Below, piece after piece: positions 1 to 64,000 of a DNA stretch of 64,000 bases. The notes beneath the pieces were generated by a model. The model was given only the letters and a program-made list of their open reading frames with translations. It ran no database searches and was not told the DNA's origin. The translations under genes and the position numbers were made by a program. The stretch is taken from the NCBI GenBank assembly GCA_964574655.1, contig CAZNOH010000002.1, positions 108,596 through 172,595 on the forward strand. Reading direction: 5' to 3'. Within the stretch, counting starts at the first letter, position 1. Every line of letters starts with the position of its first letter. This DNA is from an uncultured Candidatus Saccharibacteria bacterium. GTDB taxonomy: Bacteria > Patescibacteriota > JABMPQ01 > JAQVVF01.

Positions 1-468
1 ACATCAAAACCAGTTACTGATAGTCAACCTGGTACTGACCAACCCGGCACTGGCCAGTCAACAGCCGGTACTGTTTGTACTTGTAATAATAATGATACTG
101 ATTCAAGTAAAGATAAAGTTGGTTGCGACACTTTTTGCCAAGGTCAAGGACGTAATGGGGTTAAAACTTTCACACCGCCACAACAAGGCCCTGGACAACA
201 AATATCGGGAACCAGCATCACCAATCCAATCGGAGTTAGTTCGCCGATGGAATTAATCCAAAAAATAATAAATTATGTTTTAGGTATCGTTGGCGCTGTA
301 GCAGTTTTGATTATTATCTATTCAGGCTTTGTCTATATGACATCTCGTGGTAATGAAAAGCAAATAGAATCCGCAAAAAATTCTCTTACTTATGCAATTG
401 TAGGGTTAGTTGTGATTTTTGCTTCAATTATTATTGTTAATGCAGTTATATCGGCTATTGGAGGATAA
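1..468 (+). CDS. 3' part of a larger secreted protein ending in a VirB2/TrbC-like (CPR T4SS-pilin type) two-helix membrane module; 5' end lies outside the window
   Basis: Frame 1 is open from nt 1 to the stop at 466-468. The last ~70 aa carry the IYSGFVYMTSRGNEKQIESAKNSLTYAIVG motif shared with the four downstream pilin genes. The upstream part is Gly/Pro/Thr/Cys-rich. Confidence 0.6.
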   Translation, partial: TSKPVTDSQPGTDQPGTGQSTAGTVCTCNNNDTDSSKDKVGCDTFCQGQGRNGVKTFTPPQQGPGQQISGTSITNPIGVSSPMELIQKIINYVLGIVGAVAVLIIIYSGFVYMTSRGNEKQIESAKNSLTYAIVGLVVIFASIIIVNAVISAIGG

Positions 469-490
469 GAAATAATAATTTTCAATAACC

Positions 491-593
491 AATTTCCAAT
501 TTACAATAAATTTTCAATTCTCAATTTTCAAACTCGAACGGAAAAGGGCTCATTGGAAATTGAGAATTGAAAATTTATTGTAAATTGGAAATT
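491..593. repeat. long inverted repeat: ~37-bp near-perfect arms (aatttccaatttacaataaattttcaattctcaattt / rc), ~29-nt loop with a GC core (aactcgaacgg)
   Basis: Read directly: 491-527 pairs with 557-593. It belongs to the caattt/aaattg word subfamily, also seen at 57081-57217. Confidence 0.85.
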
Positions 594-613
594 GTAAATT
601 ATAACAAAATTAT

Positions 614-1039
614 ATGAAAAAAATATCAATTTTCGTTGCAACATTATTAACAAGTCTTATAACATTTCAAGTAGTCTTTGCAAAATGGGGCCTTGAAAAT
701 TTAGCTGATACAGGCTTGCCACAAGACACACCAGGTGCATTTATCGCTAGAATAGTTAGTTACGCCCTAGGTTTTATTGGCATTATTTTAATAGTAATGA
801 TTATTTACGGCGGATTTTTGTATATGACAGGAGGAGGCAATGAAAAGCAAACAGAAACAGCAAAAAATGTCCTTACCTATGCAATCATTGGCGCTGTTGT
901 AATTTTTTCCGCTTACATTATTGCCAGACTAGTTATTTCTGCTTTGACCTCCGGAGCTACACCAGCTCCAACCACGCAGGAAACAACGCCACCAGCAACA
1001 ACATTGCCGACTACTACGCCACCGGCAACAACACCCTAG
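614..1039 (+). CDS. VirB2/TrbC-like T4SS pilin-module protein with a Thr/Pro-rich C-terminal tail
   Basis: Signal peptide MKKISIFVATLLTSLITFQVVFA. Two hydrophobic helices flank the loop YMTGGGNEKQTETAKNVLTYAIIG. The C-terminus is TPAPTTQETTPPATT. Confidence 0.7.
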   Translation: MKKISIFVATLLTSLITFQVVFAKWGLENLADTGLPQDTPGAFIARIVSYALGFIGIILIVMIIYGGFLYMTGGGNEKQTETAKNVLTYAIIGAVVIFSAYIIARLVISALTSGATPAPTTQETTPPATTLPTTTPPATTP

Positions 1040-1075
1040 TCTAGTCAATTTTAGTCCGTCAATCAAAGTTCTAGT

Positions 1076-1834
1076 TTGCAACAATTAAAAAGAATGTTTA
1101 AAAAAATAATTTTCATTTTCTTATTTATCTTAGTTTTGGGTAACTTATTAGTTCCTCATTTTTCTTTTGCTCAATATGGCTTAGAAGAGGGTCAAAAAAT
1201 TCAAGGATTATCACAAAGCGCGCCAGAAATATTCGTTGGCAGAATAATAAAGGCAGTATTATTAGTTATTGGCGTTATTTTGATAGTCTTAATAATCTAT
1301 GGCGGTTTTACCTATGCGACAGCAATGGGGAACGAACAAAAAATTGAAACAGGCAAAAAAATACTGGTTTACGCTATCATTGGCACGATCATAATCGCTT
1401 TAGCATACGCAATTACTACTTTAGTCATTAATGTTTTATTTCCAAAAGACAAAACAGGAACAACACAAACTCAAGATCCAACAAAAACCGAAGGCCAAGG
1501 GCAAGGCCTTAAGGATCTTCCGGGCTCAAACATGACCATTGATCCTTTTTCTGAAGAAACATGCGTAAAAGTAGGCGAAAAATGTCTTTTTTCTCCGGAA
1601 GCTTCAGTCGAAGATGGAACATTGCATGTTCAAGGCGCAACACCTGCTAATATTTGTTGTAGCGGCCTAGATTGCAATCTCAGCACTCAAACCTGCGTCA
1701 AAAAATGCGCTAATAATGGTGAAAGCTTTGTTAGAGAAACATTAACCAAAAGAGAATATATCCCTTGTTGTTCAGCTGATTTAGTCAGAAACACAGATCT
1801 AAGCAATCCGATATGCTATAAACCAAAATTATAG
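1076..1834 (+). CDS. pilin-module protein with a C-terminal Cys-rich (about 14 Cys) extracellular extension
   Basis: Signal peptide plus IYGGFTYATAMGNEQKIETGKKILVYAIIG motif, then a Cys-rich domain (CVKVGEKC...CCSGLDCN...CVKKC...CCSADL...CY). Confidence 0.65.
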   Translation: MQQLKRMFKKIIFIFLFILVLGNLLVPHFSFAQYGLEEGQKIQGLSQSAPEIFVGRIIKAVLLVIGVILIVLIIYGGFTYATAMGNEQKIETGKKILVYAIIGTIIIALAYAITTLVINVLFPKDKTGTTQTQDPTKTEGQGQGLKDLPGSNMTIDPFSEETCVKVGEKCLFSPEASVEDGTLHVQGATPANICCSGLDCNLSTQTCVKKCANNGESFVRETLTKREYIPCCSADLVRNTDLSNPICYKPKL

Positions 1835-1873
1835 CATATAGCAAAGCCATGATTTTTAATTCTTGATGAATTT

Positions 1874-2278
1874 ATGAATATAGTAAAGAACATAAAAACA
1901 ATATTAATTTGTCTAGTCATATTTTTTAGTTTTCAGATGTTATTGCCAGCACAAGTCTTTTCAGCCGACGATACAGGTGTTCCCGAAATAAATCAACAAA
2001 TGGAGGAATTTGGTTCAACAACTCCAGTCTCAACAGCAGATCTTCCAACATTCGTTGGCAGAATAATAAAATGGGTTATACTAATCATCGGCGTTATTCT
2101 AATCACAGTGATTATTTATGGAGGATTGACCTATGCTACTGCTGCTGGGAGCCAAGAAAAAACAGAGTCAGCCAAAAAGATTTTAGTTTATGCTATAATT
2201 GGTGTGATCATCATTGCCTTGGCCTATGTTCTGACTGATTTTATTATCAATGCTTTATTTGAATCTAGGTCTACATAA
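1874..2278 (+). CDS. VirB2/TrbC-like T4SS pilin-module protein
   Basis: Signal peptide, then IYGGLTYATAAGSQEKTESAKKILVYAIIGVIIIALAYVLTDFIINALF. Confidence 0.7.
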   Translation: MNIVKNIKTILICLVIFFSFQMLLPAQVFSADDTGVPEINQQMEEFGSTTPVSTADLPTFVGRIIKWVILIIGVILITVIIYGGLTYATAAGSQEKTESAKKILVYAIIGVIIIALAYVLTDFIINALFESRST

Positions 2279-2416
2279 AATCCTAAGCTCAAAATCCTAA
2301 AATTCCTAATGTTCAAAACATGGCAATCAATTTATTAGTTATTTAGAATTTTGAATTTATTTAGAATTTTGGATTTAGGATTTAGTATTTTAATTTTAAG
2401 AAAGGGGGTGATAGAA

Positions 2417-2803
2417 TTGACAAAAATATTTGCAAGCATAGCGATCTGCGCAATACTAGTATTATGTGTTGCTCCAGTTTTGGCTGCTCCAGCAAGATCA
2501 AATCCTGGTGATTCAGGACCGCAGAATGCTTTGGAAAACCTTAGAAATGAAGCCAATTATACCACCACTGATTTAATAACATTCATTGGTAGAATCATTA
2601 AATGGGTATTGGGAATAATCGGTGTAGTTATGATTGCTTTATTCGTTTACGGCGGTGTTACATACGCAACTTCAGCTGGTTCTGAAGAAAAAATTGAGAA
2701 TGGTAAGAAAATTATGGTTTACACAATCATTGGTGTTATCATAATTGCTTTGGCATATGTTCTGACAGACTTCATTATTTCAGCTTTATTCCCAACATTC
2801 TAA
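2417..2803 (+). CDS. VirB2/TrbC-like T4SS pilin-module protein (probable TTG start after a strong SD)
   Basis: SD aaagggggtga is followed by in-frame TTG at 2417. Signal peptide LTKIFASIAICAILVLCVAPVLA. Motif VYGGVTYATSAGSEEKIENGKKIMVYTIIG. The track ORF starting at 2351 is probably over-extended. Confidence 0.65.
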   Translation: MTKIFASIAICAILVLCVAPVLAAPARSNPGDSGPQNALENLRNEANYTTTDLITFIGRIIKWVLGIIGVVMIALFVYGGVTYATSAGSEEKIENGKKIMVYTIIGVIIIALAYVLTDFIISALFPTF

Positions 2804-2832
2804 GGCATAATAAAAATATATTTTTATTCAAG

Positions 2833-2868
2833 ACAGGCCACTATCAATTTAGCGAGCCTGTTTTTATT
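2833..2868 (+). terminator. intrinsic terminator hairpin (acaggc...gcctgt plus T-run) after the pilin array
   Basis: Stem 2833-2838 / 2856-2861 followed by ttttatt. Confidence 0.5.
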
Positions 2869-2988
2869 ATGGTAAAATATAATACGAATACGAGTACGAA
2901 TGATGCGAATGATACAAATTACGAATCGACGCATTCGTAATTCGCAATATTCGCATTATTCGTATTGTCATTCGTATTATATTTAGAC
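2869..2988. repeat. intergenic palindromic element, tacgaat/attcgta word subfamily
   Basis: aatacgaatacgagtacgaatgatgcgaatg...acgaatcgacgcattcgtaattcgcaatattcgcattattcgtattg. It shares ttcgcattattcgta and the terminal cattcgtattat with the copies at 32420-32556 and 57887-58020. Confidence 0.8.
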
Positions 2989-4650
2989 ATGTTCAAAAAA
3001 CAGCCCATAATATTAGCAATGGCCATAATTATTTACGTAGCATTTTTCACAATGTTATGTTTTTTGAAATACGACAATTTTTTATATCAAGAATTAGATT
3101 TAGGCATAATTAATCAAGTTTTTTACAATTTAGCAAACAATATTTCATTTTACTCGGCAATACAAAATCAAAGCTATCTTGGCGACCATTTTTCGCCAAT
3201 CATCATTATATTATTGCCATTTTATTATTTTTTTCAAAGTCCAAAAACATTATTGATTTTGCAGACTATTATTTTAAGTTTAGCAGCAATTCCAATCTAT
3301 CTGATTGCAAAAGAAAAACTCAAAAACAAAAATCTAGCACTAATTGCCGGTCTAATTTTCTTAGCTAATCCAGCATTGCATAGCGTTAATTTATATGAGT
3401 TTAGTTTTTTGTCTTTTGCCGTTTTTTTATTGCTAGTTACATATCATTCATTCCAGAAGAAAGTGTTTTCTTATTTTCTTGTTTTCTTATTGCTATGTTT
3501 GCTAGTTCGTGAAGATCTCGCTCTAATTATATTCATGTTTGGAATCTATGCTTTATTAAAAAAACGCCAACTAAAATGGATTCTGCCACCAATGATTATA
3601 AGCATTATTTACTTTATTTTAAGTTTAAAAATAATTAGTTATTTTAATGTTGATAATAGTTACAAATTTATAATTCACTATTCATGGCTGGGGAATAGCA
3701 TCAGGGATTTATTCATTAATTTTTTTCTAAAATTTCCAGATATCTTTTTACACTTTCTAAATTTAGAAAACATAATATTTATTTTATACTTATTAATTCC
3801 AGTTTTTTTCTTACCAGTTTTTGGAAAAAAGACGCTTATATTTTTTATTCCAATTCTACTCCAATTTGGCTTGGCAAATTCTGGATTTAAAGGCATCTTT
3901 TTTACTCATTATCTATCATTATTTGTTCCATTTATTTTTATATCCGCAATCTATGGTGTTTCTCTAATTCTATCTCCAATACGTCTAATGCCATCTCGAA
4001 TTCAGTCATCAAAGATTTATAAGAAAATTTGTTTTGGTAAAATAAAAATAAATTTAGGCAGAAAAGAATACATTTTAATTTTATTTCTATTAATTTTTAT
4101 AACAATTTCTAGCAATATTGGTTTTAGTCCCTCATACAATTTGCCCAAAAAGCTAATAAAAGTTGATTCAGAAAAAGGTAAAAACAAACAAAATCTAGTT
4201 GATGAAATTCCAAAATGCCGATGCTCTAAAAATTACATTTTAGCCACAAATGATTTCTTGCCAGTCTTATCTAACAACGAAAATTTATACTCAGCTTTTT
4301 ATTTGGTAAAAGGAAAAAAGCAATATTCAAATCAGGATTATGATATTCCAAAATTAAATTATGCTTTAATCAATTATGAGCAATTTATTAAGAGCTGTCA
4401 GAATCAAGAAAATTTATCGCAGAATAAAAACATTTGTAAACAGGCAAAAAAGAGATTAAAAAATGTATTATTGCAAAACAAGCTTTCGCCAAAAAAAATA
4501 ATTGAAAATAATGTTTTATATTCTAGCAATTATCAATCTGAAAAAACATTTCAATCTTTGCAAAAAAAAGAATCAGATATTATCATTAATCTAAGCAAAA
4601 AGAAATATAATGTTATGCTTGACGAATCATCATTAGAAATTGAAAATTAA
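2989..4650 (+). CDS. polytopic membrane protein, DUF2079-like (putative GT-C-type envelope glycosyltransferase)
   Basis: At least 10 hydrophobic segments. N-terminal motifs LDLGIINQVFYNL and YLGDHFSPIIIILLP resemble the DUF2079 family. ATG 2989 is preferred because the upstream TTG start lies inside the palindromic element. Confidence 0.5.
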   Translation: MFKKQPIILAMAIIIYVAFFTMLCFLKYDNFLYQELDLGIINQVFYNLANNISFYSAIQNQSYLGDHFSPIIIILLPFYYFFQSPKTLLILQTIILSLAAIPIYLIAKEKLKNKNLALIAGLIFLANPALHSVNLYEFSFLSFAVFLLLVTYHSFQKKVFSYFLVFLLLCLLVREDLALIIFMFGIYALLKKRQLKWILPPMIISIIYFILSLKIISYFNVDNSYKFIIHYSWLGNSIRDLFINFFLKFPDIFLHFLNLENIIFILYLLIPVFFLPVFGKKTLIFFIPILLQFGLANSGFKGIFFTHYLSLFVPFIFISAIYGVSLILSPIRLMPSRIQSSKIYKKICFGKIKINLGRKEYILILFLLIFITISSNIGFSPSYNLPKKLIKVDSEKGKNKQNLVDEIPKCRCSKNYILATNDFLPVLSNNENLYSAFYLVKGKKQYSNQDYDIPKLNYALINYEQFIKSCQNQENLSQNKNICKQAKKRLKNVLLQNKLSPKKIIENNVLYSSNYQSEKTFQSLQKKESDIIINLSKKKYNVMLDESSLEIEN

Positions 4651-4653
4651 TTT

Positions 4654-6246
4654 ATGTTAAGTAGCATTACGAAAAAAGAATGGCTCGTAGTTTCATTAAT
4701 TGCTTTAATAACAATTACTATTGTTATTGCGCCATATTTATTTGGCTATTTTACTACTCCTCAAAACATGATTTTTACTGGCGTTACTTTTGATCAGGAT
4801 TATTCCTATTTCTCCATGATGGAGCAAGCAAAAGAAGGAAAAATACTATTCAAAAATCTTTATACGTCAGAAGACCATCAGGCAATTTTTTTCAGGCCGT
4901 TGTTTTTATTTATGGGGCTATTTGCAAAATTTTTGCATCTGTCCAATTTTTTTGTTTTCCATTTATTTAAAATAATTTTTGTTGCCATTTTTATATTTTT
5001 GGCTTACAAGTTCATCTCAATCTTCTTTAGCGAAAAAATAAATCGCATAATTTGTTTGATAATTCTTCTATTTTCATCAGGTTTTGGTTTTTTAGGGCAG
5101 AGATTATTTAGTTATCTATCAACAGATCTTTGGATACCAGAATCACAGACCTTTGCTTCATTTTTCACTCAGCCTCATTTTGTTTTATCGCAAATTTTAA
5201 TTCTAGTTTGTTTTATTTGTTTATTAAAGAAAGAGCTTCGTTTTGCTCTCTTGGCAGGTCTGGCAAATTTTATTTTAGGTTTAGAGCATCCATTCGATTT
5301 GCCTGTCACGCTTTTAGTCCCATTTATTTATTTCATAATTTTATTCTTCTGGAAAAAAGAAAACAGAATTATGAATTATCTAATTTATTGCGCTATCTCA
5401 GTCGTACCAGTTATCTATCAATATTGGACAATGAAGATTGAGCCTATTGCCAAAGCCTGGAATGATCAAAACATTTTGAAATCGCCAGAAATTTTAGCCT
5501 GGATAGTCGGTTATGGCATCATCACAATCTTTGCAATTATTGGTTTCTTAAAATTTTTCAAAAATAAAAATAAAAATTTATTATTAATTAATATTTGGGC
5601 AATTGTTAATGTCTGTTTGCTATATTTGCCAGTCAATTTTCAAAGGCGAATGTCTGAAGGCTTGCATATTCCCTTGACTATTTTGGCAACTTTCGGTATT
5701 CTCATGGTTTATAATTTTTTGAATAAAAAAAGCATTAAGCACAAAATTCACACCCATATTCCAAAGATTGCTTTTTTATGGGTAATCGCTTTATCTCTGC
5801 CTTTTAGCAATATAAATCGCGTTGCTAATTATTTCAATAATTATGCTAAAGCAAAAGCATTGCCTTATTATTTCAGCCAGGACTTTTTTCAAGCTACAAA
5901 ATACTTTAACGACAATAAAATATTTGATCAAACAATTTTGGCTTCGCAAAAAAATGGTCCATTCATTTCAGGTCTGACAACAAACAGAGTTTATCTTGGA
6001 TTTGTTTTTCAGACCAAAGATTATTCTATCAAAAAAGATACTGTTGCATGGTTCTTCAAAGATAATCAGAAAATTAAACAAAAACAAGAATTTTTGCAGA
6101 AGAGAAATATCAAATATATCTTGTACGGTCCAGAAGAAAAAAAGCTTGGCAAAATTAATTTAGACAAAAAAGACTTCTTGGAAAAAGTCTATCAGAATGG
6201 TAGTTATGCTATTTACAAGATAAATGACAAAAAAACAAAAACTTAA
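4654..6246 (+). CDS. polytopic membrane protein with a C-terminal soluble domain (GT-C-like glycosyltransferase candidate)
   Basis: Many transmembrane segments followed by a hydrophilic ~150-aa tail. It lies 4 nt after the previous gene. Confidence 0.45.
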   Translation: MLSSITKKEWLVVSLIALITITIVIAPYLFGYFTTPQNMIFTGVTFDQDYSYFSMMEQAKEGKILFKNLYTSEDHQAIFFRPLFLFMGLFAKFLHLSNFFVFHLFKIIFVAIFIFLAYKFISIFFSEKINRIICLIILLFSSGFGFLGQRLFSYLSTDLWIPESQTFASFFTQPHFVLSQILILVCFICLLKKELRFALLAGLANFILGLEHPFDLPVTLLVPFIYFIILFFWKKENRIMNYLIYCAISVVPVIYQYWTMKIEPIAKAWNDQNILKSPEILAWIVGYGIITIFAIIGFLKFFKNKNKNLLLINIWAIVNVCLLYLPVNFQRRMSEGLHIPLTILATFGILMVYNFLNKKSIKHKIHTHIPKIAFLWVIALSLPFSNINRVANYFNNYAKAKALPYYFSQDFFQATKYFNDNKIFDQTILASQKNGPFISGLTTNRVYLGFVFQTKDYSIKKDTVAWFFKDNQKIKQKQEFLQKRNIKYILYGPEEKKLGKINLDKKDFLEKVYQNGSYAIYKINDKKTKT

Positions 6247-6355
6247 AAAACAAACAAAACACAAATAACAAAAAACAAACTATAATTCAAAGTTTGTTTT
6301 TTTTGTAGTTTGTAATTTGGAATTTGTTTGTTTTTTGTCTTTTTGTAATTTTATT
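6247..6355. repeat. intergenic palindromic element, acaaaca/tgtttgt word subfamily
   Basis: aaaaacaaacaaaacacaaataacaaaaaacaaact...agtttgttttttttgtagtttgtaatttggaatttgtttgttttttg. Same subfamily as 31454-31597. Confidence 0.75.
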
Positions 6356-6358
6356 TTT

Positions 6359-7945
6359 TTATTTCAGTTTATAAATTCTGCAATATTTTGAATCAAATAC
6401 TTTTTCAAATCTATCATCATCATTAAACATACTAAAAACTTTCTTATTCTTATTATTAACTAAAACATAATTAGATTTAAAGTCGTTTTTTATAGTCAAA
6501 TAAGCATCATCTTCTTCTTTTGAAATATTTTGCCATTTATTATACAAATCCAGATTATAATTATAAGTAAAAGTAGGGTCTAAGCCAAAGCCATAATAAT
6601 TTTCACTATTATTCAAAAATAATGGTGGAAAATCGCTCCAATCTAGATTCAAAATAATAGTATTTTTGGGTGTATTATTTTTAATCCAAAGAGCAGCTTT
6701 CTCTAAATCTGGCACATTTTTGGCCGAAGAATTGCCAATGCTGGCTTGTGCAGAAATCATATTGCTTACCCCAATAGAGATGATAGCAACTAAAACAAAA
6801 AGAAAAGCAAAAGACTTAAAAAATAAAAGAAAATATTGTTTTAGCCATGTTCTAATAGAATAAAAATGTTGTTTATTTTCTAAGACAATCAAAATTTGCT
6901 TAAACCATTTTTGATAATCTATTCTCTCCAATAAATCGCTCAAACAAAAAGCGCCAAAAAGTAAACAAAGAGGAACCATTAATTCAACAAATCTTTGTGA
7001 TCGCAGAGTCAAAGCAAAAAACAAAGTTGAAATAACAAAAAGAGTTATTTTAAAAGCAAATAGCTCTTTTTTTATTTTGTATTTTTTCAAAATAATATCT
7101 ATTATCAAAACAACAATTCCAGCAACATATGCGACAACTGCTAAAAAATTATTGGTCAAAAAATCCCAATCTTTGAACGGAGACCATTCTGCCCCAACTG
7201 GAATTTTTGTAAATGGCCCAGTTCCCAAAACTTGAATTTTCAAAAAAGAATAGAAATTTCTAGCATAGGGATTAGTCAAAATACTTAAAACAATTGCGCC
7301 TAAACAAATCAATATTTCTTTCCATTCAAATCTTTTTACAAAAATTAATCTAGTTAAATAAAAAATAAAAGCAAAAATAATTAAAAATATAAAACCGCCA
7401 TATAGCCAAACATAAAAGAAAGAAAACAAGGCAATCAAAAAATATTTCAGCCATTTAATTTTAAAATCATAATAAAAGCTAAACAAAATCATAATCAAAA
7501 AAAACAAAGATAAGGCAGGCACGCGGATCAAAATCATTCTAAACAAAAAAGAGCTTGAACTAAACAATAATAAAATCGCCCACCAAAAAGAAAAAGAAAT
7601 CTTATTTTTTTCTAGAATTAAATAAAAAGCCAGAACAGCTAAAGACGCAAACAGAATATCAGCAATCTTTGCGCCAATTATTGGATCTATTGCAACGAAA
7701 GGGATTAACAGAATATGAAACAAAAAATGATGATCAACGTAATGATCTTTCAAGGTAGAGAATTGCATCCACGGAAAATCTTGAAAAACAAATTTTCCGT
7801 CAATCATCATCTCCGTAATTTTGACATGATAATAAGAATCAGGACACAAAAATAATTCCAGCGAAAATTGCAGAATAGAAAAAACAGTTACAGCAATTAA
7901 GAAAACTAAAATATACTTTAAAATTTTGAAATTTCTTTGTTTCAT
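6359..7945 (-). CDS. polytopic membrane protein, ArnT/PMT-like GT-C glycosyltransferase candidate
   Basis: 12+ hydrophobic segments and a C-terminal periplasmic-type domain. Family assignment is by architecture only. Confidence 0.45.
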   Translation of the reverse strand: MKQRNFKILKYILVFLIAVTVFSILQFSLELFLCPDSYYHVKITEMMIDGKFVFQDFPWMQFSTLKDHYVDHHFLFHILLIPFVAIDPIIGAKIADILFASLAVLAFYLILEKNKISFSFWWAILLLFSSSSFLFRMILIRVPALSLFFLIMILFSFYYDFKIKWLKYFLIALFSFFYVWLYGGFIFLIIFAFIFYLTRLIFVKRFEWKEILICLGAIVLSILTNPYARNFYSFLKIQVLGTGPFTKIPVGAEWSPFKDWDFLTNNFLAVVAYVAGIVVLIIDIILKKYKIKKELFAFKITLFVISTLFFALTLRSQRFVELMVPLCLLFGAFCLSDLLERIDYQKWFKQILIVLENKQHFYSIRTWLKQYFLLFFKSFAFLFVLVAIISIGVSNMISAQASIGNSSAKNVPDLEKAALWIKNNTPKNTIILNLDWSDFPPLFLNNSENYYGFGLDPTFTYNYNLDLYNKWQNISKEEDDAYLTIKNDFKSNYVLVNNKNKKVFSMFNDDDRFEKVFDSKYCRIYKLK

Positions 7946-7963
7946 AAAATATATTCTAACATA

Positions 7964-8013
7964 AAAAAATCAACAAAAAAATCAACAAAAAAATCAACAA
8001 AAATGTTGATTTA
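7964..8013 (-). terminator. 3x 12-nt tandem repeat (aaaaaaatcaac) ending in an aaatcaac/gttgattt hairpin; terminator of the GC-rich operon
   Basis: On the minus strand it reads as stem aaatcaac-attttt-gttgattt followed by a T-rich run, with two extra gttgattttttt copies. Confidence 0.55.
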
Positions 8014-8838
8014 ACCAATGAGCCATTTTGGAGAAGAATGAAATTTTGGATCTTCGTGTTTAAAGCTAACCTCTACTGGAAATTCCTGTCCGTTGTCCCT
8101 GAAACGAAAGACAATTTTTCGGGTAAGTTCATAATAAGCTCTCAGTTTTTTATTTTCTTCTGCTCTTTCGAAGTCGTCACGAGTAACCGGTTTCTCACCA
8201 TACCATTTTGAAATAAAGCCATGAAAAACGCCGTTGGCAAGAACATCATCTACGGCAACTGTAACAACATAACTAATTTGTTGATCATTATGCAGAACTA
8301 AAGAATCAATTAATTTATCGTGCAGATAAACATCTAAAAAAATACCTTCCCACAAATGAGTTGCATCATTAAATCTATATAGTCTTAACAGTATCATCCT
8401 TACAGCGTTTTCTCCATCAACAACTCGATTAGTAATTTTTTTAATTACACGAACTTTTTCATCGAGAGCTAGACTATGTATCTTATGTCCTTTTTTTACA
8501 TCAGTACTGCCATTTTTCTTCGGATGTGCTTTCTTTTCGACAGGAATATCAAGATAAAGAGCATTATTACCTGCAAATACCCCCTTTGAATCAAAAACAA
8601 AAGCATCTGCGTGCACTCCGCAAACATCATTTGGAATAAGAATATAATCTGTTACCGCTTCTCCTGTCTCATCTGTCGTAATCGTTGTTACAATTTTACC
8701 ATCAATTTTTATAATCACATCTTTATTTACACAGGGAATGCCTTCGTCAGAAAACAGTAACACAGACAAATAGATTCTCCACTTTTCCAGTTGCGAATCC
8801 CATTCGTTTTTTAGATGTCTTAATTGTATTCGCATCAT
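8011..8838 (-). CDS. hypothetical protein, last gene of the GC-rich operon
   Basis: 275-aa ORF with clearly higher GC than its surroundings. It overlaps the upstream gene by 4 nt (ATGA). I see no recognisable motif. Confidence 0.55.
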   Translation of the reverse strand: MMRIQLRHLKNEWDSQLEKWRIYLSVLLFSDEGIPCVNKDVIIKIDGKIVTTITTDETGEAVTDYILIPNDVCGVHADAFVFDSKGVFAGNNALYLDIPVEKKAHPKKNGSTDVKKGHKIHSLALDEKVRVIKKITNRVVDGENAVRMILLRLYRFNDATHLWEGIFLDVYLHDKLIDSLVLHNDQQISYVVTVAVDDVLANGVFHGFISKWYGEKPVTRDDFERAEENKKLRAYYELTRKIVFRFRDNGQEFPVEVSFKHEDPKFHSSPKWLIG

Positions 8839-9950
8839 TGCCTCCTTTGAGCCTCTAGTTGCTCTATGGCTCGACTTACTCTTCTCGCCTCATAATCTGC
8901 TCCGGCAGAGCTTTTTTCTGCCAAGACCTTTCTTGCCAGGGTAGTCAGTAAATTATTCAAAAAACCAGACTCAATATTAGATTTAGGCAAATATTTTAAA
9001 ACACCATCAATGTTTCTTGAAATTGCTCTTTGTAACACTTCTTGTCCAAGATACAATCTTCCATGAATTAAGCAAAAAATACCAAACATTGTCATAAAAT
9101 AAATATCTTGCTGATATCTTTTTCGCAAAATAACAAAAAAATAATTAGTAATTTTGTTCGCATAAATTCCCAAATCTTTTTCAACTATCATTCTTAATAA
9201 AAATTCAGGATTTTCTGACAAAAAATCAAAGAAAGATTCAAGAATATTATGTCCTGCTAGAATTCCATAATGAAACCATTCATAAGCAGAATCTAGCGTG
9301 TATTCTTCGCGTAAAGCCTGATTAGCATAATCAACAGCTTGCTTATAATTTCCTCTAGAATATTCTATTCGTGACAAAAACAATAAAGCTTTGCTTTTAC
9401 AATCCGGAGTTTTTGCATTTGACACCGCTCTTTGAAAAGAAATATGGGCATCATCAAAAAAACCACTTTGCAAAAAACACATTGCTAGATCAATATCAAT
9501 GCAATAATCAGTTGGATTTAATTCTTGATCCAATCTAAATAGCCTTAATGCTTCTTTGACATTTCCTCGCGCAAAAGCAATTTCTCCTAGCTTCTTTTTT
9601 TGTTCAGCTGAAATCTCATCCGGTCTGCTTAAAATATCGGAAATTCTTAACAATTCAGCTATTTGTTTTTGATGTTCCAAGATCAAAGCGCTGTGCGACC
9701 AACGTAAAAATCCTTCAATGCTTTCCAGTTTTTCAATCATATCTAATTTCAATGATGCTAATTCATCTGCCAAAAGAGTTTGGTCTGGAATTTCTACCAC
9801 AATTCGTGAAGTATCGCTAGGTGAATTTGCATTTAAAGTTGCAACAATTCCTTTTTGAGAGGCAATCAGCCTTCCTGTTCTTTCGCAATTTGGGCAAGTA
9901 AAAATATTCCAGCCATCATGTGATGAACCGCAAGAAAAACAATGGGACAT
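8835..9950 (-). CDS. N-terminal zinc-ribbon (CxxC...CxxC) protein with TPR-like helical repeats
   Basis: MSHCFSCGSS...FTCPNCERTG, then repeated helical hairpins (ARGNVKEALRLF, SRGNYKQAVDYANQAL). GC elevated. Confidence 0.55.
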   Translation of the reverse strand: MSHCFSCGSSHDGWNIFTCPNCERTGRLIASQKGIVATLNANSPSDTSRIVVEIPDQTLLADELASLKLDMIEKLESIEGFLRWSHSALILEHQKQIAELLRISDILSRPDEISAEQKKKLGEIAFARGNVKEALRLFRLDQELNPTDYCIDIDLAMCFLQSGFFDDAHISFQRAVSNAKTPDCKSKALLFLSRIEYSRGNYKQAVDYANQALREEYTLDSAYEWFHYGILAGHNILESFFDFLSENPEFLLRMIVEKDLGIYANKITNYFFVILRKRYQQDIYFMTMFGIFCLIHGRLYLGQEVLQRAISRNIDGVLKYLPKSNIESGFLNNLLTTLARKVLAEKSSAGADYEARRVSRAIEQLEAQRRQ

Positions 9951-10118
9951 TTCTCCACCTCCTCTTTGGATTTGGTTGTAAAAGGACGATCAGTAATTGA
10001 CAGCGTATCATAATGGTTATTAATTATTTTGTCAACATTTACGAACGCATTTATATTCATTTTCCATAAAAAAACAGGTCAGTGACTCGCTTTCGCAAGT
10101 TTGACCTGTCAAAGAACG

Positions 10119-11039
10119 TCAATAAACAACATATTCAATGGCGAAGCCTCCGGAATTATCCTCCCACCACTCGGGATGGAAGTGATTCTCCCTGTCAGCT
10201 GTCGCCTCATTTACGGTCATAAGAATGTTGGCATCCTCGTTACCTGCATTTGCGACTTCACAGCCGTTTCCGCAGTACTGCCAAGGCCCAGGATTAACCT
10301 TGACACACAACGCTAGCCAACTTCCTCCGCATCTATACTGTCTGCCGTCTCGAAGCCAGAGCGGAGGATCAATTCCCCTTGGTCCGCTATTCAAGTCAGC
10401 CATCAAATCCCTTACCTTGCCACTTGCGCTGATCTTCATCTTCTGACCAGCCTTGAGCTTCATTGGCAAGGTAATGCCAGCGTAGTTGGGAGCTACGAAT
10501 GTAGTCTCCTCTCCAGGCTCATGCATCATCTGCTGGAACGGCGAAGGTTGAAGATTGAGACCCTTCTTTTCCAGTTCTTCTCTGCCGCCCTCTCCTTGAA
10601 CCAGTTCTGTTCCATCTTCGGAGCAGAATTTCGTGCCAAGAGAGAACTCTCTTCCGCACATTGGACAAACGGCTTTCACCGATTTCCCAGTCTTAGTATC
10701 AAAGAGTTGCCCCTTGCCCGAGGCAATGGAGACAGGCTTAATGAATGAATAGGGCAGGAAGAACTTGGAAATGCCGATCAAGCAATAGAAGCAGACCGCA
10801 ATCACCACGCCAGTCTTGATATAAGTCTGAGTGATGATCAGGTGCTTCAGAAAAAAATAGACGACGCCGAAGCAGAACAGGAACCCGATTGGTCCAGCCA
10901 GATAGCTGAACCACGAGCCCTTGCCAGTCTGCCAGTCAACAATCGCAACAATAACACGCAATACAATCAAAACCAGAATTGCTGCAACGAAGAGCAGGCC
11001 TTTAGCCTGGCTTCGTTGCTTTTTTGTCATCTTGGCCAT
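10119..11039 (-). CDS. membrane protein (3 TM) with a central zinc ribbon (CPMCGREF...CSEDG) and a Cys/Trp-rich C-terminal domain
   Basis: The N-terminus has hydrophobic helices and the middle has a CxxC-x11-CxxDG ribbon. GC elevated. Confidence 0.55.
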   Translation of the reverse strand: MAKMTKKQRSQAKGLLFVAAILVLIVLRVIVAIVDWQTGKGSWFSYLAGPIGFLFCFGVVYFFLKHLIITQTYIKTGVVIAVCFYCLIGISKFFLPYSFIKPVSIASGKGQLFDTKTGKSVKAVCPMCGREFSLGTKFCSEDGTELVQGEGGREELEKKGLNLQPSPFQQMMHEPGEETTFVAPNYAGITLPMKLKAGQKMKISASGKVRDLMADLNSGPRGIDPPLWLRDGRQYRCGGSWLALCVKVNPGPWQYCGNGCEVANAGNEDANILMTVNEATADRENHFHPEWWEDNSGGFAIEYVVY

Positions 11040-11059
11040 TTCATCCTCCCATATGTTTG

Positions 11060-11695
11060 TCAGCCTGTGATTTTATCCAGTTTATCGCAGAACCAATCCC
11101 AGCCACGCTTGAGCTTGCCAGGACCGGACTTTTTCTTGGGGCAGGGCTCTTCTTCTTCAGACTCCGACGGAGCCTGATCAGAACAGGTCGGCACCTGCTT
11201 TTCAGCTTCTGCTTCAGGCTCTGCCCCTGCCCCTGCCTTGATCTTGGCTTTCGCCGGGGTCTTGGCTCTCGGCTTTGCCTTAGACTCAGTAGGAGTCTTC
11301 TTCTTTCTGCCCTTGCCACCACCAGCCGGTGGGGTAGCAGCAGCCGCGTGAGCGGGTGCAGCAGCGGGAGCAGCCGGAGCGCGAGCAGGCGCAACAACCG
11401 GAGCCGGAGCAGCAGGAGCTACACCCGGACGAGCCGGGCGAGCTGCCACGCGCACCGGAACCGGTGCATCATCGTCGTCATCATCATCGTCGTCGTCAAT
11501 CACAACACCGCCACGCGGTGCAACGACCGGAGCCGCAACCACCAATGCATCCAAATCACCCAAATCCAAATCGCCAGCCGCAGGCTCTGGTGCATCAACG
11601 ACAGCATTACGCTTGTCGCCATTGCAAACCGGACAAATAAAACCACCTCTAAAATCAACATCTGAACCACAAATAGGGCATTGTTCACGTGCCAT
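11060..11695 (-). CDS. zinc-ribbon protein with a poly-Asp run (10 D), an Ala/Pro-rich region and a Lys-rich region; first gene of the GC-rich operon
   Basis: The start ATG at 11693-11695 is preceded by AGGAGGAG. N-terminal CPICGSDVDFRGGFICPVCNG. DDDDDDDDDD is encoded at about 11468-11497. Very GC-rich, GCC/CCG/GCG codons. The track's 11060..11875 version is over-extended. Confidence 0.6.
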   Translation of the reverse strand: MAREQCPICGSDVDFRGGFICPVCNGDKRNAVVDAPEPAAGDLDLGDLDALVVAAPVVAPRGGVVIDDDDDDDDDDAPVPVRVAARPARPGVAPAAPAPVVAPARAPAAPAAAPAHAAAATPPAGGGKGRKKKTPTESKAKPRAKTPAKAKIKAGAGAEPEAEAEKQVPTCSDQAPSESEEEEPCPKKKSGPGKLKRGWDWFCDKLDKITG

Positions 11696-11753
11696 GTTTC
11701 TCCTCCTCGTATTGTGAAGTTTCTTGCCAAATCTTGGACTTTGTAGTATAGCA

Positions 11754-11782
11754 TATGAGCATAAAAAAGTCAATGCAAAATA
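11754..11782 (-). promoter_or_regulatory. near-consensus sigma70 promoter (TTGACT-N17-TATACT) for the GC-rich operon
   Basis: The reverse complement reads ttgacttttttatgctcatatgctatact. This puts a TSS about 50 nt upstream of ATG 11695. Confidence 0.55.
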
Positions 11783-11875
11783 TGAATTAGGGCTTATTTT
11801 AGGAAAAAAAGCCTCAAAATAGCCAAAAAGACTGGATTTTATTAAAGCTTTGAAGTATACTTTGAATATATTCAA

Positions 11876-12010
11876 AATTCTAAACTCTAAATCCTAAATA
11901 AATCCAAAATTCAAATAACCAAAAATAAGAATATCGCCGAACTTTGAAAATTTGGATTTTGAGTTTTTAATTTGTTTAGAGTTTAGAATTTAGTATTTGG
12001 AGTTTTAAAA
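11876..12010. repeat. intergenic palindromic element, ctaaat/atttag word subfamily
   Basis: ttctaaactctaaatcctaaataaatccaaaattcaaataacc...gaatatcgccgaactttg...ttggattttgagtttttaatttgtttagagtttagaatttagtatttggag. Confidence 0.75.
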
Positions 12011-12014
12011 ATGT

Positions 12015-12097
12015 GCGGACGTGGTGAAATGGCAGACATGCTAGCCTTAGGAGCTAGTGGGGTAAAACCCATGAGAGTTCGAGTCTCTCCGTCCGCA
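12015..12097 (+). tRNA. tRNA-Leu (anticodon UAG), class II with a long variable arm
   Basis: Acceptor GCGGACG/CGTCCGC plus discriminator A. Anticodon arm CUAGC-CUUAGGA-GCUAG gives UAG. Variable arm ggg-gtaaaa-ccc. T arm GAGAG-TTCGAGT-CTCTC. CCA is not encoded. Confidence 0.85.
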
Positions 12098-12272
12098 AAT
12101 AAATTAACATAGAGTTTTCCGCAGAACCCTGCCTTCATGGCAGGGCGAGTCTCTTCCTCGGCAACTAATAATTCTCAAATCGAAAATTATTAATGAGTTC
12201 AAATATCAAATTATAATTATCAAAAGAGAAGCGATTAACGCTTCTTTTTCTTGCTCAATAAATTTTACGATT

Positions 12273-12917
12273 TTATCCAATTAGTTTATAAACATCTTTA
12301 AATTCAATTTTTTCAAAACTCTTGCAAATTAAGTCTGCCTTTTTTACATCATTAATATTTCCAGAAGCAAATCCAACAACTTTCATTTTTGCTTTTTTTC
12401 CTGCTTCAACTCCCAAGACCGCATCTTCAAAAACTACACATTCATTAGGTTTAACTTCTAATTCTTTAGCAGCTGTCAAAAATATTTCTGGATTTGGTTT
12501 CGGTTTTTTAAAATCATAACCAGTTATCACTTTGTCAAAGCGATCATAAATTTTTATTTTCTTTAAAATAAATTCTGTATTTTTAGAAGATGATGCAGCT
12601 GCAATTTTAATTTTTTTTCTTTTTAATTGCGTAATAAATTCTCTAAATCCTGGAAATGTTTTTGGCAAATTAGCCTCAATTGCTTCTTTAAAGAATATTT
12701 GTTTTTCTTCCATCATTTTTTTAAGTCTCTCCTTTGGAACTTTCCCCAAAATATTAGTAATCCCATCTTTTCTTGGAATGCCATTCACTTTTTTTTCGTA
12801 ATCGCGTTTAGTTAAATTTACTCCTTGTTGTTTAAAAAATTTTTTCCAAGCTAAAAAATGATGCGGAACCGTATCAGTGATAACACCATCCATGTCAAAA
12901 ATAATTGCTTTAAGCAT
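12273..12917 (-). CDS. HAD-superfamily hydrolase, beta-phosphoglucomutase-like
   Basis: MLKAIIFDMDGVITDT (DxDG motif I) and later DAVLGVEAGKKA. Native low GC. The start is taken at the internal ATG (12915-12917). Confidence 0.7.
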   Translation of the reverse strand: MLKAIIFDMDGVITDTVPHHFLAWKKFFKQQGVNLTKRDYEKKVNGIPRKDGITNILGKVPKERLKKMMEEKQIFFKEAIEANLPKTFPGFREFITQLKRKKIKIAAASSSKNTEFILKKIKIYDRFDKVITGYDFKKPKPNPEIFLTAAKELEVKPNECVVFEDAVLGVEAGKKAKMKVVGFASGNINDVKKADLICKSFEKIEFKDVYKLIG

Positions 12918-13003
12918 AAAGTTTATTAACAATTAATTAATATAAACTAACAAAATAATTAATTTTTGTCAAAGAAAAAACAGCCCAATTGAGCTGTTAT
13001 AGT

Positions 13004-14050
13004 TTAAGAGTGCTTTGCGACCAGTTTTACAATTTCTCCCCACAAAGGAACAATCAGCGAAGGAGCGAGATTTCTTCTCTGAAGAAGTACAATCTCTCTC
13101 AAAAAAGAAGCTGCCAAGTAGAAGTCAAACCTTCTTTCCCAATTTTGATCTTTACCTTGGAGGACATTCGCATTGAACTCAGTTCCAAAGCGTCTGGCTC
13201 CAAGCTGCATTTTTTTACACATTTCCTTATGTCTTACCTGATAATGAAGAGTGACAACGCCGTCGCGACGATCATACCTTGGCGTGCCATCAACCAAGCT
13301 CGTTTTTGACGAACAATATTTTCCAACACGCATTAAAGCTTCACACCAATCAATTCTTCCAGCCCATTCCAGATCAATAATCTTGACACCCCAGCGATTC
13401 CCTCTGCGTACCTTGTAGACCAAGATGTTCTCGCCTTTGAGATCACCGTGTGCCAAAACTGTCCAGGGCAGATCTTCTTCCAAAAATTTCTTCAAAATTT
13501 TAATGCAAGATTGAAGAGATGGATAAGTCTTGCCTCTTACAACAACCGGGCATTCAGTTTCGTTTCCAAAAACACTGCTCAAAGCTGCTACAGTATCTGC
13601 CATCTCCAATCTGATAATCGAATTTTCGCTTTGGCCGCCTTCTTGGACAGTTTGCGACCAGATACTATGCTTTACCTTCAAAATATTCTGATACATTTCC
13701 CAGAACTGATCCGCCGGAATTCCACGATGGTCAGGATCGAAAGCAAGTTCCTTGAATGTCGCCCGAACCTCTTTTACAAATTGGATGATAATGTAATCAT
13801 CTCCAACATGCAAAAGCTCCGGGATTTGATTACCAAAATGTGGCTTCAATAGTTTATAGCCGTGGACTTCCTTTGCAATTCTTGCCGGAGTCCCAACTTT
13901 TACAACGATTGCTCGGCGATCGCCATTGGTCTGATTTAATATGACATGGACAACCTGTGCACCAGTTACGCTGTCATGGGCCAAAGACGTTACGCTTCTT
14001 ACTTTTCTCCCAGGAAAATGATTTCTAATAGCATCATAGATTCTCTGCAT
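13004..14050 (-). CDS. APH/choline-kinase-family phosphotransferase (possibly an anomeric sugar kinase)
   Basis: Kinase-like HGDLKGENILV motif and IIDLEWAG. SD ggaggtaagg lies before the ATG. GC elevated. Confidence 0.65.
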   Translation of the reverse strand: MQRIYDAIRNHFPGRKVRSVTSLAHDSVTGAQVVHVILNQTNGDRRAIVVKVGTPARIAKEVHGYKLLKPHFGNQIPELLHVGDDYIIIQFVKEVRATFKELAFDPDHRGIPADQFWEMYQNILKVKHSIWSQTVQEGGQSENSIIRLEMADTVAALSSVFGNETECPVVVRGKTYPSLQSCIKILKKFLEEDLPWTVLAHGDLKGENILVYKVRRGNRWGVKIIDLEWAGRIDWCEALMRVGKYCSSKTSLVDGTPRYDRRDGVVTLHYQVRHKEMCKKMQLGARRFGTEFNANVLQGKDQNWERRFDFYLAASFLREIVLLQRRNLAPSLIVPLWGEIVKLVAKHS

Positions 14051-14055
14051 TTTCC

Positions 14056-15063
14056 TTACCTCCAGAGAGCGCGCATCATTTCAATCGGAACTATTTTGAT
14101 TCCACGTGCGCAAGAGAGAGGGACATCAGTGATCGTATCATGCTGAATTGCAACCATTCTGCCAAAATTACCAGCTTCCGCAAGACTCAAAGCATGTTTT
14201 GCAAATCTTCTCGCCAAAATGCGATCAAAAGCGTTTGGAAATCCACCGCGCACAGAATCAGCAAGCTGAGTCCAGCGGGTTTCAATGCCAGTTCTCTTTT
14301 GAAGAATATCAGCTAAAGTTTTTGCAACACCTCTTTCACGCAACAACTCATGATCGAATCCATCCAAAGATGTTGTTTCCTTGCATCCAGCAGGTTTTGC
14401 ATTTTCTGCGCAAACAACCAAACCAGATTCGCAATCGTGATCAATGAAATATCTGCACATAGCATCAATGTCAAGAGGGAATTCAGGCAGAACAATCCAA
14501 TCAGCGTGAGATCCAGCACCAGCATACAGAGCAACCCATCCAGCATGTCTGCCCAGAGTTTCGACAACTGCGATTCTCTGATGGGCAAAAGCCGAATCTC
14601 GAGCAGAGAGAATTGCATGGATCGAGTTATCAACAACAGACATGAATCCAATCGAGTAATCAGTTTCTGGCAAATCATTGTCCAAAGTCTTTGGAATCCC
14701 AATTACCGGCAGACCAAGATCTGACAGCTTTGAAGCAACTCCAAGAGTATCTTCACCGCCAATAGCAATCAAGACATCGAAATCACCCAAAACTACCTTA
14801 ATGGTTTCCAAACGATCTTCATTGCCAGGCTTGAATGGATCAAGTCTCGAAGTGCCCAGATAGGATAGAGTAGTAGCAGTAATTGCTACAGCTAGATTTT
14901 TGTCAGACAGATCTGCGTTATTTCCATATTCAGCAAGACCTTTCCAGCCGTTACGAAAGCCAGTCAAATTATGCTCCTGCATGAAAATTATCAGATTTGC
15001 AATCACATCGTTGATCCCTGGACAATGCCCACCGCCCGTAAGCACCGCGATCCGAAGTAACAT
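14056..15063 (-). CDS. 6-phosphofructokinase family protein
   Basis: TGGGHCPGIN, GGEDT (GGDGS-like), PKTLDND and LGRHAGW motifs. The start at MLLRIAV is preceded by aggaaggagga. GC elevated. Confidence 0.7.
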   Translation of the reverse strand: MLLRIAVLTGGGHCPGINDVIANLIIFMQEHNLTGFRNGWKGLAEYGNNADLSDKNLAVAITATTLSYLGTSRLDPFKPGNEDRLETIKVVLGDFDVLIAIGGEDTLGVASKLSDLGLPVIGIPKTLDNDLPETDYSIGFMSVVDNSIHAILSARDSAFAHQRIAVVETLGRHAGWVALYAGAGSHADWIVLPEFPLDIDAMCRYFIDHDCESGLVVCAENAKPAGCKETTSLDGFDHELLRERGVAKTLADILQKRTGIETRWTQLADSVRGGFPNAFDRILARRFAKHALSLAEAGNFGRMVAIQHDTITDVPLSCARGIKIVPIEMMRALWR

Positions 15064-15271
15064 CTTGTCCTCCTTCCTTTTTCCTCCGCGTTTCAATTAT
15101 TTTTAAGGTTCAATGCAGACAATTTTCATATACTATCATATAGGTATATATAATTATAAACGAGTACCCAACCATGCGTCAATATCATGGTGTGGATAAT
15201 TATTCAAAAACAAAAAAAGCCCAAATCCAGGCTTTTACTTTACAAACTTTAAAAACATTATAACTTTAGAA

Positions 15272-16105
15272 CTACGCCCATTCTTTCAAAACTCTTTCAT
15301 AAATTTCTGGCGTGCTGATGTCATACCAATCTCCATCAAAATGATAACCATGCAAATTTCCTTCAGCAGCTAATTTTGGCAACACATCTTCTTCAAGTTT
15401 TGAGTATTCTTTTTTCGGTATCAATTTAATAATCTTTGGATCTATAACAAACACTCCAGCTGAAATTAATCTTGAAAGGTTTGGTTTTTTTTCTGGTTTT
15501 TCCAAAAATCCTAATATTTTACTGCCACGAAGTTTCACTACTCCATAACCTTCAGGATTCGGAACTGAAGTCAAAGCAACTGTTGCCAATCCGCCTTCTT
15601 CCTTATGGAATAAAAGCATATCTTTCAAATCAACTCTTGCCAATGTATCGCCATATAGCATCAAAAATGACTCGTCAGTTAAATATTTTTTAGCTTTTAA
15701 TAATGCTTTCGCAGTTCCGATTTTTTTCTTGCACATTACATAAGTAATTGATACGCCGAATCTTTTGCCGTCGCCAAAATATTTTTTAATTTTTTCAGCC
15801 ATATGGCCAACCAAAATAATAATGTCTTTAATGTCATTATCTCTCAATTGCTCAATGATATGTTGTAGAATTGGCTTACCTTTTACCGGCAACATTGATT
15901 TTGGCATTTCATAAGTAAAAGGACGCATCTTGATTCCTTGTCCAGCTGCAAGAATATAGGCTTTTTTGACTCTTGATCTTAAGCTTTTCAAAATCAAATA
16001 CTCAATCGCGTGGGAGCGGTTTCTTATTTTTTCACCATCAATAACCTTGTCAATTTGTGGCAAAATATCTTTGCGAAGTGTAATTGTTAATCTTGATCTT
16101 TCCAT
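15272..16105 (-). CDS. NDP-sugar pyrophosphorylase (RmlA/GlmU-N-like nucleotidyltransferase) with an N-terminal ribbon-helix-helix domain
   Basis: Residues 1-45, TITLRKDILPQIDKVIDGEKIRNRSHAIEYLILKSL, are RHH-like. The NTase domain then starts KAYILAAGQGIKMRPFTYEMPKSMLPVKGKPIL. Confidence 0.65.
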   Translation of the reverse strand: MERSRLTITLRKDILPQIDKVIDGEKIRNRSHAIEYLILKSLRSRVKKAYILAAGQGIKMRPFTYEMPKSMLPVKGKPILQHIIEQLRDNDIKDIIILVGHMAEKIKKYFGDGKRFGVSITYVMCKKKIGTAKALLKAKKYLTDESFLMLYGDTLARVDLKDMLLFHKEEGGLATVALTSVPNPEGYGVVKLRGSKILGFLEKPEKKPNLSRLISAGVFVIDPKIIKLIPKKEYSKLEEDVLPKLAAEGNLHGYHFDGDWYDISTPEIYERVLKEWA

Positions 16106-16120
16106 ATCATTATTTTATGT

Positions 16121-16143
16121 AGTGAACAAACAATGTTTGTTCA
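16121..16143. promoter_or_regulatory. perfect 11-1-11 palindrome gtgaacaaaca-a-tgtttgttcac, 15 nt upstream of the RHH-NTase start; candidate operator
   Basis: Read directly. It sits in the divergent promoter region between 16105 (-) and 16264 (+). Confidence 0.45.
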
Positions 16144-16263
16144 CAATTATTTTCCGTTGTTTTATACCTTAAATTATACTATCATATAAATAGTTCAACT
16201 TCAATATTTTATGACATTTAAAAATTTTGGATTGCAAAATTTTAAAAAAAATAATAAAAAAGT

Positions 16264-17271
16264 ATGATAAATATCGATAAATCAAATTTTAAAGACGTTG
16301 TTAAAAATTATCCAAAACAATTTGCCAAAGCTTTAAATTTTGCCAAGGATGTCGAAATCAGCGGCGAATTCAGTAATGTTATAGTTTGCGGTATGGGCGG
16401 ATCTGCATTGCCAGCTGATATGGTAATTTCATATCTCAAATCAAAAAATATTAATTTTCCAATCACAGTTTGCCGAAATTATACCTTGCCAGTCGAGGCA
16501 AATGAAAAAAGCTTGATTATTGCTTCATCTTTTTCAGGGTCAACAGAAGAAACAATCTCTTGTCTCAATGAAGCAATAGCTAAAAATTACAAAGTTATTG
16601 GCTTAGCTCGCGGTAAAGACATTTTAGAAATCTGCCAGTCAAAAAATATTCCATATATTCAATATCCAGATGACGGTCCGACATTCCAGCCTCGCTGTGC
16701 TTCCGGTTATATCTTTACATCAATTTTAACAATTTTAAAAAAAATAGGAGTATTAGAAAACATCGAAAACGATTTAATTTCTCTTGGCGAATTTTTAGAC
16801 AGCATAAATTCAGAGCAAGAAATAGCTGGCCAAGAATTAGCCTTAAAAGTCAAAGGAAATGTTCCGCTAGTTTATACAACTGAATTTTATCGAGATTCTG
16901 TAGCCCGCATTTTCAAAATTAAATTTAACGAAAATGCCAAGACTCAAAGTTTCTTTAACTATTTTCCTGAATTGAATCATAATGAAATGGTTGGCTTTAC
17001 CAATTTAGTCGGCAAATATTTCATTATAGTTATGCAAGACGAGGCAGATCATGAAAGAAACAAAAAAAGAATGAATATTTTTAAAGGCCTTCTAGAACAA
17101 AAAGGAATTAGCGTAGAAATTATTATGATGAAAGGAAATTCTGTTTTAGAAAAAATATTTGCAACGTCTCTTTTAGCTGATTGGACATCATATTATTTAG
17201 CTTTAGCTTATAATCTTGATCCAACTCCAGTTGATATGGTTGAAGAATTCAAAGATTCAATGAAAAAATAA
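16264..17271 (+). CDS. bifunctional phosphoglucose/phosphomannose isomerase (archaeal-type SIS-domain PGI/PMI)
   Basis: VCGMGGSALPADMV and IASSFSGSTEET SIS motifs. About 335 aa. Confidence 0.7.
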   Translation: MINIDKSNFKDVVKNYPKQFAKALNFAKDVEISGEFSNVIVCGMGGSALPADMVISYLKSKNINFPITVCRNYTLPVEANEKSLIIASSFSGSTEETISCLNEAIAKNYKVIGLARGKDILEICQSKNIPYIQYPDDGPTFQPRCASGYIFTSILTILKKIGVLENIENDLISLGEFLDSINSEQEIAGQELALKVKGNVPLVYTTEFYRDSVARIFKIKFNENAKTQSFFNYFPELNHNEMVGFTNLVGKYFIIVMQDEADHERNKKRMNIFKGLLEQKGISVEIIMMKGNSVLEKIFATSLLADWTSYYLALAYNLDPTPVDMVEEFKDSMKK

Positions 17272-17298
17272 ATTTAGCAAAATCAATAAGGCGAAAAA

Positions 17299-17326
17299 AT
17301 AGCCTTATTTTTTTGTCTTGTATTGA
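17299..17326 (+). terminator. intrinsic terminator (aaggc...gcctt plus T7)
   Basis: aaggcgaaaaaatagccttattttttt. Confidence 0.55.
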
Positions 17327-17381
17327 CTTTATATGTAAATTTTGTTTTAATTAAGCCAGTACCTTTGACGAGGAGGACAAG

Positions 17382-17600
17382 ATGCGTACTAGCGATATGT
17401 TTCAAAGATCCATTGACTTAATTCGTGCTCAACTAGAAACAGAAGAAGACCCGAAAGTGATTGAACTTGCTGAAAGACTTATTGTAGGCTTGGAGAGAAA
17501 TAAAAACGCAGTTATTGATTCTGGCATTGATATTGATGAAGAGACTGATCCGATCTTTGCCCAACGCAGGTTTTTAAGAGACAATGGACTAATTACCTAA
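17382..17600 (+). CDS. small acidic hypothetical protein (72 aa)
   Basis: Strong SD gaggaggacaag precedes the ATG. Upstream is TTGACT-N17-TTTAAT, and downstream is the hairpin tctagagcagttatgctcttttttt. Confidence 0.5.
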   Translation: MRTSDMFQRSIDLIRAQLETEEDPKVIELAERLIVGLERNKNAVIDSGIDIDEETDPIFAQRRFLRDNGLIT

Positions 17601-17692
17601 AAATTTGAACATTATCTAGAGCAGTTATGCTCTTTTTTTATTTATCAAAATTTAATATAATAAAAGTAATATAAATTAAATAAGGAGGGGAT

Positions 17693-19933
17693 ATGAAAAA
17701 GATTATTTTTATAATTCTTTTCATTATTTTGGGAGGGTTTTTTATTTGGCCAAATTTTCAAGTTTTCGCCAATTCTTATCACGATGTTGTAATCAACGAA
17801 CTGATGTGGATGGGATCGGCTACCTCGTCTAGTGATGAATGGATAGAATTGAAAAATATGACAGATCAAGATATCGATTTTTCAGTAAACAATTGGACAA
17901 TATATAAAAATGATGTTTTGATGGTGACCCTTAATCAAGGAATTATTAAAGCTAATAGTTATTTCTTAATTTCAAAAAATGATAAAGAAAATTCAATTAT
18001 TAACATCGTCCCAGATTTGAAGGTTGCGTCTTTCAAAAACTCTCTTAATAATTCCGATGTTCAGTATAAACTTTATGATAGCCTGATTAATCTAGAAGAG
18101 AATTTAATAGACATAGCTGATGATGGCACTGGTGCTCCATTAGCAGGTTTAAATGGTGCATTTAAAGTTTCTATGGAAAGAAATTCAGAACCAGAAGATG
18201 GTTCCTTAGCTTCAAATTGGCATAACTCTCAAGAACAGATAAATCTTGATTCAAATTCAACAGACTTCGCAACCCCAAAGGATCAAAATAGTGAGAATAT
18301 GCAAACGCCAACAATTTTTCCAGACCAGATATTTATCAATGAAATATTGCCAAATCCGAAGGATTCAGATGATGCAGAATTTATCGAGCTTTACAATAAT
18401 AATTCATTTGACGTTGATTTAACAAATTGGCAGATAGGCGATAGCACAACTTCGCGTTATGCAATTAAAACTTCTGATTTTGCGGATCCAAAAATTAAAG
18501 CCAAAAGCTATTTTCTTCTGCCAAAATCAATTATTAATATTACTTTAAATAATGATTCTGATTCAGTTAAATTATATCAACCAAATCAGAATTTACTTGA
18601 TCAAATTGATTATTCAGAATGTTTTGAAGGTCAAAGTTATAATAAAGTTAGCGATAATAATTGGCAATGGTCAGAGACTTTAACGCCAAATGCTGTAAAT
18701 ATTATTTCTCAAAGCAATAGCCAAGTTAGCGAGCCCAAATCACCAGAAGCAATTATAGAAATTCCAAAGGGTCCATATTTCAAAAAAATTATAATAACCG
18801 AAATTTTGCCAAATCCAAAAGGTTCTGATAATGAGGCTAAAGGCGAATTTATTGAAATAAAAAACATTGGCTTGAAAACAGTTGACCTTTTTGCCTGGTA
18901 TATTGATGATCAAAAAGATGGTTCAACCCCTTATCAAATCAAAGAGCATTTAAAAATCAAACCACAAAAATATTTAGTTTTTTATAAAGGCAAAACAAAA
19001 TTATCTTTAAATAATTCTAATGAGTCAGTCAGAATTTTATGGCCTGACAAAAAAGTTTTACAGGAAATTAAATTTAAAGAATCAGCAAAAGAAGGACAAT
19101 CATTTAGTCTTAAAGACAATAAATGGTCATGGACTTCTTCTATCACGCCTGGCAGAGATAATATTATAAAATCCGCCTCCGCTAAAGCTCCGGCGGACAA
19201 GCAAGAAAACAAAAAAACAACAAAACAAGAAAACAATGAAACAAATCTTTTTAAAATAAAAGAAGTCAGAGGGCTAAAACGTTACGATTCTTTAAAAACA
19301 TCCGGCATTGTTATTGTTCCTCCAAAAACAATTTCGCAGACTTCTTTTTACATTCAAGACGAAACATCTGGCATTCAAGTTTATTTTTCCAAAAAAGATT
19401 TTCCAGATTTAAAGCTTGGTGACAAAATAGAGGTTAGCGGTAAATTATCAGAAGCCTCAAATGAAAAAAGAATTTTAATTTCAAGTAAAGAAGATATTAA
19501 AATAATTAGCAATAATCAAAGTTTAACTGCAACTCAAATTGAAACTGGCAAAGTCAGCGAAGATTTAGAAGGCAAATTAGTTTTAGCTTCTGGACAAATT
19601 GAAAAATTAGCTGGTTCAACATTGTATATTAATGATGGTTCAGGTACTCTAAAAATTTACATACCTGATTCAAATATTGAAAAGCCGAAACTTAAAAAAG
19701 GCGATTGGGTTACCTATCAAGGCATAATCAGCGAAACTTCCAGCGGTTATCGGCTTTTGCCAAGATTTACAAGCGATATAAAGTCCGGAAAATTTTCATT
19801 TACGCCAGCCCAAGGTTTGACTCAAATTCCAAAAGCCGGATCAAATTTAAATTTATTTTTTTCTCTATTAGTTTTTGCTTCCAGTTTTCTTCTTTTTGCA
19901 ATAAAAAAACCTATCAAAATGATAGGAAATTAA
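17693..19933 (+). CDS. secreted, C-terminally membrane-anchored protein with three lamin-tail-domain (LTD) repeats
   Basis: SD aaggagggg. Signal peptide. Three INE(L/I)...EFIEL.N...DL..W motifs (VVINELMWMG..DEWIELKN; FINEILPNPKDSDDAEFIELYNN; ITEILPNPKGSDNEAKGEFIEIKN). Hydrophobic C-terminal anchor. Confidence 0.6.
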   Translation: MKKIIFIILFIILGGFFIWPNFQVFANSYHDVVINELMWMGSATSSSDEWIELKNMTDQDIDFSVNNWTIYKNDVLMVTLNQGIIKANSYFLISKNDKENSIINIVPDLKVASFKNSLNNSDVQYKLYDSLINLEENLIDIADDGTGAPLAGLNGAFKVSMERNSEPEDGSLASNWHNSQEQINLDSNSTDFATPKDQNSENMQTPTIFPDQIFINEILPNPKDSDDAEFIELYNNNSFDVDLTNWQIGDSTTSRYAIKTSDFADPKIKAKSYFLLPKSIINITLNNDSDSVKLYQPNQNLLDQIDYSECFEGQSYNKVSDNNWQWSETLTPNAVNIISQSNSQVSEPKSPEAIIEIPKGPYFKKIIITEILPNPKGSDNEAKGEFIEIKNIGLKTVDLFAWYIDDQKDGSTPYQIKEHLKIKPQKYLVFYKGKTKLSLNNSNESVRILWPDKKVLQEIKFKESAKEGQSFSLKDNKWSWTSSITPGRDNIIKSASAKAPADKQENKKTTKQENNETNLFKIKEVRGLKRYDSLKTSGIVIVPPKTISQTSFYIQDETSGIQVYFSKKDFPDLKLGDKIEVSGKLSEASNEKRILISSKEDIKIISNNQSLTATQIETGKVSEDLEGKLVLASGQIEKLAGSTLYINDGSGTLKIYIPDSNIEKPKLKKGDWVTYQGIISETSSGYRLLPRFTSDIKSGKFSFTPAQGLTQIPKAGSNLNLFFSLLVFASSFLLFAIKKPIKMIGN

Positions 19934-20202
19934 GGAGCTGGTCTTAAAAAACAATCGGCAAATCTTCCAGTAGCTTCAGATGATAGTTTCGCGCGAACAA
20001 TAAAAGTATTTTTAAAATGGAGGAGACAATCTGAATCATGATGACGATCGCAATAAGTGTCGCACGTGCACCATACATCACGTTCTTTTACAGAAGTTAC
20101 TTCGAATGGTCCGATTCCAAACTCTTGAACAATTTTTCTAGTCTTTGGACAATCAATAACAGTTACTCTTTCTCCAACCGTAAACACATGTTTTTCTGCC
20201 AT
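19930..20202 (-). CDS. small Cys-rich hypothetical protein, paralog of 20233-20544
   Basis: MAEKHVFTVGERVTV..GIGPFEVTSVKERDV..CTCDTYCDRHHDSDC. SD aaggagga. Elevated GC. Confidence 0.5.
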   Translation of the reverse strand: MAEKHVFTVGERVTVIDCPKTRKIVQEFGIGPFEVTSVKERDVWCTCDTYCDRHHDSDCLLHFKNTFIVRAKLSSEATGRFADCFLRPAP

Positions 20203-20232
20203 CTCTTCCTCCTTGTCCGTCGGATAACAGAA

Positions 20233-20544
20233 CTAAGGTACTAGTTCAAAATAAACACCATGCAATCCAATTCTTTCTTCGGTTTGCTCTTCTCCTGTTG
20301 AGATAATCGCTACAGATTGAGGATGGCCATAATATTCTACTCGATAGATTCCGCAACTTCTTGGATGTTTGTTTTTGATTGTTCCGCAATCACATTGAGT
20401 TGGAACATCTTTGACATCCACTACTTCGAATGGACCATCGCCATACTTTAGTCGAAATTTCAGTACCTTCATCGAAAGTTGACGGTCAGGAGCTGAAGTC
20501 CAGTTGACCTTTTCACCAATAGCGAATAAATGCTGTTCTGACAT
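20233..20544 (-). CDS. small Cys-rich hypothetical protein, paralog of 19930-20202
   Basis: MSEQHLFAIGEKVNW..GDGPFEVVDVKDVPTQCDCGT...HPRSCG. SD aggaggagg. Elevated GC. Confidence 0.5.
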   Translation of the reverse strand: MSEQHLFAIGEKVNWTSAPDRQLSMKVLKFRLKYGDGPFEVVDVKDVPTQCDCGTIKNKHPRSCGIYRVEYYGHPQSVAIISTGEEQTEERIGLHGVYFELVP

Positions 20545-20581
20545 TTTGTCCTCCTCCTGTTCTTGCCATCAACAACAACTC

Positions 20582-20610
20582 ATTTTATCTCAAAATAATT
20601 AATTTGTCAA
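20582..20610 (-). promoter_or_regulatory. near-consensus sigma70 promoter (TTGACA-N17-TAAAAT) for the paralog pair
   Basis: The reverse complement reads ttgacaaattaattattttgagataaaat, about 35 nt upstream of the SD/ATG at 20544. Confidence 0.5.
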
Positions 20611-20612
20611 TT

Positions 20613-20744
20613 ATGCCAAAAGAATTAGAACAAAAATTGAAAAAACAAGCTAATAAAAAAGGTTTTAAAGGCAAAAGAGCTAACGCTTATATTTTTGGAA
20701 CATTAAGAAAAACTGGCTGGACACCAAAAAGAAAAAAGAAATAA
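20613..20744 (+). CDS. unannotated small basic protein (43 aa)
   Basis: atgccaaaagaattagaa... translates to MPKELEQKLKKQANKKGFKGKRANAYIFGTLRKTGWTPKRKKK*. It is below the ORF-track length cutoff. Confidence 0.4.
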   Translation: MPKELEQKLKKQANKKGFKGKRANAYIFGTLRKTGWTPKRKKK

Positions 20745-20808
20745 TTGACAAAAACTTTTTTTAGCACTATATTAATCAATCAGCACTTTCAAAAACAAGG
20801 AGGGGAGA

Positions 20809-21204
20809 ATGAGCAGAAAAGTAGAAATATTTTTTGTTTCGTTTATTTTTTTGTTAGCAATTGCTTATGTATCTGGCATTATTTTCAAGCTAAACTATCT
20901 ATTAGCTTTAGCTAACTCTGCGCCTACGCCACAACAAACATTAGCATTTCTTGCAATGCTATTTTTAGGGTTTTTGGTTGGCTATGTCGTCATTACCGTG
21001 TTTGTTAATGTTTTTTTGAAAAAATGTGATTGTTGTCGTGGTCGCGGACTTGTAAAAAAAGTCATCTTTGCAGGTCATCATGCAGATGTGAAAACAAAAG
21101 AATACGAGTTTTGCTTTAGATGTCGCATCCAAGAATCATGGAAAAAGCACGAGGAACTTATTCATATGAAAGATTATTCGATCATTCATATTTCTTTGAT
21201 CTAA
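20809..21204 (+). CDS. membrane protein (2 TM) with a C-terminal Cys cluster (CDCCRGRG...CFRCR)
   Basis: SD aaggagggg. Two hydrophobic helices followed by a CxCC...CxxC tail. Confidence 0.5.
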   Translation: MSRKVEIFFVSFIFLLAIAYVSGIIFKLNYLLALANSAPTPQQTLAFLAMLFLGFLVGYVVITVFVNVFLKKCDCCRGRGLVKKVIFAGHHADVKTKEYEFCFRCRIQESWKKHEELIHMKDYSIIHISLI

Positions 21205-21324
21205 CCCAATTTTGTTGGGTTTTTTTATTTTTCAATGATTTATCCACTTTTAAAAATCATAATTTTATGCTATACTATAAGTAAGAAGATAATTTAATTA
21301 TTTATAATTTTTAATTTTACATTT

Positions 21325-22479
21325 ATGCCGGATCAATTCAAAGAGATTAGCCATCAAGGCTATGGATCAAGAATTATGGGATCGTTTGCTGGAATACTTG
21401 TTGGAATCGTTCTGTTCTTTGCCTCTTTTGTTGTGCTCTATTGGAATGAAAGCAGAGTTGATATGTCTCAAATTGCGAAAACATCAGTTGAAGTTCAATC
21501 TAGCAAAGTTGATGCAAGCTTAGATCAAAAATTGATTTCAGTTACTGGTCCGATAACATCAACAGAAAAATTAAGTGACAACTTATTTTTAAGTGAATCA
21601 GACTATATTGCAATTTATCGTAAATCAGAAATGTTTGCTTGGGAGGAAAAAACTGACACTGATACAACAACGCAAACAGGCGGCAGTCAGACAACTGAAA
21701 CAACTTATACTTATGATACTGCTTGGACTTCAAGTCCAGAAAAATCTTCTAGCTTCAAACAGCCAGAAGGCCATGAAAATCCAAATCAATCTATTACAAG
21801 CGAAACTTTCAAGGCCAATGACGCCAAGATTGATCAATACAAATTAGATATGGCGAATTTAAAACTCGATACAAGCTTATTAGTCGGTGCAGAAAAATTA
21901 CAATTAGATTCAGAAAATACTATTTTGACACCTGCTGACAAAATAGTAGAGAATTACTATGTTTATCAAGGAGCAGGAAATATTGCTAACCCTCAAGTTG
22001 GCGACCAAAAAATAAGCTATTATGTTTTACCGCAAAAAGAAATAATTACAGTTTTTGGAAAATTAAGCAGTGGAAAAATTACAACATATTCTGACGAAAA
22101 AAATAATACCTTATTTAGAGTTTTCTTAGGCGATCGAGCATCTGCAATCTCCACAATGCAAACAGAATATACAATCATGACTTGGATTCTTAGACTTGTT
22201 GGATTTCTAATGATGTGGATTGGTCTATCAGCAATGTTTGGTCCAATCAGTGTTGTTCTAGATTTCTTGCCATTCTTAGGCTCTGCTAGTCGTGCAGTTA
22301 TTGGTTTTATTACGTTCATTGTTGCTTTAGCTTTGTCAGTTTTAACGATTTTGATCTCAATGGTAATTCAAAATATAATTGCCTTAATTATAATTTTAGC
22401 TTTGATAATAGTAACTGCTATAATTATTGCAGTAATTTTTATGAAAAAGAAGAAGGGTGCAAAAAAAGCTACGGCTTAA
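21325..22479 (+). CDS. membrane protein: N-terminal TM, an ~230-aa extracellular region, then a C-terminal 4-TM bundle
   Basis: Hydrophobicity pattern only. No confident family assignment. Confidence 0.5.
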   Translation: MPDQFKEISHQGYGSRIMGSFAGILVGIVLFFASFVVLYWNESRVDMSQIAKTSVEVQSSKVDASLDQKLISVTGPITSTEKLSDNLFLSESDYIAIYRKSEMFAWEEKTDTDTTTQTGGSQTTETTYTYDTAWTSSPEKSSSFKQPEGHENPNQSITSETFKANDAKIDQYKLDMANLKLDTSLLVGAEKLQLDSENTILTPADKIVENYYVYQGAGNIANPQVGDQKISYYVLPQKEIITVFGKLSSGKITTYSDEKNNTLFRVFLGDRASAISTMQTEYTIMTWILRLVGFLMMWIGLSAMFGPISVVLDFLPFLGSASRAVIGFITFIVALALSVLTILISMVIQNIIALIIILALIIVTAIIIAVIFMKKKKGAKKATA

Positions 22480-22508
22480 TAGTTAATAATTAAAATTTAA
22501 TAAATTTA

Positions 22509-22532
22509 AAAACGACCAGAAATGGTCGTTTT
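22509..22532 (+). terminator. intrinsic terminator aaaacgaccagaaatggtcgtttt
   Basis: Stem cgacca/tggtcg plus T-run. Confidence 0.6.
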
Positions 22533-22567
22533 GATTTAAATTACCTGGATTAAAGAGGTTGGAATAA

Positions 22568-22645
22568 AGAGGTCCGACCTCTCACTAGAGGTCGGACCTC
22601 TTCAGACCTTAACAATAAAAAAATCCGTCAAAAACGGATTACAAA
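22568..22645. terminator. two hairpins: a 15-bp perfect palindrome (gaggtccgacctct-cacta-gaggtcggacctct), then atccgt...acggat with a T-run on the minus strand (terminator of 22665-22889)
   Basis: Read directly. Confidence 0.55.
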
Positions 22646-22664
22646 GTACAAAAATAAATAATAT

Positions 22665-22889
22665 TTAACAGCTTTTGCTGTGAATGAGAGCAGGATCGAA
22701 GCTGATTTCATCCTGATGGACGTCGGGATTGATTTCGCCGTTTGCCAATCTCACTCGATAATGCATCTCACGTTGTCCATCTTGCCAATCACCAACAATT
22801 GAAACTACATGCCCAGCAAACAATCCAACTCGACAGTTTGTCAATTCAGGATCATGAATCTGATGTATTCCATGTCCTTGTTCGCGCAT
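22665..22889 (-). CDS. small hypothetical protein (74 aa) with its own promoter and terminator
   Basis: SD aaaaggagcg precedes the ATG. Elevated GC. No recognisable motif. Confidence 0.5.
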   Translation of the reverse strand: MREQGHGIHQIHDPELTNCRVGLFAGHVVSIVGDWQDGQREMHYRVRLANGEINPDVHQDEISFDPALIHSKSC

Positions 22890-22939
22890 TTTACGCTCCT
22901 TTTTTCCTCGGGTGCTGTCTGGTTCGCTACCTTGCAGAG

Positions 22940-22967
22940 ATTATAACACTAAATTTATAGAAGTCAA
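22940..22967 (-). promoter_or_regulatory. near-consensus sigma70 promoter (TTGACT-N16-TATAAT)
   Basis: The reverse complement reads ttgacttctataaatttagtgttataat. It sits at the very 3' end of the GH18 gene. Confidence 0.55.
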
Positions 22968-22969
22968 GT

Positions 22970-25567
22970 CTATTTCTTTTGCCTCAGATCAACCACTCCC
23001 GCTCTGTTATTAACATTTTTTGCAACGTCTGGTTCTGTTCTTGTATGTTCTTTTTTTACAGTTTCTTTAACTCTTTTGCCAATCTCTCTTTTCAATCCAG
23101 AGAATATAAAAATATTAATAATTACAATGCTGAACATCACCAGATAAGGCACTGCTTCAGTTGAAATCAACCTTTTGCCAAAAATCATGCCAGCTGCTTT
23201 CAATTTTTCTTGAGATTTATTTAAACTATCATTAATTCTTTGCCACAGGCTATTTGCTTTTGGCGTTACCTCAACTTCCTTAGTTCTGGCGCTTTCATTA
23301 CCGCTTAAATCAATTGCTGAAATTGATACAAAATAGTGATAATTATTTTCCAAATTTTCTAATATATAAATATTTTTTTCAGGTTTTATTTCGATTGCTT
23401 TATAAAAACTTTTTTCTTGCTTATAATATAATTTATAATATGCTAAATCTTTTTCGCTATTTTTATTCCAGCTTGCTTCGATTTTAGAATCGCCAGCTAA
23501 TAATACAGGCGCGCTTGGAATTTTGGGAGGAATCGTATCAATCGTATTAGCCGAAATTATATTTGAAATTAATGATGGATTTTTTTCTTCATCCAATGTT
23601 TTAACAGCAATAAAATACTTAGTTCCAGGAGTTAAAGTTTTTAGTTGTATTTCTTGTAATGATGGGGGAATTAGCAATTCAGGATAAGCCTTGTATTGAG
23701 TAGCTTGATAAAAATTATTTTCATTAATTAAACTTTCAGAATATCTAATGTCATAATAGCTTGCCAAGCCTTGATCAAAATCATCGCCAGACGCTGTCCA
23801 CTCTAAATTAATCGTTGTATCTGTTGGGTTGAAAGCTTTTAGATCTTTAATTGTGTTAGGAAATGCTAAATCAGTCGGTGTTGTCACAACTTGCGGTTCA
23901 AGATTATCTTCATCAATATCATCATTCAACAAAGCATCCCAAGTTAGAGGCAAAATTGAAATATAATATTCTTCATTATTTTCCAAATTTGGAATCAAAA
24001 TTTCAGTTTCTCTGAAAACACTCAAGAATCTTTGTTCACCGCCTTGTTTCTTGAACAAAATTTTATAACCTTTAAAATTTTTGTTGATCGGACTTTCCCA
24101 TGACAATTTTATTTCGGAATCAAGTGGCTCCACTTTAATATTATAAACCGAATCAACTTCTAAGCGTTTTATATTTTTTAATGGATTAAAATTTCCTTGA
24201 TCTTCATTTCCAAGTCGCCAAATAGCTATTCCTGCAATTCCTAATTTTTTAATGACATTAATTTTTTCAGTAATGCTTCTTTCATTTTCAAAATAAACAG
24301 TATGTGGATTTCCTTTATCATCTTTATAATAGAACCAAGGACATTTTGCTTCATCATCCCATTCAACTTCAATATTATTTTCATCAATTATATTTTTTAC
24401 GCCATCATAAACCAAGCCTCTATTTTCGCACATTCCTTCAGTGCACCAGTCATAAGCATAAAAAGGCAAACCAGCAATTACTTTTAACGGATCAACTTTG
24501 CTTTGAGCATAAGTCAAAGCTTTTACCATCCATTTTATTGGCGCAATTGGACCAGGCTGGGTGTTTGTTCTTGAATGATCATAAGTCATTATCCTAATTT
24601 GATCAGCAACCTCGCCTAATTTTTCAAAATCATAGGCTTGTAACCAAGATTCATCATCAGATTGTTTCGCTTGAAGCGTTACCGACAAGATTTTATCAAT
24701 TTGGTGTATTTCCTTGCCTAGTACTTTAATATATTGGCTAAAATCTTCTCTTGCTTTTGCATCCAAATTTTCAAAATCAATATCAATGCCGTCATAATCA
24801 TTTTCTTTAATTTCCGAAATTATCATGTCAATATTTTTTTTTCTCTTTCGCCAATCCATTACAACAGCAGTTCCTTTTGAGTTATCGTCAAAATTATTTG
24901 TAATTGTTGGAATATTTTTTTTATCCGAATTTTTCAATTTCTCCTTCATTTCCTCATCAAAAATATCGCCATGTTTTTTTATTGTGCCATCAGGTTCAAG
25001 GGAATAAATAAAAGGTGATAAACCGGTAAAAACATCAAAATTATTATTCACAGTGTTTTTTTGATCAGGCACATCAATCATAGGCATCCAGCCAATGACT
25101 TGAAACCCATTGCTGTCTGATGAGTTTGGCGCAATGCCTATTTCTTTTGTTGCTTTGCTTTTATTTCCAGCCTTGTCTTGTGCTTGGATGCTGACAAAGT
25201 AAAATGCGCTCGCCAAATCTTTGATTTGATATGAAAAAACATTATTAGCTACGAAAATAGGATCGCTATCTTCCTTTTCCACCGAAGTCCGCAGATTAAT
25301 TAAATATTTATCAACCTCATCTTCTTTGACACTTACTTTCCAATTTAATTCCAAAGCATTATCTAAAGCCTTTACATTAAAGCCTTGAGGAATATGAGGT
25401 GGGTTAGTGTCATCCTTATCTTTAAGTTGCGTATCAGAAGTATTAGTGCTCGTATTTGTGTCATTAGTGTTTGCATTAGTGTGTAACACAAATAACACCT
25501 GAAATATAATTAGGACTAATACAAAACTGCAGATTATTTTTTTGTTTTTTAGTTTTTTCATCTGCAC
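22970..25567 (-). CDS. surface protein with a GH18-like (chitinase-fold) domain and fibronectin-III-like repeats, C-terminal TM anchor
   Basis: Signal peptide. YDGIDIDFENL (the DGxDxDxE catalytic motif with W replaced by F) and IRIMTYDHS (the MxYD motif). Repeated about 90-aa segments of the Fn3 type (LEWTASGDD, ASWNKNSEKD). Confidence 0.55.
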   Translation of the reverse strand: MQMKKLKNKKIICSFVLVLIIFQVLFVLHTNANTNDTNTSTNTSDTQLKDKDDTNPPHIPQGFNVKALDNALELNWKVSVKEDEVDKYLINLRTSVEKEDSDPIFVANNVFSYQIKDLASAFYFVSIQAQDKAGNKSKATKEIGIAPNSSDSNGFQVIGWMPMIDVPDQKNTVNNNFDVFTGLSPFIYSLEPDGTIKKHGDIFDEEMKEKLKNSDKKNIPTITNNFDDNSKGTAVVMDWRKRKKNIDMIISEIKENDYDGIDIDFENLDAKAREDFSQYIKVLGKEIHQIDKILSVTLQAKQSDDESWLQAYDFEKLGEVADQIRIMTYDHSRTNTQPGPIAPIKWMVKALTYAQSKVDPLKVIAGLPFYAYDWCTEGMCENRGLVYDGVKNIIDENNIEVEWDDEAKCPWFYYKDDKGNPHTVYFENERSITEKINVIKKLGIAGIAIWRLGNEDQGNFNPLKNIKRLEVDSVYNIKVEPLDSEIKLSWESPINKNFKGYKILFKKQGGEQRFLSVFRETEILIPNLENNEEYYISILPLTWDALLNDDIDEDNLEPQVVTTPTDLAFPNTIKDLKAFNPTDTTINLEWTASGDDFDQGLASYYDIRYSESLINENNFYQATQYKAYPELLIPPSLQEIQLKTLTPGTKYFIAVKTLDEEKNPSLISNIISANTIDTIPPKIPSAPVLLAGDSKIEASWNKNSEKDLAYYKLYYKQEKSFYKAIEIKPEKNIYILENLENNYHYFVSISAIDLSGNESARTKEVEVTPKANSLWQRINDSLNKSQEKLKAAGMIFGKRLISTEAVPYLVMFSIVIINIFIFSGLKREIGKRVKETVKKEHTRTEPDVAKNVNNRAGVVDLRQKK

Positions 25568-25746
25568 TAATAATATAGCATATTTACAGTTGTTTAGAAA
25601 TTGGTTATTAGAAATTTAATAGACATTAGGAATTGGTAATTAGAAATTCGTAGCGAAGTTATCAACCATTCATAATTGTCCATTTAAACAATTTTTGCTA
25701 TAATATAATAAACGAAAGAAAATCTTAAAACAAAAGACAATTAATC

Positions 25747-26523
25747 ATGAAAAATTTCAAGCCGTTAGGGGATATTTTTCGCTCAACCTGGAATCAGTTT
25801 GAGAAAAATTGGGGTAATTATGTCGGCATATCAGCAATCTTTACAGTTGCTCAGTTTGTCGTTATTTTTGTTATTGTTTTCTCAATAATATTTTTACAAT
25901 TTGCAGGATTATTGGGCAGTATTCCGTTAATGATTAATCAAGATTCAACAACAGCTGGAATCGGTGGATTGTTGATGATTACAGTTATTGTCACCACATC
26001 ATTACTTTTATTTATAATTATTTTTGGCCTTAGTTTTCTTATCAATGCTTGGTTAATGAGTTCCTTAATTACGATTATTGCAAAAAAGCAGGAAGGTAAT
26101 TTAGATTTTATTCAATTCATCAAATCCTGCTGGCCAAAAGTTTGGAAGGTTTTTGGTGCATTAATTTTAATGGGATTAATAATTTTTGCAGGCTTTATCT
26201 GCTTTATTATTCCTGGAATAATATTTGGATTATGGCTTTCTCAAGTTTTATTCCTAATCATTTTAGAAGACTTGTCTATTGGCGAGGCTTTCAAAAAATC
26301 AAAAGAATTAGTCAAAGGCTATATGGGCACTGTTTTTCTGTATAATTTTGTTTTTATCATTGTCTTAGAAGTTGGAATGATGGCTGTTAATATTATTCCT
26401 TTTCTAGGAACTTTAGCTATGCCTTTCTTGAGTATCGTTGCAACTCCGTTAATTGTAATTTTTCAATATCAAATATTTTTAGAACTTAAAAAAACTAAAC
26501 ATGCCACAAACGCCTCAAATTGA
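25747..26523 (+). CDS. polytopic membrane protein (about 6 TM), hypothetical
   Basis: Hydrophobicity only. Confidence 0.5.
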   Translation: MKNFKPLGDIFRSTWNQFEKNWGNYVGISAIFTVAQFVVIFVIVFSIIFLQFAGLLGSIPLMINQDSTTAGIGGLLMITVIVTTSLLLFIIIFGLSFLINAWLMSSLITIIAKKQEGNLDFIQFIKSCWPKVWKVFGALILMGLIIFAGFICFIIPGIIFGLWLSQVLFLIILEDLSIGEAFKKSKELVKGYMGTVFLYNFVFIIVLEVGMMAVNIIPFLGTLAMPFLSIVATPLIVIFQYQIFLELKKTKHATNASN

Positions 26524-29500
26524 AACAAAAGCAAAAACAAGCCAAATAACAGCCATCATTGCTACCGTTGCCGCAGCAATTGGTATTGGCGCACTTATTT
26601 ATTTTGCTGTTAGTAATAACAACATCAAAGTCGCTACCGAAGCAACCTTGCCGTTATTCGAGCAAGAATATCAGCCAAATGTTGAGCCAGTTACTACGAC
26701 AACAACTGACAAAGCTGTAATTGCCGATACTCAAGCAAAATATCAAACAATTGCAAACTCAGTAATGCCAGTTGTTGAAAAGCAAGCACAAACTACAGGC
26801 AAGACTACTGCTCAAATTATCAACGAAACTCAAAAAGATATTCTTGTGCAACAAGTAGCAGAATTAAACATTGCTAAAACATCAACAATAATTCAAGATC
26901 AAGTCATTGCTTTAGCTGATAAGGGCGCTATTGACAGCTTCCAAGTGCAAGCTGCCGAAGAATTAGCCTTAAGTGCGACGTATGATAACCTGACTAACGC
27001 AACCACAAGCAAAGAGGTTGTGAATCCTTATGTTGAGTTTACAAGCGCTCAAGTAAAAGACATCCAAATTGTTGCTGAAAATGTTGCTAATGAAGTTACT
27101 CAACTCAACACTGCTTCATCTTCAGAAATTGCACAGAAAACAGATAGCAACGAAAATGATGTCAATTCCGTAATGACTGTTGAATTTAACACTCAATTAA
27201 ACAATGCAGTAGAAAGTAATAACGTGGTTAATGATTACGAAGTTAACTATGCGATTAATGCTGAAGCTACTGAAAATGCTAACGAATCAGGAACAGCTTT
27301 TTCTGTTTGCAACACAAACACTAATAATTGTGAAATGACTGGTTCCGTGTTTGCAACAAAAGAACAATGTGAAGAATTATATAAGCAACAAGGTTTAGAC
27401 ATCATTTGTTACAATAGCCCTAATGAATGTATGGCCAATACTGCTTGCGGACAGGCGCAAGAGGCAATCGAAACACAATACGAATTTTTTTATTGCAAGG
27501 ATGGAGCATGGACTAGCCAGAATTTTGTAAGTGATCCTGGTGTGATAAAGCCAATAGCAACTGCGCGTGAAAATTGTCAAAACAGTAATAATGTAGAAAT
27601 ATGTTATCTTGAAAATGAGAACAGTTTTCAAGCAGCTAAGGATGCTTGTCAGCCACAAGCAGTAGTCATTGAAGCTGTTGATGAACCAGCACCAGAACAA
27701 ACTAATCTCAGAGTAATTTGTCAAAATCAAGCTTGTGTTGAAACACAAATCCCTATAGATGCCGAGCCTTGTGCAAATGGCGATCCAATAGAAGAAGCCA
27801 AAGCTGGTTGTTATAGCGATATGGCAAGCTGTCAAGATTCTGATTGCGAGCCAAAACAAGATTATTATTACTGTGAAGAAAATGTTGGCTGTCAAATCAC
27901 TTCATCTACTGAAGAAGCTTGTGCTAGACAATATGGAACTTGTTATCCAACAAATGTTGCTGGCTCAGGTGAAAGCTGTAATACTAGCTGTAATAAACAA
28001 GAATTACAAACCTTTGCTACTGTCCAACAGCCCATGAGGCCATTCCAATTTTGCGATAAACAGCAAAAACAATGTGTAATTACCTCAGTATATTACATTA
28101 GTCCTGAGGCTTGCGCTCAAGCAATGGGAGTTGAAAAATGTTATGAAATAAATGATAATGTTTGCCAAGAAGAGCCTGATTGCAAAAAAGAAGATCCAAT
28201 TTTAGATCCAATTAAAGACGAATGCGACAAAAATCTTCCTAATAATCCTTACTGCCAAGAAGAAGTTGTTAGAATAGTTGAAGAACAAATTAATAATCAG
28301 CAACCTGAAGAGCCTGTTACAATTGAAGATCCAAAACTAGCGCTTGCTTCATCAATAATTTATCGCGGATTAGGCAGAGTTATAATCAAGTTTTGGGCTG
28401 ATCCAAATCAACCATTATATTATGATTACACAAGTAAAAAATTAGCTGATGATCATGAAAATAACAAACTTAGAGTTCGGTTCAGCAGTAAAAAAGAAAA
28501 TTTGACTGACATTTTAAAAGTCTACAAAGATCCGCGCAATCCAAACAAATATTATGCAATTGCTTACAAATTAAATATTGATTATCTTTGGCAAAATAAG
28601 GATGGAAATTACAAAAGCCAAAAACATTTTTATCAAGTCAATTCAGATGTTAAAAAATCAGACTTCTTTGATTTCAAATCTCTTCAAAGAGGTGGTGAAG
28701 TTCTATATGTCAAGAACAGATTATACAATGGCAAATATGATTTAAAGAAATATGGGACAATAGAATTAAACTTTAAAAACAAAGGTCAAGTCGCTGATGA
28801 TGTCAAAAAATTAAATAACAAATTAAAAAATTTCGAAAACGGCGGTGTTTACTTCTGGACTGAAAGCTCAAAAGCCTCGCCTTTTGGTTTAAGAACAGCA
28901 ATGGCCGGTGATCAAAGATATAAACAATTTTATAGCATTTTGAAAAGTCTTCAAAAGAAAAACGATATCAATAAAGCTGTCAAAGTTCTCTATAACTATC
29001 ATGATCGTTTGGTTCCAACAAATATCTACAGCCGATATGATCCAGGTTACAAATTTTGGGTAAAGGAAGTAAATAATGGCAACCTTTCATTTAGCAGTAT
29101 GGTTACTTATGTCATGCTAGGAACAGATGAGCCAAGAACAAATCTTCAGCAATTCTGGGGCACTGGCAAACAAGGTTTGAGAAAAGCTGACATTGAACTA
29201 AGCTTTGTTAAATCATTGAGCCGTGGTATTACCCAAATGTCTGATATTTCAAGATTCATGAATGCATCTAAATACGTTTCTACTGCTAGCATTAGAGCAG
29301 ACTTGAGAAATTCGGATGAATTTAGAAGGTTATTGAAGGATGTTTACAAAAGAGGAGGCGCTTCCGATGCTCTTTCATTGCTTTATATAAATATTTTAGG
29401 AAGACCTATTGATCCAGACGGACAGCCATATTTTGTCAACAAGTTTGACAAGCTAAGAAAAGATGGTCTTAGCGCTACTGACGCTTTTATGGAAATCGAC

Positions 29501-29575
29501 AAAGAAATAACTAACAGTACAGAATTCAAGAATGCGCTAATAAGACCAATAAAAACAGAATCAAATGCCAACTAA
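26501..29575 (+). CDS. large surface protein (1024 aa): N-terminal TM, a central Cys-rich region (about 40 Cys), C-terminal DUF4214-like domain
   Basis: The C-terminus LYINILGRPIDPDGQPYFVNKF...STEFKNA matches the DUF4214 signature (LGRxPDxxGxxYW/F...SxEF). Confidence 0.55.
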   Translation: MPQTPQIETKAKTSQITAIIATVAAAIGIGALIYFAVSNNNIKVATEATLPLFEQEYQPNVEPVTTTTTDKAVIADTQAKYQTIANSVMPVVEKQAQTTGKTTAQIINETQKDILVQQVAELNIAKTSTIIQDQVIALADKGAIDSFQVQAAEELALSATYDNLTNATTSKEVVNPYVEFTSAQVKDIQIVAENVANEVTQLNTASSSEIAQKTDSNENDVNSVMTVEFNTQLNNAVESNNVVNDYEVNYAINAEATENANESGTAFSVCNTNTNNCEMTGSVFATKEQCEELYKQQGLDIICYNSPNECMANTACGQAQEAIETQYEFFYCKDGAWTSQNFVSDPGVIKPIATARENCQNSNNVEICYLENENSFQAAKDACQPQAVVIEAVDEPAPEQTNLRVICQNQACVETQIPIDAEPCANGDPIEEAKAGCYSDMASCQDSDCEPKQDYYYCEENVGCQITSSTEEACARQYGTCYPTNVAGSGESCNTSCNKQELQTFATVQQPMRPFQFCDKQQKQCVITSVYYISPEACAQAMGVEKCYEINDNVCQEEPDCKKEDPILDPIKDECDKNLPNNPYCQEEVVRIVEEQINNQQPEEPVTIEDPKLALASSIIYRGLGRVIIKFWADPNQPLYYDYTSKKLADDHENNKLRVRFSSKKENLTDILKVYKDPRNPNKYYAIAYKLNIDYLWQNKDGNYKSQKHFYQVNSDVKKSDFFDFKSLQRGGEVLYVKNRLYNGKYDLKKYGTIELNFKNKGQVADDVKKLNNKLKNFENGGVYFWTESSKASPFGLRTAMAGDQRYKQFYSILKSLQKKNDINKAVKVLYNYHDRLVPTNIYSRYDPGYKFWVKEVNNGNLSFSSMVTYVMLGTDEPRTNLQQFWGTGKQGLRKADIELSFVKSLSRGITQMSDISRFMNASKYVSTASIRADLRNSDEFRRLLKDVYKRGGASDALSLLYINILGRPIDPDGQPYFVNKFDKLRKDGLSATDAFMEIDKEITNSTEFKNALIRPIKTESNAN

Positions 29576-30146
29576 AGTTTCTACAAAAGTTAATGTTACT
29601 GTTTTGACTGGTACGATTTTAGCCGGCATTGCCATGTTTGCCCTCGCTGGATTCGGTTTCCTTAAAAATGAAATAGAGCCAACTATCAAGAATAATCTGC
29701 CAGGCTGGGCATGGAGTTTCCAAAATCCAGATAACTATGAATTTGATAAAGAAAAAATCAGAATTGAAAATTCAGTTGTTGAACTACAGCAAGGACAAGA
29801 ACAAGGAGAAATAAAAAATATCTATCCGTATTCTTATGGCTGTTATCCCAATCCTGCAGTTGGTTTCCTTGCTGATTTAGACGGCGAAGTTACTTTTCAA
29901 ATTAGCAAAGACAATTTGAATTGGTATTATTGGAATAAAAATTCTTGGAAAAATGTTGCTAACATTGATCAAGCAAATACAGCTTCAGACATTAGCAAGC
30001 ATATAGTTGATTTTTATCCGAGAACACAGAATCAGTTTTATTTTAAAGCTATCCTGAATAAAAAAGATAGTCGCTTGAGAGGAATAGAAATAACTTGCGA
30101 TGAATCAACACTGAACAAATTTGAACTCTATCCGAAAAGTCTCTAG
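29565..30146 (+). CDS. N-terminally anchored hypothetical protein
   Basis: One N-terminal hydrophobic helix. Overlaps the upstream gene by 11 nt. Confidence 0.45.
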   Translation: MPTKVSTKVNVTVLTGTILAGIAMFALAGFGFLKNEIEPTIKNNLPGWAWSFQNPDNYEFDKEKIRIENSVVELQQGQEQGEIKNIYPYSYGCYPNPAVGFLADLDGEVTFQISKDNLNWYYWNKNSWKNVANIDQANTASDISKHIVDFYPRTQNQFYFKAILNKKDSRLRGIEITCDESTLNKFELYPKSL

Positions 30147-30213
30147 TTTACATAAAAGCCAGCAAATTAAAATGCTGGTTTTTTTAAATCATGAATGTTA
30201 TATTATCATAATC

Positions 30214-30322
30214 ACCAAGATACAAGATACAAACAAATTTTAAATTAAAATAATCAAACACGACGACGAGTTTGGTCATTGTAATTTAGATATTGAATAT
30301 TGTTTGTTTCTTGTATCTTGGT
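30214..30322. repeat. intergenic palindromic element (caagataca word arms, centre aaacacgacgacgagtttgg)
   Basis: accaagatacaagatacaaacaaatt...attgtttgtttcttgtatcttggt. Confidence 0.75.
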
Positions 30323-30334
30323 TATTAAGTATTA

Positions 30335-31453
30335 ATGTTTATGTATTTATCTTCTCTACAACTTCAAAACTTTAGAAATTATAAAGATTTTGCTAGTAGT
30401 TTCATCAATGGCCTAATTATTTTGACTGGCCCAAATGCTTCCGGAAAAACCAACCTGCTAGAAGCAGTCCAGCTTTTATCTTTATCAAAGTCATTTCGTG
30501 TCAGAAGTGAATATGATTTAGTTTTGTTTGGTATGGATTTTGCAAAAATTTTAGGCACTGTTCAAAAAAATAGCCAGCAAATAAAATTAGATATTACAAT
30601 TGATTCTCTTACATCTAAAAATCAAAAAACAATAAAAATAGATGGTCTTAAAAGTCGCGCTTTTGATTTGATCGGTGAGTTAGTTACAGTTCTTTTTTCT
30701 CCAGAAGATCTCAATTTAATCAATTCTACACCATCACTTCGTCGGCGTTATCTAGATGTTGTTATCTGTCAAATTGATAAAGATTACTGCCGTAATTTAG
30801 CAGAATACAAGAAAGTATTAATAAACCGCAATCAACTTTTACTGAACATTAAAAATGGCTATTCTACTAAGCAAGAGCTCAGTTTTTGGAATGAAAAACT
30901 AATTGATTTAGGTTCAAAAATCATTGCAAAACGCCAGCAAGCTTTAAAATTTTTAAATTCCAGATTGTCGGAAATTTATAATGACATTTGTGCAACCAAA
31001 GATCAAAAACTTCGGATTATTTACAAACCAAACCTACCATTGATTCAAGATTCTGATATTAAAGCATTGTTCGAACAAGAGCTAAATAATAAATACGAAC
31101 GTGAAATTTATAAAACCTATACTTTAGTCGGTCCGCATCGCGATAATTTTGTTTTTGAACTTAATAAAAAAAGACTCGCTGTTTTTGGCTCGCGAGGAGA
31201 ATATCGAAGTTCAATCTTAGCTTTAAAATCAGCTGAGTTAGATTTTATTGAAAAAAGTTTAGGCGAACGCCCAATACTTTTGCTTGATGATGTTTTTTCC
31301 GAATTAGATGAAAAACGCCGAAATCATATGTTTGAATTAGTTAGACGCCAGCAAACATTCATTACCACAGCTGATTTTGTTGGACTTGAAGTTGGATTTG
31401 TCAGAGAAGCACAAGTGCTACAGATTAAGGAAGGTGAAATCACTAATAAATAA
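30335..31453 (+). CDS. recF: DNA replication and repair protein RecF
   Basis: LQLQNFRNY, Walker A GPNASGKTNLLEAV, and C-terminal LLLDDVFSELD. Confidence 0.85.
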   Translation: MFMYLSSLQLQNFRNYKDFASSFINGLIILTGPNASGKTNLLEAVQLLSLSKSFRVRSEYDLVLFGMDFAKILGTVQKNSQQIKLDITIDSLTSKNQKTIKIDGLKSRAFDLIGELVTVLFSPEDLNLINSTPSLRRRYLDVVICQIDKDYCRNLAEYKKVLINRNQLLLNIKNGYSTKQELSFWNEKLIDLGSKIIAKRQQALKFLNSRLSEIYNDICATKDQKLRIIYKPNLPLIQDSDIKALFEQELNNKYEREIYKTYTLVGPHRDNFVFELNKKRLAVFGSRGEYRSSILALKSAELDFIEKSLGERPILLLDDVFSELDEKRRNHMFELVRRQQTFITTADFVGLEVGFVREAQVLQIKEGEITNK

Positions 31454-31597
31454 AAAACAAAAACACAAAAATGCAAAAAACAAACAAATCCCAAAATACA
31501 AAAAACAAAACACAAATCTTTTCTTTCGTTTTTGTAATTTGGGTTTTGTGATTTGTAATTTATTTGTTTTTTGTCTTTTTGTTTTTTTAGCAAAATT
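31454..31597. repeat. intergenic palindromic element, acaaaca/tgtttgt subfamily
   Basis: aaaaacaaaaacacaaaaatgcaaaaaacaaacaaatcccaaaatacaaaaaacaaaacacaaatc...tttttgtaatttgggttttgtgatttgtaatttatttgttttttg. Confidence 0.75.
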
Positions 31598-31897
31598 ATG
31601 TCAATCTTTTCTCTCAAAGATCTTCTGCCCTTATCAATTAATAGAGCAGGCATTGGAACTCAGCTTGAGGCATCTCAGGTTTGTTTAACTTGCGAAAAAT
31701 TAATTAAAGAATTAGATCAAAAAATTTTTCAAGAAATAAAACCAGTCAGTTTCAAAAACAAAACTTTAACAATCCAAGTTCCGTCATCTTCCCACGCCCA
31801 AGAATTATTAATGCATCAACATATCATCAAACAAAAAATCAACCAGCATTTTAAGAAACAGCTGGTTGATCGTATAAGTTATAAAATTAATTTCTAA
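31598..31897 (+). CDS. DUF721-family protein (recF-associated)
   Basis: Immediately downstream of recF. About 100 aa with the LTCEKL...KTLTIQVPSSSHAQEL pattern typical of DUF721. Confidence 0.55.
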   Translation: MSIFSLKDLLPLSINRAGIGTQLEASQVCLTCEKLIKELDQKIFQEIKPVSFKNKTLTIQVPSSSHAQELLMHQHIIKQKINQHFKKQLVDRISYKINF

Positions 31898-32020
31898 TTT
31901 TCAATTTCTAATTTCTATTAAATTTTTAATGCTTAAAGTCCTAAACCATACGACGAATAGGTTTAAAAATTGATTCATTAGTAATTTAATAGAAATTTAA
32001 AATTAAAAATTAGAAATTCA
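31898..32020. repeat. intergenic palindromic element, ttctaattt/aaattagaa subfamily (centre ccatacgacgaatagg)
   Basis: ttctaattttcaatttctaatttctattaaatttttaatg...cattagtaatttaatagaaatttaaaattaaaaattagaaa. Confidence 0.75.
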
Positions 32021-32356
32021 TTAGATCTTTACCATTTTCTCAATATTAACAATAAAAATAGTTGCTCCTCCAATTCTGATCTTTGTTGCTTCATCAACAT
32101 TCATTCCGCTTTCCATGCCATGAGTCATGTAGGCTGGAGCAGAGATTACTTTTTCTTTTGTTTCGCAGTTTTTCTTGATGATCTCTAAAACTTTATCAAT
32201 CTTTCCGTCCTCAACGCCAACTAAAAAAGTGGTGTTTTTTTTCTCTAAAAATCCGCCTTCTGAAGTCAATTTAGTCAAACTAAAATTTCCAGCAACTAAT
32301 TCTGACTTCAATTTTTTCGTATTTTCTTTAGGAGTGATTATTACTAATAGTTTCAT
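32021..32356 (-). CDS. darA: cyclic-di-AMP receptor DarA (PII-like, DUF970)
   Basis: MKLLVIITPKEN...LTKLTSEGGFLEKKNTTFLVGVEDGKIDKVLEII...IGGATIFIVNIE. I align this by eye to B. subtilis DarA ([36 protein letters not shown]...GGATVFVLPV). Confidence 0.75.
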   Translation of the reverse strand: MKLLVIITPKENTKKLKSELVAGNFSLTKLTSEGGFLEKKNTTFLVGVEDGKIDKVLEIIKKNCETKEKVISAPAYMTHGMESGMNVDEATKIRIGGATIFIVNIEKMVKI

Positions 32357-32419
32357 ATTTTTTATTATATCACAAAATAATTGGAAGACAAAGTCTTTTG
32401 CTTTGACAAAAGCTTAGAA

Positions 32420-32556
32420 ATATAATAAAATAATTATAATACGAATAAAGTACGAATAATGCAAATGTTGCGAATTACGAATCGTCGTATTTGCAATTCG
32501 TATCATTTGCATTATTTGTATCTGCATTCGTATTATATTTTACCATTAACTACAGT
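32420..32556. repeat. intergenic palindromic element, tacgaat/attcgta subfamily (centre gcgaattacgaatcgtcgtat)
   Basis: acgaataatgcaaatgttgcgaattacgaatcgtcgtatt is almost identical to 57900-57945. Confidence 0.8.
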
Positions 32557-34515
32557 ATGAACATATCAACTCTGGCAAAAAAATTAGGTTACCATAGCCA
32601 AGAAATGCGTAAAATGATTGAGGCTATGGGTTATCGAATCCGACCAACAGCGTCGAAGATTTCTGATAAGAAAGCCAAAGAAATTACTAAAAAGATTGAA
32701 AAACTTGAAAAAGAAAAACAAGAAGAAAACGCAGAAGAAAAAAAGAAAACAGAAAAAGAAAAAGAGCCCAAAAAACTTTTTGTTTCGCAGACTATTACGG
32801 TAAAAGATTTTTCCCAAGTTTTAGATTTAGAAGTAACAGAAGTTATTAGGCAATTGATTCAAGAGGGAATAATGGCAACGATCAACGAAGAGATCGATTT
32901 TGAAACAGCCTCAATTATCGCCGAAGAACTAGGTTACAAAATAGAATTAAAAAAAGAAGAAAAAGATTTAGTCAAAGAAAAAGGTGTCAGAAAAAAGATC
33001 TTGGAAGATTTGTTATTAGAAGAAGAAAAAAATCTAAAACCACGTCCTCCAATTGTTGTTGTAATGGGTCATGTCGATCATGGTAAGACAAAATTACTTG
33101 ATACTATCAGGGAAACAAATATTATTGCTACTGAAGCAGGAGGAATTACTCAAAAAATTGGTGCTTATCAAGCAAAATGCAACGGCAAAATTATTACTTT
33201 TTTAGATACTCCAGGACACGAAGCTTTCAAAGCAATGCGCGAACGTGGCGCCAAAGTTACTGATTTAGCGATCCTCGTTGTTGCGGCTGACGATGGAGTT
33301 ATGCCTCAAACTGAAGAAGCAATCGCTCATGCTAAAAATGCCGGTGTGCCGATTATTGTCGCAATTAACAAAATAGATAAAGAGGGTGCAGATCCAGAAA
33401 AAGTAAAAAGACAACTAGCTGATTTAGGTTTACAGCCAGAAGATTGGGGTGGAGATACCATCATGGTAGAAATATCAGCCAAAATGAATACAAATATTGA
33501 TAAGCTTTTAGAAATGGTTTTATTGCAAGCAGAAATTCTAGAATTAAAATCCAATCAAGAATCTAAAGCCATTGGCACAATTATTGAATCAAACAAGGAT
33601 CCAAAGAGAGGTCCGGTAGCAACTGTTCTAATCCAAAATGGTACTTTGAATTTAGGTGATTATGTTACTTGCGGAAGTTACTACGGCAAGATAAAAGCCA
33701 TGGAAAATTTCTTAGGCAAAAGGATAAATCATGCCAAGCCAGCAACTCCTGTTCAAATTTTAGGTTTAACATCTGTCCCAGATTCAGGCGATATTTTGCA
33801 AGAAGAAAAATCTAAAGAATCAGCTAAAGAAAAAGTTGCAAAAATTGCAAAAGCGGAAATTAAAATTAAAAGAAATTTAACGCAAGAAGAAGAAAAGAAA
33901 ATTAAAAAACTTAATATTATTTTAATTGCTGATTTTTACGGATCTCTTGAAGCAATTATAGACGAGCTCAACAAGATTGAATCAAAACAAGTCATGCCTC
34001 ATATAATTGATTATTCTGCGGGCAAAATTACCGAATCAAATGTTATGAATGCTCAATCCTCAAATGCAATCATCTTTGGTTTCAATTCTAAGCCGACTAC
34101 AGTTGCATCTCGTTTTGCCGAAGACAAACATGTCAAGATTTTTTCTTTTGATATTATTTATGAATTAGTTGATGAAATCAAAAAACAATTAAGCTCTTTA
34201 ATAGAGCCAGAGATCATCAAAACTAAATTAGGCAAACTAAATGTTTTAGCAATCTTCCGTTCAGAAAAGAAAAGAAAAATTATTGGCGGTAGAGTATTGT
34301 CAGGTTATTTGCCAAAAGATGTAAAAGTCAAAATTTTTAGAGATGAAGAAGAAATCGGTTCAGGCAAGATTTCTAGCGTTCAAAAGCAAATGGCTGATGT
34401 TCAAAAAGCAGAAGCTGGATCAGAATGTGGAATGTCAATAGAAACAACAACAAAGATTAAAGAAGGAGATGTTGTAGAAGCTTGGAAGGAGGAAATAAAG
34501 AAGATAACACTTTAA
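32557..34515 (+). CDS. infB: translation initiation factor IF-2
   Basis: G domain [27 protein letters not shown] and NKIDK. ATG 32557 is preferred because the track's 32491 start lies inside the repeat element. Confidence 0.95.
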
Positions 34516-34631
34516 ATTAGAAACGATGCCAATCTACAAATTTTATGCCAATCTGCGAATTGCGAATCGTCTAAGCATTAGCAATCTGTAGATTGGCATA
34601 AAATTAGCATATTAGCATCATTTTATTTATT
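34516..34631. repeat. intergenic palindromic element (gccaatct/agattggc arms, centre gcgaattgcgaatcgtc)
   Basis: atgccaatctacaaattttatgccaatctgcgaattgcgaatcgtctaagcattagcaatctgtagattggcataaaattagcat. Confidence 0.8.
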
Positions 34632-34964
34632 ATGTCCCATAGACTTGAAAAATTAAACAGCCTAATTCAGCAAGAATTAGGTTTCATTATTAAAGAAGAA
34701 GTAGAATTGCCAATTGACTCATTGATCACAGTTTCCAAAGTTGATACTTCTGTTGACATCAAGCACACAAACGTGTATATTTCTGTGATCCCAAAAAACA
34801 AAGCAGTCAGCGTAATCAAAAAGCTCAATCACAATGTTTATCACCTCCAGCAAGCTTTAAACAAAAAATTAGTAATCCACTTCGTTCCAAAAATCAGATT
34901 TGTCTTAGACCATTCCGAAGAGCATGCCGCTCGCATCGAGGAAATCCTAAGCACAAAATCCTAA
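34632..34964 (+). CDS. rbfA: ribosome-binding factor A
   Basis: About 110 aa, in the conserved position after infB. LNSLIQQELGFIIKEEV...VSKVDTSVDIKHTNVYISV. Confidence 0.8.
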   Translation: MSHRLEKLNSLIQQELGFIIKEEVELPIDSLITVSKVDTSVDIKHTNVYISVIPKNKAVSVIKKLNHNVYHLQQALNKKLVIHFVPKIRFVLDHSEEHAARIEEILSTKS

Positions 34965-35090
34965 ATTCTAAATAAATTTAAAATCAAAAATATAAATGTT
35001 CAAAATCAGACGAAGAAATTTTGAACATTTGGAAATTTGGTTTTTGGATTTATTTAGAGTTTAGAATTTAGGATTTAGAATTTTGTAATC
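34965..35090. repeat. intergenic palindromic element, ctaaat/atttag subfamily
   Basis: ctaaattctaaataaatttaaaatcaaaaatataaatgttcaaaatcagacgaagaaattttgaacatttgg...ttggatttatttagagtttagaatttaggatttagaa. Confidence 0.75.
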
Positions 35091-36071
35091 ATGTTCAATT
35101 TTAATGACATTCAAATAAATCGCGCGCTTTATCTCATAAAGAAATCTCAAAATATTTTGATTATTTGTCATCGCAAGCCAGATGCTGACACTATTGGATC
35201 AGCATTGGCTTTAGGTAATATTTTGGAAAAACAAAATAAGAAAATTGAATATGCCTGCCAGGATCAAATTCCAGCCAAGTTTTTTTTCTTAAAAAATGCA
35301 AACAAAATAAAAAAAATTGATGAGATCTTAAAGGATTTTATTAATTATCAATTGCTGATTACTTTAGATTGCGGAAGCTTTGAACAAACAGGACTTCATA
35401 ATTTTTTCAGCATCAACGAATTTAAAACGCCAATTATAAATATTGATCATCATCATGACAATCCACATTTTGGCAGATTAAATATTATTAAAGCTAATGC
35501 TTCTTCAACTTCTGAAATTGTTCATAATTTTCTAGTAAAAATGAATGTTGATTTGGACAAGAATATTTCAACCAGTTTATTGAGTGGAATTTTTGCAGAC
35601 ACCGATAGTTTTAAAAATCCCAATACTTCTCATCACACTTTGAAAACTACATCCAGTCTTTTAGCTTCAGGCGCCAATCTAAAAGAAATTACAAAAAACA
35701 CTTTGCAAGATAAATCTTTGTCAACACTCAGACTTTGGGGTAAAATATTATCAGAAATAAAAAAGAATAAAACTTTCGGTATTGTTTACGCAGTCATTAT
35801 CAAAAAAGATTTGCAAGAATGTAATGCCAAGTCAGAAGATCTCGAAGGCATAGCAAATTTTTTGAATTCTATTCCTGATGTCAAAGCCTCATTAGTTTTA
35901 TCAGAAAATGAAAAAGGCGAAATCAAAGGTTCTCTTAGAACCTTGCATGATTATATTGATGTTTCCAAATTAGCGCGCAGTTTAGGAGGAGGAGGACACA
36001 AGAAGGCAGCAGGTTTTACAATTCCTGGCAGATTAATTAAGCAGGATAATGAGGTTAAGATAATAATTTAA
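35091..36071 (+). CDS. nrnA: DHH-family phosphoesterase NrnA (nanoRNase / pAp phosphatase)
   Basis: DHH motifs (ICHRKPDADTIGSALAL, DHHHDN) and a DHHA1 GGGGH motif (LGGGGHKKAAGFT). Confidence 0.75.
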   Translation: MFNFNDIQINRALYLIKKSQNILIICHRKPDADTIGSALALGNILEKQNKKIEYACQDQIPAKFFFLKNANKIKKIDEILKDFINYQLLITLDCGSFEQTGLHNFFSINEFKTPIINIDHHHDNPHFGRLNIIKANASSTSEIVHNFLVKMNVDLDKNISTSLLSGIFADTDSFKNPNTSHHTLKTTSSLLASGANLKEITKNTLQDKSLSTLRLWGKILSEIKKNKTFGIVYAVIIKKDLQECNAKSEDLEGIANFLNSIPDVKASLVLSENEKGEIKGSLRTLHDYIDVSKLARSLGGGGHKKAAGFTIPGRLIKQDNEVKIII

Positions 36072-36202
36072 AATCCTAAATCCTAAACTCTAAATTCTAA
36101 ATAAATTCAAATTACAAAATTAAAAATTCAAACAACGACGATTTTGTATTTTGGATTTTAAATTTATTTAGAATTTAGTATTTAGAGTTTAGAATTTAAT
36201 TT
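36072..36202. repeat. intergenic palindromic element, ctaaat/atttag subfamily (centre caaacaacgacgattttg)
   Basis: aaatcctaaatcctaaactctaaattctaaataaattcaaattacaaaat...attttgtattttggattttaaatttatttagaatttagtatttagagtttagaattt. Confidence 0.75.
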
Positions 36203-36964
36203 ATGTTTAGTAGTATCTCCGCCTATTTCTCAACATTTACTTTAATAAATTACATCACAACAATTTTAGACATTGGAATTGTTGCTGTTTTAATTTACTT
36301 TGTTTTTGCTTTTGTCAAAGGTACAAAAGCAACCAGAATTATTTATGGCATAATTATCTTAAGCATAGTTGTTGTCATTGGCAGATTATTAAGTCTGCAA
36401 ACTTTGAATTGGGTGTTGTCGCATTTAACATTATTAATTATTGTTGCAATACCAGTTGTCTTCCAGCCAGAACTAAGGCGTGCTTTGGAGAGACTAGGCC
36501 GTGCAAAATTCATTGGAAGCAACAAAAAAATGTCATTGAATGTTAAGGACATAATTCAGGCAATCGATATTTTAAAGAAAAATAAAATCGGTGCCTTAAT
36601 AGTTTTACAACGCAAGACCGGATTATTGGAATATATAGAATCTGGCACAGAGCTTAATGCCAATTTATCAACGGCATTATTATTAAATATATTTTTCCCA
36701 AATTCTCCGTTGCATGATGGTGCAGTAATTATATCTTCCAACAAAATTTTAGCAGCAGGTTGCATGTTGCCTCTTACAGAAGGCGAATATTCTTTAACTT
36801 ATGGCACTCGCCACAAAGCAGCTATCGGCGTTACCGAAAATACTGATGCTGTTGCTCTAGTTGTCTCTGAAGAAAGAGGAGAAGTATCTATTGCTGTTGA
36901 TGGCCAACTTGAAGAAAAAATAGGTGTTGATAAATTAGCGAACAAATTAGAACAATTAGTCTAA
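36203..36964 (+). CDS. cdaA: diadenylate cyclase CdaA (DAC domain)
   Basis: Three N-terminal TM helices, then DAC motifs GALIVLQRKTG, LHDGAVII and TRHKAAIGVTENTDAVALVVSEERGEVSIA. Confidence 0.85.
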   Translation: MFSSISAYFSTFTLINYITTILDIGIVAVLIYFVFAFVKGTKATRIIYGIIILSIVVVIGRLLSLQTLNWVLSHLTLLIIVAIPVVFQPELRRALERLGRAKFIGSNKKMSLNVKDIIQAIDILKKNKIGALIVLQRKTGLLEYIESGTELNANLSTALLLNIFFPNSPLHDGAVIISSNKILAAGCMLPLTEGEYSLTYGTRHKAAIGVTENTDAVALVVSEERGEVSIAVDGQLEEKIGVDKLANKLEQLV

Positions 36965-37098
36965 AATTTCTAATTTCTAATTTCTATTAAATTTTCATTG
37001 CTTCAATTTCTAAACTCGTCGACGGCGAACAGGTTTGAAAATTTATGCATTATAAATTTAATAAAAATTAGAAATTAGAAATTGAAAATTAAGTAACC
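36965..37098. repeat. intergenic palindromic element, ttctaattt/aaattagaa subfamily (centre aactcgtcgacggcgaacagg)
   Basis: aaatttctaatttctaatttctattaaattttcattgcttcaatttctaaactcgtcgacggcgaacaggtttgaaaatttatgcattataaatttaataaaaattagaaattagaaattgaaaatt. Confidence 0.8.
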
Positions 37099-38298
37099 AT
37101 GTCTAACAACTTTTATCTAAAAATTCTCGCCATAATCTCTGCAATCTTCCTGTGGTTTTTTGTTATCAATGAAGGTTTTCAGGTCAATAATCTTGATACT
37201 GAAATTCAAATCAAGGTTCATAATCTTTCCGAAGATTTGATGGTCACAAATAATTTAGAATCAGTCAAATTAAAACTTCGCGCGCCAACTGATGTCTGGC
37301 AAAAAAAAGATATTGCTAGCAAAATAAATGCCTCGATTGATTTGCAATATTTGGATCAAGGCGAATACGAAGTTGAAGTACAAGTAGAAACTTTAGACAA
37401 AAGCATTCAAATAATTGAACAAGATCCTGAATCAGTCCATGTTCTTCTATCTCCGATTATTTCAACTGAGGAACAGATTGAACTGGAAACATCAGGAAAT
37501 CTAGGCAAAGACTATGTTGCCGATAAACCAAAGTTTTCTCAAGAAAAAGCTAACGTAGAAAGCGCCCAAGTTATTTTAGACAAGATTGTCAAAGTTGTCG
37601 CGCCAATAAAATATGATAATGAAATGTCAGAAATAAAAAGAACAGTTGAATTAGAAGCAAGAGATAAAGATAATAAAAAAATTGATAAAGTAAATATCAC
37701 TCCAAAAACAATAGAAGTTATCATTCCAGTTAGTAAAGAAAATGGCGAAAAAACAGTTGGCGTTAAAGCTAATATAATTGGCAATCTTCCAGCAGGTGCA
37801 ACAATTGAAAAAATTGAGACCAATCCATCAACAGTTGTTATTAAAGGCAAAAATGAAAAAATAAAAAATATTGATACGGTTGAAACTAGTCAAATTAATT
37901 TAAGTGAAATAACTGAAGATGTTAATACAAAAACAGTTGGTTTGGAACTGGCAGAAGGAATAGAAGCAAAAGACAATCCGCAAATTACCGTTACGATTTA
38001 TCTTAGCCAAGAAAAAATTTCCAAATCATTTTCCGGAATTATTAAATATAAAAATCTTAGCGACCGATTTAAAGTTGGAGGCATTATGCCAAGCCGTATC
38101 CAATTGACAATTGAAGGCCCTTCTGCTAAAATCAATAGCTTGAATGAAGATCAAGTTTTTGTGGAAATTGATTTAGCAAATAAATCAGAAGGAACTCCAG
38201 AATTCAATATTTCGCCTGAGAGTATTTCTGTGCCATCGGGTATTTCTGTCAAAAGTGTTGAAACAAAAAATGTTAAGGTGATAATAATCAGAAAATAA
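37099..38298 (+). CDS. cdaR: CdaA regulatory protein CdaR (YbbR-like domain repeats)
   Basis: Immediately after cdaA. N-terminal TM followed by repeated YbbR-type beta modules. Assigned by operon context and architecture. Confidence 0.6.
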   Translation: MSNNFYLKILAIISAIFLWFFVINEGFQVNNLDTEIQIKVHNLSEDLMVTNNLESVKLKLRAPTDVWQKKDIASKINASIDLQYLDQGEYEVEVQVETLDKSIQIIEQDPESVHVLLSPIISTEEQIELETSGNLGKDYVADKPKFSQEKANVESAQVILDKIVKVVAPIKYDNEMSEIKRTVELEARDKDNKKIDKVNITPKTIEVIIPVSKENGEKTVGVKANIIGNLPAGATIEKIETNPSTVVIKGKNEKIKNIDTVETSQINLSEITEDVNTKTVGLELAEGIEAKDNPQITVTIYLSQEKISKSFSGIIKYKNLSDRFKVGGIMPSRIQLTIEGPSAKINSLNEDQVFVEIDLANKSEGTPEFNISPESISVPSGISVKSVETKNVKVIIIRK

Positions 38299-38302
38299 TT
38301 CA

Positions 38303-38331
38303 CGTAGAGACGTTGCAATGCAACGTCTCTA
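38303..38331 (+). terminator. perfect palindrome gtagagacgttgca-a-tgcaacgtctctac
   Basis: Read directly, between cdaR and clpP. Confidence 0.55.
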
Positions 38332-38351
38332 CCAAGAAATAATTTTTAAAC

Positions 38352-38924
38352 ATGCTAATCCCAACAGTCATCGAAAAATCTAACTATGGCGAACGTGCCT
38401 ACGATATTTATTCAAGACTTTTGAAAGATAGAATTGTTTTTTTAGGTGGAGAAATTGATGATAATTTAGCTAATACAGTTATCGCTCAATTATTATTCTT
38501 AGAATCAGAAGATAAAACAAAAGATATAAAACTATATATTAATTCAAATGGCGGATCAGTTAGCGCTGGACTAGCAATTTATGATACAATGCAATATATC
38601 AAGCCAGATGTGTCAACTATTTGTGTTGGCTTAGCTGCATCAATGGGAGCAACACTTTTATTAGCTGGCGCAAAAAATAAAAGACTATCTCTGCCAAATT
38701 CGGAAATAATGCTTCACCAAATCATGGGAGGAGTTCAAGGTCAAGCTTCTGATATTGAAATCACTGCCAAACAAATCCTAAAGCTTAAAGAAAGATTGAA
38801 CAAAATTATTGCCAAGCACACTAATCAAAAATTAAGCCAAATTGAGCAAGATACAGACCGAGATTTTTATATGACTGCCGAAGATGCCAAGAAATATGGC
38901 ATCGTTGATCAAATAATAAAATAA
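38352..38924 (+). CDS. clpP: ATP-dependent Clp protease proteolytic subunit
   Basis: [25 protein letters not shown], catalytic Ser in GLAASMGA, and His in MLHQ. Confidence 0.9.
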
Positions 38925-38926
38925 AA

Positions 38927-39055
38927 ATGAAAAAAATCACCAATATTTTAAGGTCAATGCCAGTCGTTATTATAGGTTTTATTTCTGGTATATTTTTATT
39001 TGGAATCTTGGGTTTGCTTTGGCGAAGAAAGAAGAAGAAAGAAATTAAAAAATAA
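38927..39055 (+). CDS. unannotated small membrane protein (42 aa)
   Basis: MKKITNILRSMPVVIIGFISGIFLFGILGLLWRRKKKKEIKK*. Starts 2 nt after the clpP stop. Below the ORF-track cutoff. Confidence 0.4.
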   Translation: MKKITNILRSMPVVIIGFISGIFLFGILGLLWRRKKKKEIKK

Positions 39056-39071
39056 TTTATTTTATCGCGTA

Positions 39072-39130
39072 GGGGCGGAGTTTATCTCCGCCTTTTTCAA
39101 TAAAAAAAATCTCACCAGGTGGTGAGTTTT
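39072..39130. terminator. convergent terminator pair: ggcggag-tttat-ctccgcc plus T-run (plus strand) and ctcaccaggtggtgag (minus-strand terminator of 39158-39535)
   Basis: Read directly. Confidence 0.55.
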
Positions 39131-39157
39131 ATATTTAAGGTGCATTTTTTAGTTTTT

Positions 39158-39535
39158 TTATCTTGGTACTTCGCGATAAGTAGGTTCACTATGCGGGGTC
39201 AAATCTGCTACAGCAATGATTTTACCATTTTTTCTGCCAATATGAATTGTTACCTGGCATCTTTCTTGCGCTCCGATTATTTCAATAATTTCACGATCAA
39301 AACCTCTCTGTTCCCAACGCGTTCCTCGATAAATACTTACAACAGCTTCATTGCCATCAAAACCAGTAAAGACTCCTTGATAAGACTGAAGATAACCATC
39401 TTTATCAAACTTTCCCATTGATTCTAACTCTTCCGGCGTTCTTGCCCAAAAGGAGCCATCAATGAAAGTTCTTCTTTTAGATTCTGCAAGATGATAAAGA
39501 AAATCCTCATCAATTACAACTTGCAGTTCAGACAC
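39158..39535 (-). CDS. hypothetical protein (125 aa), GTG start
   Basis: SD ggaggaaagaga then GTG. Elevated GC. No recognisable motif. Confidence 0.5.
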   Translation of the reverse strand: MSELQVVIDEDFLYHLAESKRRTFIDGSFWARTPEELESMGKFDKDGYLQSYQGVFTGFDGNEAVVSIYRGTRWEQRGFDREIIEIIGAQERCQVTIHIGRKNGKIIAVADLTPHSEPTYREVPR

Positions 39536-39569
39536 TCTCTTTCCTCCTTTTGTTTCAGACTGGCTTAAA

Positions 39570-39596
39570 TTTATAATATTTTGCCTTAATAGTCAA
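39570..39596 (-). promoter_or_regulatory. sigma70-like promoter (TTGACT ... TATAAA) for 39158-39535
   Basis: The reverse complement reads cttgactattaaggcaaaatattataaattt. Confidence 0.4.
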
Positions 39597-39903
39597 GTTT
39601 GCTTAACCAATCTAACTAGTTTAACTTTTCTAACCAGTCTAACCTTTTAATCTTGCCAAAAAAATTTATTTCTGCTATACTAAAAGAGTTAGATAACAAA
39701 TTCTAACATTATTAAATTAATTAACAGTCGCATCTGTAAATTGTTGAATTAAATCAAAATTTTACTTTAAGAATTATGTTTGATCTTGAAAAACATCTTT
39801 ATTCAAGCCAAAATCACTCAGAAATTACACTTATCAAGCTGATAAGCTCGTTTTAAAACCAAAGAAGAAATTTATTCACTTTTTATGGATGTGATGCAAT
39901 GAA

Positions 39904-41436
39904 ATGAATAGTCTAGTATTAATTGCAGTTGCTTCTGTTCTTGCGCTGGCCTTAGGCCTAGTAATCGGCTACATCTTAAGAAAGCTAATTGCCAAAAGCA
40001 GGCAAGATTCAGTTGAAGCAAAAACTCAAAATTTAGTAGAAACTGCAAAAGTAAAACAAAGAGAAATCCTATTAGAAACAAAGACTCAAGCTCTCGAAAT
40101 TAAAGAAAACGCTGAAAAAGAACAGCGAGAAGGAAGAGCCAAGCTTTTAGATTTTCAAGGAAAATTATCCCAAAGAGAAGGGATTTTGAATCAGAAATTA
40201 GAATCAATATCTCAAAAAGAAGAACAGCTAGAAAAAGGCAATCACACAGTCCAAAGAAAAACTCAAGAATTAGTCGAAATCCGCAAAAAGCAAATGGCAA
40301 CATTAGAAAAAGTTGCTTCTTTATCACGAGAAAAAGCCAAGGAAGTTCTTTTAGAAATGGTTGAAAAAGATCAGCAAGATCGTGTTTTAGAAATTGTCAA
40401 AAGAGCGGAAGACCGTGCCAAGGACGAGGCAGATACAAAGGCTCGCAATATTATTTCCCAAGCTATTGAAAAATATGCTCGATCTCAAGCTTCCGAATCA
40501 ACAGCTACAACCGTATCTTTGCCTTCTGATGAAATGAAGGGCAGAATTATCGGTCGTGAAGGCAGGAACATCAAGAAAATAGAAGAGCTTTGCGGTATTG
40601 AAATTGTTGTTGATGACACGCCAGAGGCAATCGTCATTTCTGGGTTCAATCCAATCAGGCGCCACGTAGCCAAGAGAACATTAGAAAAATTAATTCAAGA
40701 TGGTCGTATTCATCCAGCCAAAATTGAAGAAACAGTTGAGCAGGTCAAAAAAGAGATTGCTCGTGAAATCAAAGAAGCTGGCGAGCAAACAGTTTACGAA
40801 CTTGGTATTGCCGACTTAGATACAAAATTAGTTCAGTTATTAGGTCGTTTGCAATTCAGATCATCTTATGGCCAAAATGTTTTAAAGCACTCAATTGAAG
40901 TTGCGAATTTTTCCAAAATAATCGCTTCCGAGTTAGGAGCTGATGTTGAAATTGCTAAAAGAGCTGGCTTGCTTCATGATATTGGCAAGGCTGTTGATCA
41001 TGAAATTGAAGGAACGCATATTGAAATTGGTAAAAATATCTTGAAAAAGTTTGGCGTTTCCGAAGCAATCATTCATGCAATGGAATGTCATCATGAAGAT
41101 TATGAGCCAAAAACAGTTGAAGCAGTAATCGTTAAAGCTGCTGATGGAATTTCAGGTGCCAGACCAGGAGCTCGAAAAGACACTTATGAAAATTACATAA
41201 AACGTTTAACTGATCTTGAAAACATTGCGTTAAGTTTTGAAGGCGCTGAAAAAGCTTATGCTATTCAAGCTGGCCGTGAAGTTCGTGTTTTTGTCACTCC
41301 TGACCAAGTTGATGATTTAGCGGCTAAGAAATTATCTCAGAACATTGCTGACAAAATAGAAAAAGAATTAAAATATCCAGGCGAAATTAAAATCAGTGTA
41401 ATCCGTGAAACTAGAGCTGTGGATTTTGCTAGATAA
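39904..41436 (+). CDS. rny: ribonuclease Y
   Basis: N-terminal TM, coiled coil, KH domain (GRIIGREGRNIKKIEELCG) and HD domain (LHDIGKAVDHE). Confidence 0.9.
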   Translation: MNSLVLIAVASVLALALGLVIGYILRKLIAKSRQDSVEAKTQNLVETAKVKQREILLETKTQALEIKENAEKEQREGRAKLLDFQGKLSQREGILNQKLESISQKEEQLEKGNHTVQRKTQELVEIRKKQMATLEKVASLSREKAKEVLLEMVEKDQQDRVLEIVKRAEDRAKDEADTKARNIISQAIEKYARSQASESTATTVSLPSDEMKGRIIGREGRNIKKIEELCGIEIVVDDTPEAIVISGFNPIRRHVAKRTLEKLIQDGRIHPAKIEETVEQVKKEIAREIKEAGEQTVYELGIADLDTKLVQLLGRLQFRSSYGQNVLKHSIEVANFSKIIASELGADVEIAKRAGLLHDIGKAVDHEIEGTHIEIGKNILKKFGVSEAIIHAMECHHEDYEPKTVEAVIVKAADGISGARPGARKDTYENYIKRLTDLENIALSFEGAEKAYAIQAGREVRVFVTPDQVDDLAAKKLSQNIADKIEKELKYPGEIKISVIRETRAVDFAR

Positions 41437-41567
41437 AAAAATAACTCGCTAATAGTTTGCGAATATTTGCTAATCTTTTGCTAATAAAGTTTATTTCATG
41501 GTCATTGTCTTTTACTTTATTCGCAAACTATTCGCAAATATTAGCAAATTATTAGCGATCAACTTTT
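41437..41567. repeat. intergenic palindromic element, tagcaaat/atttgcta subfamily
   Basis: It shares tcattgtcttttactttatt and ttagcaaattattagcgat with the copy at 43582-43745. Confidence 0.8.
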
Positions 41568-42359
41568 ATGATAATCTTATTCTTCGGCGATATCGTTGGC
41601 CGTTCAGGACGTAGTGCCATCAAAAAAATATTGCCGGAATTGAAAGCAAAATATAATCCTGATTTAGTAATAGCCAATGGCGAAAATCTCGCCCATGGTC
41701 TTGGCATAACCAAAAAAACTGTCCAAGAAGTTTTAGACGCCGGCGTTGATATTTTAACTTCTGGAAATCATGTCTATGACAAAACAGAAGGGGTTGAAAT
41801 GTTAGACCAAGACAAAGATTTGCCAATCGTTAGACCAGCCAATTATCCAAAAGAAAATCCAGGCAAGTCATACATCATCAAGCAGGTCCGCACCAAAAAA
41901 GTTTTGGTCACTAATGTTCTAGGCCGTGTTTTCATGAAAGAAGATTTAGACTGCCCATTCAAAACTGTTGACTCCATTTTAGAAGAGACAAAAAACGAAA
42001 AAATAGATTTTAGCATTGTAGATTTTCACAAAGAAGCTACGTCAGAAGTAAAAGCATTGGGTTTTTATTTGGACGGAAAAGTTTCTGCTGTCTTAGGTAC
42101 TCATACCCATGTTCAAACTTCTGATGAGGAAGTATTAGAAAAAGGTACTGCCTACATTACTGATGTTGGCATGGTTGGAATCAAGGATTCTGTTTTAGGC
42201 GTTCAAAAAGAAAAAGTCATCAGCCAATTTATGACTCAAATGACTCACAGATGGGAAGTTGATGAAACTGGGAATTGCATTGTTAATGCTGTTGTTCTGG
42301 AATTAGATAAAGATAATAAAACAAAAATTACCAGAATCAATGAAGAAGTAGAGATTTAA
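41568..42359 (+). CDS. ymdB: YmdB-family metallophosphoesterase (TIGR00282, 2',3'-cyclic-nucleotide phosphodiesterase)
   Basis: MIILFFGDIVGRSGR...ANGENLAHGLGIT...TSGNHVYDK. Conserved position after rny. Confidence 0.8.
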   Translation: MIILFFGDIVGRSGRSAIKKILPELKAKYNPDLVIANGENLAHGLGITKKTVQEVLDAGVDILTSGNHVYDKTEGVEMLDQDKDLPIVRPANYPKENPGKSYIIKQVRTKKVLVTNVLGRVFMKEDLDCPFKTVDSILEETKNEKIDFSIVDFHKEATSEVKALGFYLDGKVSAVLGTHTHVQTSDEEVLEKGTAYITDVGMVGIKDSVLGVQKEKVISQFMTQMTHRWEVDETGNCIVNAVVLELDKDNKTKITRINEEVEI

Positions 42360-42510
42360 AGAATAAAAATTCTAAATTCTAAATCCCAAACTCTAAATAA
42401 ATTCAAAATTTAAATTTCCAAAAGTTTCAAAAATTTAGAATTTTGGATTTTATATTTATTTAGAATTTAGAATTTAGTGTTTAGGATTTTTTTTAAAATA
42501 AAAATAATTT
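42360..42510. repeat. intergenic palindromic element, ctaaat/atttag subfamily
   Basis: aaattctaaattctaaatcccaaactctaaataaattcaaaatttaaatttccaaaagtttcaaaaatttagaattttggattttatatttatttagaatttagaatttagtgtttaggatt. Confidence 0.75.
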
Positions 42511-43581
42511 ATGTCAAATAAAACAAATCAACATCCATCAGAATTACGCCAAGACATTGTTTCTAAAAACTGGGTTGTCATTGCATCTGGAAGATCTAAG
42601 AGGCCAAAATCTTATGAAGGTCTTAAATCAGCAGTTTTAGAACAACCAAAAAAAGATTGTCCATTTTGTAATTTCGATAAACAGCAAGATGTCCAAGTCT
42701 CTTTAATCCATAAATTATCACAAAATGATCCTTATGTTAGCGAATTAAAAAAAGAAGGTAATCCTTTGCCGACTTGGAAAAAAGAGCCTTATAGCATTAT
42801 AGATATCCAAAACAAATTTCCTGCTTTTGTGAAAAATGTAAATTTTAAAGAAAAACAAGTTGGGCCGTATAAGGTATTGCCAGGCTATGGTTATCACGAA
42901 GTCATAATTCCAGCATCTCATGACAAAACTTATGGCCAGTTGCCTAATCAGAGAGTGAAAGAAATTATTGATGTTTTTCAAGCTCGCTATCTAGCTTTAG
43001 CAAAAGAACCGCACATTGATTATATTTCCATAATTCATAATCATCGGCCAGAAGCCGGCGCATCTATTGCTCATCCTCATTCACAGCTTTTTGCAATTCC
43101 AGTAATTCCCAAAGACATTAGAAATTCTCTGCATGGTTCTAGGAAATATTTTGAAGAACATGGCAAATGTCCGCATTGTGAAATATTAGAATGGGAAAGA
43201 AAAGAAAAAGCTCGTGTTATTTATGAAAACGAAGATTTTATCTGCGTTTGTCCGTTCACTTCAGTTGTTGCTTTTGAAGTAAGAATTTATCCCAAGCTCC
43301 ACTCGCCATATTTTGAAAGAATTGAAGATAACGAAAAGATAAGTTTAGCTAAAGCCTTGAAAGCTAGTTTAAGCAAAATTTTCAAGGCTTTGAATGATCC
43401 GCCATTCAATTTTTTCATACATACAGCGCCAGCTGATGAGCAAAATCATGATCATTATCATTGGCATATTGAGATATTGCCGAAAGTTACAATTTGGGCA
43501 GGATTTGAATTATCAACCGGAATTGAAATATCAACCGTTGAACCAGAACAAGCAGCAAAAACATTACGCGAGATTAAGTAA
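42511..43581 (+). CDS. galT: galactose-1-phosphate uridylyltransferase-family (HIT-like) enzyme
   Basis: Zinc site CPFCNFD, and later HPHSQLFAIP (the H-P-H-x-Q nucleotidyl-His motif). A second His cluster is HDHYHWHIE. Confidence 0.7.
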   Translation: MSNKTNQHPSELRQDIVSKNWVVIASGRSKRPKSYEGLKSAVLEQPKKDCPFCNFDKQQDVQVSLIHKLSQNDPYVSELKKEGNPLPTWKKEPYSIIDIQNKFPAFVKNVNFKEKQVGPYKVLPGYGYHEVIIPASHDKTYGQLPNQRVKEIIDVFQARYLALAKEPHIDYISIIHNHRPEAGASIAHPHSQLFAIPVIPKDIRNSLHGSRKYFEEHGKCPHCEILEWERKEKARVIYENEDFICVCPFTSVVAFEVRIYPKLHSPYFERIEDNEKISLAKALKASLSKIFKALNDPPFNFFIHTAPADEQNHDHYHWHIEILPKVTIWAGFELSTGIEISTVEPEQAAKTLREIK

Positions 43582-43745
43582 GAAAGTTATTAACATTTGA
43601 TCATTTGCTATTATATTTTGGCTTAGTTATAATAAAAACAACTTCGCTAATCATTTGCTAATACTTGCGAATAATTTGCTAATAAAAATTATTTTATGAT
43701 CATTGTCTTTTACTTTATTAGCAAATTATTAGCGATTAATGAAGG
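43582..43745. repeat. intergenic palindromic element, tagcaaat/atttgcta subfamily (sister copy of 41437-41567)
   Basis: cgctaatcatttgctaatacttgcgaataatttgctaataaaaattattttatgatcattgtcttttactttattagcaaattattagcgat. Confidence 0.8.
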
Positions 43746-43757
43746 GTGGTGATAAAC

Positions 43758-44039
43758 ATGACAAAAATGGCTTTAATTGAAAAATTATCCGCCAAATTAG
43801 GAATCTCAAAAAGAGAAACAGATAAATACATTTCAACATTCATTGAAATTGTTACTGAAGAATTAAAACAAGACAATAAAGTTGCTGTCACTGGTTTCGG
43901 TACTTTCTCAGTTTCAGATAGAAAAGCAAGAGAAGGTGTTAATCCACAAAATCCAAAACAAAGAATCACAATTCCTGCTATGAAATTACCAAAATTTACA
44001 GCCGGAAAAACGCTTAAAGATAATTTACGTGCTATTTAA
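43758..44039 (+). CDS. hup: HU-family DNA-binding protein
   Basis: SD gggtggtga. MTKMALIEKLSAKLGISKRETDKYISTFIEIVTEELK...GFGTFSVSDRKAREGVNPQNPKQRITIPAMKLPKFTAGKTLKD. Confidence 0.85.
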   Translation: MTKMALIEKLSAKLGISKRETDKYISTFIEIVTEELKQDNKVAVTGFGTFSVSDRKAREGVNPQNPKQRITIPAMKLPKFTAGKTLKDNLRAI

Positions 44040-44095
44040 AACTTAAAATTTTAATATATTTTTAAAGACGAGAATTTGCTTCTCGTCTTTTTAAT

Positions 44096-44190
44096 TATTG
44101 CGTTCCGACCCCTGCCATGGGCAGGGTAGAATTTTCGCCCACTTGTCAAAAAAATAGCAACTTCTACCCTCCCCATGGGAGGGGTAAAGA
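44096..44190. terminator. GC-rich compound hairpin region: ccctgcc-atg-ggcaggg, gggtagaa...ttctaccc, ccctccc-cat-gggaggg
   Basis: Read directly. The same ccctgcc/ggcaggg stem occurs after tRNA-Leu at 12128-12146. Confidence 0.5.
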
Positions 44191-44232
44191 AAGTTTTTTT
44201 AGTTTTTTAATTTTTTATGTTAAAATCATTTC

Positions 44233-46422
44233 ATGAATCAAATCCTAGATCAACTTAATCCAATTCAACGCGAGGCTGTTTTGCATCAAAATGGTCCTCT
44301 TTTAATTTTAGCTGGTGCCGGTTCTGGCAAAACAAAAACACTCACTCATCGCATTGCTTATCTGGTTTCGCAAGGCGTTTCGCCTTACCACATTTTAGCA
44401 GTTACTTTTACCAATAAAGCTGCGCAAGAGATGAAAAGCCGTGTTAGTAAATTAATGCGAGGAATTCAGAATAGAGAAAAGAGAATAGAGAAAAAATTCC
44501 CAATCTTGCCAACCTTGCCTATTGGCCAGGCAGGCAACAGACAAGTTCTCAATTCTCAATTCTCAATTCCGTTTCTTGGCACCTTTCATTCAGTTTGCGT
44601 TAAAATATTGCATCATGAAATTCATCATCTCGGTTATAGCAGAAATTTCAATATTTACGATTCCGAAGACCAGCTGTCGGCAATCAAACAATCAATGCGC
44701 AAATTGAATTATAATACTAACGAAATAAATCCAAGAATTATTCACTCAATAATTTCTAGTGCTAAGAATGACCTTTTAGATTTTAATGATTTGAAGAATA
44801 GATCTAACGAATTTATTGAAGAGGTTGCCGGAGAAACTTATGCCGTTTATCAAGCTTTTTTGAAAGAAAATAATGCTTTAGATTTTGATGATTTGATTAT
44901 GATGACAATCAAAATTTTCCAGAAATTTCCAAAAATATTAGCAAAATATCAAAATCAATTCAAATATATTTTAGTCGATGAATATCAGGATACCAACAAA
45001 GCGCAATATTTATTAATTAATCTTTTATCAAAACGCTATCAAAACATTACTGTTGTTGGTGATGACTGGCAATCAATTTATAGCTGGCGCGGCGCTGATA
45101 TTTCTAATATTTTAAATTTTGAAAAAGATTTTAAAAAAGCAAAAACATTAAAACTAGAACAAAATTATCGTTCTACTCAAAATATTCTGGATGTTGCGCA
45201 TTGCATAATCTCCAAAAATAAAAATAAAAAAAACAAAAAATTATGGACAGATAATGAAAAAGGAGATAAGCCAGTTTTGTTTGAAGCCGAAGACGAACGA
45301 GAAGAAGCAAATTACATAATAAACGAAATAAAAGATTCACAACAGCAATATAACAGATTTGTTGTTTTGTATCGCACCAATGCCCAATCACGATCTTTGG
45401 AAGAAAATTTTTTAAAGCATAACATTCCATACAAAATAATCGGTGGCTTAAAATTTTACGAACGAAAGGAAATCAAAGATATTCTTGCTTATCTTAGAGT
45501 TATCAATTCTTTCAAAGACACAGTTGGATTAAGCCGGATAATCAATACTCCGCCAAGAAGAATTGGCGCTAAAACTTTGGGAGCATTAGAAAAATATGCT
45601 AAACAAAATAAAATTGATTATATCAAAGCTTCAATCGCTTCTGAAAATATCTCAGGAGTATCAGCTCAAACCAAAAATAATCTCAACCAATTTGGCTTGA
45701 TTATGGAATATTTGAATAAGAAATCAAAAACAATTAACCTAACTTCTTTAATTGACCTATTATTAGCAAAAATAAATTACAAAGAATTTATTTTAGATGG
45801 AACAGAAGAAGGGGAATATCGTTGGGAGAATGTTCAAGAATTAAAAACTGTTGCTTCAAAATTTGATAAAAACACAGAAGGCTTGTCCAAATTTCTAGAA
45901 GAAGTTGCGCTAGTTTCAGATACAGATGAAGTTAATGACAAAAACAATGCTGTCACTTTAATGACTATGCATGCTACAAAAGGACTGGAATTTAGTAATG
46001 TTTTTATTGTCGGATTAGAAGAAAATCTTTTTCCTCATTCAAGAGCTTTAGCATCGCAAGAAGAGCTTGAAGAGGAGAGAAGATTGTGTTATGTTGCTAT
46101 GACCCGTGCCAAAGAAAAATTATACCTAACTTTTGCTAGAACGCGCGAGATTTATGGTCAAATGCAATCCAATCCGCAATCTCGTTTTATTGAGGATATT
46201 CCCAAAAAAAATCTTAATAGCCATTCAAAAAGTTTTAATGCAAAAACAATTTATCAAGACAATAAAAAAGATTGTGAATTTAAGTCCGGAGACAAGGTCA
46301 GGCATTCGCAATTTGGCAAAGGATTAGTTATTGGCTTTTCCGAAGATTTGATAACAGTAATATTCGAAAAAATTGGAATAAAGAAACTTGCACTTGAATA
46401 TGCCAAGTTGAAAAAATTTTGA
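44233..46422 (+). CDS. pcrA: ATP-dependent DNA helicase PcrA/UvrD family
   Basis: LNPIQREAV, Walker A AGAGSGKTKTLTHRIA, TFTNKAAQEM, GTFHS, VDEYQDTN. It contains an about 29-aa insertion between motifs I and Ia (see findings). Confidence 0.9.
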   Translation: MNQILDQLNPIQREAVLHQNGPLLILAGAGSGKTKTLTHRIAYLVSQGVSPYHILAVTFTNKAAQEMKSRVSKLMRGIQNREKRIEKKFPILPTLPIGQAGNRQVLNSQFSIPFLGTFHSVCVKILHHEIHHLGYSRNFNIYDSEDQLSAIKQSMRKLNYNTNEINPRIIHSIISSAKNDLLDFNDLKNRSNEFIEEVAGETYAVYQAFLKENNALDFDDLIMMTIKIFQKFPKILAKYQNQFKYILVDEYQDTNKAQYLLINLLSKRYQNITVVGDDWQSIYSWRGADISNILNFEKDFKKAKTLKLEQNYRSTQNILDVAHCIISKNKNKKNKKLWTDNEKGDKPVLFEAEDEREEANYIINEIKDSQQQYNRFVVLYRTNAQSRSLEENFLKHNIPYKIIGGLKFYERKEIKDILAYLRVINSFKDTVGLSRIINTPPRRIGAKTLGALEKYAKQNKIDYIKASIASENISGVSAQTKNNLNQFGLIMEYLNKKSKTINLTSLIDLLLAKINYKEFILDGTEEGEYRWENVQELKTVASKFDKNTEGLSKFLEEVALVSDTDEVNDKNNAVTLMTMHATKGLEFSNVFIVGLEENLFPHSRALASQEELEEERRLCYVAMTRAKEKLYLTFARTREIYGQMQSNPQSRFIEDIPKKNLNSHSKSFNAKTIYQDNKKDCEFKSGDKVRHSQFGKGLVIGFSEDLITVIFEKIGIKKLALEYAKLKKF

Positions 46423-46425
46423 ATA

Positions 46426-46513
46426 TTCTACCTGGCTTTAGCCAAGGGGTTAAAGGACTTTAGTCCTCGTTGGAGCTAAAGCTCCACGACCCTTCGGCTA
46501 AAGCCGAGTAGAA
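46426..46513. other. structured element: four consecutive mini-hairpins with cTTTAg/cTAAAg loops, enclosed by the outer stem ttctac/gtagaa
   Basis: ggctttagcc, ggactttagtcc, ggagctaaagctcc, cggctaaagccg. Hairpins 1/4 and 2/3 are mutual reverse complements. Confidence 0.6.
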
Positions 46514-46524
46514 AAATTTACATT

Positions 46525-47310
46525 ATGTTTCCCAACAAATTTCTCGGACAAAATTTTTTAGAAAATGAAGAAGTCGTTGACAAGATATTATCAGTCGCTG
46601 ATTTGTCATCTCAAGATACTGTATTGGAAGTTGGTCCAGGACAAGGCGCGATTACAGAAAAGTTATGCCCAAAAGTTAAACAAGTTATCGCAATAGAAAA
46701 AGATAAAGAATTAGTTGAATATTTACAAAACAAATTTAAAAGCACAAAAAACCTAAAAATTATCGCAGGCGATATTTTACAACAGCAATATTCAATATTT
46801 AATATTAAAGATTATAAGATAATATCGAACTTGCCATTTTATCTTACCTCGCGTTTTTTACGAATATTTCTTGAATTAGAAAACAAGCCAACCATGATGG
46901 TTTTAATAATTCAAAAAGAAGTTGCTCAGAGAATCTGCGACGAAGCTCCGCAGGCTAGTCTTCTTTCAAATTCTGTCCAATTCTATGCCAAGCCAGAAAT
47001 TATCGCTTTTGTATCAAAGAAAAATTTTAATCCAGCTCCAGAAGTTGATACTGCAATTATAAAAATAAATGTTTTACAAGAGCCGAGAATAAAAGTTGAC
47101 GATGTAAATAAATTTTTTAAAATATTAAAAATTGGCTTTTCTCAAAAGAGAAAACAACTTCATAACAATTTTTCTTCAGGTCTGCATATTAGCAAAGAAG
47201 AAACAAAAGAATTATTGCAAAAAGCAGGCATTGATTCAGAAAGAAGAGCTCAAACATTGAGTTTAGAAGAGTGGGCAAAATTATATCGAATATTGAATAT
47301 TAAAGATTAA
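46525..47310 (+). CDS. rsmA: 16S rRNA (adenine1518-N6/adenine1519-N6)-dimethyltransferase RsmA/KsgA
   Basis: LGQNFLENEEVVDKIL, SAM-binding VLEVGPGQGAITEKL, and ISNLPFYLTS. Confidence 0.85.
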   Translation: MFPNKFLGQNFLENEEVVDKILSVADLSSQDTVLEVGPGQGAITEKLCPKVKQVIAIEKDKELVEYLQNKFKSTKNLKIIAGDILQQQYSIFNIKDYKIISNLPFYLTSRFLRIFLELENKPTMMVLIIQKEVAQRICDEAPQASLLSNSVQFYAKPEIIAFVSKKNFNPAPEVDTAIIKINVLQEPRIKVDDVNKFFKILKIGFSQKRKQLHNNFSSGLHISKEETKELLQKAGIDSERRAQTLSLEEWAKLYRILNIKD

Positions 47311-47485
47311 ATATTATAGTTATACACACCTATCAAAAATCAAAGTAATTATTAATCTATTTAGGCTTTAACAAGGAAAAATAACTAATATTCAATATTA
47401 AATATTCAGTATTCTCGTCTTTGACACAAATTGGTAAAATTGGTATTATTAAGCCAAGCAAAAAAATCTTTAAAACAAAAAACAA

Positions 47486-48529
47486 ATGGCAAAAAGAAAG
47501 TTCAAGCTATTTCTGCTTGTTATTTCCGGCCTGTTTATCTTTGGCGTAGGCTATATTTTTGCGCAAAAATATCAAAACAATGATTCAAGTTCTCAGAGCT
47601 CTATTTTCCAATCCAGTCTTGATTCAGATGACGATGGAATAATTGATGATCAAGAAAGAAAGCTTGGCACCAATCCTTATCTGGCTGATTCAGATACAGA
47701 TGGCTTTACTGACAAACAAGAGATGGACACAAAACATGACCCAAACAAAGCCGAATCAAAAGATTTAATTGATCAAGATAATGATGGCTTGATAGGCAGT
47801 GATGAAGAAAAATATGGCACTGATCAAAATAGCGCTGATACTGATTTCGATGGCTATGCTGATGGCGAAGAAATTGCCAATGGATTTGATCCAACAGTTG
47901 CCAACTTATCAAATATCAAAGCTTTGCTTAGCCAAATTCCAGATGACAAAAAACAAGAAGCAAAGGATATTACTGGTGTCGATTTTACATCTAGCTCGTC
48001 AGTTGATTCCTTAGAAGGAGTTTTAAATTCAGAGCAAGCCGGGGAATTACAAAAATACGTTGATCAAATAGTGAGCTCCACTAATCAGGAATTAACTCTA
48101 GTAGAAGTGCCAGATTCTGAAATAAAAATATCCGAAGAGTCTGCTAATACTTCAAGCAAGAATAGCTATTTTGAATCTTTCAATAATATTACAAAACAAA
48201 ACTTAAATTTCATAATTGATCCAAATATTCAAGATGAGATGATTGCTGAATATGGTGATATAGAGACTGCTAATCAAATTTCGCAATCTTTTGAAAAAAC
48301 AGCCAATGAATTAGAAAAAGTTGCAGTTCCAAATGATTCAGAGTTCATTGCTGTCCACAAAAAAACAATTTCTGTTTTCAAAACTTTATCTCAAAAATAT
48401 GATATTCTTGCCAATTCTCAGAACAATAATATGTCAACTCTTTCTCAGGCCTTGAGAGACATTTTGTCTTTAAATAAAATTTTATATGAAGATATTTTTG
48501 TTAAAATAAAAGAATTATCAAACTATTAA
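47486..48529 (+). CDS. membrane-anchored secreted protein with thrombospondin-type-3-like Ca-binding Asp repeats
   Basis: N-terminal TM, then DSDDDGIIDDQE, DSDTDGFTDKQE, DQDNDGLIGSDEE and DTDFDGYADGEE (DxDxDG motifs). Confidence 0.5.
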   Translation: MAKRKFKLFLLVISGLFIFGVGYIFAQKYQNNDSSSQSSIFQSSLDSDDDGIIDDQERKLGTNPYLADSDTDGFTDKQEMDTKHDPNKAESKDLIDQDNDGLIGSDEEKYGTDQNSADTDFDGYADGEEIANGFDPTVANLSNIKALLSQIPDDKKQEAKDITGVDFTSSSSVDSLEGVLNSEQAGELQKYVDQIVSSTNQELTLVEVPDSEIKISEESANTSSKNSYFESFNNITKQNLNFIIDPNIQDEMIAEYGDIETANQISQSFEKTANELEKVAVPNDSEFIAVHKKTISVFKTLSQKYDILANSQNNNMSTLSQALRDILSLNKILYEDIFVKIKELSNY

Positions 48530-49371
48530 TGTTAAAAAAGCTTTCCGTATTATTTTTAATCTTAGCACTATTCATTACCTACAATGCTACTCTTTTAACT
48601 GTAAAAAAAGCCGATGCAATCCCAGTCACAGTCCTTGCTGACGTTCCAAGAGATACGGTTGATCGTATTGGAATTACATTATGGAAAATGATTGGTTATC
48701 CTCTTTTGAGAGATCAGGTGATTAATTTTGTTACAACTGGTGATTTTAAGATGAGCTGGAGCAGTGTTAAATATTGGCTTATTCATGATCTCGCTTTTCA
48801 GACTGCCAATCTTATTTTGAAAGATTACATTGGCTTTGATCTTTGTACAACAATTAGTGGAGACATTATTTTTGCTCTTGGGCAAATGTATGCTCCCAAC
48901 TATCCAGGGCCTGATTGTACATTCGACCAAAGTCAGCTTGCTCAAACCGCTGAAAAATTATTTACCGGAGATTCAGATCAAGCTTGGCAAGACGTAAAAA
49001 ATTATTATTATCAAAATTTTCACATGAGCCTTTATGGCGAGGCTAATCAATTTGGCACGTGGTTCAAAATTCGTGATAACATTGATACCCAAATTAACCA
49101 AAAACAGCAGAATTTTCGTTTTGAAATGCTAATCAATGATGGATTCTTAGGCAATTATGATTGCGCAGGTGTTCCAGAAAGTCAGCGTCCAGACAATTGC
49201 CGTCTTCTGACACCAGGAATGATTGTTGCTGATGTAGTCAAAACTAGCATCAGTGCCCCGATGGATTCAGCTCTAAAGGCTCAGATGATCAATGACGTGG
49301 CCGCTTTAGCTGGAGTTGTTGTAGATATGCTAAAAAATAAGTTTATTTATTCTGTTTATGAAAAAATGTAA
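48529..49371 (+). CDS. secreted hypothetical protein
   Basis: Signal peptide MLKKLSVLFLILALFITYNATLLTVKKADA. No recognisable motif. Confidence 0.5.
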   Translation: MLKKLSVLFLILALFITYNATLLTVKKADAIPVTVLADVPRDTVDRIGITLWKMIGYPLLRDQVINFVTTGDFKMSWSSVKYWLIHDLAFQTANLILKDYIGFDLCTTISGDIIFALGQMYAPNYPGPDCTFDQSQLAQTAEKLFTGDSDQAWQDVKNYYYQNFHMSLYGEANQFGTWFKIRDNIDTQINQKQQNFRFEMLINDGFLGNYDCAGVPESQRPDNCRLLTPGMIVADVVKTSISAPMDSALKAQMINDVAALAGVVVDMLKNKFIYSVYEKM

Positions 49372-49455
49372 AATTTAAAGATAGTTTTATTAGATTCCTG
49401 CGTCTTAAACGCTCACATTTCTAACGCAGAATCAAAAATTATCATAACAAAATTT

Positions 49456-51846
49456 TTGACGCAAAATATTACGCAGAAATACGTTGAAAAAAATAGCCAT
49501 ATCAATTTGTTAAAAAATAAAGCAAAAATTAAAAAAATACTAATTATTGCAATCTCGCTTGCTTTGATTTTAATACCAACTATTTTTGTTTTTGCGCAAG
49601 GAGCTAGCACACCAACTCCTGAGGGAGCTGGAGCTATCGGAGGAGGTGTTTTGTGGTTGGTGAATTTAATTGTTGGTGGCCTTTGCTACATTTCCGTGGC
49701 AGTGATTTCCTTATTCTTATGGTTGATTGGTACAATCTTTGATTGGATTATTGGTGGCACAACAATAAATGCCAGCGCCATGAATGAAATCGTCACAGCC
49801 GGCTGGGTTATTGTTCGAGACATTCTTAACATTATTTTTGTTCTAGCATTATTAGGAATTGCTTTTGCTACAATCCTAAGAATTGAGTCGTATCATTTTA
49901 AGGCTTTATTGCCAAAATTATTAGTCGCTGCCTTATTAGTTAATTTCAGCAAGACAATTGCTTTAACATTGGTTGATTTTTCAAACGCCATCATGAGCGG
50001 CATAATGGGAACGCAAAATGGCGCCACAGCTTCTGCTTCGCTTTTAGCCTTATTTAATATTTCGAACTTTTTTGAGCTAAGCGCCGTTTTAGGCAAACAG
50101 CTGACTGTATCAAGCACTGAGCCTGCAGTATTGGCAACAAACGTCGCAATTGTAATGTTTTTGGCTATGTTCACGATGGCTTTGGCAGGATTAGCAGTCT
50201 TATTAGTTATCCGTACTGTTGTTTTAATGATTTTAACAGTTTTCTCGCCAGTTGCTTTTGTTTTAAATGTATTGCCAGTAACACAAAAATACGCTTCAAA
50301 ATGGTGGGAAGAATTTACAAAATATTTATTTGTTGGACCAGTAGTTTGTATTTGTTACCTTTTAGCTTTACTTTTTGCTGTCAAATTCTCGCAAGGTGGC
50401 GGTATGCAGGGTCTTAGTAACAATCTCACCTCGCAAGCTTCAAGCAATGTTGGCATGTCTGCAGGCACTATCGGTCAATTTTTTGGTCTAGCCATTGCTT
50501 GTGGAATTATGTTTGTCGGATTTACTTTTGCCAAAGAAGCTGCCGGCGGTCTTGCTGGAGCAGCGATGGGATTAGTGAAAAAGGGATTGTTAGGAGCCGG
50601 TGCCTTGGCTGGTGGATTTGCTTGGAGAAAAGGAAATGAGTCGTTGGCTAGCGGTTCAAAAGGCGCGCTAGGCAGGCTTACTTCTTTAATTGGACAAAAA
50701 GTCTTCAGACGTTCGGCAGAAAAATCTGACAAGTTTGCTGATAATACAAAATTATTAAGTCCAACAGTGCTTGCTGGAATGTGGAAAGAAAGACAAGCTA
50801 TCAGAACATCTAGAGCTATGTCAGGCGCAGCTGGTTTTGCTCATAGCAAATTTAATAAGATTACTAATCGGCTATGGGGTATGGGCGAAGATACAGCTGA
50901 TTATGAACGCCGAGGCCAGCTTGAATCTGTTGATCATCATATGGCAGAAGGAAAGAAATATGGCAAGGGTAATCATTCATATTATCGAAAAGAGCAACGC
51001 GAGGCTTTAGAAAGCAAAGATTACGACAAGGCAGAAGCCATGGACAATTTACTTGCCCAAGATGGCAATATAAATGAAGCGCATAGAGAAGAGGAATTGG
51101 GTAGCAATGTTTCTAACTTTGAATATGATGAAAATGGGGATCCAATAAAAGATTCTGCAGGAAATGCAATTAAAATTCCAGAGAGACAAATTGGAAAAGA
51201 TGCAAGTGGAAAACCAATTATGGTCGGTGGCAATGTTCGAAGCTTTAATAAGGAAGCCTATATAGATCGTTTGATTACCACTTTTGGCAAAAAGAGAGGT
51301 ATTGAAATTATGGCTGGTCAAAACGAGAGTCATCGAAGAAATGGCAACTGGGCTTTTGCCGAAATTGTCGATGTAGATGAAAAAGGGGAATTAAAAATAA
51401 ATGCAAAACAAGCAGACAATTCTGCTGGAGAATGGAATAAAAAAGCAGGCCGGCAAGGTTTGGATGGACAAAGATTTCCACTGTTCAAGGAAAGCTATGG
51501 CACCGATGGCAGTGTAGTTGATGTCCAAGTTGATCCAGTGCTTATAGCAAAAATCAAAAATTCTGGTATTGGCGAAGACTGGACAAAGAATATCGGTTTT
51601 GCGCCTGATGCCAACAAGAGAATGCTAAATCAATTTAGAGGAAAATTGTACAAACAAATACAAGATACTGCCATGCCTCAGTCACATAAGGATTCCGCCG
51701 TAAAAATGATTCAAGCGGCAGTAAAAGCAACCGGCGGGGCAGGAAAGGCTGTCCATTATAAAGGAGTTAAAATGACTTCTGATGAGCTAGATGCCGAAAT
51801 TGATTTTGATGCAATTCTACCTCCAACGCCACCTCCAACGCCTTAA
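49456..51846 (+). CDS. polytopic membrane protein with a long hydrophilic C-terminal region; VirB6/TrbL-like T4SS channel candidate
   Basis: About 8 hydrophobic segments in the first 400 aa, then a 400-aa soluble tail. Its position at the head of the VirB3/VirB4 cluster is why I suggest VirB6. I see no sequence motif I can name. Confidence 0.4.
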   Translation: MTQNITQKYVEKNSHINLLKNKAKIKKILIIAISLALILIPTIFVFAQGASTPTPEGAGAIGGGVLWLVNLIVGGLCYISVAVISLFLWLIGTIFDWIIGGTTINASAMNEIVTAGWVIVRDILNIIFVLALLGIAFATILRIESYHFKALLPKLLVAALLVNFSKTIALTLVDFSNAIMSGIMGTQNGATASASLLALFNISNFFELSAVLGKQLTVSSTEPAVLATNVAIVMFLAMFTMALAGLAVLLVIRTVVLMILTVFSPVAFVLNVLPVTQKYASKWWEEFTKYLFVGPVVCICYLLALLFAVKFSQGGGMQGLSNNLTSQASSNVGMSAGTIGQFFGLAIACGIMFVGFTFAKEAAGGLAGAAMGLVKKGLLGAGALAGGFAWRKGNESLASGSKGALGRLTSLIGQKVFRRSAEKSDKFADNTKLLSPTVLAGMWKERQAIRTSRAMSGAAGFAHSKFNKITNRLWGMGEDTADYERRGQLESVDHHMAEGKKYGKGNHSYYRKEQREALESKDYDKAEAMDNLLAQDGNINEAHREEELGSNVSNFEYDENGDPIKDSAGNAIKIPERQIGKDASGKPIMVGGNVRSFNKEAYIDRLITTFGKKRGIEIMAGQNESHRRNGNWAFAEIVDVDEKGELKINAKQADNSAGEWNKKAGRQGLDGQRFPLFKESYGTDGSVVDVQVDPVLIAKIKNSGIGEDWTKNIGFAPDANKRMLNQFRGKLYKQIQDTAMPQSHKDSAVKMIQAAVKATGGAGKAVHYKGVKMTSDELDAEIDFDAILPPTPPPTP

Positions 51847-51870
51847 TATTTAGTAATTTCTCTGACCAAA

Positions 51871-53286
51871 ATGTTAAAAATAGACCCAAACAATTTAAAA
51901 AATCCACAAGAATTTGAAAAAATATCCAAAGAAGCGCAGGAGTGCGATCATTTTAATTATGTTGGTGAATATGGAGTGAGATCTTATCAAACAATGTTAG
52001 CAATTGACGAAGCTCTAGAAAAAAATCCTCAATTCAAAAATGAAGACCAAGAACTATACAAAAAATATTGCGATCTTAGTCTTTATCTAAAATTTCATAA
52101 TTTAGAACGCTTACCAGAAGATAATAATGTTTTAGAATTACTAGAAAAAAATTTTTGTGATGCTTTAAAGAAAAATCTTAATTTAGAAGAATGGCTCAGA
52201 GCAAAAGTAATGATGATCGGTCTTCCTTTTCGAAATGAATTTCTCGAAAAGACACTTTCTGCCATCAAAAAAAATCTGCAAAAAATTGGCACAAAAAACA
52301 TTATAATTAGCAATAAAGAAGTAGAACCAACTATTCAAAATTGGATCAAAGATTATGAATATACTTCTGAGCCAGGCATTCACTCTTTGCTTGAACGCAA
52401 TGACTATTTTATCCATTCTAAAAACGTTAGAAATTTAAATGAAGATGAAAAAAAGCAAATCAAAATGCTTTTGCAACTTTATGATAAATTACATCTGAAA
52501 GTAACTGATATTGGAGGCTTGGGGAGCTATCCGCCGTCAATGTACGGCATTGATCTAAAAAAGCCAGTTGCAGTCGAAGATTTTACTACTAAAGAATTAC
52601 AAAAAGTTAACAAATCAGTTCAGGAATCAGCCGGAACTGTTCATCCCATTCCTTTTCCAACTTCAAAAACAGAAAAACGAGAAAAAATGCTAGCTGAAAA
52701 CAAAAAAGAAGCTGAAAAAGCAATGCAAGGCGCTGTTGATATAAAAAAGCTAGAAGCACAAGAGCCAGGAAATAAATTTATCACGTCTTTGAAAAAAATT
52801 GGCAAACCAAGAAAAAAAAATGAAAAAATAAAAACAGCAGAAACAAAAGTAATTAAAGCAGTGCCTGAAAAAGAAGTTGTTGAGGAAATTTCAAAACCAG
52901 AAACAGAGCTACCAAATCCTCCTAAAAAAGTTTTTCATAAAGAACACAAAGTTTTAACATCCTCAAAGCCAGTTTCAGCAGAAATCAGCAAAATTAAAAA
53001 TATAAATTTGCTAGAATTCAAAAAACTTGGCGCAACAGCAAAACAAGCTGCTCAAGTTTTGCTTAACAATATCCGCGAAGTTGCGAAAACTCATGATGAG
53101 CGAAAAGCAGCGCAAGAAAATTTTATGAAAAGTCCTTTATTCAAATTATACGAAGCAATCGCAAATCAAAGCACATCAGAAAAGAAATCAGTCAGTCAGA
53201 TAGCAGAGGATAGAAAAAAACAAGGAACAGAGTTTCTTACTGAAGACGAATATATTGCGGTTAAAAGCATCAGTAAGCTAATTTAA
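51871..53286 (+). CDS. hypothetical charged (K/E-rich) protein in the T4SS-like cluster
   Basis: 471-aa ORF, no recognisable motif. Confidence 0.5.
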   Translation: MLKIDPNNLKNPQEFEKISKEAQECDHFNYVGEYGVRSYQTMLAIDEALEKNPQFKNEDQELYKKYCDLSLYLKFHNLERLPEDNNVLELLEKNFCDALKKNLNLEEWLRAKVMMIGLPFRNEFLEKTLSAIKKNLQKIGTKNIIISNKEVEPTIQNWIKDYEYTSEPGIHSLLERNDYFIHSKNVRNLNEDEKKQIKMLLQLYDKLHLKVTDIGGLGSYPPSMYGIDLKKPVAVEDFTTKELQKVNKSVQESAGTVHPIPFPTSKTEKREKMLAENKKEAEKAMQGAVDIKKLEAQEPGNKFITSLKKIGKPRKKNEKIKTAETKVIKAVPEKEVVEEISKPETELPNPPKKVFHKEHKVLTSSKPVSAEISKIKNINLLEFKKLGATAKQAAQVLLNNIREVAKTHDERKAAQENFMKSPLFKLYEAIANQSTSEKKSVSQIAEDRKKQGTEFLTEDEYIAVKSISKLI

Positions 53287-53458
53287 AATTTCGAATTTTA
53301 AATTTTAAATAAATTTCGAAATAAGAATTTTAAAATTCGTTGCAGAGTTTTAAGCTACTGGTTCTGCATAAAATGGTAAAGAAGCAAGTAGTAGTCATTA
53401 GAAATTAAAGAATTTAAAATTTATTTTAAATTTGAAATTATAAATTTGAAATTAACGT
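53287..53458. repeat. intergenic palindromic element, aaattt/ttaaaat word subfamily
   Basis: aaaatttcgaattttaaattttaaataaatttcgaaataagaattttaaaattcg...attagaaattaaagaatttaaaatttattttaaatttgaaattataaatttgaaatt. Confidence 0.7.
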
Positions 53459-53893
53459 ATGCAATACCCAATTCCACAATTTGTTGAAATAGAGGACCAG
53501 ATTATTGGCCCGCTCACTCTCAAACAGTTTTTCTTTTTGCTTGGTGGTGGAATATTTCTATTGATTTCCTGGTCTTTTGTTGATCTCGCATTATTTATTT
53601 TTTTAGCAGTTATCGTTGGTTTCATAGTCGTGCCATTGGCTTTTGTCAAGCCATACGGACGTCCGTTGACAAATTATCTTTCCGCAGTTTTTAAATATAT
53701 ACTTGGCCCAAAGATACTAGTCTGGCACAAAAGTAGCAGAGCTCCAAGAGTAAAAGCTTATGATCTTGCAAATAAAAAGAAAGGTCCTGAAAAAATTACA
53801 ATCGGCGAAAAAAAGTATACACCGAGCAGTATTCACCGATTGGCAAGGCAATTAGATTTTAAGACAGTAATGAGCGAAGACGAAAAGAAGTAA
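53459..53893 (+). CDS. PrgI-family / VirB3-like small T4SS membrane protein
   Basis: MQYPIPQFVEIEDQIIGPLTLKQFFFLLGGGIFLLI, then a second TM. This matches the PrgI-family N-terminal signature and precedes VirB4. Confidence 0.55.
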   Translation: MQYPIPQFVEIEDQIIGPLTLKQFFFLLGGGIFLLISWSFVDLALFIFLAVIVGFIVVPLAFVKPYGRPLTNYLSAVFKYILGPKILVWHKSSRAPRVKAYDLANKKKGPEKITIGEKKYTPSSIHRLARQLDFKTVMSEDEKK

Positions 53894-53956
53894 TTTTAAA
53901 TTTCGAATTTTAAATTTTAAATAAATTTTAAAGTTTCTAATTTTAAAATAATATAA
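53894..53956. repeat. short intergenic palindromic element (ttttaaattt words)
   Basis: aattttaaatttcgaattttaaattttaaataaattttaaagtttctaattttaaaat. Confidence 0.6.
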
Positions 53957-54313
53957 ATGCTTAAAGAAAAAGATAAGCAATACGATTTAGAAGAAAGAAC
54001 CGCAAAATTTGCAGAAGGCATAATCGATCTTTGCCAAGGCCTACCGCAAACAGCAATTACTAAGTCAACGATAAGCCAGATAATTCGTTCAAGCTCAAGT
54101 ATCGGCGCAAACTATTGCGAAGCAAACGGCGCAAGCTCAAAAAAAGATTTTAGGAACAAAATATTTATCTGTAAGAAAGAAGCTCAGGAAACACGATATT
54201 GGATAAGAATATTGGCTAAATGTTTACCAAACAAAAAAGAAGACTTGCGAAATCATTGGAAGGAGTGTCAAGAATTAACACTAATTTTTGGTAAAATTGC
54301 ATCAAAGTTATAG
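53957..54313 (+). CDS. four-helix-bundle protein (TIGR02436, 23S-rRNA-IVS-type family)
   Basis: About 118 aa. EERTAKFAEGIIDLCQGLP...IIRSSSSIGANYCEANGASSKKDFRNKIFICKKEAQETRYWIRIL. Confidence 0.7.
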   Translation: MLKEKDKQYDLEERTAKFAEGIIDLCQGLPQTAITKSTISQIIRSSSSIGANYCEANGASSKKDFRNKIFICKKEAQETRYWIRILAKCLPNKKEDLRNHWKECQELTLIFGKIASKL

Positions 54314-54377
54314 CAATTTAAAATTAAGTAATTTGAAATTTAATTAAAATTCGAAATTTTAAATTTAAAATTGAGTA
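54314..54377. repeat. short intergenic palindromic element
   Basis: caatttaaaattaagtaatttgaaatttaattaaaattcgaaattttaaatttaaaattg. Confidence 0.6.
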
Positions 54378-55121
54378 ATGCTTAAAAAAGAAAAAAAAGA
54401 AGAAAAGAAAGTTGAAGTAAAACAAGAAGAAGAAACAATGCTTTCAAGTAAAGCAGCAAAGAAAGAAGAAGAGTCAACTCAGAAATTTTTGAATGTCGCT
54501 GGAATCAGAGATGGAATTATAATTCTAAAAAACAAAGCATTGCGGGCAATAGTGATGTGTTCATCAATTAATTTTGCTTTGATGTCTGAAGATGAACAAA
54601 AAGCTAAGGTTTTTGGCTATCAAGATTTTTTAAATTCATTAAATTTTCCAGTGCAAATCGTTATCCAAACTAGAAAGCTAAACATCGCAGGCTATCTAGA
54701 AAAAGTCAAAGAAGCTGAAAGAATGCAAGACAATGAATTGTTAAGAATGCAGACAGCTGAATACGCTGAATTTATAAAATCAATGGTAGAATTAGGAAAT
54801 ATTACTACTTCTCATTATTATGTTTCAATACCTTATTCTCCAGCTGGAATTGAAGCAACTGAATCAATAATGGATAAAATCAAAGGAATTATTTCGCCAG
54901 CGTCAAAAATAAAAGAAGAACAAGTTGGTTTCCAAAAACAACAAGAGGAGCTTTTGCTTCGCGTAAATACAGTAATCAGCGGACTTGGAGGAGTTGGAAT
55001 TCAATCCGCGCAACTTAATACTCAAGAAGTAGTTGAGCTCTTGTATTCATGGTATAATCCAGATGAAAGCACTACTGAAATACTTGGAGAATTGGAAAAG
55101 CTTAAGATTGAACAAGCCTAA
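54378..55121 (+). CDS. VirB4/TrbE/CagE-family protein, N-terminal domain only (split gene, part 1)
   Basis: FLNVAGIRDGIIILKNKALRAIVMCSSINFALMSEDEQKAKVFGYQDFLNSLNFPVQIVIQTRKL resembles the VirB4 N-terminal (CagE_TrbE_VirB) region. The ORF ends at a stop before the repeat element. Confidence 0.55.
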   Translation: MLKKEKKEEKKVEVKQEEETMLSSKAAKKEEESTQKFLNVAGIRDGIIILKNKALRAIVMCSSINFALMSEDEQKAKVFGYQDFLNSLNFPVQIVIQTRKLNIAGYLEKVKEAERMQDNELLRMQTAEYAEFIKSMVELGNITTSHYYVSIPYSPAGIEATESIMDKIKGIISPASKIKEEQVGFQKQQEELLLRVNTVISGLGGVGIQSAQLNTQEVVELLYSWYNPDESTTEILGELEKLKIEQA

Positions 55122-55244
55122 GAACAATTTTAAATTATAAAATTTTAAAACTAGAAAAACGAAACTAGTCAAAAAATGGTTTTGAAATTAAATATTTAAA
55201 ATTTATTTGAAATTTGAAATTGAAAATTTGAAATTAGCAAAACT
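55122..55244. repeat. intergenic palindromic element separating the two VirB4 parts
   Basis: caattttaaattataaaattttaaaactagaaaaacgaaactagtcaaaaaatggttttgaaattaaatatttaaaatttatttgaaatttgaaattgaaaatttgaaatt. Confidence 0.7.
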
Positions 55245-57080
55245 ATGCAAGATAAAGACTTACCAATCGGTAAAAAAAATATTGAAAATATAAGTCAAGC
55301 CGAGCAAGAAGAGATTCTTAAGGCTGAAGAAATTTACAGAAAGGGTCTGGTTTCGATTCGCGATATTATTGCGCCAAGTGCTTTGCAAGTCAATCCAAAT
55401 TATCTTAAATTAGGTGATAAGTTCGTCAGAACTATATTCATTTTTACTTATCCTCGTTTTGTCAATACTGGCTGGTTTGCTCCAGTCATTAATATGAATA
55501 TTGAAGCTGATATGGCAATGTATATTTCACCTGTTGAATCAGAAAAAATATTAAAAACATTAAAAAATAAAGTAGGACAAATTCAGTCAACTATTGCCGG
55601 AAAACAGGAAAAAGGTGATGTCCGAGATCCAATGCTAGAAACAGCATTAAATGATGTTGAAGAACTTCGTGATCGTTTAATTCAGGGCACAGAAAGATTT
55701 TTCCATTTTGCATTATATATCACTCTTTATGAGAATTCTGAAAAAAAACTAGATAAAACCACCAAAGAAATAGAGGATCTATTAGGTCAAAGACTGATCT
55801 ATTCAAAGCGAGCATTTTTTCAAGCTGAACAAGGATTTAATACCACAACGCCATTAGGTCTTGACGAGCTTGGCGTTCTTAACAATTTTAATACTTCACC
55901 TTTATCAACTAGTTTTCCATTTGTTTCTTCGGAATTGACTTCTGATGAAGGCATTCTTTATGGAATCAACCGCCACAATAATAGCTTGATTTTATTTGAT
56001 CGTTTCTCCTTGCCAAATGCCAATTCAGTAGTATTCGCCACATCTGGTGCTGGTAAAAGTTACGCCGTTAAATTAGAAATATTAAGGTCTTTAATGTTTG
56101 GTACAGAAGTTATAGTCATTGATCCAGAAAATGAATATAAATATTTATGTGAATCAGTCGGCGGAACATTTTTGAAAATGTCTCTAGAGTCAGAATACAG
56201 ATTGAATCCTTTTGATCTGCCATCTGCAATTTCTGGAATGAAAACCAAAGATATTATTCGGTCAGCAGTTATTAATATAAAAGGTTTGCTTAGAATTATG
56301 CTTGGTCGTTTGACAAAAGAAGAAGATGCTTTGCTTGATAGCGCAATTATTCAAACTTACGCCAAAAAAGATATAACTCCAGATTCTGATTTATCAAAAA
56401 TAGAAGTTCCAACAATGAAAGATTTGCAAGAAATTCTTGAAGGCATGCAAGGAGCAGAAGACATTGTTCCAAGAATAAAAAAATATACAGAAGGAACTTT
56501 TGCCGGTCTTTTGAATCAGGCAACCAATGTCCAAATTGACAATCCATTTGTTGTTTTTAGCATTAGAGATTTAGAGGACGAGTTACGTCCAATTGCCATG
56601 TATGTTATTTTAAATCACATCTGGAATATCGTCAGAGCTCAAATGAAAAAAAGAATTCTAGTTGTCGATGAAGCATGGTGGATGATGCAATATGAAGAAT
56701 CAGCCAGATTTATGTATGGCATTGCCAAAAGAGGAAGAAAATATTATCTAGGCACAACAACAATTTCTCAAGATGTTAATGATTTCTTAACATCAGATTA
56801 TGGAAAAGCAATCGTAACAAATTCCGCATTGCAATTGTTATTAAAGCAGTCTCCAGCCTCTATTGATTTATTAAAAAAAACTTTTTATTTAACTGAAGAA
56901 GAAAAATATTTATTATTAGAATCAGATGTTGGTGAAGGAATTTTCTTTGCAGGTTCAAAACATGTTGCAATAAAAATAGTTGCCTCATATTCTGAAGATC
57001 AGATTATTACAACAGATCCAAAACAATTACTAGAGCTAGAACAGGCTAAGAAAAATTACGAAGAAGAGCAAAACGCATAA
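55245..57080 (+). CDS. VirB4/TrbE-family T4SS ATPase, central and C-terminal ATPase part (split gene, part 2)
   Basis: IIAPSALQVNPNYLKLGDKFVRTIFIFTYPRFV, Walker A FATSGAGKSYAV, Walker B ILVVDEAWWMM. Confidence 0.65.
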   Translation: MQDKDLPIGKKNIENISQAEQEEILKAEEIYRKGLVSIRDIIAPSALQVNPNYLKLGDKFVRTIFIFTYPRFVNTGWFAPVINMNIEADMAMYISPVESEKILKTLKNKVGQIQSTIAGKQEKGDVRDPMLETALNDVEELRDRLIQGTERFFHFALYITLYENSEKKLDKTTKEIEDLLGQRLIYSKRAFFQAEQGFNTTTPLGLDELGVLNNFNTSPLSTSFPFVSSELTSDEGILYGINRHNNSLILFDRFSLPNANSVVFATSGAGKSYAVKLEILRSLMFGTEVIVIDPENEYKYLCESVGGTFLKMSLESEYRLNPFDLPSAISGMKTKDIIRSAVINIKGLLRIMLGRLTKEEDALLDSAIIQTYAKKDITPDSDLSKIEVPTMKDLQEILEGMQGAEDIVPRIKKYTEGTFAGLLNQATNVQIDNPFVVFSIRDLEDELRPIAMYVILNHIWNIVRAQMKKRILVVDEAWWMMQYEESARFMYGIAKRGRKYYLGTTTISQDVNDFLTSDYGKAIVTNSALQLLLKQSPASIDLLKKTFYLTEEEKYLLLESDVGEGIFFAGSKHVAIKIVASYSEDQIITTDPKQLLELEQAKKNYEEEQNA

Positions 57081-57217
57081 TGAATTTACAATCTTCAATA
57101 ATCAATTTTCAATAAATTTCCAATTTACAATTTCCAAATCGCGAAAGTTTTTGAAAAATTGATCATTGATAATTTATTGAAAATTGGTAATTGAAAATTA
57201 GAAATTAATTTATAACT
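57081..57217. repeat. intergenic palindromic element, caattt/aaattg subfamily (sister of 491-593)
   Basis: caattttcaataaatttccaatttacaatttccaaatcgcgaaagtttttgaaaaattgatcattgataatttattgaaaattggtaattgaaaattag. Confidence 0.8.
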
Positions 57218-57886
57218 ATGTTCAAAAAATCTTATGTTGTCATTTTAATCGCATTTTTAGCGTTAACAACAACTGCCTTTGGCTGTAAAAAAGCAACGCC
57301 TCCAGCTAATAGTCAGACAGCTAATCAAAATACAAATGTTGTTGCCAACAACACAGCTACGACTGGAAATGAAAACGAATTTCCAATTGTCAATGCCAAT
57401 GAGGTAGCAAATGCAAACATAAATGCCGAGCTAAACATTAATACGCCAGAAAATACTGGCAGTGAAAATATAAATGCAATCGAAAATCAAGGCGAAATAA
57501 AAGTAGAAGAAGATCAAGAAAAAACAGTTTTAGCTCTTGCTTCAAAAATTGCTGAAATCTATGGCACTTTTACCAATAAAGACAAAGAAGCCTACAAGAA
57601 TTTAAAAACAATCAAAACATATTCTACTGACAAAATGAAAAGCTGGATTGATGATCAAGTTGCCAAGCCCATAGATCCAAAAGCCGCTTTCTACGGCGCA
57701 ACAACAAAAACAATCAGCACTGGAATCTCAGATACAAAAGATAAAGAAATGACAGCAATCGTAACCTGCAAAAGAGAAGAAATTACTGCTCAAAACAATA
57801 AGCCAACAGTAAAATATCAAATCTTAAAACTTGAATTTTCTAAAGTCGGAGAAGAATGGAAAGTAAACGGCGCCTATTGGTTATAA
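57218..57886 (+). CDS. lipoprotein (lipobox TTAFG-C) in the T4SS-like cluster
   Basis: MFKKSYVVILIAFLALTTTAFGCKK, an Asn/Ala-rich linker, then a globular domain. Confidence 0.55.
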   Translation: MFKKSYVVILIAFLALTTTAFGCKKATPPANSQTANQNTNVVANNTATTGNENEFPIVNANEVANANINAELNINTPENTGSENINAIENQGEIKVEEDQEKTVLALASKIAEIYGTFTNKDKEAYKNLKTIKTYSTDKMKSWIDDQVAKPIDPKAAFYGATTKTISTGISDTKDKEMTAIVTCKREEITAQNNKPTVKYQILKLEFSKVGEEWKVNGAYWL

Positions 57887-58020
57887 AAATAATAATACGA
57901 ATGCGGATACGAATAATGCAAATGTTGCGAATTGCGAATCGTCGTATTCGTAATTCGTATCATTCGCATCATTCGCATTATTCGTACGTTTATTCGTATT
58001 ATGTATAGACGATTTATAAA
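57887..58020. repeat. intergenic palindromic element, tacgaat/attcgta subfamily (centre gcgaattgcgaatcgtcgtattcg)
   Basis: taatacgaatgcggatacgaataatgcaaatgttgcgaattgcgaatcgtcgtattcgtaattcgtatcattcgcatcattcgcattattcgtacgtttattcgtattat. Confidence 0.8.
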
Positions 58021-58046
58021 AAACAGACATATTTTACAAGGAAAGC

Positions 58047-58697
58047 ATGAAAAATATATCTAGCAATATTAACAGAGAACTATTTTATTATGAAAAACTA
58101 AAGGAGATTAAACACAAAAAAAAATCATCCCCTGATTTTGGGAATTACAAAAACTCTTTTTCAACTAATTATGGAGCGCATCTCATTAATCAAAAAAACA
58201 TTATTAAATTTGATGGCGCTGAAGCAGTTGAGGATTATGAGCAAGATGTAGAATCAATGCCCAATACTGTTGCCAGAGGTCAAGAAGGTGGTAATTATGA
58301 GCAATTCAATCGGCTGAAGAACGAAGCAATGAAAAGAGCAAAAAAAAGCAAAGGCGCAACTGAAAAAGCCACGAAAGTTGCCAAAGCTGCAAAACAGCTT
58401 AAGAGCATGAAAAATATAAAAAATTTATATAATTTAGTAAAAATTGCCTTTACCGTTGATCTTGTAACAGTTGTAGTCACATTAGTAATTATGTTCATTC
58501 AATTCTTCGGTGGAAATGTTTTTAAATCAAAATACATTCCTCCGCTTGGTAAAATAGAATTGCTTCTCTTTATTCCAATTCTACTCTCTGCTTCAGCCTC
58601 TACGCTTGTTTTTGTACTACCGACGATTATAGGCACAGGATTGCTTGGCAGTGCCTATGCAGGCCTTGCAAATTTAATTGGTAATGTTGGTATATAA
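58047..58697 (+). CDS. hypothetical protein with C-terminal TM helices (T4SS-like cluster)
   Basis: Lys-rich middle. C-terminal hydrophobic segments VTVVVTLVIMFIQFF and LLLFIPILLSASASTLVFVLPTIIGTGLLG. Confidence 0.5.
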   Translation: MKNISSNINRELFYYEKLKEIKHKKKSSPDFGNYKNSFSTNYGAHLINQKNIIKFDGAEAVEDYEQDVESMPNTVARGQEGGNYEQFNRLKNEAMKRAKKSKGATEKATKVAKAAKQLKSMKNIKNLYNLVKIAFTVDLVTVVVTLVIMFIQFFGGNVFKSKYIPPLGKIELLLFIPILLSASASTLVFVLPTIIGTGLLGSAYAGLANLIGNVGI

Positions 58698-58700
58698 AAT

Positions 58701-60185
58701 ATGAACAAAAACAAAATAATCATTTTTCTAGGTCTATTATTGTTATTAATAGGCTTCAACCAATCCTTCGCGCAAGAAGAAGGCGAGTTTGTGGTGCCTG
58801 ATGAGTTCAAAAAGATTATCAATATTGATCCAAACAACATAACTGGCAAGGATATCATAAGCATCATGCCCTTGAGTGTTACGCTAGACTATTCACCACA
58901 GCCAGTTTCTGCAACTAGCCCAGTTAAAGTAACAGCCCAAGTAATTAGTAGCACTAAATCAGATGGTGTTAGTTTTCGTTGGTTTTTGGATGGTCAAGAA
59001 AAAAAAGCTAGCAATTCTGTTTTTCAGTTTAATATGAACGAGGGGTTAGTGAATCAAGACTTGCGTTGTGGCGATTATCGGGAAGTGAAAGTTGAAGCAA
59101 TAAATTCTAATACCAAAGAAAAAGCTATTTCTATTTTAAAAATTCCAATTGGATTAAATCTATCATTTAACAAGAGATCTATTGGCGTTGCTGACCAAAA
59201 CAATCCAAATACCATAAATTTTAATTTATACAAAGCTGATATATCAACTGACAGTATTGCTTTGCAAGTTCCTGATATTTTTCTAAAACCAACGTCTACT
59301 CAAAATCAATTTCGTTTCAGTGACATTGTGCAAGTTGAAGCCATTGATTTGAGAAATACATACAATAATCAGGCTTGCGGTTCAACATCAAGTTATACTA
59401 ATTTAGATAGCTATTTAAATAGTCTTACTTATCAATGGTCTTATAATGGAACTTCACAGCAAGGAAAAAGTGGAAAAGGCGAAAATTTTAAGAAAGCTTC
59501 ATTCGTTATTAGCACTTTGCCATCGCAATTAATTCAAAATGACTTAGCATCCTGCGGTGCTTCAGAATCTCAGAATATTAATATCGTTGGTCTGACAATT
59601 ACTGATTCTTATGGCAAGGTATTGGCCCAAAAAGAAGAATCTCTAGATGTTATTGCTCCTCAAATCAATGTCAAGCCTATTTGTGGCGCATTTGGAAAGA
59701 ATATTCAATGCGTTAATATCAATTCCACAAACCTAAAATCATCTTACGGTGTTTCCCAAAGTTATCAGCTCAATCCAAATCAAGAAATCAATTTGCAAGC
59801 AAGTTTAGGTAGCTTTCAACCTTCTCAAAAATTAGATATAACATGGAAGGTTAATAACCAAGAGATTGATAATAAAATAGTTGAAGATCCCAATACGCCA
59901 TATTTTACTTCACCAAGCATCAAGATGGGAAGTCAAATTCAAATTGTTGAAGTAAGCGTTATAAATAGTGTTTATAACTCTAATCAAACAGAAAATGCTT
60001 CCCAAAAAATTGTCTTAACGCCAAGCCAAGAAAGAGCGCAGGTATCTACAGCTGGAACACTTGGGTCACTGCAAAAATTCTTGCCGAAAAACTTTAAAAG
60101 TTTATATAATTATATTGCAGTTGCCGGTTTGTTAGGAATAATTATTTTATTAATAACCATAAAAGAAAAGAAAAAAAATGGATAG
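58701..60185 (+). CDS. secreted protein with a C-terminal TM anchor (T4SS-like cluster)
   Basis: Signal peptide MNKNKIIIFLGLLLLLIGFNQSFA and C-terminal IAVAGLLGIIILLITI. Confidence 0.5.
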   Translation: MNKNKIIIFLGLLLLLIGFNQSFAQEEGEFVVPDEFKKIINIDPNNITGKDIISIMPLSVTLDYSPQPVSATSPVKVTAQVISSTKSDGVSFRWFLDGQEKKASNSVFQFNMNEGLVNQDLRCGDYREVKVEAINSNTKEKAISILKIPIGLNLSFNKRSIGVADQNNPNTINFNLYKADISTDSIALQVPDIFLKPTSTQNQFRFSDIVQVEAIDLRNTYNNQACGSTSSYTNLDSYLNSLTYQWSYNGTSQQGKSGKGENFKKASFVISTLPSQLIQNDLASCGASESQNINIVGLTITDSYGKVLAQKEESLDVIAPQINVKPICGAFGKNIQCVNINSTNLKSSYGVSQSYQLNPNQEINLQASLGSFQPSQKLDITWKVNNQEIDNKIVEDPNTPYFTSPSIKMGSQIQIVEVSVINSVYNSNQTENASQKIVLTPSQERAQVSTAGTLGSLQKFLPKNFKSLYNYIAVAGLLGIIILLITIKEKKKNG

Positions 60186-61419
60186 AAAAAGAATTTTAAT
60201 TATTATCGGAATAATTGCATTGATTATTGCTTTCGCAGTAACAATTTATTTTGTAATTTTTCGTCAACAAAAAAAAGTAGCTTCAGATCTTCCGCCTTTG
60301 ACAACAGAAGAGCAACAAAGATTAAAATTAACAACTGAAGAAAGGCAAGCAGGCATCACTGAAGATAAAAAAATTCAGCAATATGTCGCTGAAAAAAGGC
60401 AGGAAATTGCCGTACAAAAAGCAGTAACTGATACAAACAAGTACAAAGTCATTCCAGTCTTAAACCAAAAAACAATCAGTCCAACATTATCAGCTGATTT
60501 CAGCAAGCTTATTTTTTATAGTCCAGAAAATAAAGATTTTTATGTCGCAAATTTAGACGGCAGCCAGCCGTCTCCAATTACATCAAGCGGAATTGACAAA
60601 GTCTATGATATATCATGGTCCAAGAAAAAAGATCGCGCAGTAATGACATTGTCTGACAATCAGGGTTTGACTAGAAATTATTTAATCTTTGACATTAATA
60701 ATCAAAAACAAACAACAGTTGATTCCAGTATCAAATCTCCGACATTGTCGCCTGATGGTGAAAAAATCGCTTATTTATTCTTAGATAAAGCATCCGGCAC
60801 CTCAAATATTTCTGTCTCAAACCTTGACGGTTCTAACTGGAACAGCGTTTCTCCTTTTGAAGGCGAATTTCCAATTATCAATTGGAATTTAGAATCAAAA
60901 TTAATTTATTATAGTAAGCCTGATACTCAAAATAATGCCATTGCCTTTGCCGCCAATATTATTGGCAAGAGCTTCAATCAGTTAGTTAGCAATTATGGTC
61001 TTAATGTCAATGTATCAAATGATGGTAATAAAATTGTTTATTCTGGTCAAAATGTTGCAAGTGCGACAACAACGAATTTGCAATTTTATGATATGCAGGC
61101 TAGCAAAAATATTGATTTAGGCGTTCAAACTTTTGCTGATAAGTGTACTTGGTTGCCAGATAACAAAAATTTAATTTGCGCTATCCCAGAAAATTTAAGC
61201 AAATGTATGATTATGCCAGATGCCTATAATAATTATAATTTTATTTCCAAAGATTCTTTCTATATAGTTGATACTCAAAATAATAAGACCACAAAATTAG
61301 CAAGTACTAGTCAATTCTCGCAAGACTATGATGTCTACAAGCCTTTTATGCTTGGCGAAAAAATAATGTATTTCACAAGACGGCAGGATGGATTATTGTA
61401 TGCGTTTGTAATACCATGA
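60178..61419 (+). CDS. N-terminally anchored protein with a TolB/PD40-like beta-propeller-type periplasmic domain
   Basis: TM at residues 6-27. Repeated segments such as LSPDGEKIAYLF, NLDGSNWNSVSP and VSNDGNKIVYSG resemble PD40 blades. Confidence 0.45.
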   Translation: MDRKRILIIIGIIALIIAFAVTIYFVIFRQQKKVASDLPPLTTEEQQRLKLTTEERQAGITEDKKIQQYVAEKRQEIAVQKAVTDTNKYKVIPVLNQKTISPTLSADFSKLIFYSPENKDFYVANLDGSQPSPITSSGIDKVYDISWSKKKDRAVMTLSDNQGLTRNYLIFDINNQKQTTVDSSIKSPTLSPDGEKIAYLFLDKASGTSNISVSNLDGSNWNSVSPFEGEFPIINWNLESKLIYYSKPDTQNNAIAFAANIIGKSFNQLVSNYGLNVNVSNDGNKIVYSGQNVASATTTNLQFYDMQASKNIDLGVQTFADKCTWLPDNKNLICAIPENLSKCMIMPDAYNNYNFISKDSFYIVDTQNNKTTKLASTSQFSQDYDVYKPFMLGEKIMYFTRRQDGLLYAFVIP

Positions 61420-61558
61420 AGTTAAAACACAAAATCCTAAATTCTAAATACTAAACAAATTCAAATTAAAAAAATAAAAATCCAAAAGTTGTTTTATATT
61501 TTGAGTTTTGGACATTTAGATTTGTTTAGGATTTAGAATTTAGTGCTTAGGATTTTTT
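61420..61558. repeat. intergenic palindromic element, ctaaat/atttag subfamily
   Basis: aaatcctaaattctaaatactaaacaaattcaaattaaaaaaataaaaatccaaaagttgttttatattttgagttttggacatttagatttgtttaggatttagaatttagtgcttaggatt. Confidence 0.75.
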
Positions 61559-63208
61559 TTGGATATGATCACAAAGCTCAAAAAATTAATTTATACATTA
61601 ATAATATTTCTATATATTCTTCTTTTTGTATCTCCTTTTCTTTCTGCCCAAGCTGCTTGTCCACAAGGAAAAGTAGTATTAGTCGGAGATTCGGTTACAA
61701 ATGCTTATGGACCTGTCTTTAAGTCGCAATGTCCTGATGCTCAAGTTGATATTTATGCAACTGATGGTCAATCAACAAGCAGTATGCGATCATCATTTGA
61801 TAGCAACATATTGAATAAGGGTTACAGCCAAGTAATCATACTGGGTGGTGTAAACAATATCGGAAATGTCAGTGCAGTTGAAAATGATCTTCAATATATG
61901 TACAGCAAAGCAAAACAATCTGGTATTGCTGTTACAGCTGTAACAATCACTCCGTGGAAAGGTTATAGCACTTGGAGCGACGACAAACAAAGAAATACCG
62001 AGAATATTAATAATTGGATTTTAGGGTCGGCTAAGGATGTTGATAATAGAGTTAATGCTTATCAATCATTAGTAGATCCTAATAATCCTGGTGCTTTACG
62101 ACCAGAATATACTACAGATAAGCTACATCCAAATACTTCAGCTGGAAAACAAGCTCTATCTTCAACAATCTCTGGTTCATCTTTTTCAGCTCCAACCGGT
62201 CAGACTCAATCACCAATTCCTGGCACTGATGGTACAGCGCCAATTACAGCAACAGATACAACAGCCGCGCCGCCTACCTATGAACGGACATCAACATTGA
62301 TTTCTGGTAATAGCGCTTGCGAAATCTGGAAGAACGCATTTAATCTAGGCATCTCATTCATCGGCGTTATTGCATTAGCTGGAGTAATTTGGGGCGGATT
62401 TGGTTATATTACTTCTTATGGCAATCAGGAAAAAGTAACTTCTGCAAAAGAAACAATTTGGGGATCAGTTACTGGATTATTTATTGGACTTTTTGCTTAT
62501 GTCTTATTCTCAATGATTAATCCTTATGTTTTACAATGTAAAATAGAAGCGCCGTTTAAATTGAGTAAAAACGGGTCTGGGACTAATAATCCTTCTGGAA
62601 ATAATGGAACAGATACGGGACCTGGCGCAACGCCCACGACAGGAGAAATAAAAGATTGTGAAAATGCTTTTGTTGTAAAATTGCCTTATGACACTGTAAT
62701 AAAGCAAGCTGCAGAAGCAAACAGAATTGATCCGCATTTTTTGAAAGCTATAATAAGAATAGAATCAGGCTTTGGCGCAAACATTGGTCCTTCTAGTGCT
62801 GGAGCTTATGGTATTTCTCAATTTATGCCAGGCACTTTTGCTGGCATGGCACCTTCTGGAGTTCCTGACTCTTGCAAAAAAAAATCTGGCCAAAGTACAG
62901 CTATCGGTGGCTATTGCGTAAATGAAAAAGGTAGAAATCCAGCTTGTTGCCAAGCAAGTCCAAAAAGCTGTCAGCAGGAATATGCACCGGATTGTATGGC
63001 TTGGATAAAAAATCATCCTAACGAAATGATATATGTATCAGCAAAATTACTAGCTATAAACAAAAGGAATTCAAATGGTAGCTATTTTGATGCTGCTGCA
63101 AAATATAATGGCGGTGCTGGTTATTATCGGCAAGCTGGTCCGCAAGGCTATGCCCGAAGTGCTGCCAATTACGATGCTACGTATTGCAAGCAATCAGGCG
63201 GACAGTAA
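61559..63208 (+). CDS. composite protein: SGNH/GDSL-like hydrolase, internal pilin-type two-helix membrane module, and a C-terminal lytic-transglycosylase (SLT, VirB1-like) domain
   Basis: GDSVTNAYG (GDS(L) motif). The internal module is VIWGGFGYITSYGNQEKVTSAKETIWGSVTGLFIG. The SLT signature is IIRIESGFGANIGPSSAGAYGISQFMPGTF. Confidence 0.6.
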   Translation: MDMITKLKKLIYTLIIFLYILLFVSPFLSAQAACPQGKVVLVGDSVTNAYGPVFKSQCPDAQVDIYATDGQSTSSMRSSFDSNILNKGYSQVIILGGVNNIGNVSAVENDLQYMYSKAKQSGIAVTAVTITPWKGYSTWSDDKQRNTENINNWILGSAKDVDNRVNAYQSLVDPNNPGALRPEYTTDKLHPNTSAGKQALSSTISGSSFSAPTGQTQSPIPGTDGTAPITATDTTAAPPTYERTSTLISGNSACEIWKNAFNLGISFIGVIALAGVIWGGFGYITSYGNQEKVTSAKETIWGSVTGLFIGLFAYVLFSMINPYVLQCKIEAPFKLSKNGSGTNNPSGNNGTDTGPGATPTTGEIKDCENAFVVKLPYDTVIKQAAEANRIDPHFLKAIIRIESGFGANIGPSSAGAYGISQFMPGTFAGMAPSGVPDSCKKKSGQSTAIGGYCVNEKGRNPACCQASPKSCQQEYAPDCMAWIKNHPNEMIYVSAKLLAINKRNSNGSYFDAAAKYNGGAGYYRQAGPQGYARSAANYDATYCKQSGGQ

Positions 63209-63230
63209 ACACGTTTTTTAATCAAAAAAT

Positions 63231-64000
63231 ATGAAGATAAGATCAAAAATTTTAATAATTTCAATTGTACTTCTTATTACGGTAATAATAGGATCTTTAG
63301 TGATACAATATTTTTTTAAAAACAGAAGTGAAAATCAGCTAAATGCCGCATTGGAACAAGTCAATAGCGGCAACCCATTATCTGTAGAGGAAAATAATAT
63401 AATAAAGCGCTTGGTATCTGGCGAATCAATTTATTATCCAAATTTATCAAACGATGGAAAAGAGCTCGTTTATTTTTCAAACGATAAAAATAATTTTGTA
63501 ATTGCAAACCTAGATACAAAAAAAAGTCTTCTCCCTATGCCATTCGAAAAAATTGATAAAATTCTTGACATTACCTGGCTAGCAAATAATAAAATTGCTT
63601 TAGTAAAAAGTGCGAAAGAAAATTTAGAAGAAGGAACAGCTACACAAGAGTATTCAATTTACGATTTAAATAACAAAAAAAGGATTTCTTTGACGAATTT
63701 TAACAACGGATTAATAATTAATGATTCTCAATTCATTTATCAAAATTCAGAAGACGGTGCATTATATCTTTCTGATTACGAACAACAAAATCCCGAAGTG
63801 CTTATCAGATTTAATAATCCAGAGGATGCATTAAAAATTGTTTTTATCAGTACAAATAGCCAGTTCCTTTATTATTTGTATCCAGCTCAAGGCTCAGATA
63901 AATATAGTTTGCATCGTTTTGAATATGCCAACAGGGAGGATAAGATAATCACCGAAAATATCAATGCCACGCTATCTGACAAAAGTGGCACAAAAATATT
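63231..64000 (+). CDS. 5' part of a paralog of 60178-61419 (TM plus PD40-like repeats); runs off the window
   Basis: MKIRSKILIISIVLLITVIIGSLVI, then LSNDGKELVYFS. Open to nt 64000. Confidence 0.5.
   Translation, partial: MKIRSKILIISIVLLITVIIGSLVIQYFFKNRSENQLNAALEQVNSGNPLSVEENNIIKRLVSGESIYYPNLSNDGKELVYFSNDKNNFVIANLDTKKSLLPMPFEKIDKILDITWLANNKIALVKSAKENLEEGTATQEYSIYDLNNKKRISLTNFNNGLIINDSQFIYQNSEDGALYLSDYEQQNPEVLIRFNNPEDALKIVFISTNSQFLYYLYPAQGSDKYSLHRFEYANREDKIITENINATLSDKSGTKI

Follow-up and report, generated by a model that had tools for sequence, protein, structure and literature searches.

What accounts for a sharply GC-rich block in the AT-rich surroundings of this locus, and what does it encode? 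The window, that is, the whole 64-kb stretch of DNA analysed, has a mean GC of 33.5%, which climbs to 62-65% at 11100-11550. A preliminary description read four minus-strand genes next to a tRNA-Leu as a single GC-rich operon acquired horizontally, possibly from a high-GC donor. All four open reading frames (ORFs) are present where it placed them, and the locus is laid out as follows.

12014-12098, plus strand: tRNA-Leu, anticodon TAG, a conserved neighbour (ARAGORN; Rfam 55.6 bits)
11745-11773, minus strand: predicted promoter of the GC-rich pair, TTGACT-17 nt-TATACT with a TG-extended -10 (consensus scan, 10/12)
11700-11708, minus strand: Shine-Dalgarno sequence GAGGAGGAG, 4 nt 5' of the gene 1 ATG (read from the sequence)
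11060-11695, minus strand: gene 1, ORF of 211 aa, GC 58%
10119-11039, minus strand: gene 2, ORF of 306 aa, GC 49.5%, GC3 0.56
10066-10110, minus strand: predicted intrinsic terminator of the pair, two-tier hairpin GACAGGTCA..CTTGCGAAAGCGAG..TGACCTGT followed by T7 (-23.3 kcal/mol, z -4.6)
10007-10035, minus strand: predicted promoter of genes 3 and 4, TTGACA-17 nt-TATGAT (11/12, the top-scoring match within 7800-12400)
7966-10061, minus strand: inserted block of native composition with genes 3 and 4 (DNA homology to relatives ends at ~10062 and resumes at ~7965-7976)
8835-9950, minus strand: gene 3, ORF of 371 aa, GC 34%, GC3 0.23
8011-8838, minus strand: gene 4, ORF of 275 aa, GC 35%, GC3 0.24, its start overlapping the gene 3 stop (ATGA)
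7964-8013, minus strand: AT-rich hairpin 3' of gene 4, three tandem TGTTGATTTTTTT units with T-runs (-11.1 kcal/mol, z -3.6)

Measured against 35 other ORFs (GC 0.337±0.030, GC3 0.256±0.028), the compositional anomaly is real and strong, but only genes 1 (GC 0.582, GC3 0.453) and 2 (GC 0.495, GC3 0.560) are outliers, while genes 3 and 4 (GC 0.34-0.35, GC3 0.23-0.24), also described as GC-rich, lie within the native background. Gene 2 reverses the codon preferences of that background, with Lys AAG at 77% versus 18%, Phe TTC at 83% versus 23% and Leu TTA at 0% versus 43%, and in its transmembrane region GC3 is high although GC at the first two codon positions is low. GC3 in gene 1 is 0.16 over the first 25 codons and 0.36-0.64 thereafter. 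G-ending codons (AAG, GAG, CAG, CTG) are raised as much as C-ending ones, and the shift is towards GC in general rather than towards tRNA-matched codons. GC drops sharply at the promoter and past the stop codon, leaving the enrichment tightly bounded by the coding block. Elsewhere in the window, the housekeeping genes for IF-2 and RNase Y have a GC3 of 0.24-0.25, and a second, milder GC-elevated block that the preliminary description passed over (13004-15096; GC 0.43-0.45, GC3 0.35-0.40) comprises genes for a phosphofructokinase (PFK) and a kinase-like protein.

The native-looking promoter claimed for the operon does exist, although at 11773-11745 rather than at 11754-11782, and six related loci (alignment A6) all keep its -35 TTGAC and -10 TAT.CT unchanged; the strong Shine-Dalgarno sequence was likewise correctly recognized, and a purine-rich counterpart is kept in relatives. 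The hairpin of the terminator after gene 2 is kept in L003, L006, L008, L010, L013 and L014. For the promoter of genes 3 and 4, the -35 TTGACA and its surroundings are kept in L013/L014, with TATATT as the -10 there versus TATGAT here, and the reiterated AT-rich hairpin after gene 4 is, as proposed, a probable terminator. Judged by these signals, genes 1-2 and genes 3-4 form two predicted transcription units and not one operon, because a terminator follows gene 2 and the best promoter match precedes gene 3.

The pair occupies the same slot, between tRNA-Leu and the gene of a 528-aa membrane protein, in at least six related Patescibacteria loci, and homologues of its GC-rich genes were found only in close relatives at this syntenic position; L003, L006 and L008 also share the tRNA-Leu. 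GC of genes 1 and 2, respectively, is 56-59% and 48-50% in L003/L004/L006/L008, 58% and 53% in L010, 57% and 48.5% in L013/L014, and 56% and 47% in L016. The distant relatives L012 and L011 carry the cassette at native or near-native GC3, and the enrichment is therefore not intrinsic to it. Syntenic homologues of gene 1 are 57-65% identical across the ~170 N-terminal aa in L003/L004/L006/L008 and 78% across the first 51 aa in L016, and modular, more divergent ones occur in L010, L012, L011 and L014.

Within this slot the coding block is hypervariable, gene 2 identity being 29-52% between loci versus 72-95% for flanking proteins (42-43% versus 84-95% in one comparison). Between the near-identical strains L006 and L008, flank dS is 0.008-0.031, while dS reaches 0.33 in gene 2 (dN 0.077) and 0.22 in gene 1, with dN/dS of 0.2-0.3. 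Relationships are also incongruent: in L010 the flanks are more distant (72% protein identity), yet gene 2 is the closest (50-52%), and L013 has a gene 3 that is 78% identical and a gene 2 that is merely 29% identical. DNA identity at flank-like level (74-80%) spans 11838-11315 and then collapses, divergence covering all of gene 2, transmembrane helices included, and most of gene 1. We consider genes 1 and 2 most likely to be a strain-variable surface lectin cassette exchanged via recombination, the presumed source of their diversity. Within a small clade of Patescibacteria the pair would be a resident cassette, with its own strong promoter and intrinsic terminator, in which homologous recombination would swap the coding block among strains from a conserved 5' end (the promoter and first ~50-125 codons of gene 1) to the terminator, maintaining very old allele classes. 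Such a pattern would be expected where diversifying or frequency-dependent selection acts on a recognition molecule at the cell surface, for example one that phages target or that binds a glycan on a host or partner cell. That genes 1 and 2 form a resident hypervariable surface-lectin cassette, and that genes 3 and 4 are an unrelated insertion, is the joint reading we hold to be reasonably probable.

How the cassette keeps its GC can be approached through polarised third-position changes. Those of gene 2 number 34 GC>AT and 38 AT>GC, implying an equilibrium GC3 of 0.53 versus 0.50 observed, and the neighbouring HAD gene gives 0.15 implied and 0.17 observed, in tests that rest on 70-110 changes and that, if the differences arose by recombination, describe the allele pool and not the mutation process. 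A more divergent trio gives 0.45 versus 0.48 and differs from the native-flank process (P=0.005), the trio being subject to parsimony error (one native flank implied 0.40 versus 0.23 observed). These values suggest a cassette GC3 near equilibrium rather than decaying or ameliorating; the high GC3 would be locus-specific, apparently stable over time, and move along with the hypervariable block. As the cause of the enrichment we favour GC-biased gene conversion at a putative recombination hot spot, a link between recombination and GC3 being documented in bacteria (PMC4450053). Gene conversion should, however, lift the GC of adjacent non-coding DNA too, where it instead falls sharply, and the effect size (GC3 from 0.25 to 0.5-0.64) is far above that typically reported.

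The sharp confinement to the coding block would suit an alternative in which the resident hypervariable cassette owes its sustained GC not to gene conversion tied to recombination but to selection acting on codons or the mRNA. What is selected could be mRNA stability against AU-directed RNases (RNase Y is encoded in the window), membrane-protein translation kinetics, or the need of a highly expressed operon to stay clear of AT-rich motifs for regulation or termination. The near-consensus extended -10 promoter and strong Shine-Dalgarno sequence, suggestive of high expression, and the near-equilibrium composition fit this alternative as well, but gene 1 retains native GC3 in its first 25 codons on the same mRNA, the L012 and L011 cassettes stay at or near native GC3, G- and C-ending codons rise alike with no tRNA matching, and IF-2 and RNase Y, both housekeeping genes, show no elevated GC3. 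We judge such selection a serious but distinctly less likely explanation.

Genes 3 and 4 appear to be a separate insertion. Their block is missing at this point in L003/L004, L006, L008, L010, L012 and L016, an IS200-like Y1 transposase occupies the same point in L003/L004, and L013/L014 have the block, or at least gene 3; the comparison places the two genes in an apparent insertion hot spot just past the cassette terminator. Gene 3 couples a zinc ribbon to TPR-like repeats, as first described: an N-terminal four-Cys ribbon (CFSC-x12-CPNC) is followed by a helical stretch and by TPR repeats at residues ~111-229, with matches to Pfam TPR_2 (E 5.8e-10), TPR_12 (E 1.7e-8) and PDB consensus TPR proteins (E 2e-15). 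A search of 5.8 billion proteins gives P0160 (78% identity) as its sole homologue, and the L013 orthologue is 77.6% identical with a conserved intergenic region, promoter included. Gene 4 is an ORFan, without a match in Pfam, NCBIfam, PHROG, PADLOC or PDB, a protein search returned only itself, and no viral relatives were found. The two would be an unrelated, natively composed pair with its own promoter, inserted after the cassette's terminator. That gene 3 recurs in L013/L014, right after a gene 1-2 allele very unlike this one, and that three of the proteins carry Cys-knuckle motifs, could instead point to one functional module of all four genes despite separate promoters, such as a membrane-associated zinc-ribbon/TPR system for defence or signalling. 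We find this improbable, as the pair stands without genes 3 and 4 at seven loci (L003, L004, L006, L008, L010, L012, L016), the IS200-like element fills their slot in two of these, and PADLOC gives a generic TPR match only. Of the roles first suggested, a membrane-associated host-interaction module fits the LecA-like, putatively extracytoplasmic domain of gene 2, while defence or toxin functions are without support.

Recent import of all four genes as one operon, perhaps from an actinobacterial host or another high-GC donor, to a site beside tRNA-Leu under a native promoter would account for the strong GC and codon-usage deviation of genes 1 and 2 and for the Ala/Pro-rich low complexity of gene 1, with its high-GC flavour, and a tRNA does adjoin. 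We reject it as very unlikely: homologues occur only in close relatives at the syntenic slot, in all related loci found and with promoter and terminator conserved; genes 3 and 4 are native in composition and separately transcribed by their signals; third-position substitutions are balanced and not GC>AT-dominated; and a full HMMER scan of 1.84 billion cluster representatives returned only five other full-length gene 2 relatives, in Patescibacteria-type context each time neighbouring genes were recovered. As originally noted, no integrase was found in the window. The tRNA adjacency looks irrelevant, because the pair lies on the 5' side of the tRNA and no repeated or att-like tRNA fragment occurs in the window. 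A transfer in the distant past, into the clade's ancestor, is conceivable, though it would leave the persistence of GC3 after synonymous-site saturation unexplained.

Patescibacteria commonly carry diversity-generating retroelements, for which lectin-fold C-terminal domains are a frequent target, and targeted hypermutation by such an element or something similar could both diversify the lectin-like gene, in which dS and dN are raised together, and skew its composition. We give this scarcely any weight, since the 64-kb window holds no template/variable repeat of genes 1 and 2 in whole or in part, the ORFs scanned include no reverse transcriptase, divergence is not limited to a ~100-bp C-terminal variable region, and the fold is LecA-like and not that of a C-type lectin. 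Finally, a contaminating high-GC contig joined to an AT-rich Patescibacteria scaffold, suggested by the abrupt GC change and by two Logan contigs that stop at the block edges (10349 and 11875), has a negligible chance and is excluded by independent Logan contigs 100% identical over both flanks, one of which (L001) joins native genes to 231 bp of GC-rich gene 2 with no mismatch, and by the same AT-rich/GC-rich/AT-rich order with homologous promoter and terminator in independent assemblies of other samples (JGI, NCBI, ENA, Logan).

Returning to the proposed lectin cassette, the two products carry the following features.

11624-11680, minus strand: gene 1, N-terminal four-Cys zinc ribbon, CPIC-x11-CPVC
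11468-11497, minus strand: gene 1, run of exactly ten Asp, residues 67-76
11063-11110, minus strand: gene 1, conserved C-terminal GW(D)WF-x-DKLDK motif
10755-10997, minus strand: gene 2, three transmembrane (hydrophobic) helices
10602-10676, minus strand: gene 2, degenerate Cys knuckle, CPMC-x10-C-x2-D
10122-10514, minus strand: gene 2, C-terminal PA-IL/LecA-like beta-sandwich

Zinc ribbons had been attributed to three of the four proteins; those of genes 1 and 3 stand, whereas gene 2 has three Cys, two of them invariant across the family. In gene 1 the ten-Asp run and the low-complexity regions rich in Ala/Pro and Lys, and in gene 2 the three membrane helices, are as first described. Gene 1 has no family match in Pfam, NCBIfam, PHROG, PADLOC or PDB, and its product would be a modular, largely disordered partner of the gene 2 product, in which the zinc ribbon with its acidic tract, like a beta domain, is an optional module and a short conserved C-terminal GWF..D..L helix probably docks to the membrane or to gene 2; an interaction between the two is thus a prediction. 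Its lack of a signal peptide or transmembrane helix sits awkwardly with an outward-facing lectin.

Modelling with an alignment in AF2 (pLDDT 79 overall, 84-96 in the C-terminal domain) shows a predicted PA-IL/LecA fold for the C-terminal domain of gene 2, for which Foldseek returns LecA (E 7e-8; target TM-score 0.78-0.81). A profile built from the family picks up PllA (E 4e-8) as well as LecA (E 2e-5), and the relative P0014 passes Pfam PF07828, while the window gene itself has no Pfam PA-IL match at E<=0.1. Positive charges on the N-terminus and loop 2 in 9/9 family members, four conserved Cys in the C-terminal domain and the N-terminal signal anchors of domain-only relatives are consistent with an N-terminus inside and an extracytoplasmic C-terminal domain. 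The three helices would anchor the protein, with a disulfide-type Cys knuckle and the lectin-like domain exposed on the outer side. A possible lectin activity is suggested by the fold and by ligands that are conserved in part: the LecA loop with galactose-specifying His50/Gln53 is not conserved in gene 2, whereas the Ca ligands of LecA, D100/N107/N108, correspond to E278/D294/N295, and D..DN is seen in PllA too.

The segment between the tRNA-Leu gene and the 528-aa membrane-protein gene has been portrayed in the preliminary description as a foreign, GC-rich operon of four genes (genes 1-4). When set against the 35 other ORFs of the window (GC 0.337±0.030, GC3 0.256±0.028), genes 1 and 2 are indeed strong outliers, whereas genes 3 and 4 sit at background in both GC and GC3. 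The anomaly in composition is accordingly genuine but restricted to these two, and the picture of a foreign four-gene operon is wrong.

Features of the locus, with per-ORF composition for the protein-coding genes
12014-12098, plus strand: tRNA-Leu
11773-11745: promoter of genes 1-2
11695-11060, minus strand: gene 1, GC 0.582, GC3 0.453
11039-10119, minus strand: gene 2, GC 0.495, GC3 0.560
10066-10110: terminator of genes 1-2
10035-10007: promoter before gene 3
9950-8835, minus strand: gene 3, GC 0.341, GC3 0.226
8838-8011, minus strand: gene 4, GC 0.349, GC3 0.236
7964-8013: probable terminator of genes 3-4

Relative to a window mean of 33.5%, a 300-nt sliding profile gives 46-65% GC across ~10050-11700, with a peak of 62-65% at 11100-11550 and a drop to 27% at 11700-12000. 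The deviation of gene 2 is mostly synonymous, as seen from its codon usage versus the window background (Lys AAG 77% versus 18%, Phe TTC 83% versus 23%, Gln CAG 67% versus 19%, Leu TTA 0% versus 43%), and its transmembrane segment reaches a GC3 of 0.72-0.76 despite a GC1+2 of just 0.28-0.34. For gene 1, a large share of the excess GC comes from Ala, Pro, Gly and Asp codons (GC1 0.72), and GC3 is native (0.16) in the first 25 codons and 0.36-0.64 thereafter. As expected for GC-rich sequence devoid of stop codons, both genes harbor antisense ORFs: one of 213 aa (plus strand, 11024-11665) over nearly all of gene 1, and several of 70-110 aa in gene 2. A second, milder GC-elevated block, missed in the preliminary description, lies at 13004-15096 (GC 0.43-0.45, GC3 0.35-0.40), beyond tRNA-Leu and a natively composed HAD hydrolase gene. 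It consists of a 348-aa kinase-like gene, whose product has weak EcKL, choline-kinase and TCAD9 matches, and a phosphofructokinase (PFK) gene; relatives keep this block in the same order at 83-90% identity, and in one related locus, L016, PFK is near-native in GC3 (0.28) with the kinase still raised (0.34).

The promoter claimed ahead of gene 1 is a real consensus match (TTGACT, 17 nt, TG-extended TATACT, then GAGGAGGAG), and the reiterated terminator is present as an AT-rich hairpin (-11.1 kcal/mol, z -3.6) which closes genes 3-4, themselves overlapping by ATGA. Downstream of the gene 2 stop codon, a two-tier hairpin is followed by T7 (-23.3 kcal/mol, z -4.6, equaled by 0 shuffles), and the top promoter match of the whole region (TTGACA-17-TATGAT, 11/12) immediately precedes gene 3. 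Such a terminator and separate promoter within the supposed operon indicate two probable transcription units, genes 1-2 and genes 3-4, rather than one. Among related loci the cassette promoter, i.e. that of genes 1-2, is kept in six, with an invariant -35 TTGAC and -10 TAT.CT, and the terminator hairpin of the pair is present wherever the sequence extends to it. An Rfam scan over 7000-16500 returned the tRNA only.

Between tRNA-Leu and the gene 1 promoter sits one copy of a dispersed, AT-rich intergenic palindrome built of two 55-70-nt arms of AAATTCTA/AAATCCTA-type units around a short center. Together with two further families, these palindromes could be bidirectional terminators or REP/MITE-like elements.

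Palindromes in the window
AT-rich family: 11856-12008 (copy next to the gene 1 promoter); 473-613, 2323-2396, 31885-32022, 34936-35084, 36065-36197, 36954-37092, 42361-42494, 53277-53457, 53888-54376, 55177-55239, 57077-57210, 61419-61556
Second family, ACGAAT/ATTCGT units: 2861-2998, 32430-32556, 57887-58022
Third family, A/C-rich versus G/T-rich arms: 6215-6359, 31445-31589

Assembly chimerism as the source of the anomaly is untenable, because assemblies from other samples repeat the AT-rich/GC-rich/AT-rich layout. In addition, exact-protein look-ups led to one Logan contig in each of two sequencing runs, the first (SRR13723397) with 100% identity to 7057-10349 and extending past native genes 231 bp into GC-rich gene 2, the second (SRR13723393) with 100% identity to 11875-17197; they cover either side, leaving 10350-11874 without independent coverage. 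Both contigs end at the edges of the GC-rich block (10349 and 11875), and Logan gene calls contain no exact match of genes 1 or 2. Within-sample allele polymorphism, low-complexity GAC/GCN repeats or coverage bias are possible reasons for these contig ends.

We then consider the relatives of genes 1 and 2. The 90%-identity cluster of the kinase-like neighbor includes proteins of further 'Patescibacteria group bacterium' assemblies (MDD3888043.1, GCA_028699085.1) and of JGI metagenomes, and the contigs of its members are collinear with the window, in the order PGI, nucleotidyltransferase, PFK, kinase-like, HAD, tRNA-Leu, pair, 528-aa membrane protein, ~530-aa membrane protein, DUF2079 and T4SS-pilin genes. 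The genes that fill the slot after tRNA-Leu are homologs of genes 1 and 2: the former start MAREKCPICDSDVDF..., feature poly-Asp and Ala/Pro tracts and are 57-65% identical over the first ~170 residues, and the latter are 42-43% identical over their full length. Their GC is 56-59% and 48-50%, respectively, as in the window, versus 26-28% in the neighbors. Scanning 1.84 billion cluster representatives in full with HMMER yielded further loci, and a JGI metagenome scan added one.

Further loci carrying the pair (gene 2 identity to the window; GC and GC3 of gene 1/gene 2; what follows the pair)
L010: 50-52%; GC 58%/53%; GC3 0.56/0.58; 528-aa orthologue directly
L013/L014: 29%; GC 57%/48.5%; GC3 0.64/0.585; gene 3 orthologue
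L016: 42%; GC 56%/47%; GC3 0.39/0.44; 528-aa orthologue
L012: 29%; GC 42.5%/37%; GC3 0.33/0.24; 503-aa orthologue
L011: 28-31%; GC 37%/39%; GC3 0.26/0.39; contig ends after the pair

The full-length gene 2 family is very small: the 1.84 billion representatives searched by HMMER contain five others, and a scan of GTDB species representatives found it in a single one. A word-indexed protein search returned self-matches only for genes 2 and 4, added one 78% identical ortholog to the self-match for gene 3, and missed the 42-52% identical gene 2 orthologs in JGI, Logan and NCBI assemblies, which have several exact pentapeptides in common with the query; an 'ORFan' verdict on gene 2 from that search alone would have been wrong, the orthologs having been found by synteny and HMMER. 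All related loci recovered have genes 1-2 in the slot after tRNA-Leu, and genes 3-4 are variably present. Homologs confined to close relatives and to syntenic positions are the very result that the preliminary description named as contradicting horizontal acquisition, and that proposal does not survive it.

The block shares with tRNA-linked islands its position next to a tRNA gene, its deviating composition and the presence of ORFans; unlike in such islands, it is the conserved genes (1-2) that deviate and the variable ones (3-4) that are native in composition. Integration at a tRNA att site is rejected: the 23-nt 3' and 5' ends of the tRNA occur once each in the window (≤3 mismatches), the block faces the 5' rather than the 3' end of tRNA-Leu, no related locus recovered lacks genes 1-2 at the site, and the reported absence of an integrase holds (zero integrase domains in ORFs from 4654 to 16105). 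A diversity-generating retroelement is rejected, as no template/variable repeat of genes 1-2 is present within the 64-kb window and the window ORFs scanned show no reverse-transcriptase domain. A defense system and a phage origin are weakly supported or contradicted: PADLOC-DB gave two matches for gene 3, a generic TPR one (E 5e-4) and a weak one to PbeC (E 0.014), and none for genes 1, 2 and 4, and neither tblastn of gene 2 against phage genomes nor three viral-contig scans found anything.

What varies in presence is genes 3-4. DNA homology between the window and loci L006, L008 and L010 extends through the gene 2 terminator to ~10062 and resumes at ~7965-7976, just upstream of the 528-aa gene. 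Exactly at the position of genes 3-4, L003 (14030-14836) and L004 (10710-11519) carry an IS200/IS605-type Y1 transposase (156 aa) with three flanking copies of the hairpin GGCGAGAAATCGATTTCTCGCC, and the DNA just past the cassette terminator is therefore an insertion hot spot. Gene 3 has a single known homolog among 5.8 billion proteins, 78% identical and located in L013/L014 directly after a gene 2 allele that is 29% identical to that of the window; the intervening terminator, promoter, leader and Shine-Dalgarno are ~87% identical to the window. For gene 4, the word-indexed search retrieved no homolog beyond itself, and the L013 contig stops right after gene 3 and so says nothing on gene 4 there. 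Genes 3-4 are therefore a natively composed, lineage-restricted insertion at this hot spot, outside the GC-rich entity. The gene 3 product combines a zinc ribbon with TPR repeats, with Pfam TPR_2 at 39 bits (threshold 27), TPR_12 at 35 bits (threshold 30.1) and matches of residues 111-229 to consensus TPR structures at E 2e-15. Gene 4 is unclassifiable and has no match in Pfam, NCBIfam, PHROGs, PADLOC or the PDB, and apart from the TPR of gene 3, scans of the four proteins against the first four of these gave sub-threshold zinc-ribbon or low-complexity matches.

Zinc ribbons had been ascribed to three of the proteins; by direct reading, two CxxC knuckles are found in the products of gene 1 (C6-x2-C9...C21-x2-C24) and gene 3 (C4-x2-C7...C19-x2-C22), and the assignment fails for gene 2. 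The gene 2 family features three hydrophobic helices. In 9/9 members Lys/Arg are concentrated at the N-terminus (+2 to +11) and in loop 2, which carries a charge of +2 to +3 and no more than one acidic residue; loop 1 and the post-TM3 stretch are neutral or acidic. This charge distribution predicts a topology with the N-terminus inside and the C-terminus outside. Within its knuckle (CPMC-x10-C-x2-D: C125-x2-C128...C139-x2-D142) only C125 and C139 are invariant, three orthologs (L003, L006, L008) being without C128, and the predicted extracytoplasmic location of the segment makes a disulfide likelier than a zinc site. Further along, Cys 237, 245, 256 and 260 are kept in 8/9 members, and such an even set of conserved cysteines in a presumably exported domain suggests disulfides.

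The C-terminal ~130 residues of gene 2 are predicted to be a PA-IL/LecA-type beta-sandwich, the fold of Pseudomonas aeruginosa LecA, Photorhabdus PllA and the N-terminal domain of Enterobacter EclA (PF07828). The window protein has no match to PF07828 at E≤0.1; a full-length relative, P0014, passes it (30.8 bits versus a gathering threshold of 22.5, E 3e-7), and the family profile spans the whole lectin in matching PllA (5odu, E 4e-8), LecA (1l7l, E 2e-5) and EclA (6ygq). AF2 modeling of gene 2 gave a pLDDT of 43 without an alignment and of 84-96 over residues 180-306 with 13 aligned sequences, and a Foldseek search of the PDB with the latter model has nothing but LecA, EclA and PllA structures among its top 11 matches (E 7e-8 to 1e-5, target TM-score 0.67-0.81). 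LecA is matched at E 7e-8 with an rmsd of 2.6-2.9 Å, the target TM-score being 0.78-0.81. The side-chain calcium ligands of LecA (Asp100, Asn107 and Asn108) align by HMMER with E278, an Asp in the majority of relatives, and with D294 and N295, conservative replacements as far as side chains go. In sequence, the ND...DNSGxF motif bearing the ligands in LecA and PllA is kept as NE...DNSGGF in the window protein (D...DNSG in PllA). Unlike LecA and PllA, which are free, soluble lectins of ~121 aa, the gene 2 domain is fused to a three-helix anchor and Cys knuckle; it also features four extra conserved Cys, a ~9-residue insertion before the DNSG motif and no conserved equivalent of the sugar-specifying His50/Gln53 loop of LecA, this region being variable and not confidently alignable. 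What we see is a known lectin fold in a new architecture, with putative sugar binding. Shorter proteins made of a signal anchor and a gene 2-type lectin domain occur elsewhere, one of them on a 284-kb contig with T4SS-pilin genes, which again indicates an extracytoplasmic role. A literature search on lectins, PA-IL or hypervariable loci in Patescibacteria or the Candidate Phyla Radiation found nothing specific.

Pfam zinc-ribbon models stay below threshold on gene 1, and a PDB search with its family gave low-complexity noise only. The family is modular, with an optional N-terminal 4-Cys ribbon and acidic tract, Ala/Pro-rich or Ala/Glu/Lys-rich low complexity, an optional ~90-residue beta-rich domain that the window protein lacks, and a short conserved C-terminal motif (GWDWFCDKLDK in the window; IAWFHRLCDWAEDLF, GWFHKIGDALDK and GWFSKIDDALEDLF in others). 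Having neither signal peptide nor transmembrane helix, gene 1 may encode a cytoplasmic or peripheral partner that docks via its C-terminal helix.

Elsewhere in the window, four tandem paralogous ORFs of 134-252 aa (614-2803), with a common 214-nt repeat at 60-70% identity, are located where relatives carry T4SS_pilin-family genes. The window also encodes a TraG/VirB4-like ATPase (55245-57080) and an SLT/T4SS-pilin protein (61559-63208); taken with the tandem ORFs, these suggest that the genome specifies a surface apparatus of the type IV secretion kind.

The cassette diverges far more than its surroundings. Identity to L003, L006 and L008 is 84-95% for flanking proteins and only 42-43% for gene 2. 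Between L006 and L008, dS is 0.008 for HAD and 0.031 for the kinase-like gene, versus 0.33 for gene 2 (dN 0.077) and 0.22 for gene 1 (dN 0.063); dS and dN in the cassette are both raised at least ten-fold, with a dN/dS of 0.2-0.3 and purifying selection overall. Such a pattern speaks for diverged alleles having replaced one another, or for a mutation rate that is raised locally, rather than for simple positive selection. Alleles and flanks also tell different stories: the 528-aa gene of L010 is, L012 aside, the most distant of the syntenic loci (72%), yet its gene 2 is the closest (50-52%), and in L013 gene 3 is 78% and gene 2 only 29% identical. Flank-like DNA identity of 74-80% persists from the promoter to ~11315 in gene 1, collapses, and resumes at the terminator, so that the exchanged block is bounded by conserved ends, as would be expected for homologous replacement. 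The best-supported reading of genes 1-2 is that of a strongly expressed, strain-variable surface lectin cassette, whose alleles would be exchanged by homologous recombination between these ends.

Why, then, is it GC-rich? Third-position changes were polarized by majority rule in the close trio L003, L006 and L008. Gene 2 shows 34 GC>AT and 38 AT>GC changes (implied equilibrium GC3 0.53, observed 0.50) and gene 1 shows 19 and 31 (0.53 and 0.41), compared to an implied 0.15 and observed 0.17 for HAD; the kinase-like gene (~0.35 and 0.38) suggests an equilibrium of its own. In the divergent trio L003, L006 and L016, implied and observed values are 0.45 and 0.48 for gene 2 and 0.40 and 0.41 for gene 1, and gene 2 differs from the process pooled over native flanks (P=0.005) in what is a noisy trio, one native flank giving 0.40 versus an observed 0.23. 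Within these limits, cassette GC3 would be a stable, locus-specific equilibrium and not that of foreign DNA undergoing amelioration; should recombination have imported the differences, the test shows just a GC-rich allele pool. Between allele classes, synonymous divergence has reached saturation (pS 0.75-0.80), and therefore no donor signature could survive passively. A recent high-GC donor is not needed to explain the composition.

In bacteria, intragenic recombination evidence is reported to correlate positively with gene GC and GC3, independently of codon-usage selection (Lassalle et al. 2015, PMC4450053), and the cassette fits a recombination-GC link through GC-biased gene conversion: its high-GC3 block coincides with the recombining, hypervariable one, while gene 1 stays at native GC3 in its conserved 5' portion. 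Unlike those genome-wide averages, however, its GC3 shift is far larger (~+0.25 to +0.38), and the enrichment ends abruptly at non-coding boundaries. The very large effect, the abrupt edges and the carriage of the cassette by L012 and L011 at native or near-native GC3 tell against gene conversion and make selection on the transcript a serious rival. Translational selection for C-ending codons is rejected, as G-ending codons are equally increased and the IF-2 and RNase Y genes stay at native GC3.

Cassette function and the cause of its enrichment are inferences; the locus is in itself a warning, by a clean counter-example, that the rule equating GC deviance with recent transfer can be wrong. 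How ultra-small Patescibacteria recognize and attach to partner cells is, to our knowledge, largely unknown, and a strongly promoted, membrane-anchored LecA-like lectin varying sharply between near-identical strains would be a testable candidate specificity determinant. The cassette could also serve as a natural case for recombination-linked GC enrichment in bacteria. It is conceivable, if on balance improbable, that the cassette is a strain-specific determinant of host recognition or phage evasion in these episymbiotic Patescibacteria, with LecA-like alleles (29-52% identity) swapped at a dedicated recombination hot spot that drives local, self-sustaining GC enrichment. If true, this would be an unusually clean natural case, in a bacterium, of GC-biased gene conversion acting strongly or of some unknown process targeted to the locus (GC3 0.5-0.64 versus 0.25 for the genome). 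Should none of these readings be right, the cassette is still a small variable surface-protein locus with an adjoining insertion hot spot.

Hypervariable surface loci with divergent alleles and flanking recombination, such as pilins, porins, O-antigen and capsule loci, are found in many bacteria. The cassette resembles these and adhesin loci in its conserved flanks and regulatory ends around a very divergent coding block, in alleles incongruent with their flanks, and in dS and dN that are raised between near-identical strains with dN/dS below 1. It differs from them in that the block is just ~1.5 kb and two genes in the ultra-small genome of a Patescibacteria member and that, unusually, its codon composition runs counter to that of the surrounding genome.

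Follow-up and report, generated by a model that had tools for sequence, protein, structure and literature searches.

Small SD-led genes of a Patescibacteria genome as probable resident cassettes of their lineage

Four small genes with strong expression signals are probably resident, rapidly evolving, autonomously expressed, and self-contained cassettes of the lineage in which they were found. In these cassettes, conservation is stronger in the expression signals than in the coding sequences. The genes lie in a 64-kb window, the whole stretch of DNA that was analyzed, from the genome (33% GC) of a tiny-genome bacterium of the Patescibacteria (CPR). We compared these ~64 kb with ~60 kb from relatives, examined as loci L003, L006-L008, L010-L014, and L016; L004 and L017 are loci from other organisms. 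L014 is the most distant relative (its TMEM43 is only 56% identical to that of the window) and the outgroup by distances of the LTD (lamin-tail-domain) gene. Statistics on SD strength and GC content were computed for the 58 genes of the window, and promoters, SDs, and terminators are predictions by consensus match.

Expression signals and base composition in the window

A Shine-Dalgarno (SD) sequence of the GGAGG type was identified 4-8 nt 5' of the start codon in 13 of the 58 genes, with the other 45 lacking an SD. The SD duplex energy was two-peaked, with 11 genes at or below -8.5 kcal/mol and 47 above -7.1 kcal/mol. GGAGG occurs at 54 sites in the window, 11 of them positioned 4-8 nt before a listed gene start, and correction of start codons added 2 further SD-led genes (starts 15063 and 11695, each marked by GGAGG). 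The motif is thus strongly enriched at SD positions, where ~0.15 would be expected from position alone by our own estimate. Because the 3' end of the 16S rRNA lies outside the window, we infer the presence of an anti-SD in this organism from this enrichment; loss of the anti-SD motif has been reported in part of the Parcubacteria (PMC9297842). With this anti-SD assumed, the 4 focal genes have duplex energies of -8.5 to -11.4 kcal/mol at a spacing of 5-8 nt. All 4 ORFs are present where they had been predicted, and the GGAGG ascribed to each of them was found at this spacing in both genes of a Cys-rich pair and in a gene of 125 aa but not in a gene of 74 aa, which has AAGGAG.

The window has 10 sigma-70 sites with a consensus match of 11/12 or better, ~3-fold more than in Markov simulations (3.5 +/- 1.3), and 5 of these 10 best matches stand 57-86 nt 5' of SD-led genes. 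The promoters of the pair, the 74-aa gene, and the 125-aa gene lie 61-78 nt 5' of the start, with spacers within 16-18 nt. Their description as near-perfect fits the pair and the 74-aa gene (11/12 each) but not the 125-aa gene, whose 9/12 match is at chance level taken alone. Each unit is followed by an intrinsic terminator, a GC-rich hairpin with a T run (19926-19910, 22640-22622, and 39126-39111). Long AT-rich hairpins lie between most of the SD-less genes; this and the count of 45 such genes agree with the native genome of palindromic elements and weak or no SDs that had been proposed. By expression signals, the focal genes do form a distinct class, with canonical promoter, SD, and terminator among mostly SD-less genes. 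They had been described as scattered, but 12 of the 13 SD-led genes cluster within 8.0-22.9 kb of the window.

Variable or fast-evolving genes are over-represented in this class. In five related loci we counted 22 SD-led genes, nearly all small, which either have no counterpart in the window or are at most 60% identical to it, the LTD gene being the sole exception; genes without an SD in the same five loci are mostly 80-95% identical to the window. A 23S_rRNA_IVP gene and, in L006, a 211-aa gene are variable yet have no SD.

Total GC of the 4 focal genes (0.38-0.44 vs a median of 0.34; 79th-93rd percentile) is raised, as had been noted, but the rise sits at codon position 1 (81st-96th percentile), and GC3 stays at background with no consistent rise (0.20, 0.28, 0.35, and 0.22 vs a window median of 0.26). 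Their raised GC reflects amino-acid composition: the proteins are soluble and rich in Gly, Ala, Val, Asp, and Glu, which makes codon position 1 GC-rich. The original prediction proposed correlating GC3, SD strength, and promoter score genome-wide. Within the window, GC3 and SD strength were uncorrelated (rho 0.01), SD strength and GC1 were correlated (rho -0.34, p = 0.009), and the presence of an SD was associated with promoters of at least 11/12 (Fisher p = 0.0045).

Focal genes and other cassettes

The Cys-rich pair is encoded on the reverse strand behind a promoter at 20582-20610 (TTGACA-N17-TAAAAT, 11/12), which belongs to the top class of hits in a scan of 12-26 kb and whose -35 box abuts the ATG of a 43-aa gene on the opposite strand. 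Paralog 1 (P0001, 103 aa) occupies 20233-20544 with the SD GGAGGAGG at 20557-20550, and paralog 2 (P0002, 90 aa) occupies 19930-20202 with GGAGG at 20212-20208. They are paralogs as predicted (37% identity over 60 aa, E = 4e-12), and with 30 nt and no terminator between them, they are probably co-transcribed, judging from this arrangement. The pair had been credited with 4 Cys each, but the counts are 3 and 6, and the N-terminal sequences quoted for the two genes were swapped. Their terminator (19910-19926, reverse strand) falls inside the final codons of the LTD gene, which is convergent; a similar hairpin follows the homologue in L016, where the promoter is also kept. The 43-aa gene (20613-20744, forward strand), which encodes a basic protein, has no SD and is kept in relatives; it forms the right-hand edge of the presence/absence difference of the pair.

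Both proteins of the pair are members of an undescribed family (~100 aa), which has ~20 clusters among 1.84 billion proteins. Across 21 distant homologues, G-P, CxC, and C are invariant and H60, H74, and Q76 near-invariant, within a family motif GxGPF...CxC...H...C...GHxQ; P0002 lacks the GHxQ part. Homologues in other genomes likewise have their own TTGACA promoters. Invariant C51, C53, and C64 and near-invariant H60 (22 sequences) are the four candidate zinc ligands. P0001 had no match in Pfam, PHROG, NCBIfam, PADLOC, or PDB, and the only Pfam match of P0002, Zn_ribbon_PRDM4, was below threshold (13.5 bits vs a cut-off of 25.8). The AF2 model of P0001 (pLDDT 89.6) has the predicted topology of an SH3-like barrel, and the pair is predicted to combine such a barrel with a Cys2-His-Cys zinc knuckle that would bind zinc; modeled in this way, the proteins may be small binding modules. 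The topology resembles that of HspQ/YccV (5ycq), R67 DHFR (2rk1), PWWP/Tudor domains, and ribosomal eL14/eL27-type proteins (7ohq_T, 8hku), but P0001 has no sequence similarity to these proteins, and its inserted CxC...H-x3-C loop is missing from them. Membership in SH3-like barrels is not established because the best Foldseek matches (TM 0.4-0.5) all had E >= 0.2 and were non-significant. Like small zinc-ribbon and zinc-knuckle proteins, the pair is short, Cys/His-rich, and likely to hold a structural metal site, but its ligand pattern is CxC-x(6-14)-H-x3-C, whereas that type has two CxxC knuckles. A toxin-antitoxin pair was rejected, as the genes are paralogous to each other and gave no Pfam or PADLOC hits; a diversity-generating retroelement target was rejected as well, with no repeat at the focal genes and no reverse-transcriptase domain among the scanned neighbors.

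The 74-aa gene (P0003; 22665-22889, reverse strand; SD AAGGAG at 22901-22896) is read from a promoter at 22940-22967 (TTGACT-N16-TATAAT with TG, 11/12, also in the top class of the 12-26 kb scan) that begins 3 nt past the stop codon of a GH18 (glycosyl hydrolase family 18) gene. Its own terminator, as predicted, was identified at 22622-22640 on the reverse strand. Syntenic orthologues occur in all four relatives that cover the site; their products measure 77 aa in L010-L012 and 89 aa in L013. Promoter, SD, and terminator are conserved with these orthologues; in L010 and L011 the terminator is kept and the promoter reads TTGACT-N16-TATAGT. In L014, its probable counterpart is a gene of 119 aa.

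The 125-aa gene (P0004; 39158-39535, reverse strand) has a GTG start, GGAGG at 39547-39543, a putative promoter at 39568-39596 (TTGACT-N17-TAAATT), and a terminator at 39111-39126, both on the reverse strand, the latter able to work in both directions. It stands in a variable slot between ClpP and RNase Y. We found no homologue in any fetched locus, so the gene is unique to the present genome; it is absent from L006-L008, and relatives carry different SD-led small genes in the slot.

Similar units were identified elsewhere in the window. A 72-aa cassette on the forward strand (17323-17633), comprising a TTGACT-N17-TTTAAT promoter, the SD GAGGAGGA, an ORF at 17382-17600, and a terminator at 17618-17633, follows PGI (phosphoglucose isomerase); relatives have a different ORF in place of the 72-aa gene and carry 1-4 tandem cassettes in this slot. 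A 131-aa cassette, also on the forward strand (20745-21221), has a TTGACA-N17-TATATT promoter, a GGAGGGG SD, an ORF at 20809-21204 encoding a membrane and Cys-rich protein, and a terminator at 21203-21221; the gene is kept in L003, L011, L013, and L014 and is fast-evolving (45-60% aa identity among close relatives). An operon of PFK (phosphofructokinase) and a kinase-like gene, originally described as an APH kinase, spans 13004-15182 on the reverse strand with a TTGACG-N18-TATAAT promoter at 15182-15153. The PFK start was corrected to ATG 15063; GGAGG stands as SD before this start and before that of the kinase-like gene. This operon is 84-90% identical at the aa level in L003, with equally raised GC3. 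Because GC3 is raised in the PFK/kinase and Zn-ribbon operons (0.34-0.56), some SD-led genes may be old acquisitions.

Import, exchange, or residence

The original prediction took the class to be horizontally acquired and superimposed on a native genome, a reading under which the genes would be recent imports from higher-GC, SD-using donors with foreign promoters and SDs retained. We consider this unlikely. It would account for the high total GC, for a 125-aa gene found in this genome alone in a variable slot, and for the patchy pair family, which is also present in ~50% GC loci of other organisms (L004, L017). It would also account for the lack of the pair in L003, L011/L012, and L013, where the genes that flank its site are only a few tens of bases apart. 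However, in both L016 and the outgroup L014 a pair-family member stands, in unchanged orientation, in the interval flanked by the LTD and 43-aa genes; in L014 it has a TTGACA-N17-TATAAT promoter and an AAGGAGG SD. Because the homologue is there and missing in the three others, loss of the pair is likelier than gain. Import is further opposed by background GC3, by the synteny of the 74-aa gene in four of four relatives, and by the gene-by-gene retention of SD and promoter in relatives, with the sites, promoters, and SDs of the 131-aa, LTD, and 74-aa genes all kept. Nor did we find mobility genes: integrase and transposase domains are absent from neighboring genes, the units are not flanked by direct repeats, and the only tRNA (12014-12098) is distant from all 4 genes. 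Homology searches of the small proteins yielded no phage or defense homologues, with no hits in PHROGs and PADLOC and a single spurious antisense match in tblastn against 50,697 phage records.

Exchange of cassette contents, with promoter, SD, and terminator acting as homology arms while the ORFs are swapped for divergent population alleles, is similarly improbable in our judgment, although several observations fit it. At the PGI slot, L003 agrees with the window at 80-82% in the expression signals but carries another ORF in place of the 72-aa one (32% identity, in effect unalignable), and the tandem cassettes there have promoter, leader, and terminator in common; against this, the ORFs of this slot may be fast-diverging paralogs rather than unrelated cargo because they share a diverged central motif. 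Copies of the pair family are 27-40% identical even between genomes with 82% identical flanks, P0001 and P0014 (40% identical) differ despite flanks 82-84% identical at the nucleotide level in the close relative L016, and the copies are about equally distant from one another regardless of genome distance. For this family, allele replacement by recombination, itself a form of transfer, and very fast divergence in place would look alike. Identity of the 74-aa gene, in contrast, drops with genome distance (56%, 47%, and ~21%), as in vertical descent with fast divergence. That gene has a dN of 0.34 (neighboring genes 0.08-0.10) and a dN/dS of ~0.19, the latter speaking against the small ORFs being non-functional, whether as chance ORFs in small-RNA genes or as decaying pseudogenes near strong signals. 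We hold that reading to be very improbable: none of the 4 proteins matches a curated family, the NCBI record seemingly has no call for the 74-aa gene, and for the 125-aa protein only a poor model (pLDDT 41.8) was obtained from its single sequence, but Cys, His, Gly, and Pro columns are invariant in the pair family, which also has a confident model, and a correctly spaced SD, retained in orthologues, precedes every start.

In the reading that we favor, residence in the lineage, the 4 genes are part of a larger class of cassettes. Each cassette consists of a near-consensus sigma-70 promoter, a leader of ~20-50 nt with a GGAGG-type SD 5-8 nt from the start codon, a small ORF or two, and an intrinsic terminator. 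Such cassettes occupy gaps between the SD-less genes, the majority of the genome, which presumably begin translation without an SD. They retain chromosomal sites and expression signals across related genomes, their coding sequences change ~3-5 times faster than neighboring genes, and they are duplicated, lost, or replaced.

Known systems and possible roles

Bacterial genomes exist that are SD-poor and in which few genes retain a strong SD. The Bacteroidia are reportedly of this type, with rpsU said to retain its SD. The present genome is alike in that the SD is missing from most genes and perfect in a small minority, a combination that points to SD-dependent initiation for particular genes rather than genome-wide. 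It differs in that the SD-led minority consists of small, fast-evolving, lineage-specific genes and a few enzymes, with no ribosomal autoregulatory gene, and in that these genes additionally have consensus promoters and their own terminators. Prophage morons are accessory genes, each equipped with a promoter and a terminator of its own and inserted among conserved genes. The cassettes resemble them as autonomous promoter-ORF-terminator units that lie amid conserved genes, in many cases on the other strand, and in their presence or absence between relatives; unlike morons, they have no prophage context, phage homologues, or GC3 difference, and their sites and signals are kept over long evolutionary distances.

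For the organism, a strong promoter combined with a strong SD would allow independent and probably high expression of small cytoplasmic proteins. Because of their rapid turnover, these proteins may serve in host, phage, or cell-cell conflict.

Expression signals and base composition

All 4 small open reading frames (ORFs) of the original prediction were present, comprising the cysteine-rich paralogs P0001 (103 aa, 20233-20544, minus strand) and P0002 (90 aa, 19930-20202, minus strand), hereafter the pair, together with a 74-aa gene (22665-22889, minus strand) and a 125-aa gene (39158-39535, minus strand). The paralogs contain 3 and 6 cysteines, against the 4 each reported earlier, and the N-termini quoted for them had been swapped. 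The near-consensus promoters held for the pair (20610-20582) and the 74-aa gene (22967-22940), each with 11 of 12 consensus positions and forming the best matches of the regional promoter scan, but the 125-aa gene reached only 9 of 12. Sites matching at least 11 of 12 positions numbered 10 in the window against 3.5 +/- 1.3 in simulations, and half of them (5 of 10) lay 57-86 nt upstream of genes led by a Shine-Dalgarno sequence (SD). Anti-SD duplex energies were bimodal, with 11 genes at or below -8.5 kcal/mol and 47 above -7.1, and mapping of all 54 GGAGG sites in the window located 13 at 4-8 nt before start codons, correcting 2 starts (phosphofructokinase, PFK, to ATG 15063 and a zinc-ribbon gene to ATG 11695). 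The 8.0-22.9 kb region holds 12 of the 13 SD-led genes. Every unit of the 4 small genes is followed by a predicted terminator. The leader of the pair showed no notable structure (z = -1.8), and a candidate shared leader motif was discarded as not significant, with 4 occurrences of CAGYACYTT vs 1.6 expected and most matches to AAGCCAGY falling outside leaders.

The higher GC of these genes had been taken as a sign of horizontal acquisition. Their GC is indeed raised (79th-93rd percentile), but the rise sits at codon position 1 (81st-96th percentile), and the GC3 percentiles are 6th, 70th, 91st, and 15th. The proposed correlation of SD strength with GC3, run within the window only, was absent (rho 0.01); with GC1, rho was -0.34 (p = 0.009). 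Compared with the window average, the 4 proteins have more Gly, Ala, Val, Asp, and Glu and less Lys, Asn, Ile, Phe, and Tyr. Protein composition, and not foreign DNA, therefore accounts for the GC signal. The gene class stands as real and distinct, but a horizontal origin is not supported. Total GC by itself can mislead towards horizontal transfer if amino acid composition drives the signal. An explanation through diversity-generating retroelements (DGR) or repeats was rejected because no repeats involve the 4 genes. The 2-gene zinc-ribbon operon (10119-11695, minus strand), with 50-52% GC, GC3 of 0.42-0.56, and a GGAGG SD on both genes, is compositionally far more unusual than the 4 small genes; its homologues in the syntenic locus L003 have diverged (35-47% aa identity) and have similarly high GC3.

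The window belongs to a metagenome-assembled genome of the Patescibacteria (CPR), and its ClpP clusters with an NCBI protein annotated "Patescibacteria group bacterium". The window, with an overall GC of 33.5%, encodes IF-2, ClpP, RNase Y, CdaA, RecF, phosphoglucose isomerase (PGI), PFK, and TMEM43 among others, as well as a lamin-tail-domain (LTD) protein, a glycosyl hydrolase family 18 (GH18) protein, and a T4SS-like cluster. In the region of about 25,000-30,500, the cumulative GC skew is lowest near 25 kb, genes change orientation at ~25.6 kb, and 30335-31453 encodes a recF-like protein; the replication origin may be nearby. A 214-nt repeat occurs 4 times (60-70% identity) inside consecutive genes at 736-2791, one of them with a T4SS-pilin domain, and these genes resemble a family of tandem paralogs.

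The cysteine-rich pair and its site

A word-based homology search with the pair recovered only the pair itself, and 21 distant homologues, all of ~100 aa, came from an HMM search run exhaustively against 1.84 billion representative proteins. P0011, also among the HMM matches, was set aside as repetitive and false, and a match of P0001 to Gordonia phage Buggaboo was rejected because it was antisense to an annotated gene. Repeating the word-based search with the family alignment added no members. The alignment has G37, P38, C51, C53, and C64 invariant and F7, V13, G35, F39, H60, H74, and Q76 nearly so. No match was found in Pfam, PHROGs, NCBIfam, or PADLOC for any small protein or family member, or in PDB sequence searches. 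An AlphaFold2 model of a pair protein built with the family alignment reached a pLDDT of 89.6, and its closest structural neighbours were SH3-like barrels, none significant. The pair and these homologues form a new family of small, probably zinc-binding proteins. Elsewhere, family members likewise occur as stand-alone genes carrying TTGACA promoters of their own, and one again has a tandem paralog: in the unrelated locus L017 (2611-3250, ~50% GC), a 72-aa paralog without the Cys residues precedes P0010. Tandem pairing therefore recurs in the family. Profile comparison found neither the 74-aa family nor the 125-aa protein to be related to this family.

The comparison covered ~64 kb from the source genome and ~60 kb from relatives. 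These comprised the syntenic loci L003 (STF1_73, JAQVVF010000010.1; ~80% nt identity with the window), L006-L008, L010, and L011/L012 of the Ga0376277 / Ga0172379 / SRR18595301 lineage (83.8% nt in TMEM43), L013 (SRR22388014; 82.3% nt in TMEM43), L016 (ERZ27250635; flanks 82-84% nt), and L014/L015 (GCA_030611905.1; TMEM43 56% aa). The first scan of metagenomes, queried with TMEM43, had given no matches. By identities in the LTD C-terminus, the window, L003, and L016 group together, as do L011 and L013, with L014 outside.

L003, L011/L012, and L013 lack the pair; in these loci the LTD gene nearly abuts a conserved 43-aa gene. At the exact site and in the same orientation, L016 has a single homologue (P0014) with a nearly identical promoter, and the outgroup L014 also has a single homologue (P0025), with a TTGACA-N17-TATAAT promoter and AAGGAGG. 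This pattern more plausibly reflects ancestral presence with 2 losses and 1 tandem duplication than homologous genes being gained repeatedly at one site. The 43-aa gene (20613-20744, plus strand) encodes a lysine-rich basic protein (MPKELEQKLKKQANKKGFKGKR...), is kept in most relatives, and has no SD; its ATG adjoins the -35 box of the pair's opposite-strand promoter.

Small-gene slots in relatives

The site of the 74-aa gene, directly after GH18, is occupied in L010, L011, and L012 (77 aa) and in L013 (89 aa), each gene with a TTGACx promoter, GGAGG SD, and terminator, and in L014 the probable counterpart at this position is a gene of 119 aa. The 74-aa gene has a dN/dS of 0.19, with a dN of 0.34 compared with 0.08-0.10 in TMEM43, PGI, and GH18. 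Database entries for its protein come from Logan assemblies only, none from NCBI, and this conserved gene was probably overlooked in the deposited annotation. The 125-aa gene had no homologue in any fetched locus, and a single-sequence AlphaFold2 model of its protein was unusable (pLDDT 41.8). In L006-L008, the slot between ClpP and RNase Y is occupied by other genes, among them an Rce1-like gene and one of 41 aa; both have GGAGG, and the Rce1-like gene also has a TTGACA promoter.

The PGI-LTD slot contains one 72-aa cassette in the window (17272-17692), one of 107 aa in L003 (6602-7128), four in L011 (5272-6630), and one in L013 (2021-3335). Conservation is 80-82% for promoter, leader, and terminator, whereas identity between the ORFs is only 32%. 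The 1-4 tandem cassettes have in common a TTGACW-N17-TTTAAT promoter, an GAGGAGGA SD, and an AGAGCAGTTATGCTC terminator, and several ORFs have a common central LVELxIK...FFL motif. Nearly all SD-led genes of the relatives are small and either have no counterpart in the window or share at most 60% identity with it; SD-less genes are mostly 80-95% identical to the window.

We consider it reasonably probable from these sequence comparisons that the class consists of small-gene cassettes that are resident in the lineage, expressed autonomously, and fast-evolving, with expression signals more strongly conserved than the ORFs. Allelic replacement by recombination may instead lie behind the apparent divergence, in place of fast divergence in situ. 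The proposed products would be highly expressed small binding proteins, possibly with a role in conflict with hosts or phages.

SD-less genes and translation initiation

The remaining genes lack an SD and are spaced by long AT-rich hairpins; the one folded (36066-36202) gave -35.3 kcal/mol (z = -7.9). These imperfect palindromes of 100-140 nt, built of 7-8 nt units such as TTTAGAA, GAAATT, ATTCGTA, and TTAGCAA, occupy most gaps between SD-less genes, with the right arm stopping 0-10 nt short of the start codon. Similar palindromes, constituting repeat families D1 and D3-D8, precede 614, 2351, 2965, 4654, 11875, 30335, 31571, 32491, and 34632, and also 35091, 37099, 41568, 42511, 43746, 53459-57218, and 61559. 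Genes for 23S_rRNA_IVP four-helix-bundle proteins (window 53957-54313; L006 3448-3825) lie within intergenic hairpin elements, without an SD; at the window site corresponding to the L006 copy there is a hairpin only. In 7 of 45 SD-less genes (7945, 16105, and 32356 on the minus strand; 36203, 44233, 53957, and 54378), a TANAAT hexamer, sometimes with an upstream TG, ends 6-8 nt before the start codon, against an average of ~1.3 genes in other 3-nt distance bins. This placement hints that some genes may have leaderless mRNAs.

Patescibacteria (CPR) are uncultivated, and their gene expression is poorly known. The anti-SD is reportedly missing in part of Parcubacteria (PMC9297842), and our literature search found no paper on gene-by-gene SD usage in Patescibacteria genomes. 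A broader reading, which we regard as unlikely, is that fixed slots with conserved promoter, leader, SD, and terminator hold small ORFs that are duplicated, diversified, or exchanged, with SD translation reserved for them and the remaining proteome SD-independent and partly leaderless. If true, the cell would have 2 translation-initiation regimes, and the small-protein set would be controllable as one group, e.g., via anti-SD availability. The gene-by-gene split between SD-led and SD-less genes, conserved in relatives, offers an annotation rule for real small genes, such as the 74-aa gene, and a way to test how translation starts in reduced ribosomes.

Follow-up and report, generated by a model that had tools for sequence, protein, structure and literature searches.

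The question raised by this locus is whether the long palindromes located just upstream of many genes account for the lack of Shine-Dalgarno (SD) sequences in those genes. We analysed a stretch of 64,000 nt (hereafter, the window) from the genome of an uncultured member of the Patescibacteria with ~32% GC (W), and compared it with the sister genome L002 and with the relatives L003, L009, L010, L011 and L012. SD use was compared over ~50 genes in the window and ~50 in four relatives, with gene starts curated by orthologue alignment. A preliminary description had proposed that transcripts are cut at each palindrome, so that the missing SDs would reflect processing-dependent, near-leaderless expression. 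The hairpin repeats and the SD-less starts are not linked in that way. We consider it moderately probable that the region is a swarm of dispersed palindromic repeats and that SD loss is a separate, older and lineage-wide trait.

The elements are AT-rich imperfect palindromes of 100-150 nt that lie between genes, with arms built of tandem 7-9 nt units and a short loop, often containing CG; they form several sequence families. A long imperfect inverted repeat is present at every junction named in the preliminary description, and the upstream strings that it quoted before cdaA and infB are correct. However, its 'VirB4 part 2' is in fact rsmA/ksgA (PF00398) at 46525, and the palindrome preceding this gene is GC-rich, compound and of a different class from the AT-rich elements; the gene at 44233-46422 is UvrD/PcrA, and the real VirB4 (55245-57080) is full length and unsplit. 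The elements and neighbouring features are as follows (no strand unless marked +).

490..594: best-preserved element, before pilin-1; 42-bp stem, 41/42 Watson-Crick complementary (previously placed at 491-593)
2402..2419, +: strong SD AAGGGGGTGAT (2402-2412) and TTG start (2417) of pilin-4, downstream of an element at 2279-2390
8011..21204: island of clustered SD-led genes (TPR protein, PFK, LTD-domain protein, small ORFs); local GC up to 0.48-0.52
11872..12001: element; right end 12 nt from the start of tRNA-Leu (12014-12098)
30157..30190, +: canonical intrinsic terminator, GC stem and T run, after orf193
30209..30327: element in the recF 5' region, after the terminator and a -10-like box; recF start 30341
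31452..31588: element of the AACAAA family, recF/dciA junction; site empty in L002
31885..32022: element between convergent dciA(+) and darA(-)
32403..32431, +: predicted sigma-70 promoter TTGACA-17-TAAAAT; last base adjacent to the left arm of the infB element
32432..32540: element of the ACGAAT/GCAAAT family, infB 5' UTR; infB ATG 32557
34521..34623: element, infB/rbfA; another family at this site in L002 and L009
34942..35083: element of the TCTAAAT family, rbfA/nrnA; left arm overlaps the final 23 nt of rbfA; 96% identity to L002, with a compensatory T:A to C:G change
36071..36197: element, nrnA/cdaA, with TAGAAT at -13..-8 of cdaA; replaced in L009 by a PF05635-bearing element
36956..37092: element, cdaA/cdaR; 95% identity to L002, one-heptamer indel
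39904..41436, +: rny (RNase Y), the sole endoribonuclease gene seen in the window
41437..41567: element of the GCTAAT family, rny/ymdB; another family at this site in L002
42362..42494: element of the TCTAAAT family, ymdB/galT
43605..43633, +: predicted promoter TTGCTA-17-TATAAT, just 5' of the hup element
43640..43745: hup 5' UTR element; a strong SD (43742-43753) and the hup start codon (ATG, 43758) come after it
46423..46524: compound palindrome, GC-rich (TTCTAC...GTAGAA, four small hairpins), preceding rsmA/ksgA
53274..53459: ORF-less sibling of the next element; left arms 34/35 identical
53894..54377, +: element with a PF05635 (23S_rRNA_IVP) gene (53957-54313) in the loop; arms 53894-53956 and 54314-54377

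At the named junctions the predicted stems are 37-53 bp long, with dG of -19 to -53 kcal/mol, folding z of about -4 to -12 against dinucleotide shuffles, and uninterrupted runs of 11-23 bp (42 bp in one case). Elements fill 16 of the 23 co-directional gaps of at least 100 nt, and most operon-internal junctions hold one; there, the left arm begins -23 to +5 nt from the stop codon, and 5-16 nt separate the right arm from the start. The distance from right arm to start codon is 13 nt for recF (30327 to 30341), 9-10 for dciA, 16 for infB, 8 for rbfA, 7 for nrnA, 5 for cdaA, 6-15 for cdaR, 0-9 for ymdB and 16 for galT. Since the elements recur in the independent assemblies W, L002, L009, L010 and L011, they are not an assembly artefact. 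The 64-kb window contains no transposase or other mobility gene and no target-site duplication is definable at the elements, so that it is their distribution by which they may be called mobile.

In terms of duplex dG, no SD precedes recF, dciA, infB, rbfA, nrnA, cdaA, cdaR, ymdB or galT: pairing with GAUCACCUCCUUU gives -5 to +2 for the element-flanked named genes, as against -10 to -17 for SD-bearing genes. SD strength is bimodal, and native genes are equally SD-less with or without an element. Since ~20 element-free native genes in the window also lack an SD, including overlapping operon genes at 26501, 29565, 48529, 58701 and 60178, the trait is not specific to element-flanked genes; the close apposition of elements and SD-less starts (~0-16 nt) is real. 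Moreover, in L012 and L003 the genes infB-rbfA-nrnA-cdaA-cdaR form an operon with junctions of 0-36 nt, without elements, and their starts are SD-less there too. The lack of SDs is therefore not explained by the elements, contrary to the original proposal.

Most native genes have no SD. SDs are used by the accessory island genes and by two native genes, hup and a pilin, which are probably abundantly expressed; a few accessory ORFs in L012 and L003 also carry GGAGG. Both hup (SD AAGGGTGGTGAT; an SD is conserved there in L009) and pilin-4 follow an element, so the generalisation that element-flanked native genes are all SD-less does not hold. Nor are SD genes simply the higher-GC ones: strong SDs do occur in high-GC genes, but the GC of SD genes spans 0.31 to 0.50.

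The elements turn over rapidly among sister genomes. An orthologous site may hold a near-identical element, an element of another family, or nothing; families are common to several genomes at non-orthologous sites, and paralogues are 80-92% identical. Changes include whole-heptamer indels and a single compensatory pair change. Between W and L002, two elements share 95-96% identity even though 4-fold degenerate sites are saturated (54% identity), which could reflect strong purifying selection, hence a sequence-specific function, instead of homogenisation or recent spread. At the recF/dciA junction L002 has 5 nt (ATAAA), having lost the element or never had one, and only an unpaired T-rich leader or half-elements are found there before recF and infB. 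Ancestral junctions measured 0-6 nt. The spacers are dispensable across the sister genomes of the lineage.

In all five contexts examined (5/5), PF05635 genes are located at operon junctions and flanked by inverted arms of tandem units; ftsE/ftsX and the stretch 5' of rpoB are examples. Ribosomal RNA intervening sequences (IVSs) with the same PF05635 anatomy are excised by RNase III (PMC4990558, PMC11270868); because the PF05635-in-loop copies share this architecture, cleavage of the elements is plausible, and the description of the stems as RNase III-type substrates is indirectly supported. In the Coxiella IVS, RNase III cuts inside the stem (PMC4990558), so a comparable cut here would leave 10-25 nt of the right arm rather than a near-leaderless end. 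We infer that the elements are co-transcribed and folded in the RNA and, by analogy with the rRNA IVSs, are probably cut by RNase III, cleavage being a side effect or a stability feature and not a requirement for translation.

Directly 5' of four elements, those of DUF2079, recF, infB and hup, a sigma-70 promoter is predicted, so that in these cases the hairpin would be the 5' end of the primary transcript. Since one element is located upstream of a tRNA gene, element geometry is not tied to translation. Of 50 SD-less genes, 16 (~4.8 expected) have a -10-like TANNNT whose end lies 6-7 nt ahead of the ATG, and the boxes of darA and uvrD at that distance are conserved in W and L009; element-flanked genes have no excess of this signal over other genes. 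This suggests that ~30% of SD-less genes may give leaderless transcripts. The leaderless expression that had been proposed may thus be right for a part of the genes, with transcription initiation rather than processing as its source.

Several other explanations assign the hairpins a direct role. If RNase III cut operon transcripts at every hairpin to yield near-leaderless monocistronic mRNAs, with SD-less translation dependent on the cut, the length of the stems, the IVS-like architecture including its PF05635 cargo and the occupancy of long co-directional gaps would all fit, and an intact hairpin would sequester positions -40 to -11. We nevertheless regard this as distinctly improbable. SD-lessness is older than the elements and present without them; L002 has no element at recF/dciA and only half-elements before recF and infB; four elements begin at predicted transcription start sites, hup and pilin-4 retain SDs after an element, one element precedes a tRNA, and a mid-stem cut leaves a leader. 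Arm mismatches on the sense strand reveal no sense-RNA bias, G.U-type (67) not exceeding A.C-type (79). Promoter activity of the right arms, which we consider unlikely, would instead give each gene its own short-leader or leaderless transcript: the tandem units (TTTAGA, TTGAAA, TTGCAA, TTAGCA...) resemble -35 boxes, and the 7-nt periodicity puts a -10-like TAGAAT ~17 nt downstream. TTTAGA-17-TAGAAT does occur upstream of cdaA and nrnA, TANNNT ends at -8/-7 in 10 of 34 window genes, and, along with the conserved darA and uvrD boxes, cdaA in element-free L012 has TGTATAAT 6 nt upstream of its ATG. Nevertheless, promoter-like matches in 29.5-47.5 kb exceed those in shuffles only modestly (89 vs 72.6 +/- 8), the -10 signal is no commoner in element-flanked genes, many right arms have no credible -10 box at the right distance, and the left arm, as the mirror image, would drive antisense transcription of the upstream gene.

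The hairpin might also set the upstream stop beside the downstream start, so that a terminating ribosome melts the stem base and re-initiates, keeping ancestral translational coupling without an SD. The positions of both arms and the 0-6 nt ancestral junctions agree with this, but insertion into a tiny gap would trivially give identical geometry, and elements also occur where coupling is impossible: in 5' UTRs, between convergent genes and ahead of a tRNA. We give this reading little credence. Hardly probable at all is a function as transcription terminators, attenuators or insulators. Some right arms do run into T-rich tracts (42494, 61558, 31588) and two elements sit between convergent genes, but operon ends have canonical GC-stem/T-run terminators (30157-30190, 39111-39126, 44064-44090), the first of which shows that the AT-rich elements are not the ordinary terminators of this organism. 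The elements are AU-rich stems of 40-50 bp, mostly without a U tract, and they occur inside conserved operons and directly after promoters.

We therefore return to dispersed repeats and an independent loss of SDs. Fast-turning-over repeats, some carrying a PF05635 '23S rRNA intervening-sequence protein' gene in the loop, would have colonised once-tiny operon junctions and 5' UTRs in one small Patescibacteria clade. Most native genes would initiate without an SD from an A/U-rich, little-structured start region; perhaps one third would be leaderless, their -10 box lying 6-7 nt from the ATG, and the others probably depend on coupling inside operons. The canonical anti-SD would still work, for accessory genes, hup and a pilin. 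The close spacing of right arm and ATG would mainly be a remnant of the ancestral short junction, its lower bound reflecting the need to keep the start codon out of the stem. In the predicted fold, -40 to -11 is paired and -10 to +20 is about half open. The stems, which come as close as 5-16 nt to the ATG, thus cover the stretch ahead of the start codon with which the 30S subunit is generally held to make contact, so that they may plausibly affect initiation directly.

Among known systems, the early mRNA of phage T7 (Dunn and Studier) and mitochondrial tRNA punctuation (Ojala et al.) reportedly use cleavage of structured spacers to produce monocistronic mRNAs. The mitochondrial mRNAs set free in this way are leaderless, whereas T7 genes keep SDs. 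This is the mechanism originally proposed here, but the spacers in this lineage are dispensable across sister genomes. Correia/NEMIS elements of Neisseria and ERIC elements of enterobacteria are likewise imperfect palindromes of ~100-150 nt, co-transcribed in transcribed intergenic regions. Correia elements are said to be cut by RNase III and ERIC by RNase E, with promoter-like boxes possible (De Gregorio and colleagues). The elements described here have no sequence similarity to them, no TA target duplication or IHF site was identified, and they differ in their multiple divergent families, internal tandem periodicity and PF05635 cargo copies.

The rRNA IVSs of Coxiella, Leptospira, Salmonella and CPR bacteria are similar in their extended stem formed by terminal inverted repeats, in having ORF-less (~100 nt) and ORF-bearing forms, the latter with a PF05635/S23p four-helix-bundle protein gene in the loop, and in their sporadic, HGT-like distribution and their occurrence in reduced genomes (PMC4990558, PMC11270868). 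However, their sites are 23S or 16S helices, whereas the present elements occupy mRNA junctions and 5' UTRs, have arms of tandem 7-9 nt units and reach tens of copies per 64 kb. REP/BIME sequences with RAYT transposases are also high-copy extragenic palindromes with proposed roles in mRNA stability or termination (PMC3333891, PMC3733652), but REPs are GC-rich, 20-40 nt long and headed by GTAG or CGTC; the AT-rich elements are 3-5 times longer and have no such heads, and no RAYT gene was seen in the window. GTAG/CTAC ends do occur on the distinct GC-rich palindromes at 38303, 44100 and 46426. Finally, the literature searched contained no description of SD usage in Patescibacteria; a further parallel is with SD-poor or leaderless bacteria, in which most genes similarly lack SDs and have an A/U-rich start region of low structure (PMC5397173, PMC3160421, PMC6028130). 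The present lineage differs from these in belonging to the Patescibacteria and in keeping a canonical SD for a minority of its genes.

Almost every gap between native co-directional genes in the window holds one AT-rich imperfect palindrome of 100-150 nt, as identified by inverted-repeat searching and folding, and among the 23 co-directional gaps that reach 100 nt, 16 contain such an element. The terminal inverted repeats form an extended stem-loop. The predicted RNA stems measure 37-53 bp with interruptions every 5-20 bp, and the longest uninterrupted helix is 11-23 bp (42 bp at 490-594); dG ranges from -19 to -53 kcal/mol, z-scores relative to dinucleotide shuffles lie between about -4 and -12, and GC pairs number 2-16 among 31-60 pairs. 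The arms are runs of 7-9 nt tandem units (e.g. AAATCCT, CAATTTC, ACGAATN and AACAAAN), commonly with AATAAATT at their centre. A strand-independent asymmetry is seen in 13 of 21 window copies, the 5' arm being rich in C and poor in G and the 3' arm showing the opposite bias. The loops are short and relatively CG-rich; the motif CGWCG is enriched in them, since 8 of the 21 loops contain it and these account for 9 of its 27 occurrences in the window, within about 0.5% of the sequence.

Every copy is located in a gap between two protein genes, in a 5' UTR or ahead of a tRNA, and no rRNA lies within the window. The left arm starts anywhere from 23 nt inside the upstream gene to 5 nt past its stop codon. 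At 34942-34964, the left arm of the downstream element takes in the final 23 nt of rbfA together with the stop codon, so that the C-terminal codons of rbfA come from the element, in the sister genome as well. Some promoter regions and leaders contain "half elements", that is, T-rich tandem units resembling a right arm without a complementary left arm (25590-25650; 4150-4196 and 6310-6356 in the sister genome). A tandem repeat, three copies of a unit of about 12 nt (AAAAAAATCAAC), occupies 7946-8010 upstream of the minus-strand gene 6359-7945, with TAGAAT 7 nt before the ATG of that gene.

Most of the window has a GC content of 26-40%, with a single patch near 48%. Outside this patch, an accessory island, the gene content is that of typical Patescibacteria (CPR) housekeeping and type IV secretion genes, and the nearest relatives in public data are MAGs that carry the label Patescibacteria. 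A metagenome scan for additional relatives yielded only one short extra locus. The loci used for comparison are as follows, with identity of cdaA to that of the window.

L002, the sister genome, syntenic: 97% (amino acid), about 83% (nucleotide)
L009, on a 645-kb contig: 88%
L003: 73%
L012: 60%

The preliminary description singled out ten genes as beginning directly after a right arm, and its names are mostly right: recF, dciA (formerly DUF721), infB, rbfA, nrnA (a DHH/DHHA1 protein), cdaA, cdaR (a YbbR-domain protein), ymdB and galT. The tenth, taken for a second part of VirB4, was mislabelled: the interval contains UvrD/PcrA at 44233-46422 and rsmA/ksgA at 46525-47310. An in-frame split of VirB4 by the element at 55122-55244 was also considered and rejected, because Patescibacteria homologues of 610-650 aa match the ORF 55245-57080 alone; the 123-nt in-frame spacing upstream of this ORF is a coincidence. 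Several of the ten genes belong to a c-di-AMP module at 32021-38298, which comprises the receptor gene darA (PF06153, minus strand), the DHH/DHHA1 phosphoesterase gene nrnA, the cyclase gene cdaA and the gene of its YbbR-domain partner; infB and rbfA lie among them, and this order is kept in relatives down to 60% identity.

With start codons curated by orthologue alignment (recF 30341, dciA 31598, infB 32557), the distance from the end of the right arm to the start codon is 5-16 nt for each of the ten genes. In all ten, the energy of pairing to the canonical 16S tail does not go below -5 kcal/mol, and none has a Shine-Dalgarno (SD) sequence, so the basic sequence facts of the preliminary description are correct. 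Its suggestion that the missing SD is tied to the elements is not. About 20 native genes without an upstream element are equally SD-less, some of them overlapping the preceding gene (e.g. 26501, 29565, 48529 and 60178). In L012, the genes infB-rbfA-nrnA-cdaA-cdaR are separated by junctions of 6, 0, 36 and 0 nt that contain no elements, and these genes are also SD-less; the situation in L003 is similar, and a few small accessory ORFs near the operon in these two relatives carry GGAGGG. Conversely, two native genes located downstream of elements have an extended SD, namely hup (AAGGGTGGTGAT, conserved in L009) and pilin-4 (AAGGGGGTGAT, with a TTG start), the products of which are probably abundant. 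SD-less starts are a lineage trait, and their association with the elements is not real.

A second class of genes in the window forms duplexes of -10 to -17 kcal/mol (12 other genes at -10 or stronger). SD-led genes cluster in the 8-21 kb island, with a further one located in a 590-bp insertion (39053-39646). As these SDs fit the canonical tail (...GAUCACCUCC), an intact and simply little-used anti-SD can be presumed. The short distance between arm and ATG is a remnant of formerly tiny junctions, combined with the need to keep the start codon free. In the folded hairpin, most of the stretch from -40 to -11 is paired (unpaired probability 0.16-0.25) and that from -10 to +20 is about half open, similar to the coding region; this predicted profile fits a constraint that keeps the start codon outside the stem. 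Non-SD genes generally show low structure around the start (PMC5397173).

The SD-led genes of the island (8011-21204) encode a TPR protein, unknown proteins at 48-52% GC, a phosphofructokinase, a Lamin-tail-domain protein and three small ORFs. The island includes a tRNA-Leu gene (12014-12098), has no palindromic elements inside, and is probably acquired DNA. The segment of about 590 bp at 39053-39646, absent from the sister genome, contains a minus-strand ORF of 125 aa (39158-39535) without a Pfam match, which is led by AAGGAGGAAAGAG, has a GTG start and adjoins GC-stem terminators. The pilin-4 gene is one of four T4SS-pilin (PF18895) genes arranged in tandem at 614-2803, and is alone among these in having an SD and in starting with TTG; at 61565-63208 there is a fifth pilin domain, fused to GDSL-lipase and SLT transglycosylase domains.

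Near-leaderless expression had also been proposed, as a product of transcript processing at the elements. Leaderless expression is in part supported, by way of transcription initiation rather than of processing or the elements. A -10 box just before the start codon has served in other studies as an indicator of leaderless genes (PMC3160421, PMC6028130). In SD-less genes, the -10-like TANNNT is much commoner with its end 6-7 nt before the ATG than elsewhere upstream. Among 50 such genes of the window and L012, it is so placed in 16 (about 4.8 expected), and a stricter -10 motif occurs at that distance in nine (1.9 expected); pooled over four genomes, a -10-like box is so placed in 25 of 80. Examples are the following.

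darA: TTGTCT-16-TATAAT, then 7 nt, then ATG
uvrD: TGtTAAAAT-CATTTC-ATG, conserved in L009
cdaA of L012: TGTATAAT-TAAAAT-ATG

Among the ten genes after a right arm, only cdaA has a good -10 box. Other genes have a good promoter followed by an A-rich or U-rich leader of 30-45 nt without an SD (e.g. 25747, 47486 and infB of the sister genome). Judging from these motifs, leaderless starts may arise through transcription initiation, independently of the elements.

Comparison between genomes indicates what the elements are. Paralogues within a family are 80-92% identical over 100-130 nt, and are multi-copy, dispersed and bounded by terminal inverted repeats, as MITEs are; in the TCTAAAT family, the outer 21 bp or so of the arm are conserved. 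Both L002 and L009 carry the element families of the window at non-orthologous sites. The elements recur in independent assemblies and so are not artefacts. Four-fold degenerate sites are only 54% identical between the window and the sister genome, which is close to saturation. Between the same two genomes, the rbfA|nrnA and cdaA|cdaR elements are 96% and 95% identical, with a whole-heptamer indel and a compensatory T:A to C:G change seen across them; the nrnA|cdaA element is 86% identical, with unit indels; infB|rbfA and rny|ymdB contain different families; and recF|dciA is empty in the sister genome, where the junction is ATAAA. Only an unpaired T-rich leader precedes recF and infB there. 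Comparison of the empty site (taaATAAAatg) with the filled sites of the window and L009 revealed no clear target-site duplication, and the flanks are AT-rich. This mixture of near-identical, replaced and absent copies is, on sequence comparison, that of dispersed repeats under turnover or homogenisation and not that of a fixed expression signal. No transposase gene was found in the window.

Two functional readings of the elements were also considered. That they are the ordinary terminators of the organism was rejected: a terminator scan placed canonical sites at 30159, 39111 and 44064 and none at elements, and such GC-stem/T-run terminators lie at operon ends, whereas the elements follow promoters and lie inside conserved operons. 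The other reading is the punctuation model of the preliminary description, in which RNase III cuts the polycistronic transcript at each element, and expression depends on this cut or near-leaderless mRNAs result from it. Cleavage itself is favoured by the size of the stems, which suits RNase III, and by the analogy with rRNA intervening sequences (IVSs). However, cleavage-dependent translation is hard to reconcile with the independence of SD absence from the elements, with the dispensability of the elements across sister genomes, with an element that ends 12 nt before a tRNA-Leu, and with predicted promoters that extend to the left-arm base in four elements.

32403-32431, infB element: predicted promoter, TTGACA-17-TAAAAT
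43605-43633, hup element: predicted promoter, TTGCTA-17-TATAAT
30200-30212, recF element: -10-like boxes, after a terminator
2870-2878, DUF2079 element: predicted promoter, TGgTAAAAT

At these four elements the hairpin would be the 5' end of the primary transcript. The stem mismatches are not biased towards wobble on the sense strand, G.U-type (67) being no more frequent than A.C-type (79); this lack of a strand-specific signal argues against punctuation and led us to reject selection on the stems as sense RNA. Moreover, mid-stem cuts such as those mapped for the Coxiella IVS (PMC4990558) would leave an AU-rich leader of 10-25 nt rather than a near-leaderless end. We therefore regard the punctuation model as quite unlikely. 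Cleavage of element-bearing transcripts by RNase III as such is plausible, with about an even chance of occurring; no rnc (RNase III) gene lies within the 64-kb window.

A connection between the dispersed repeats and rRNA IVSs is provided by PF05635, the family to which the intervening-sequence protein of 23S rRNA (S23p) belongs. A PF05635 gene at 53957-54313 lies exactly in the loop of the element 53894-54377, the arms of which (53894-53956 and 54314-54377) pair at -29 kcal/mol; an ORF-less neighbour (53274-53459) has a left arm identical to that of this copy at 34 of 35 nt. In L009, a PF05635 gene (9565-9942) lies in the loop of an element (9515-10000) at the nrnA|cdaA site. Three further loci (L013 2410-2849, L017 2024-2943 and L018 2440-2900) contain the gene bracketed by inverted arms whose short tandem units are of the same type, in unrelated contexts: between two large ORFs, between ftsE and ftsX, and directly upstream of rpoB. 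In these Patescibacteria operon junctions it is co-directional with the host genes and tightly flanked. More than 8000 homologues were detected in Patescibacteria at E<1e-5, the best 120 listed being 63-75% identical to the query. PF05635 is not a known transposase, and tblastn found no PF05635 remnants inside ORF-less loops.

In 23S rRNA, IVSs consist of a stem formed by terminal repeats, the loop sometimes housing an S23p/PF05635 ORF, and RNase III removes them by mid-stem cuts (PMC4990558); CPR rRNA genes have been reported with 23S_rRNA_IVP ORFs and with short uncharacterised IVS-like inserts (PMC11270868). It is conceivable, if improbable, that IVS-like elements spread with or by the abundant PF05635 gene, escaped rRNA, and became standard intergenic spacers and RNase III (or RNase Y) punctuation marks in a Patescibacteria clade, where operon transcripts would be split into individual mRNAs headed by AU-rich leaders. 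If so, they would be a bacterial counterpart to tRNA punctuation in mitochondria, and PF05635 proteins would have a role in element mobility or maintenance.

The practical result for the preliminary proposal is negative, as the elements do not explain the missing SDs. Patescibacteria make up a large and mostly uncultured share of bacterial diversity in which gene expression is almost unknown, and a lineage in which most genes are translated without an SD, but a minority still use a functional anti-SD, is of consequence for gene calling and for expressing these genes heterologously. In the searchable literature we found no description of such elements at mRNA junctions, or of SD usage, in Patescibacteria. 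Stem-loops of rRNA-IVS type, present in large numbers at mRNA junctions and in some cases carrying the enigmatic PF05635 gene, are a new setting for IVS-like elements. The nature of PF05635 proteins and IVS elements has been an open question since the 1990s, and the link to mRNA junctions offers a testable entry point to their role and to the extent of RNase III mRNA processing.

A search of Rfam at gathering thresholds gave tRNA-Leu alone, and at E<=1 no meaningful match came up in 30-47 kb; the elements match no family. The window also contains a second, GC-rich class of palindromes, conspicuous in a genome of 32% GC (38299-38351, 44100-44200, 46423-46524, 22555-22605 and 12205-12240). Several have GTAG...CTAC or TTCTAC...GTAGAA ends (e.g. 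GTAGAGACGTTGCAATGCAACGTCTCTAC) and recall REP elements tagged with GTAG; within the copy at 46423-46524 there are four small hairpins with CTTTAG/CTAAAG loops. The AT-rich elements differ from REP/BIME sequences, which are 20-40 nt long and GC-rich, have GTAG or CGTC as their head and are associated with a RAYT, in being 100-150 nt long with A/T-rich ends; no RAYT gene was found in the window. Nor do they have the short GC-rich stem and U tract of intrinsic terminators. They share with rRNA IVSs the terminal-repeat stem and the optional PF05635 ORF in the loop, but are not inserted in a 23S or 16S rRNA helix. The elements are a variant of known intergenic palindromic repeats, and their architecture is closest to that of rRNA IVSs.
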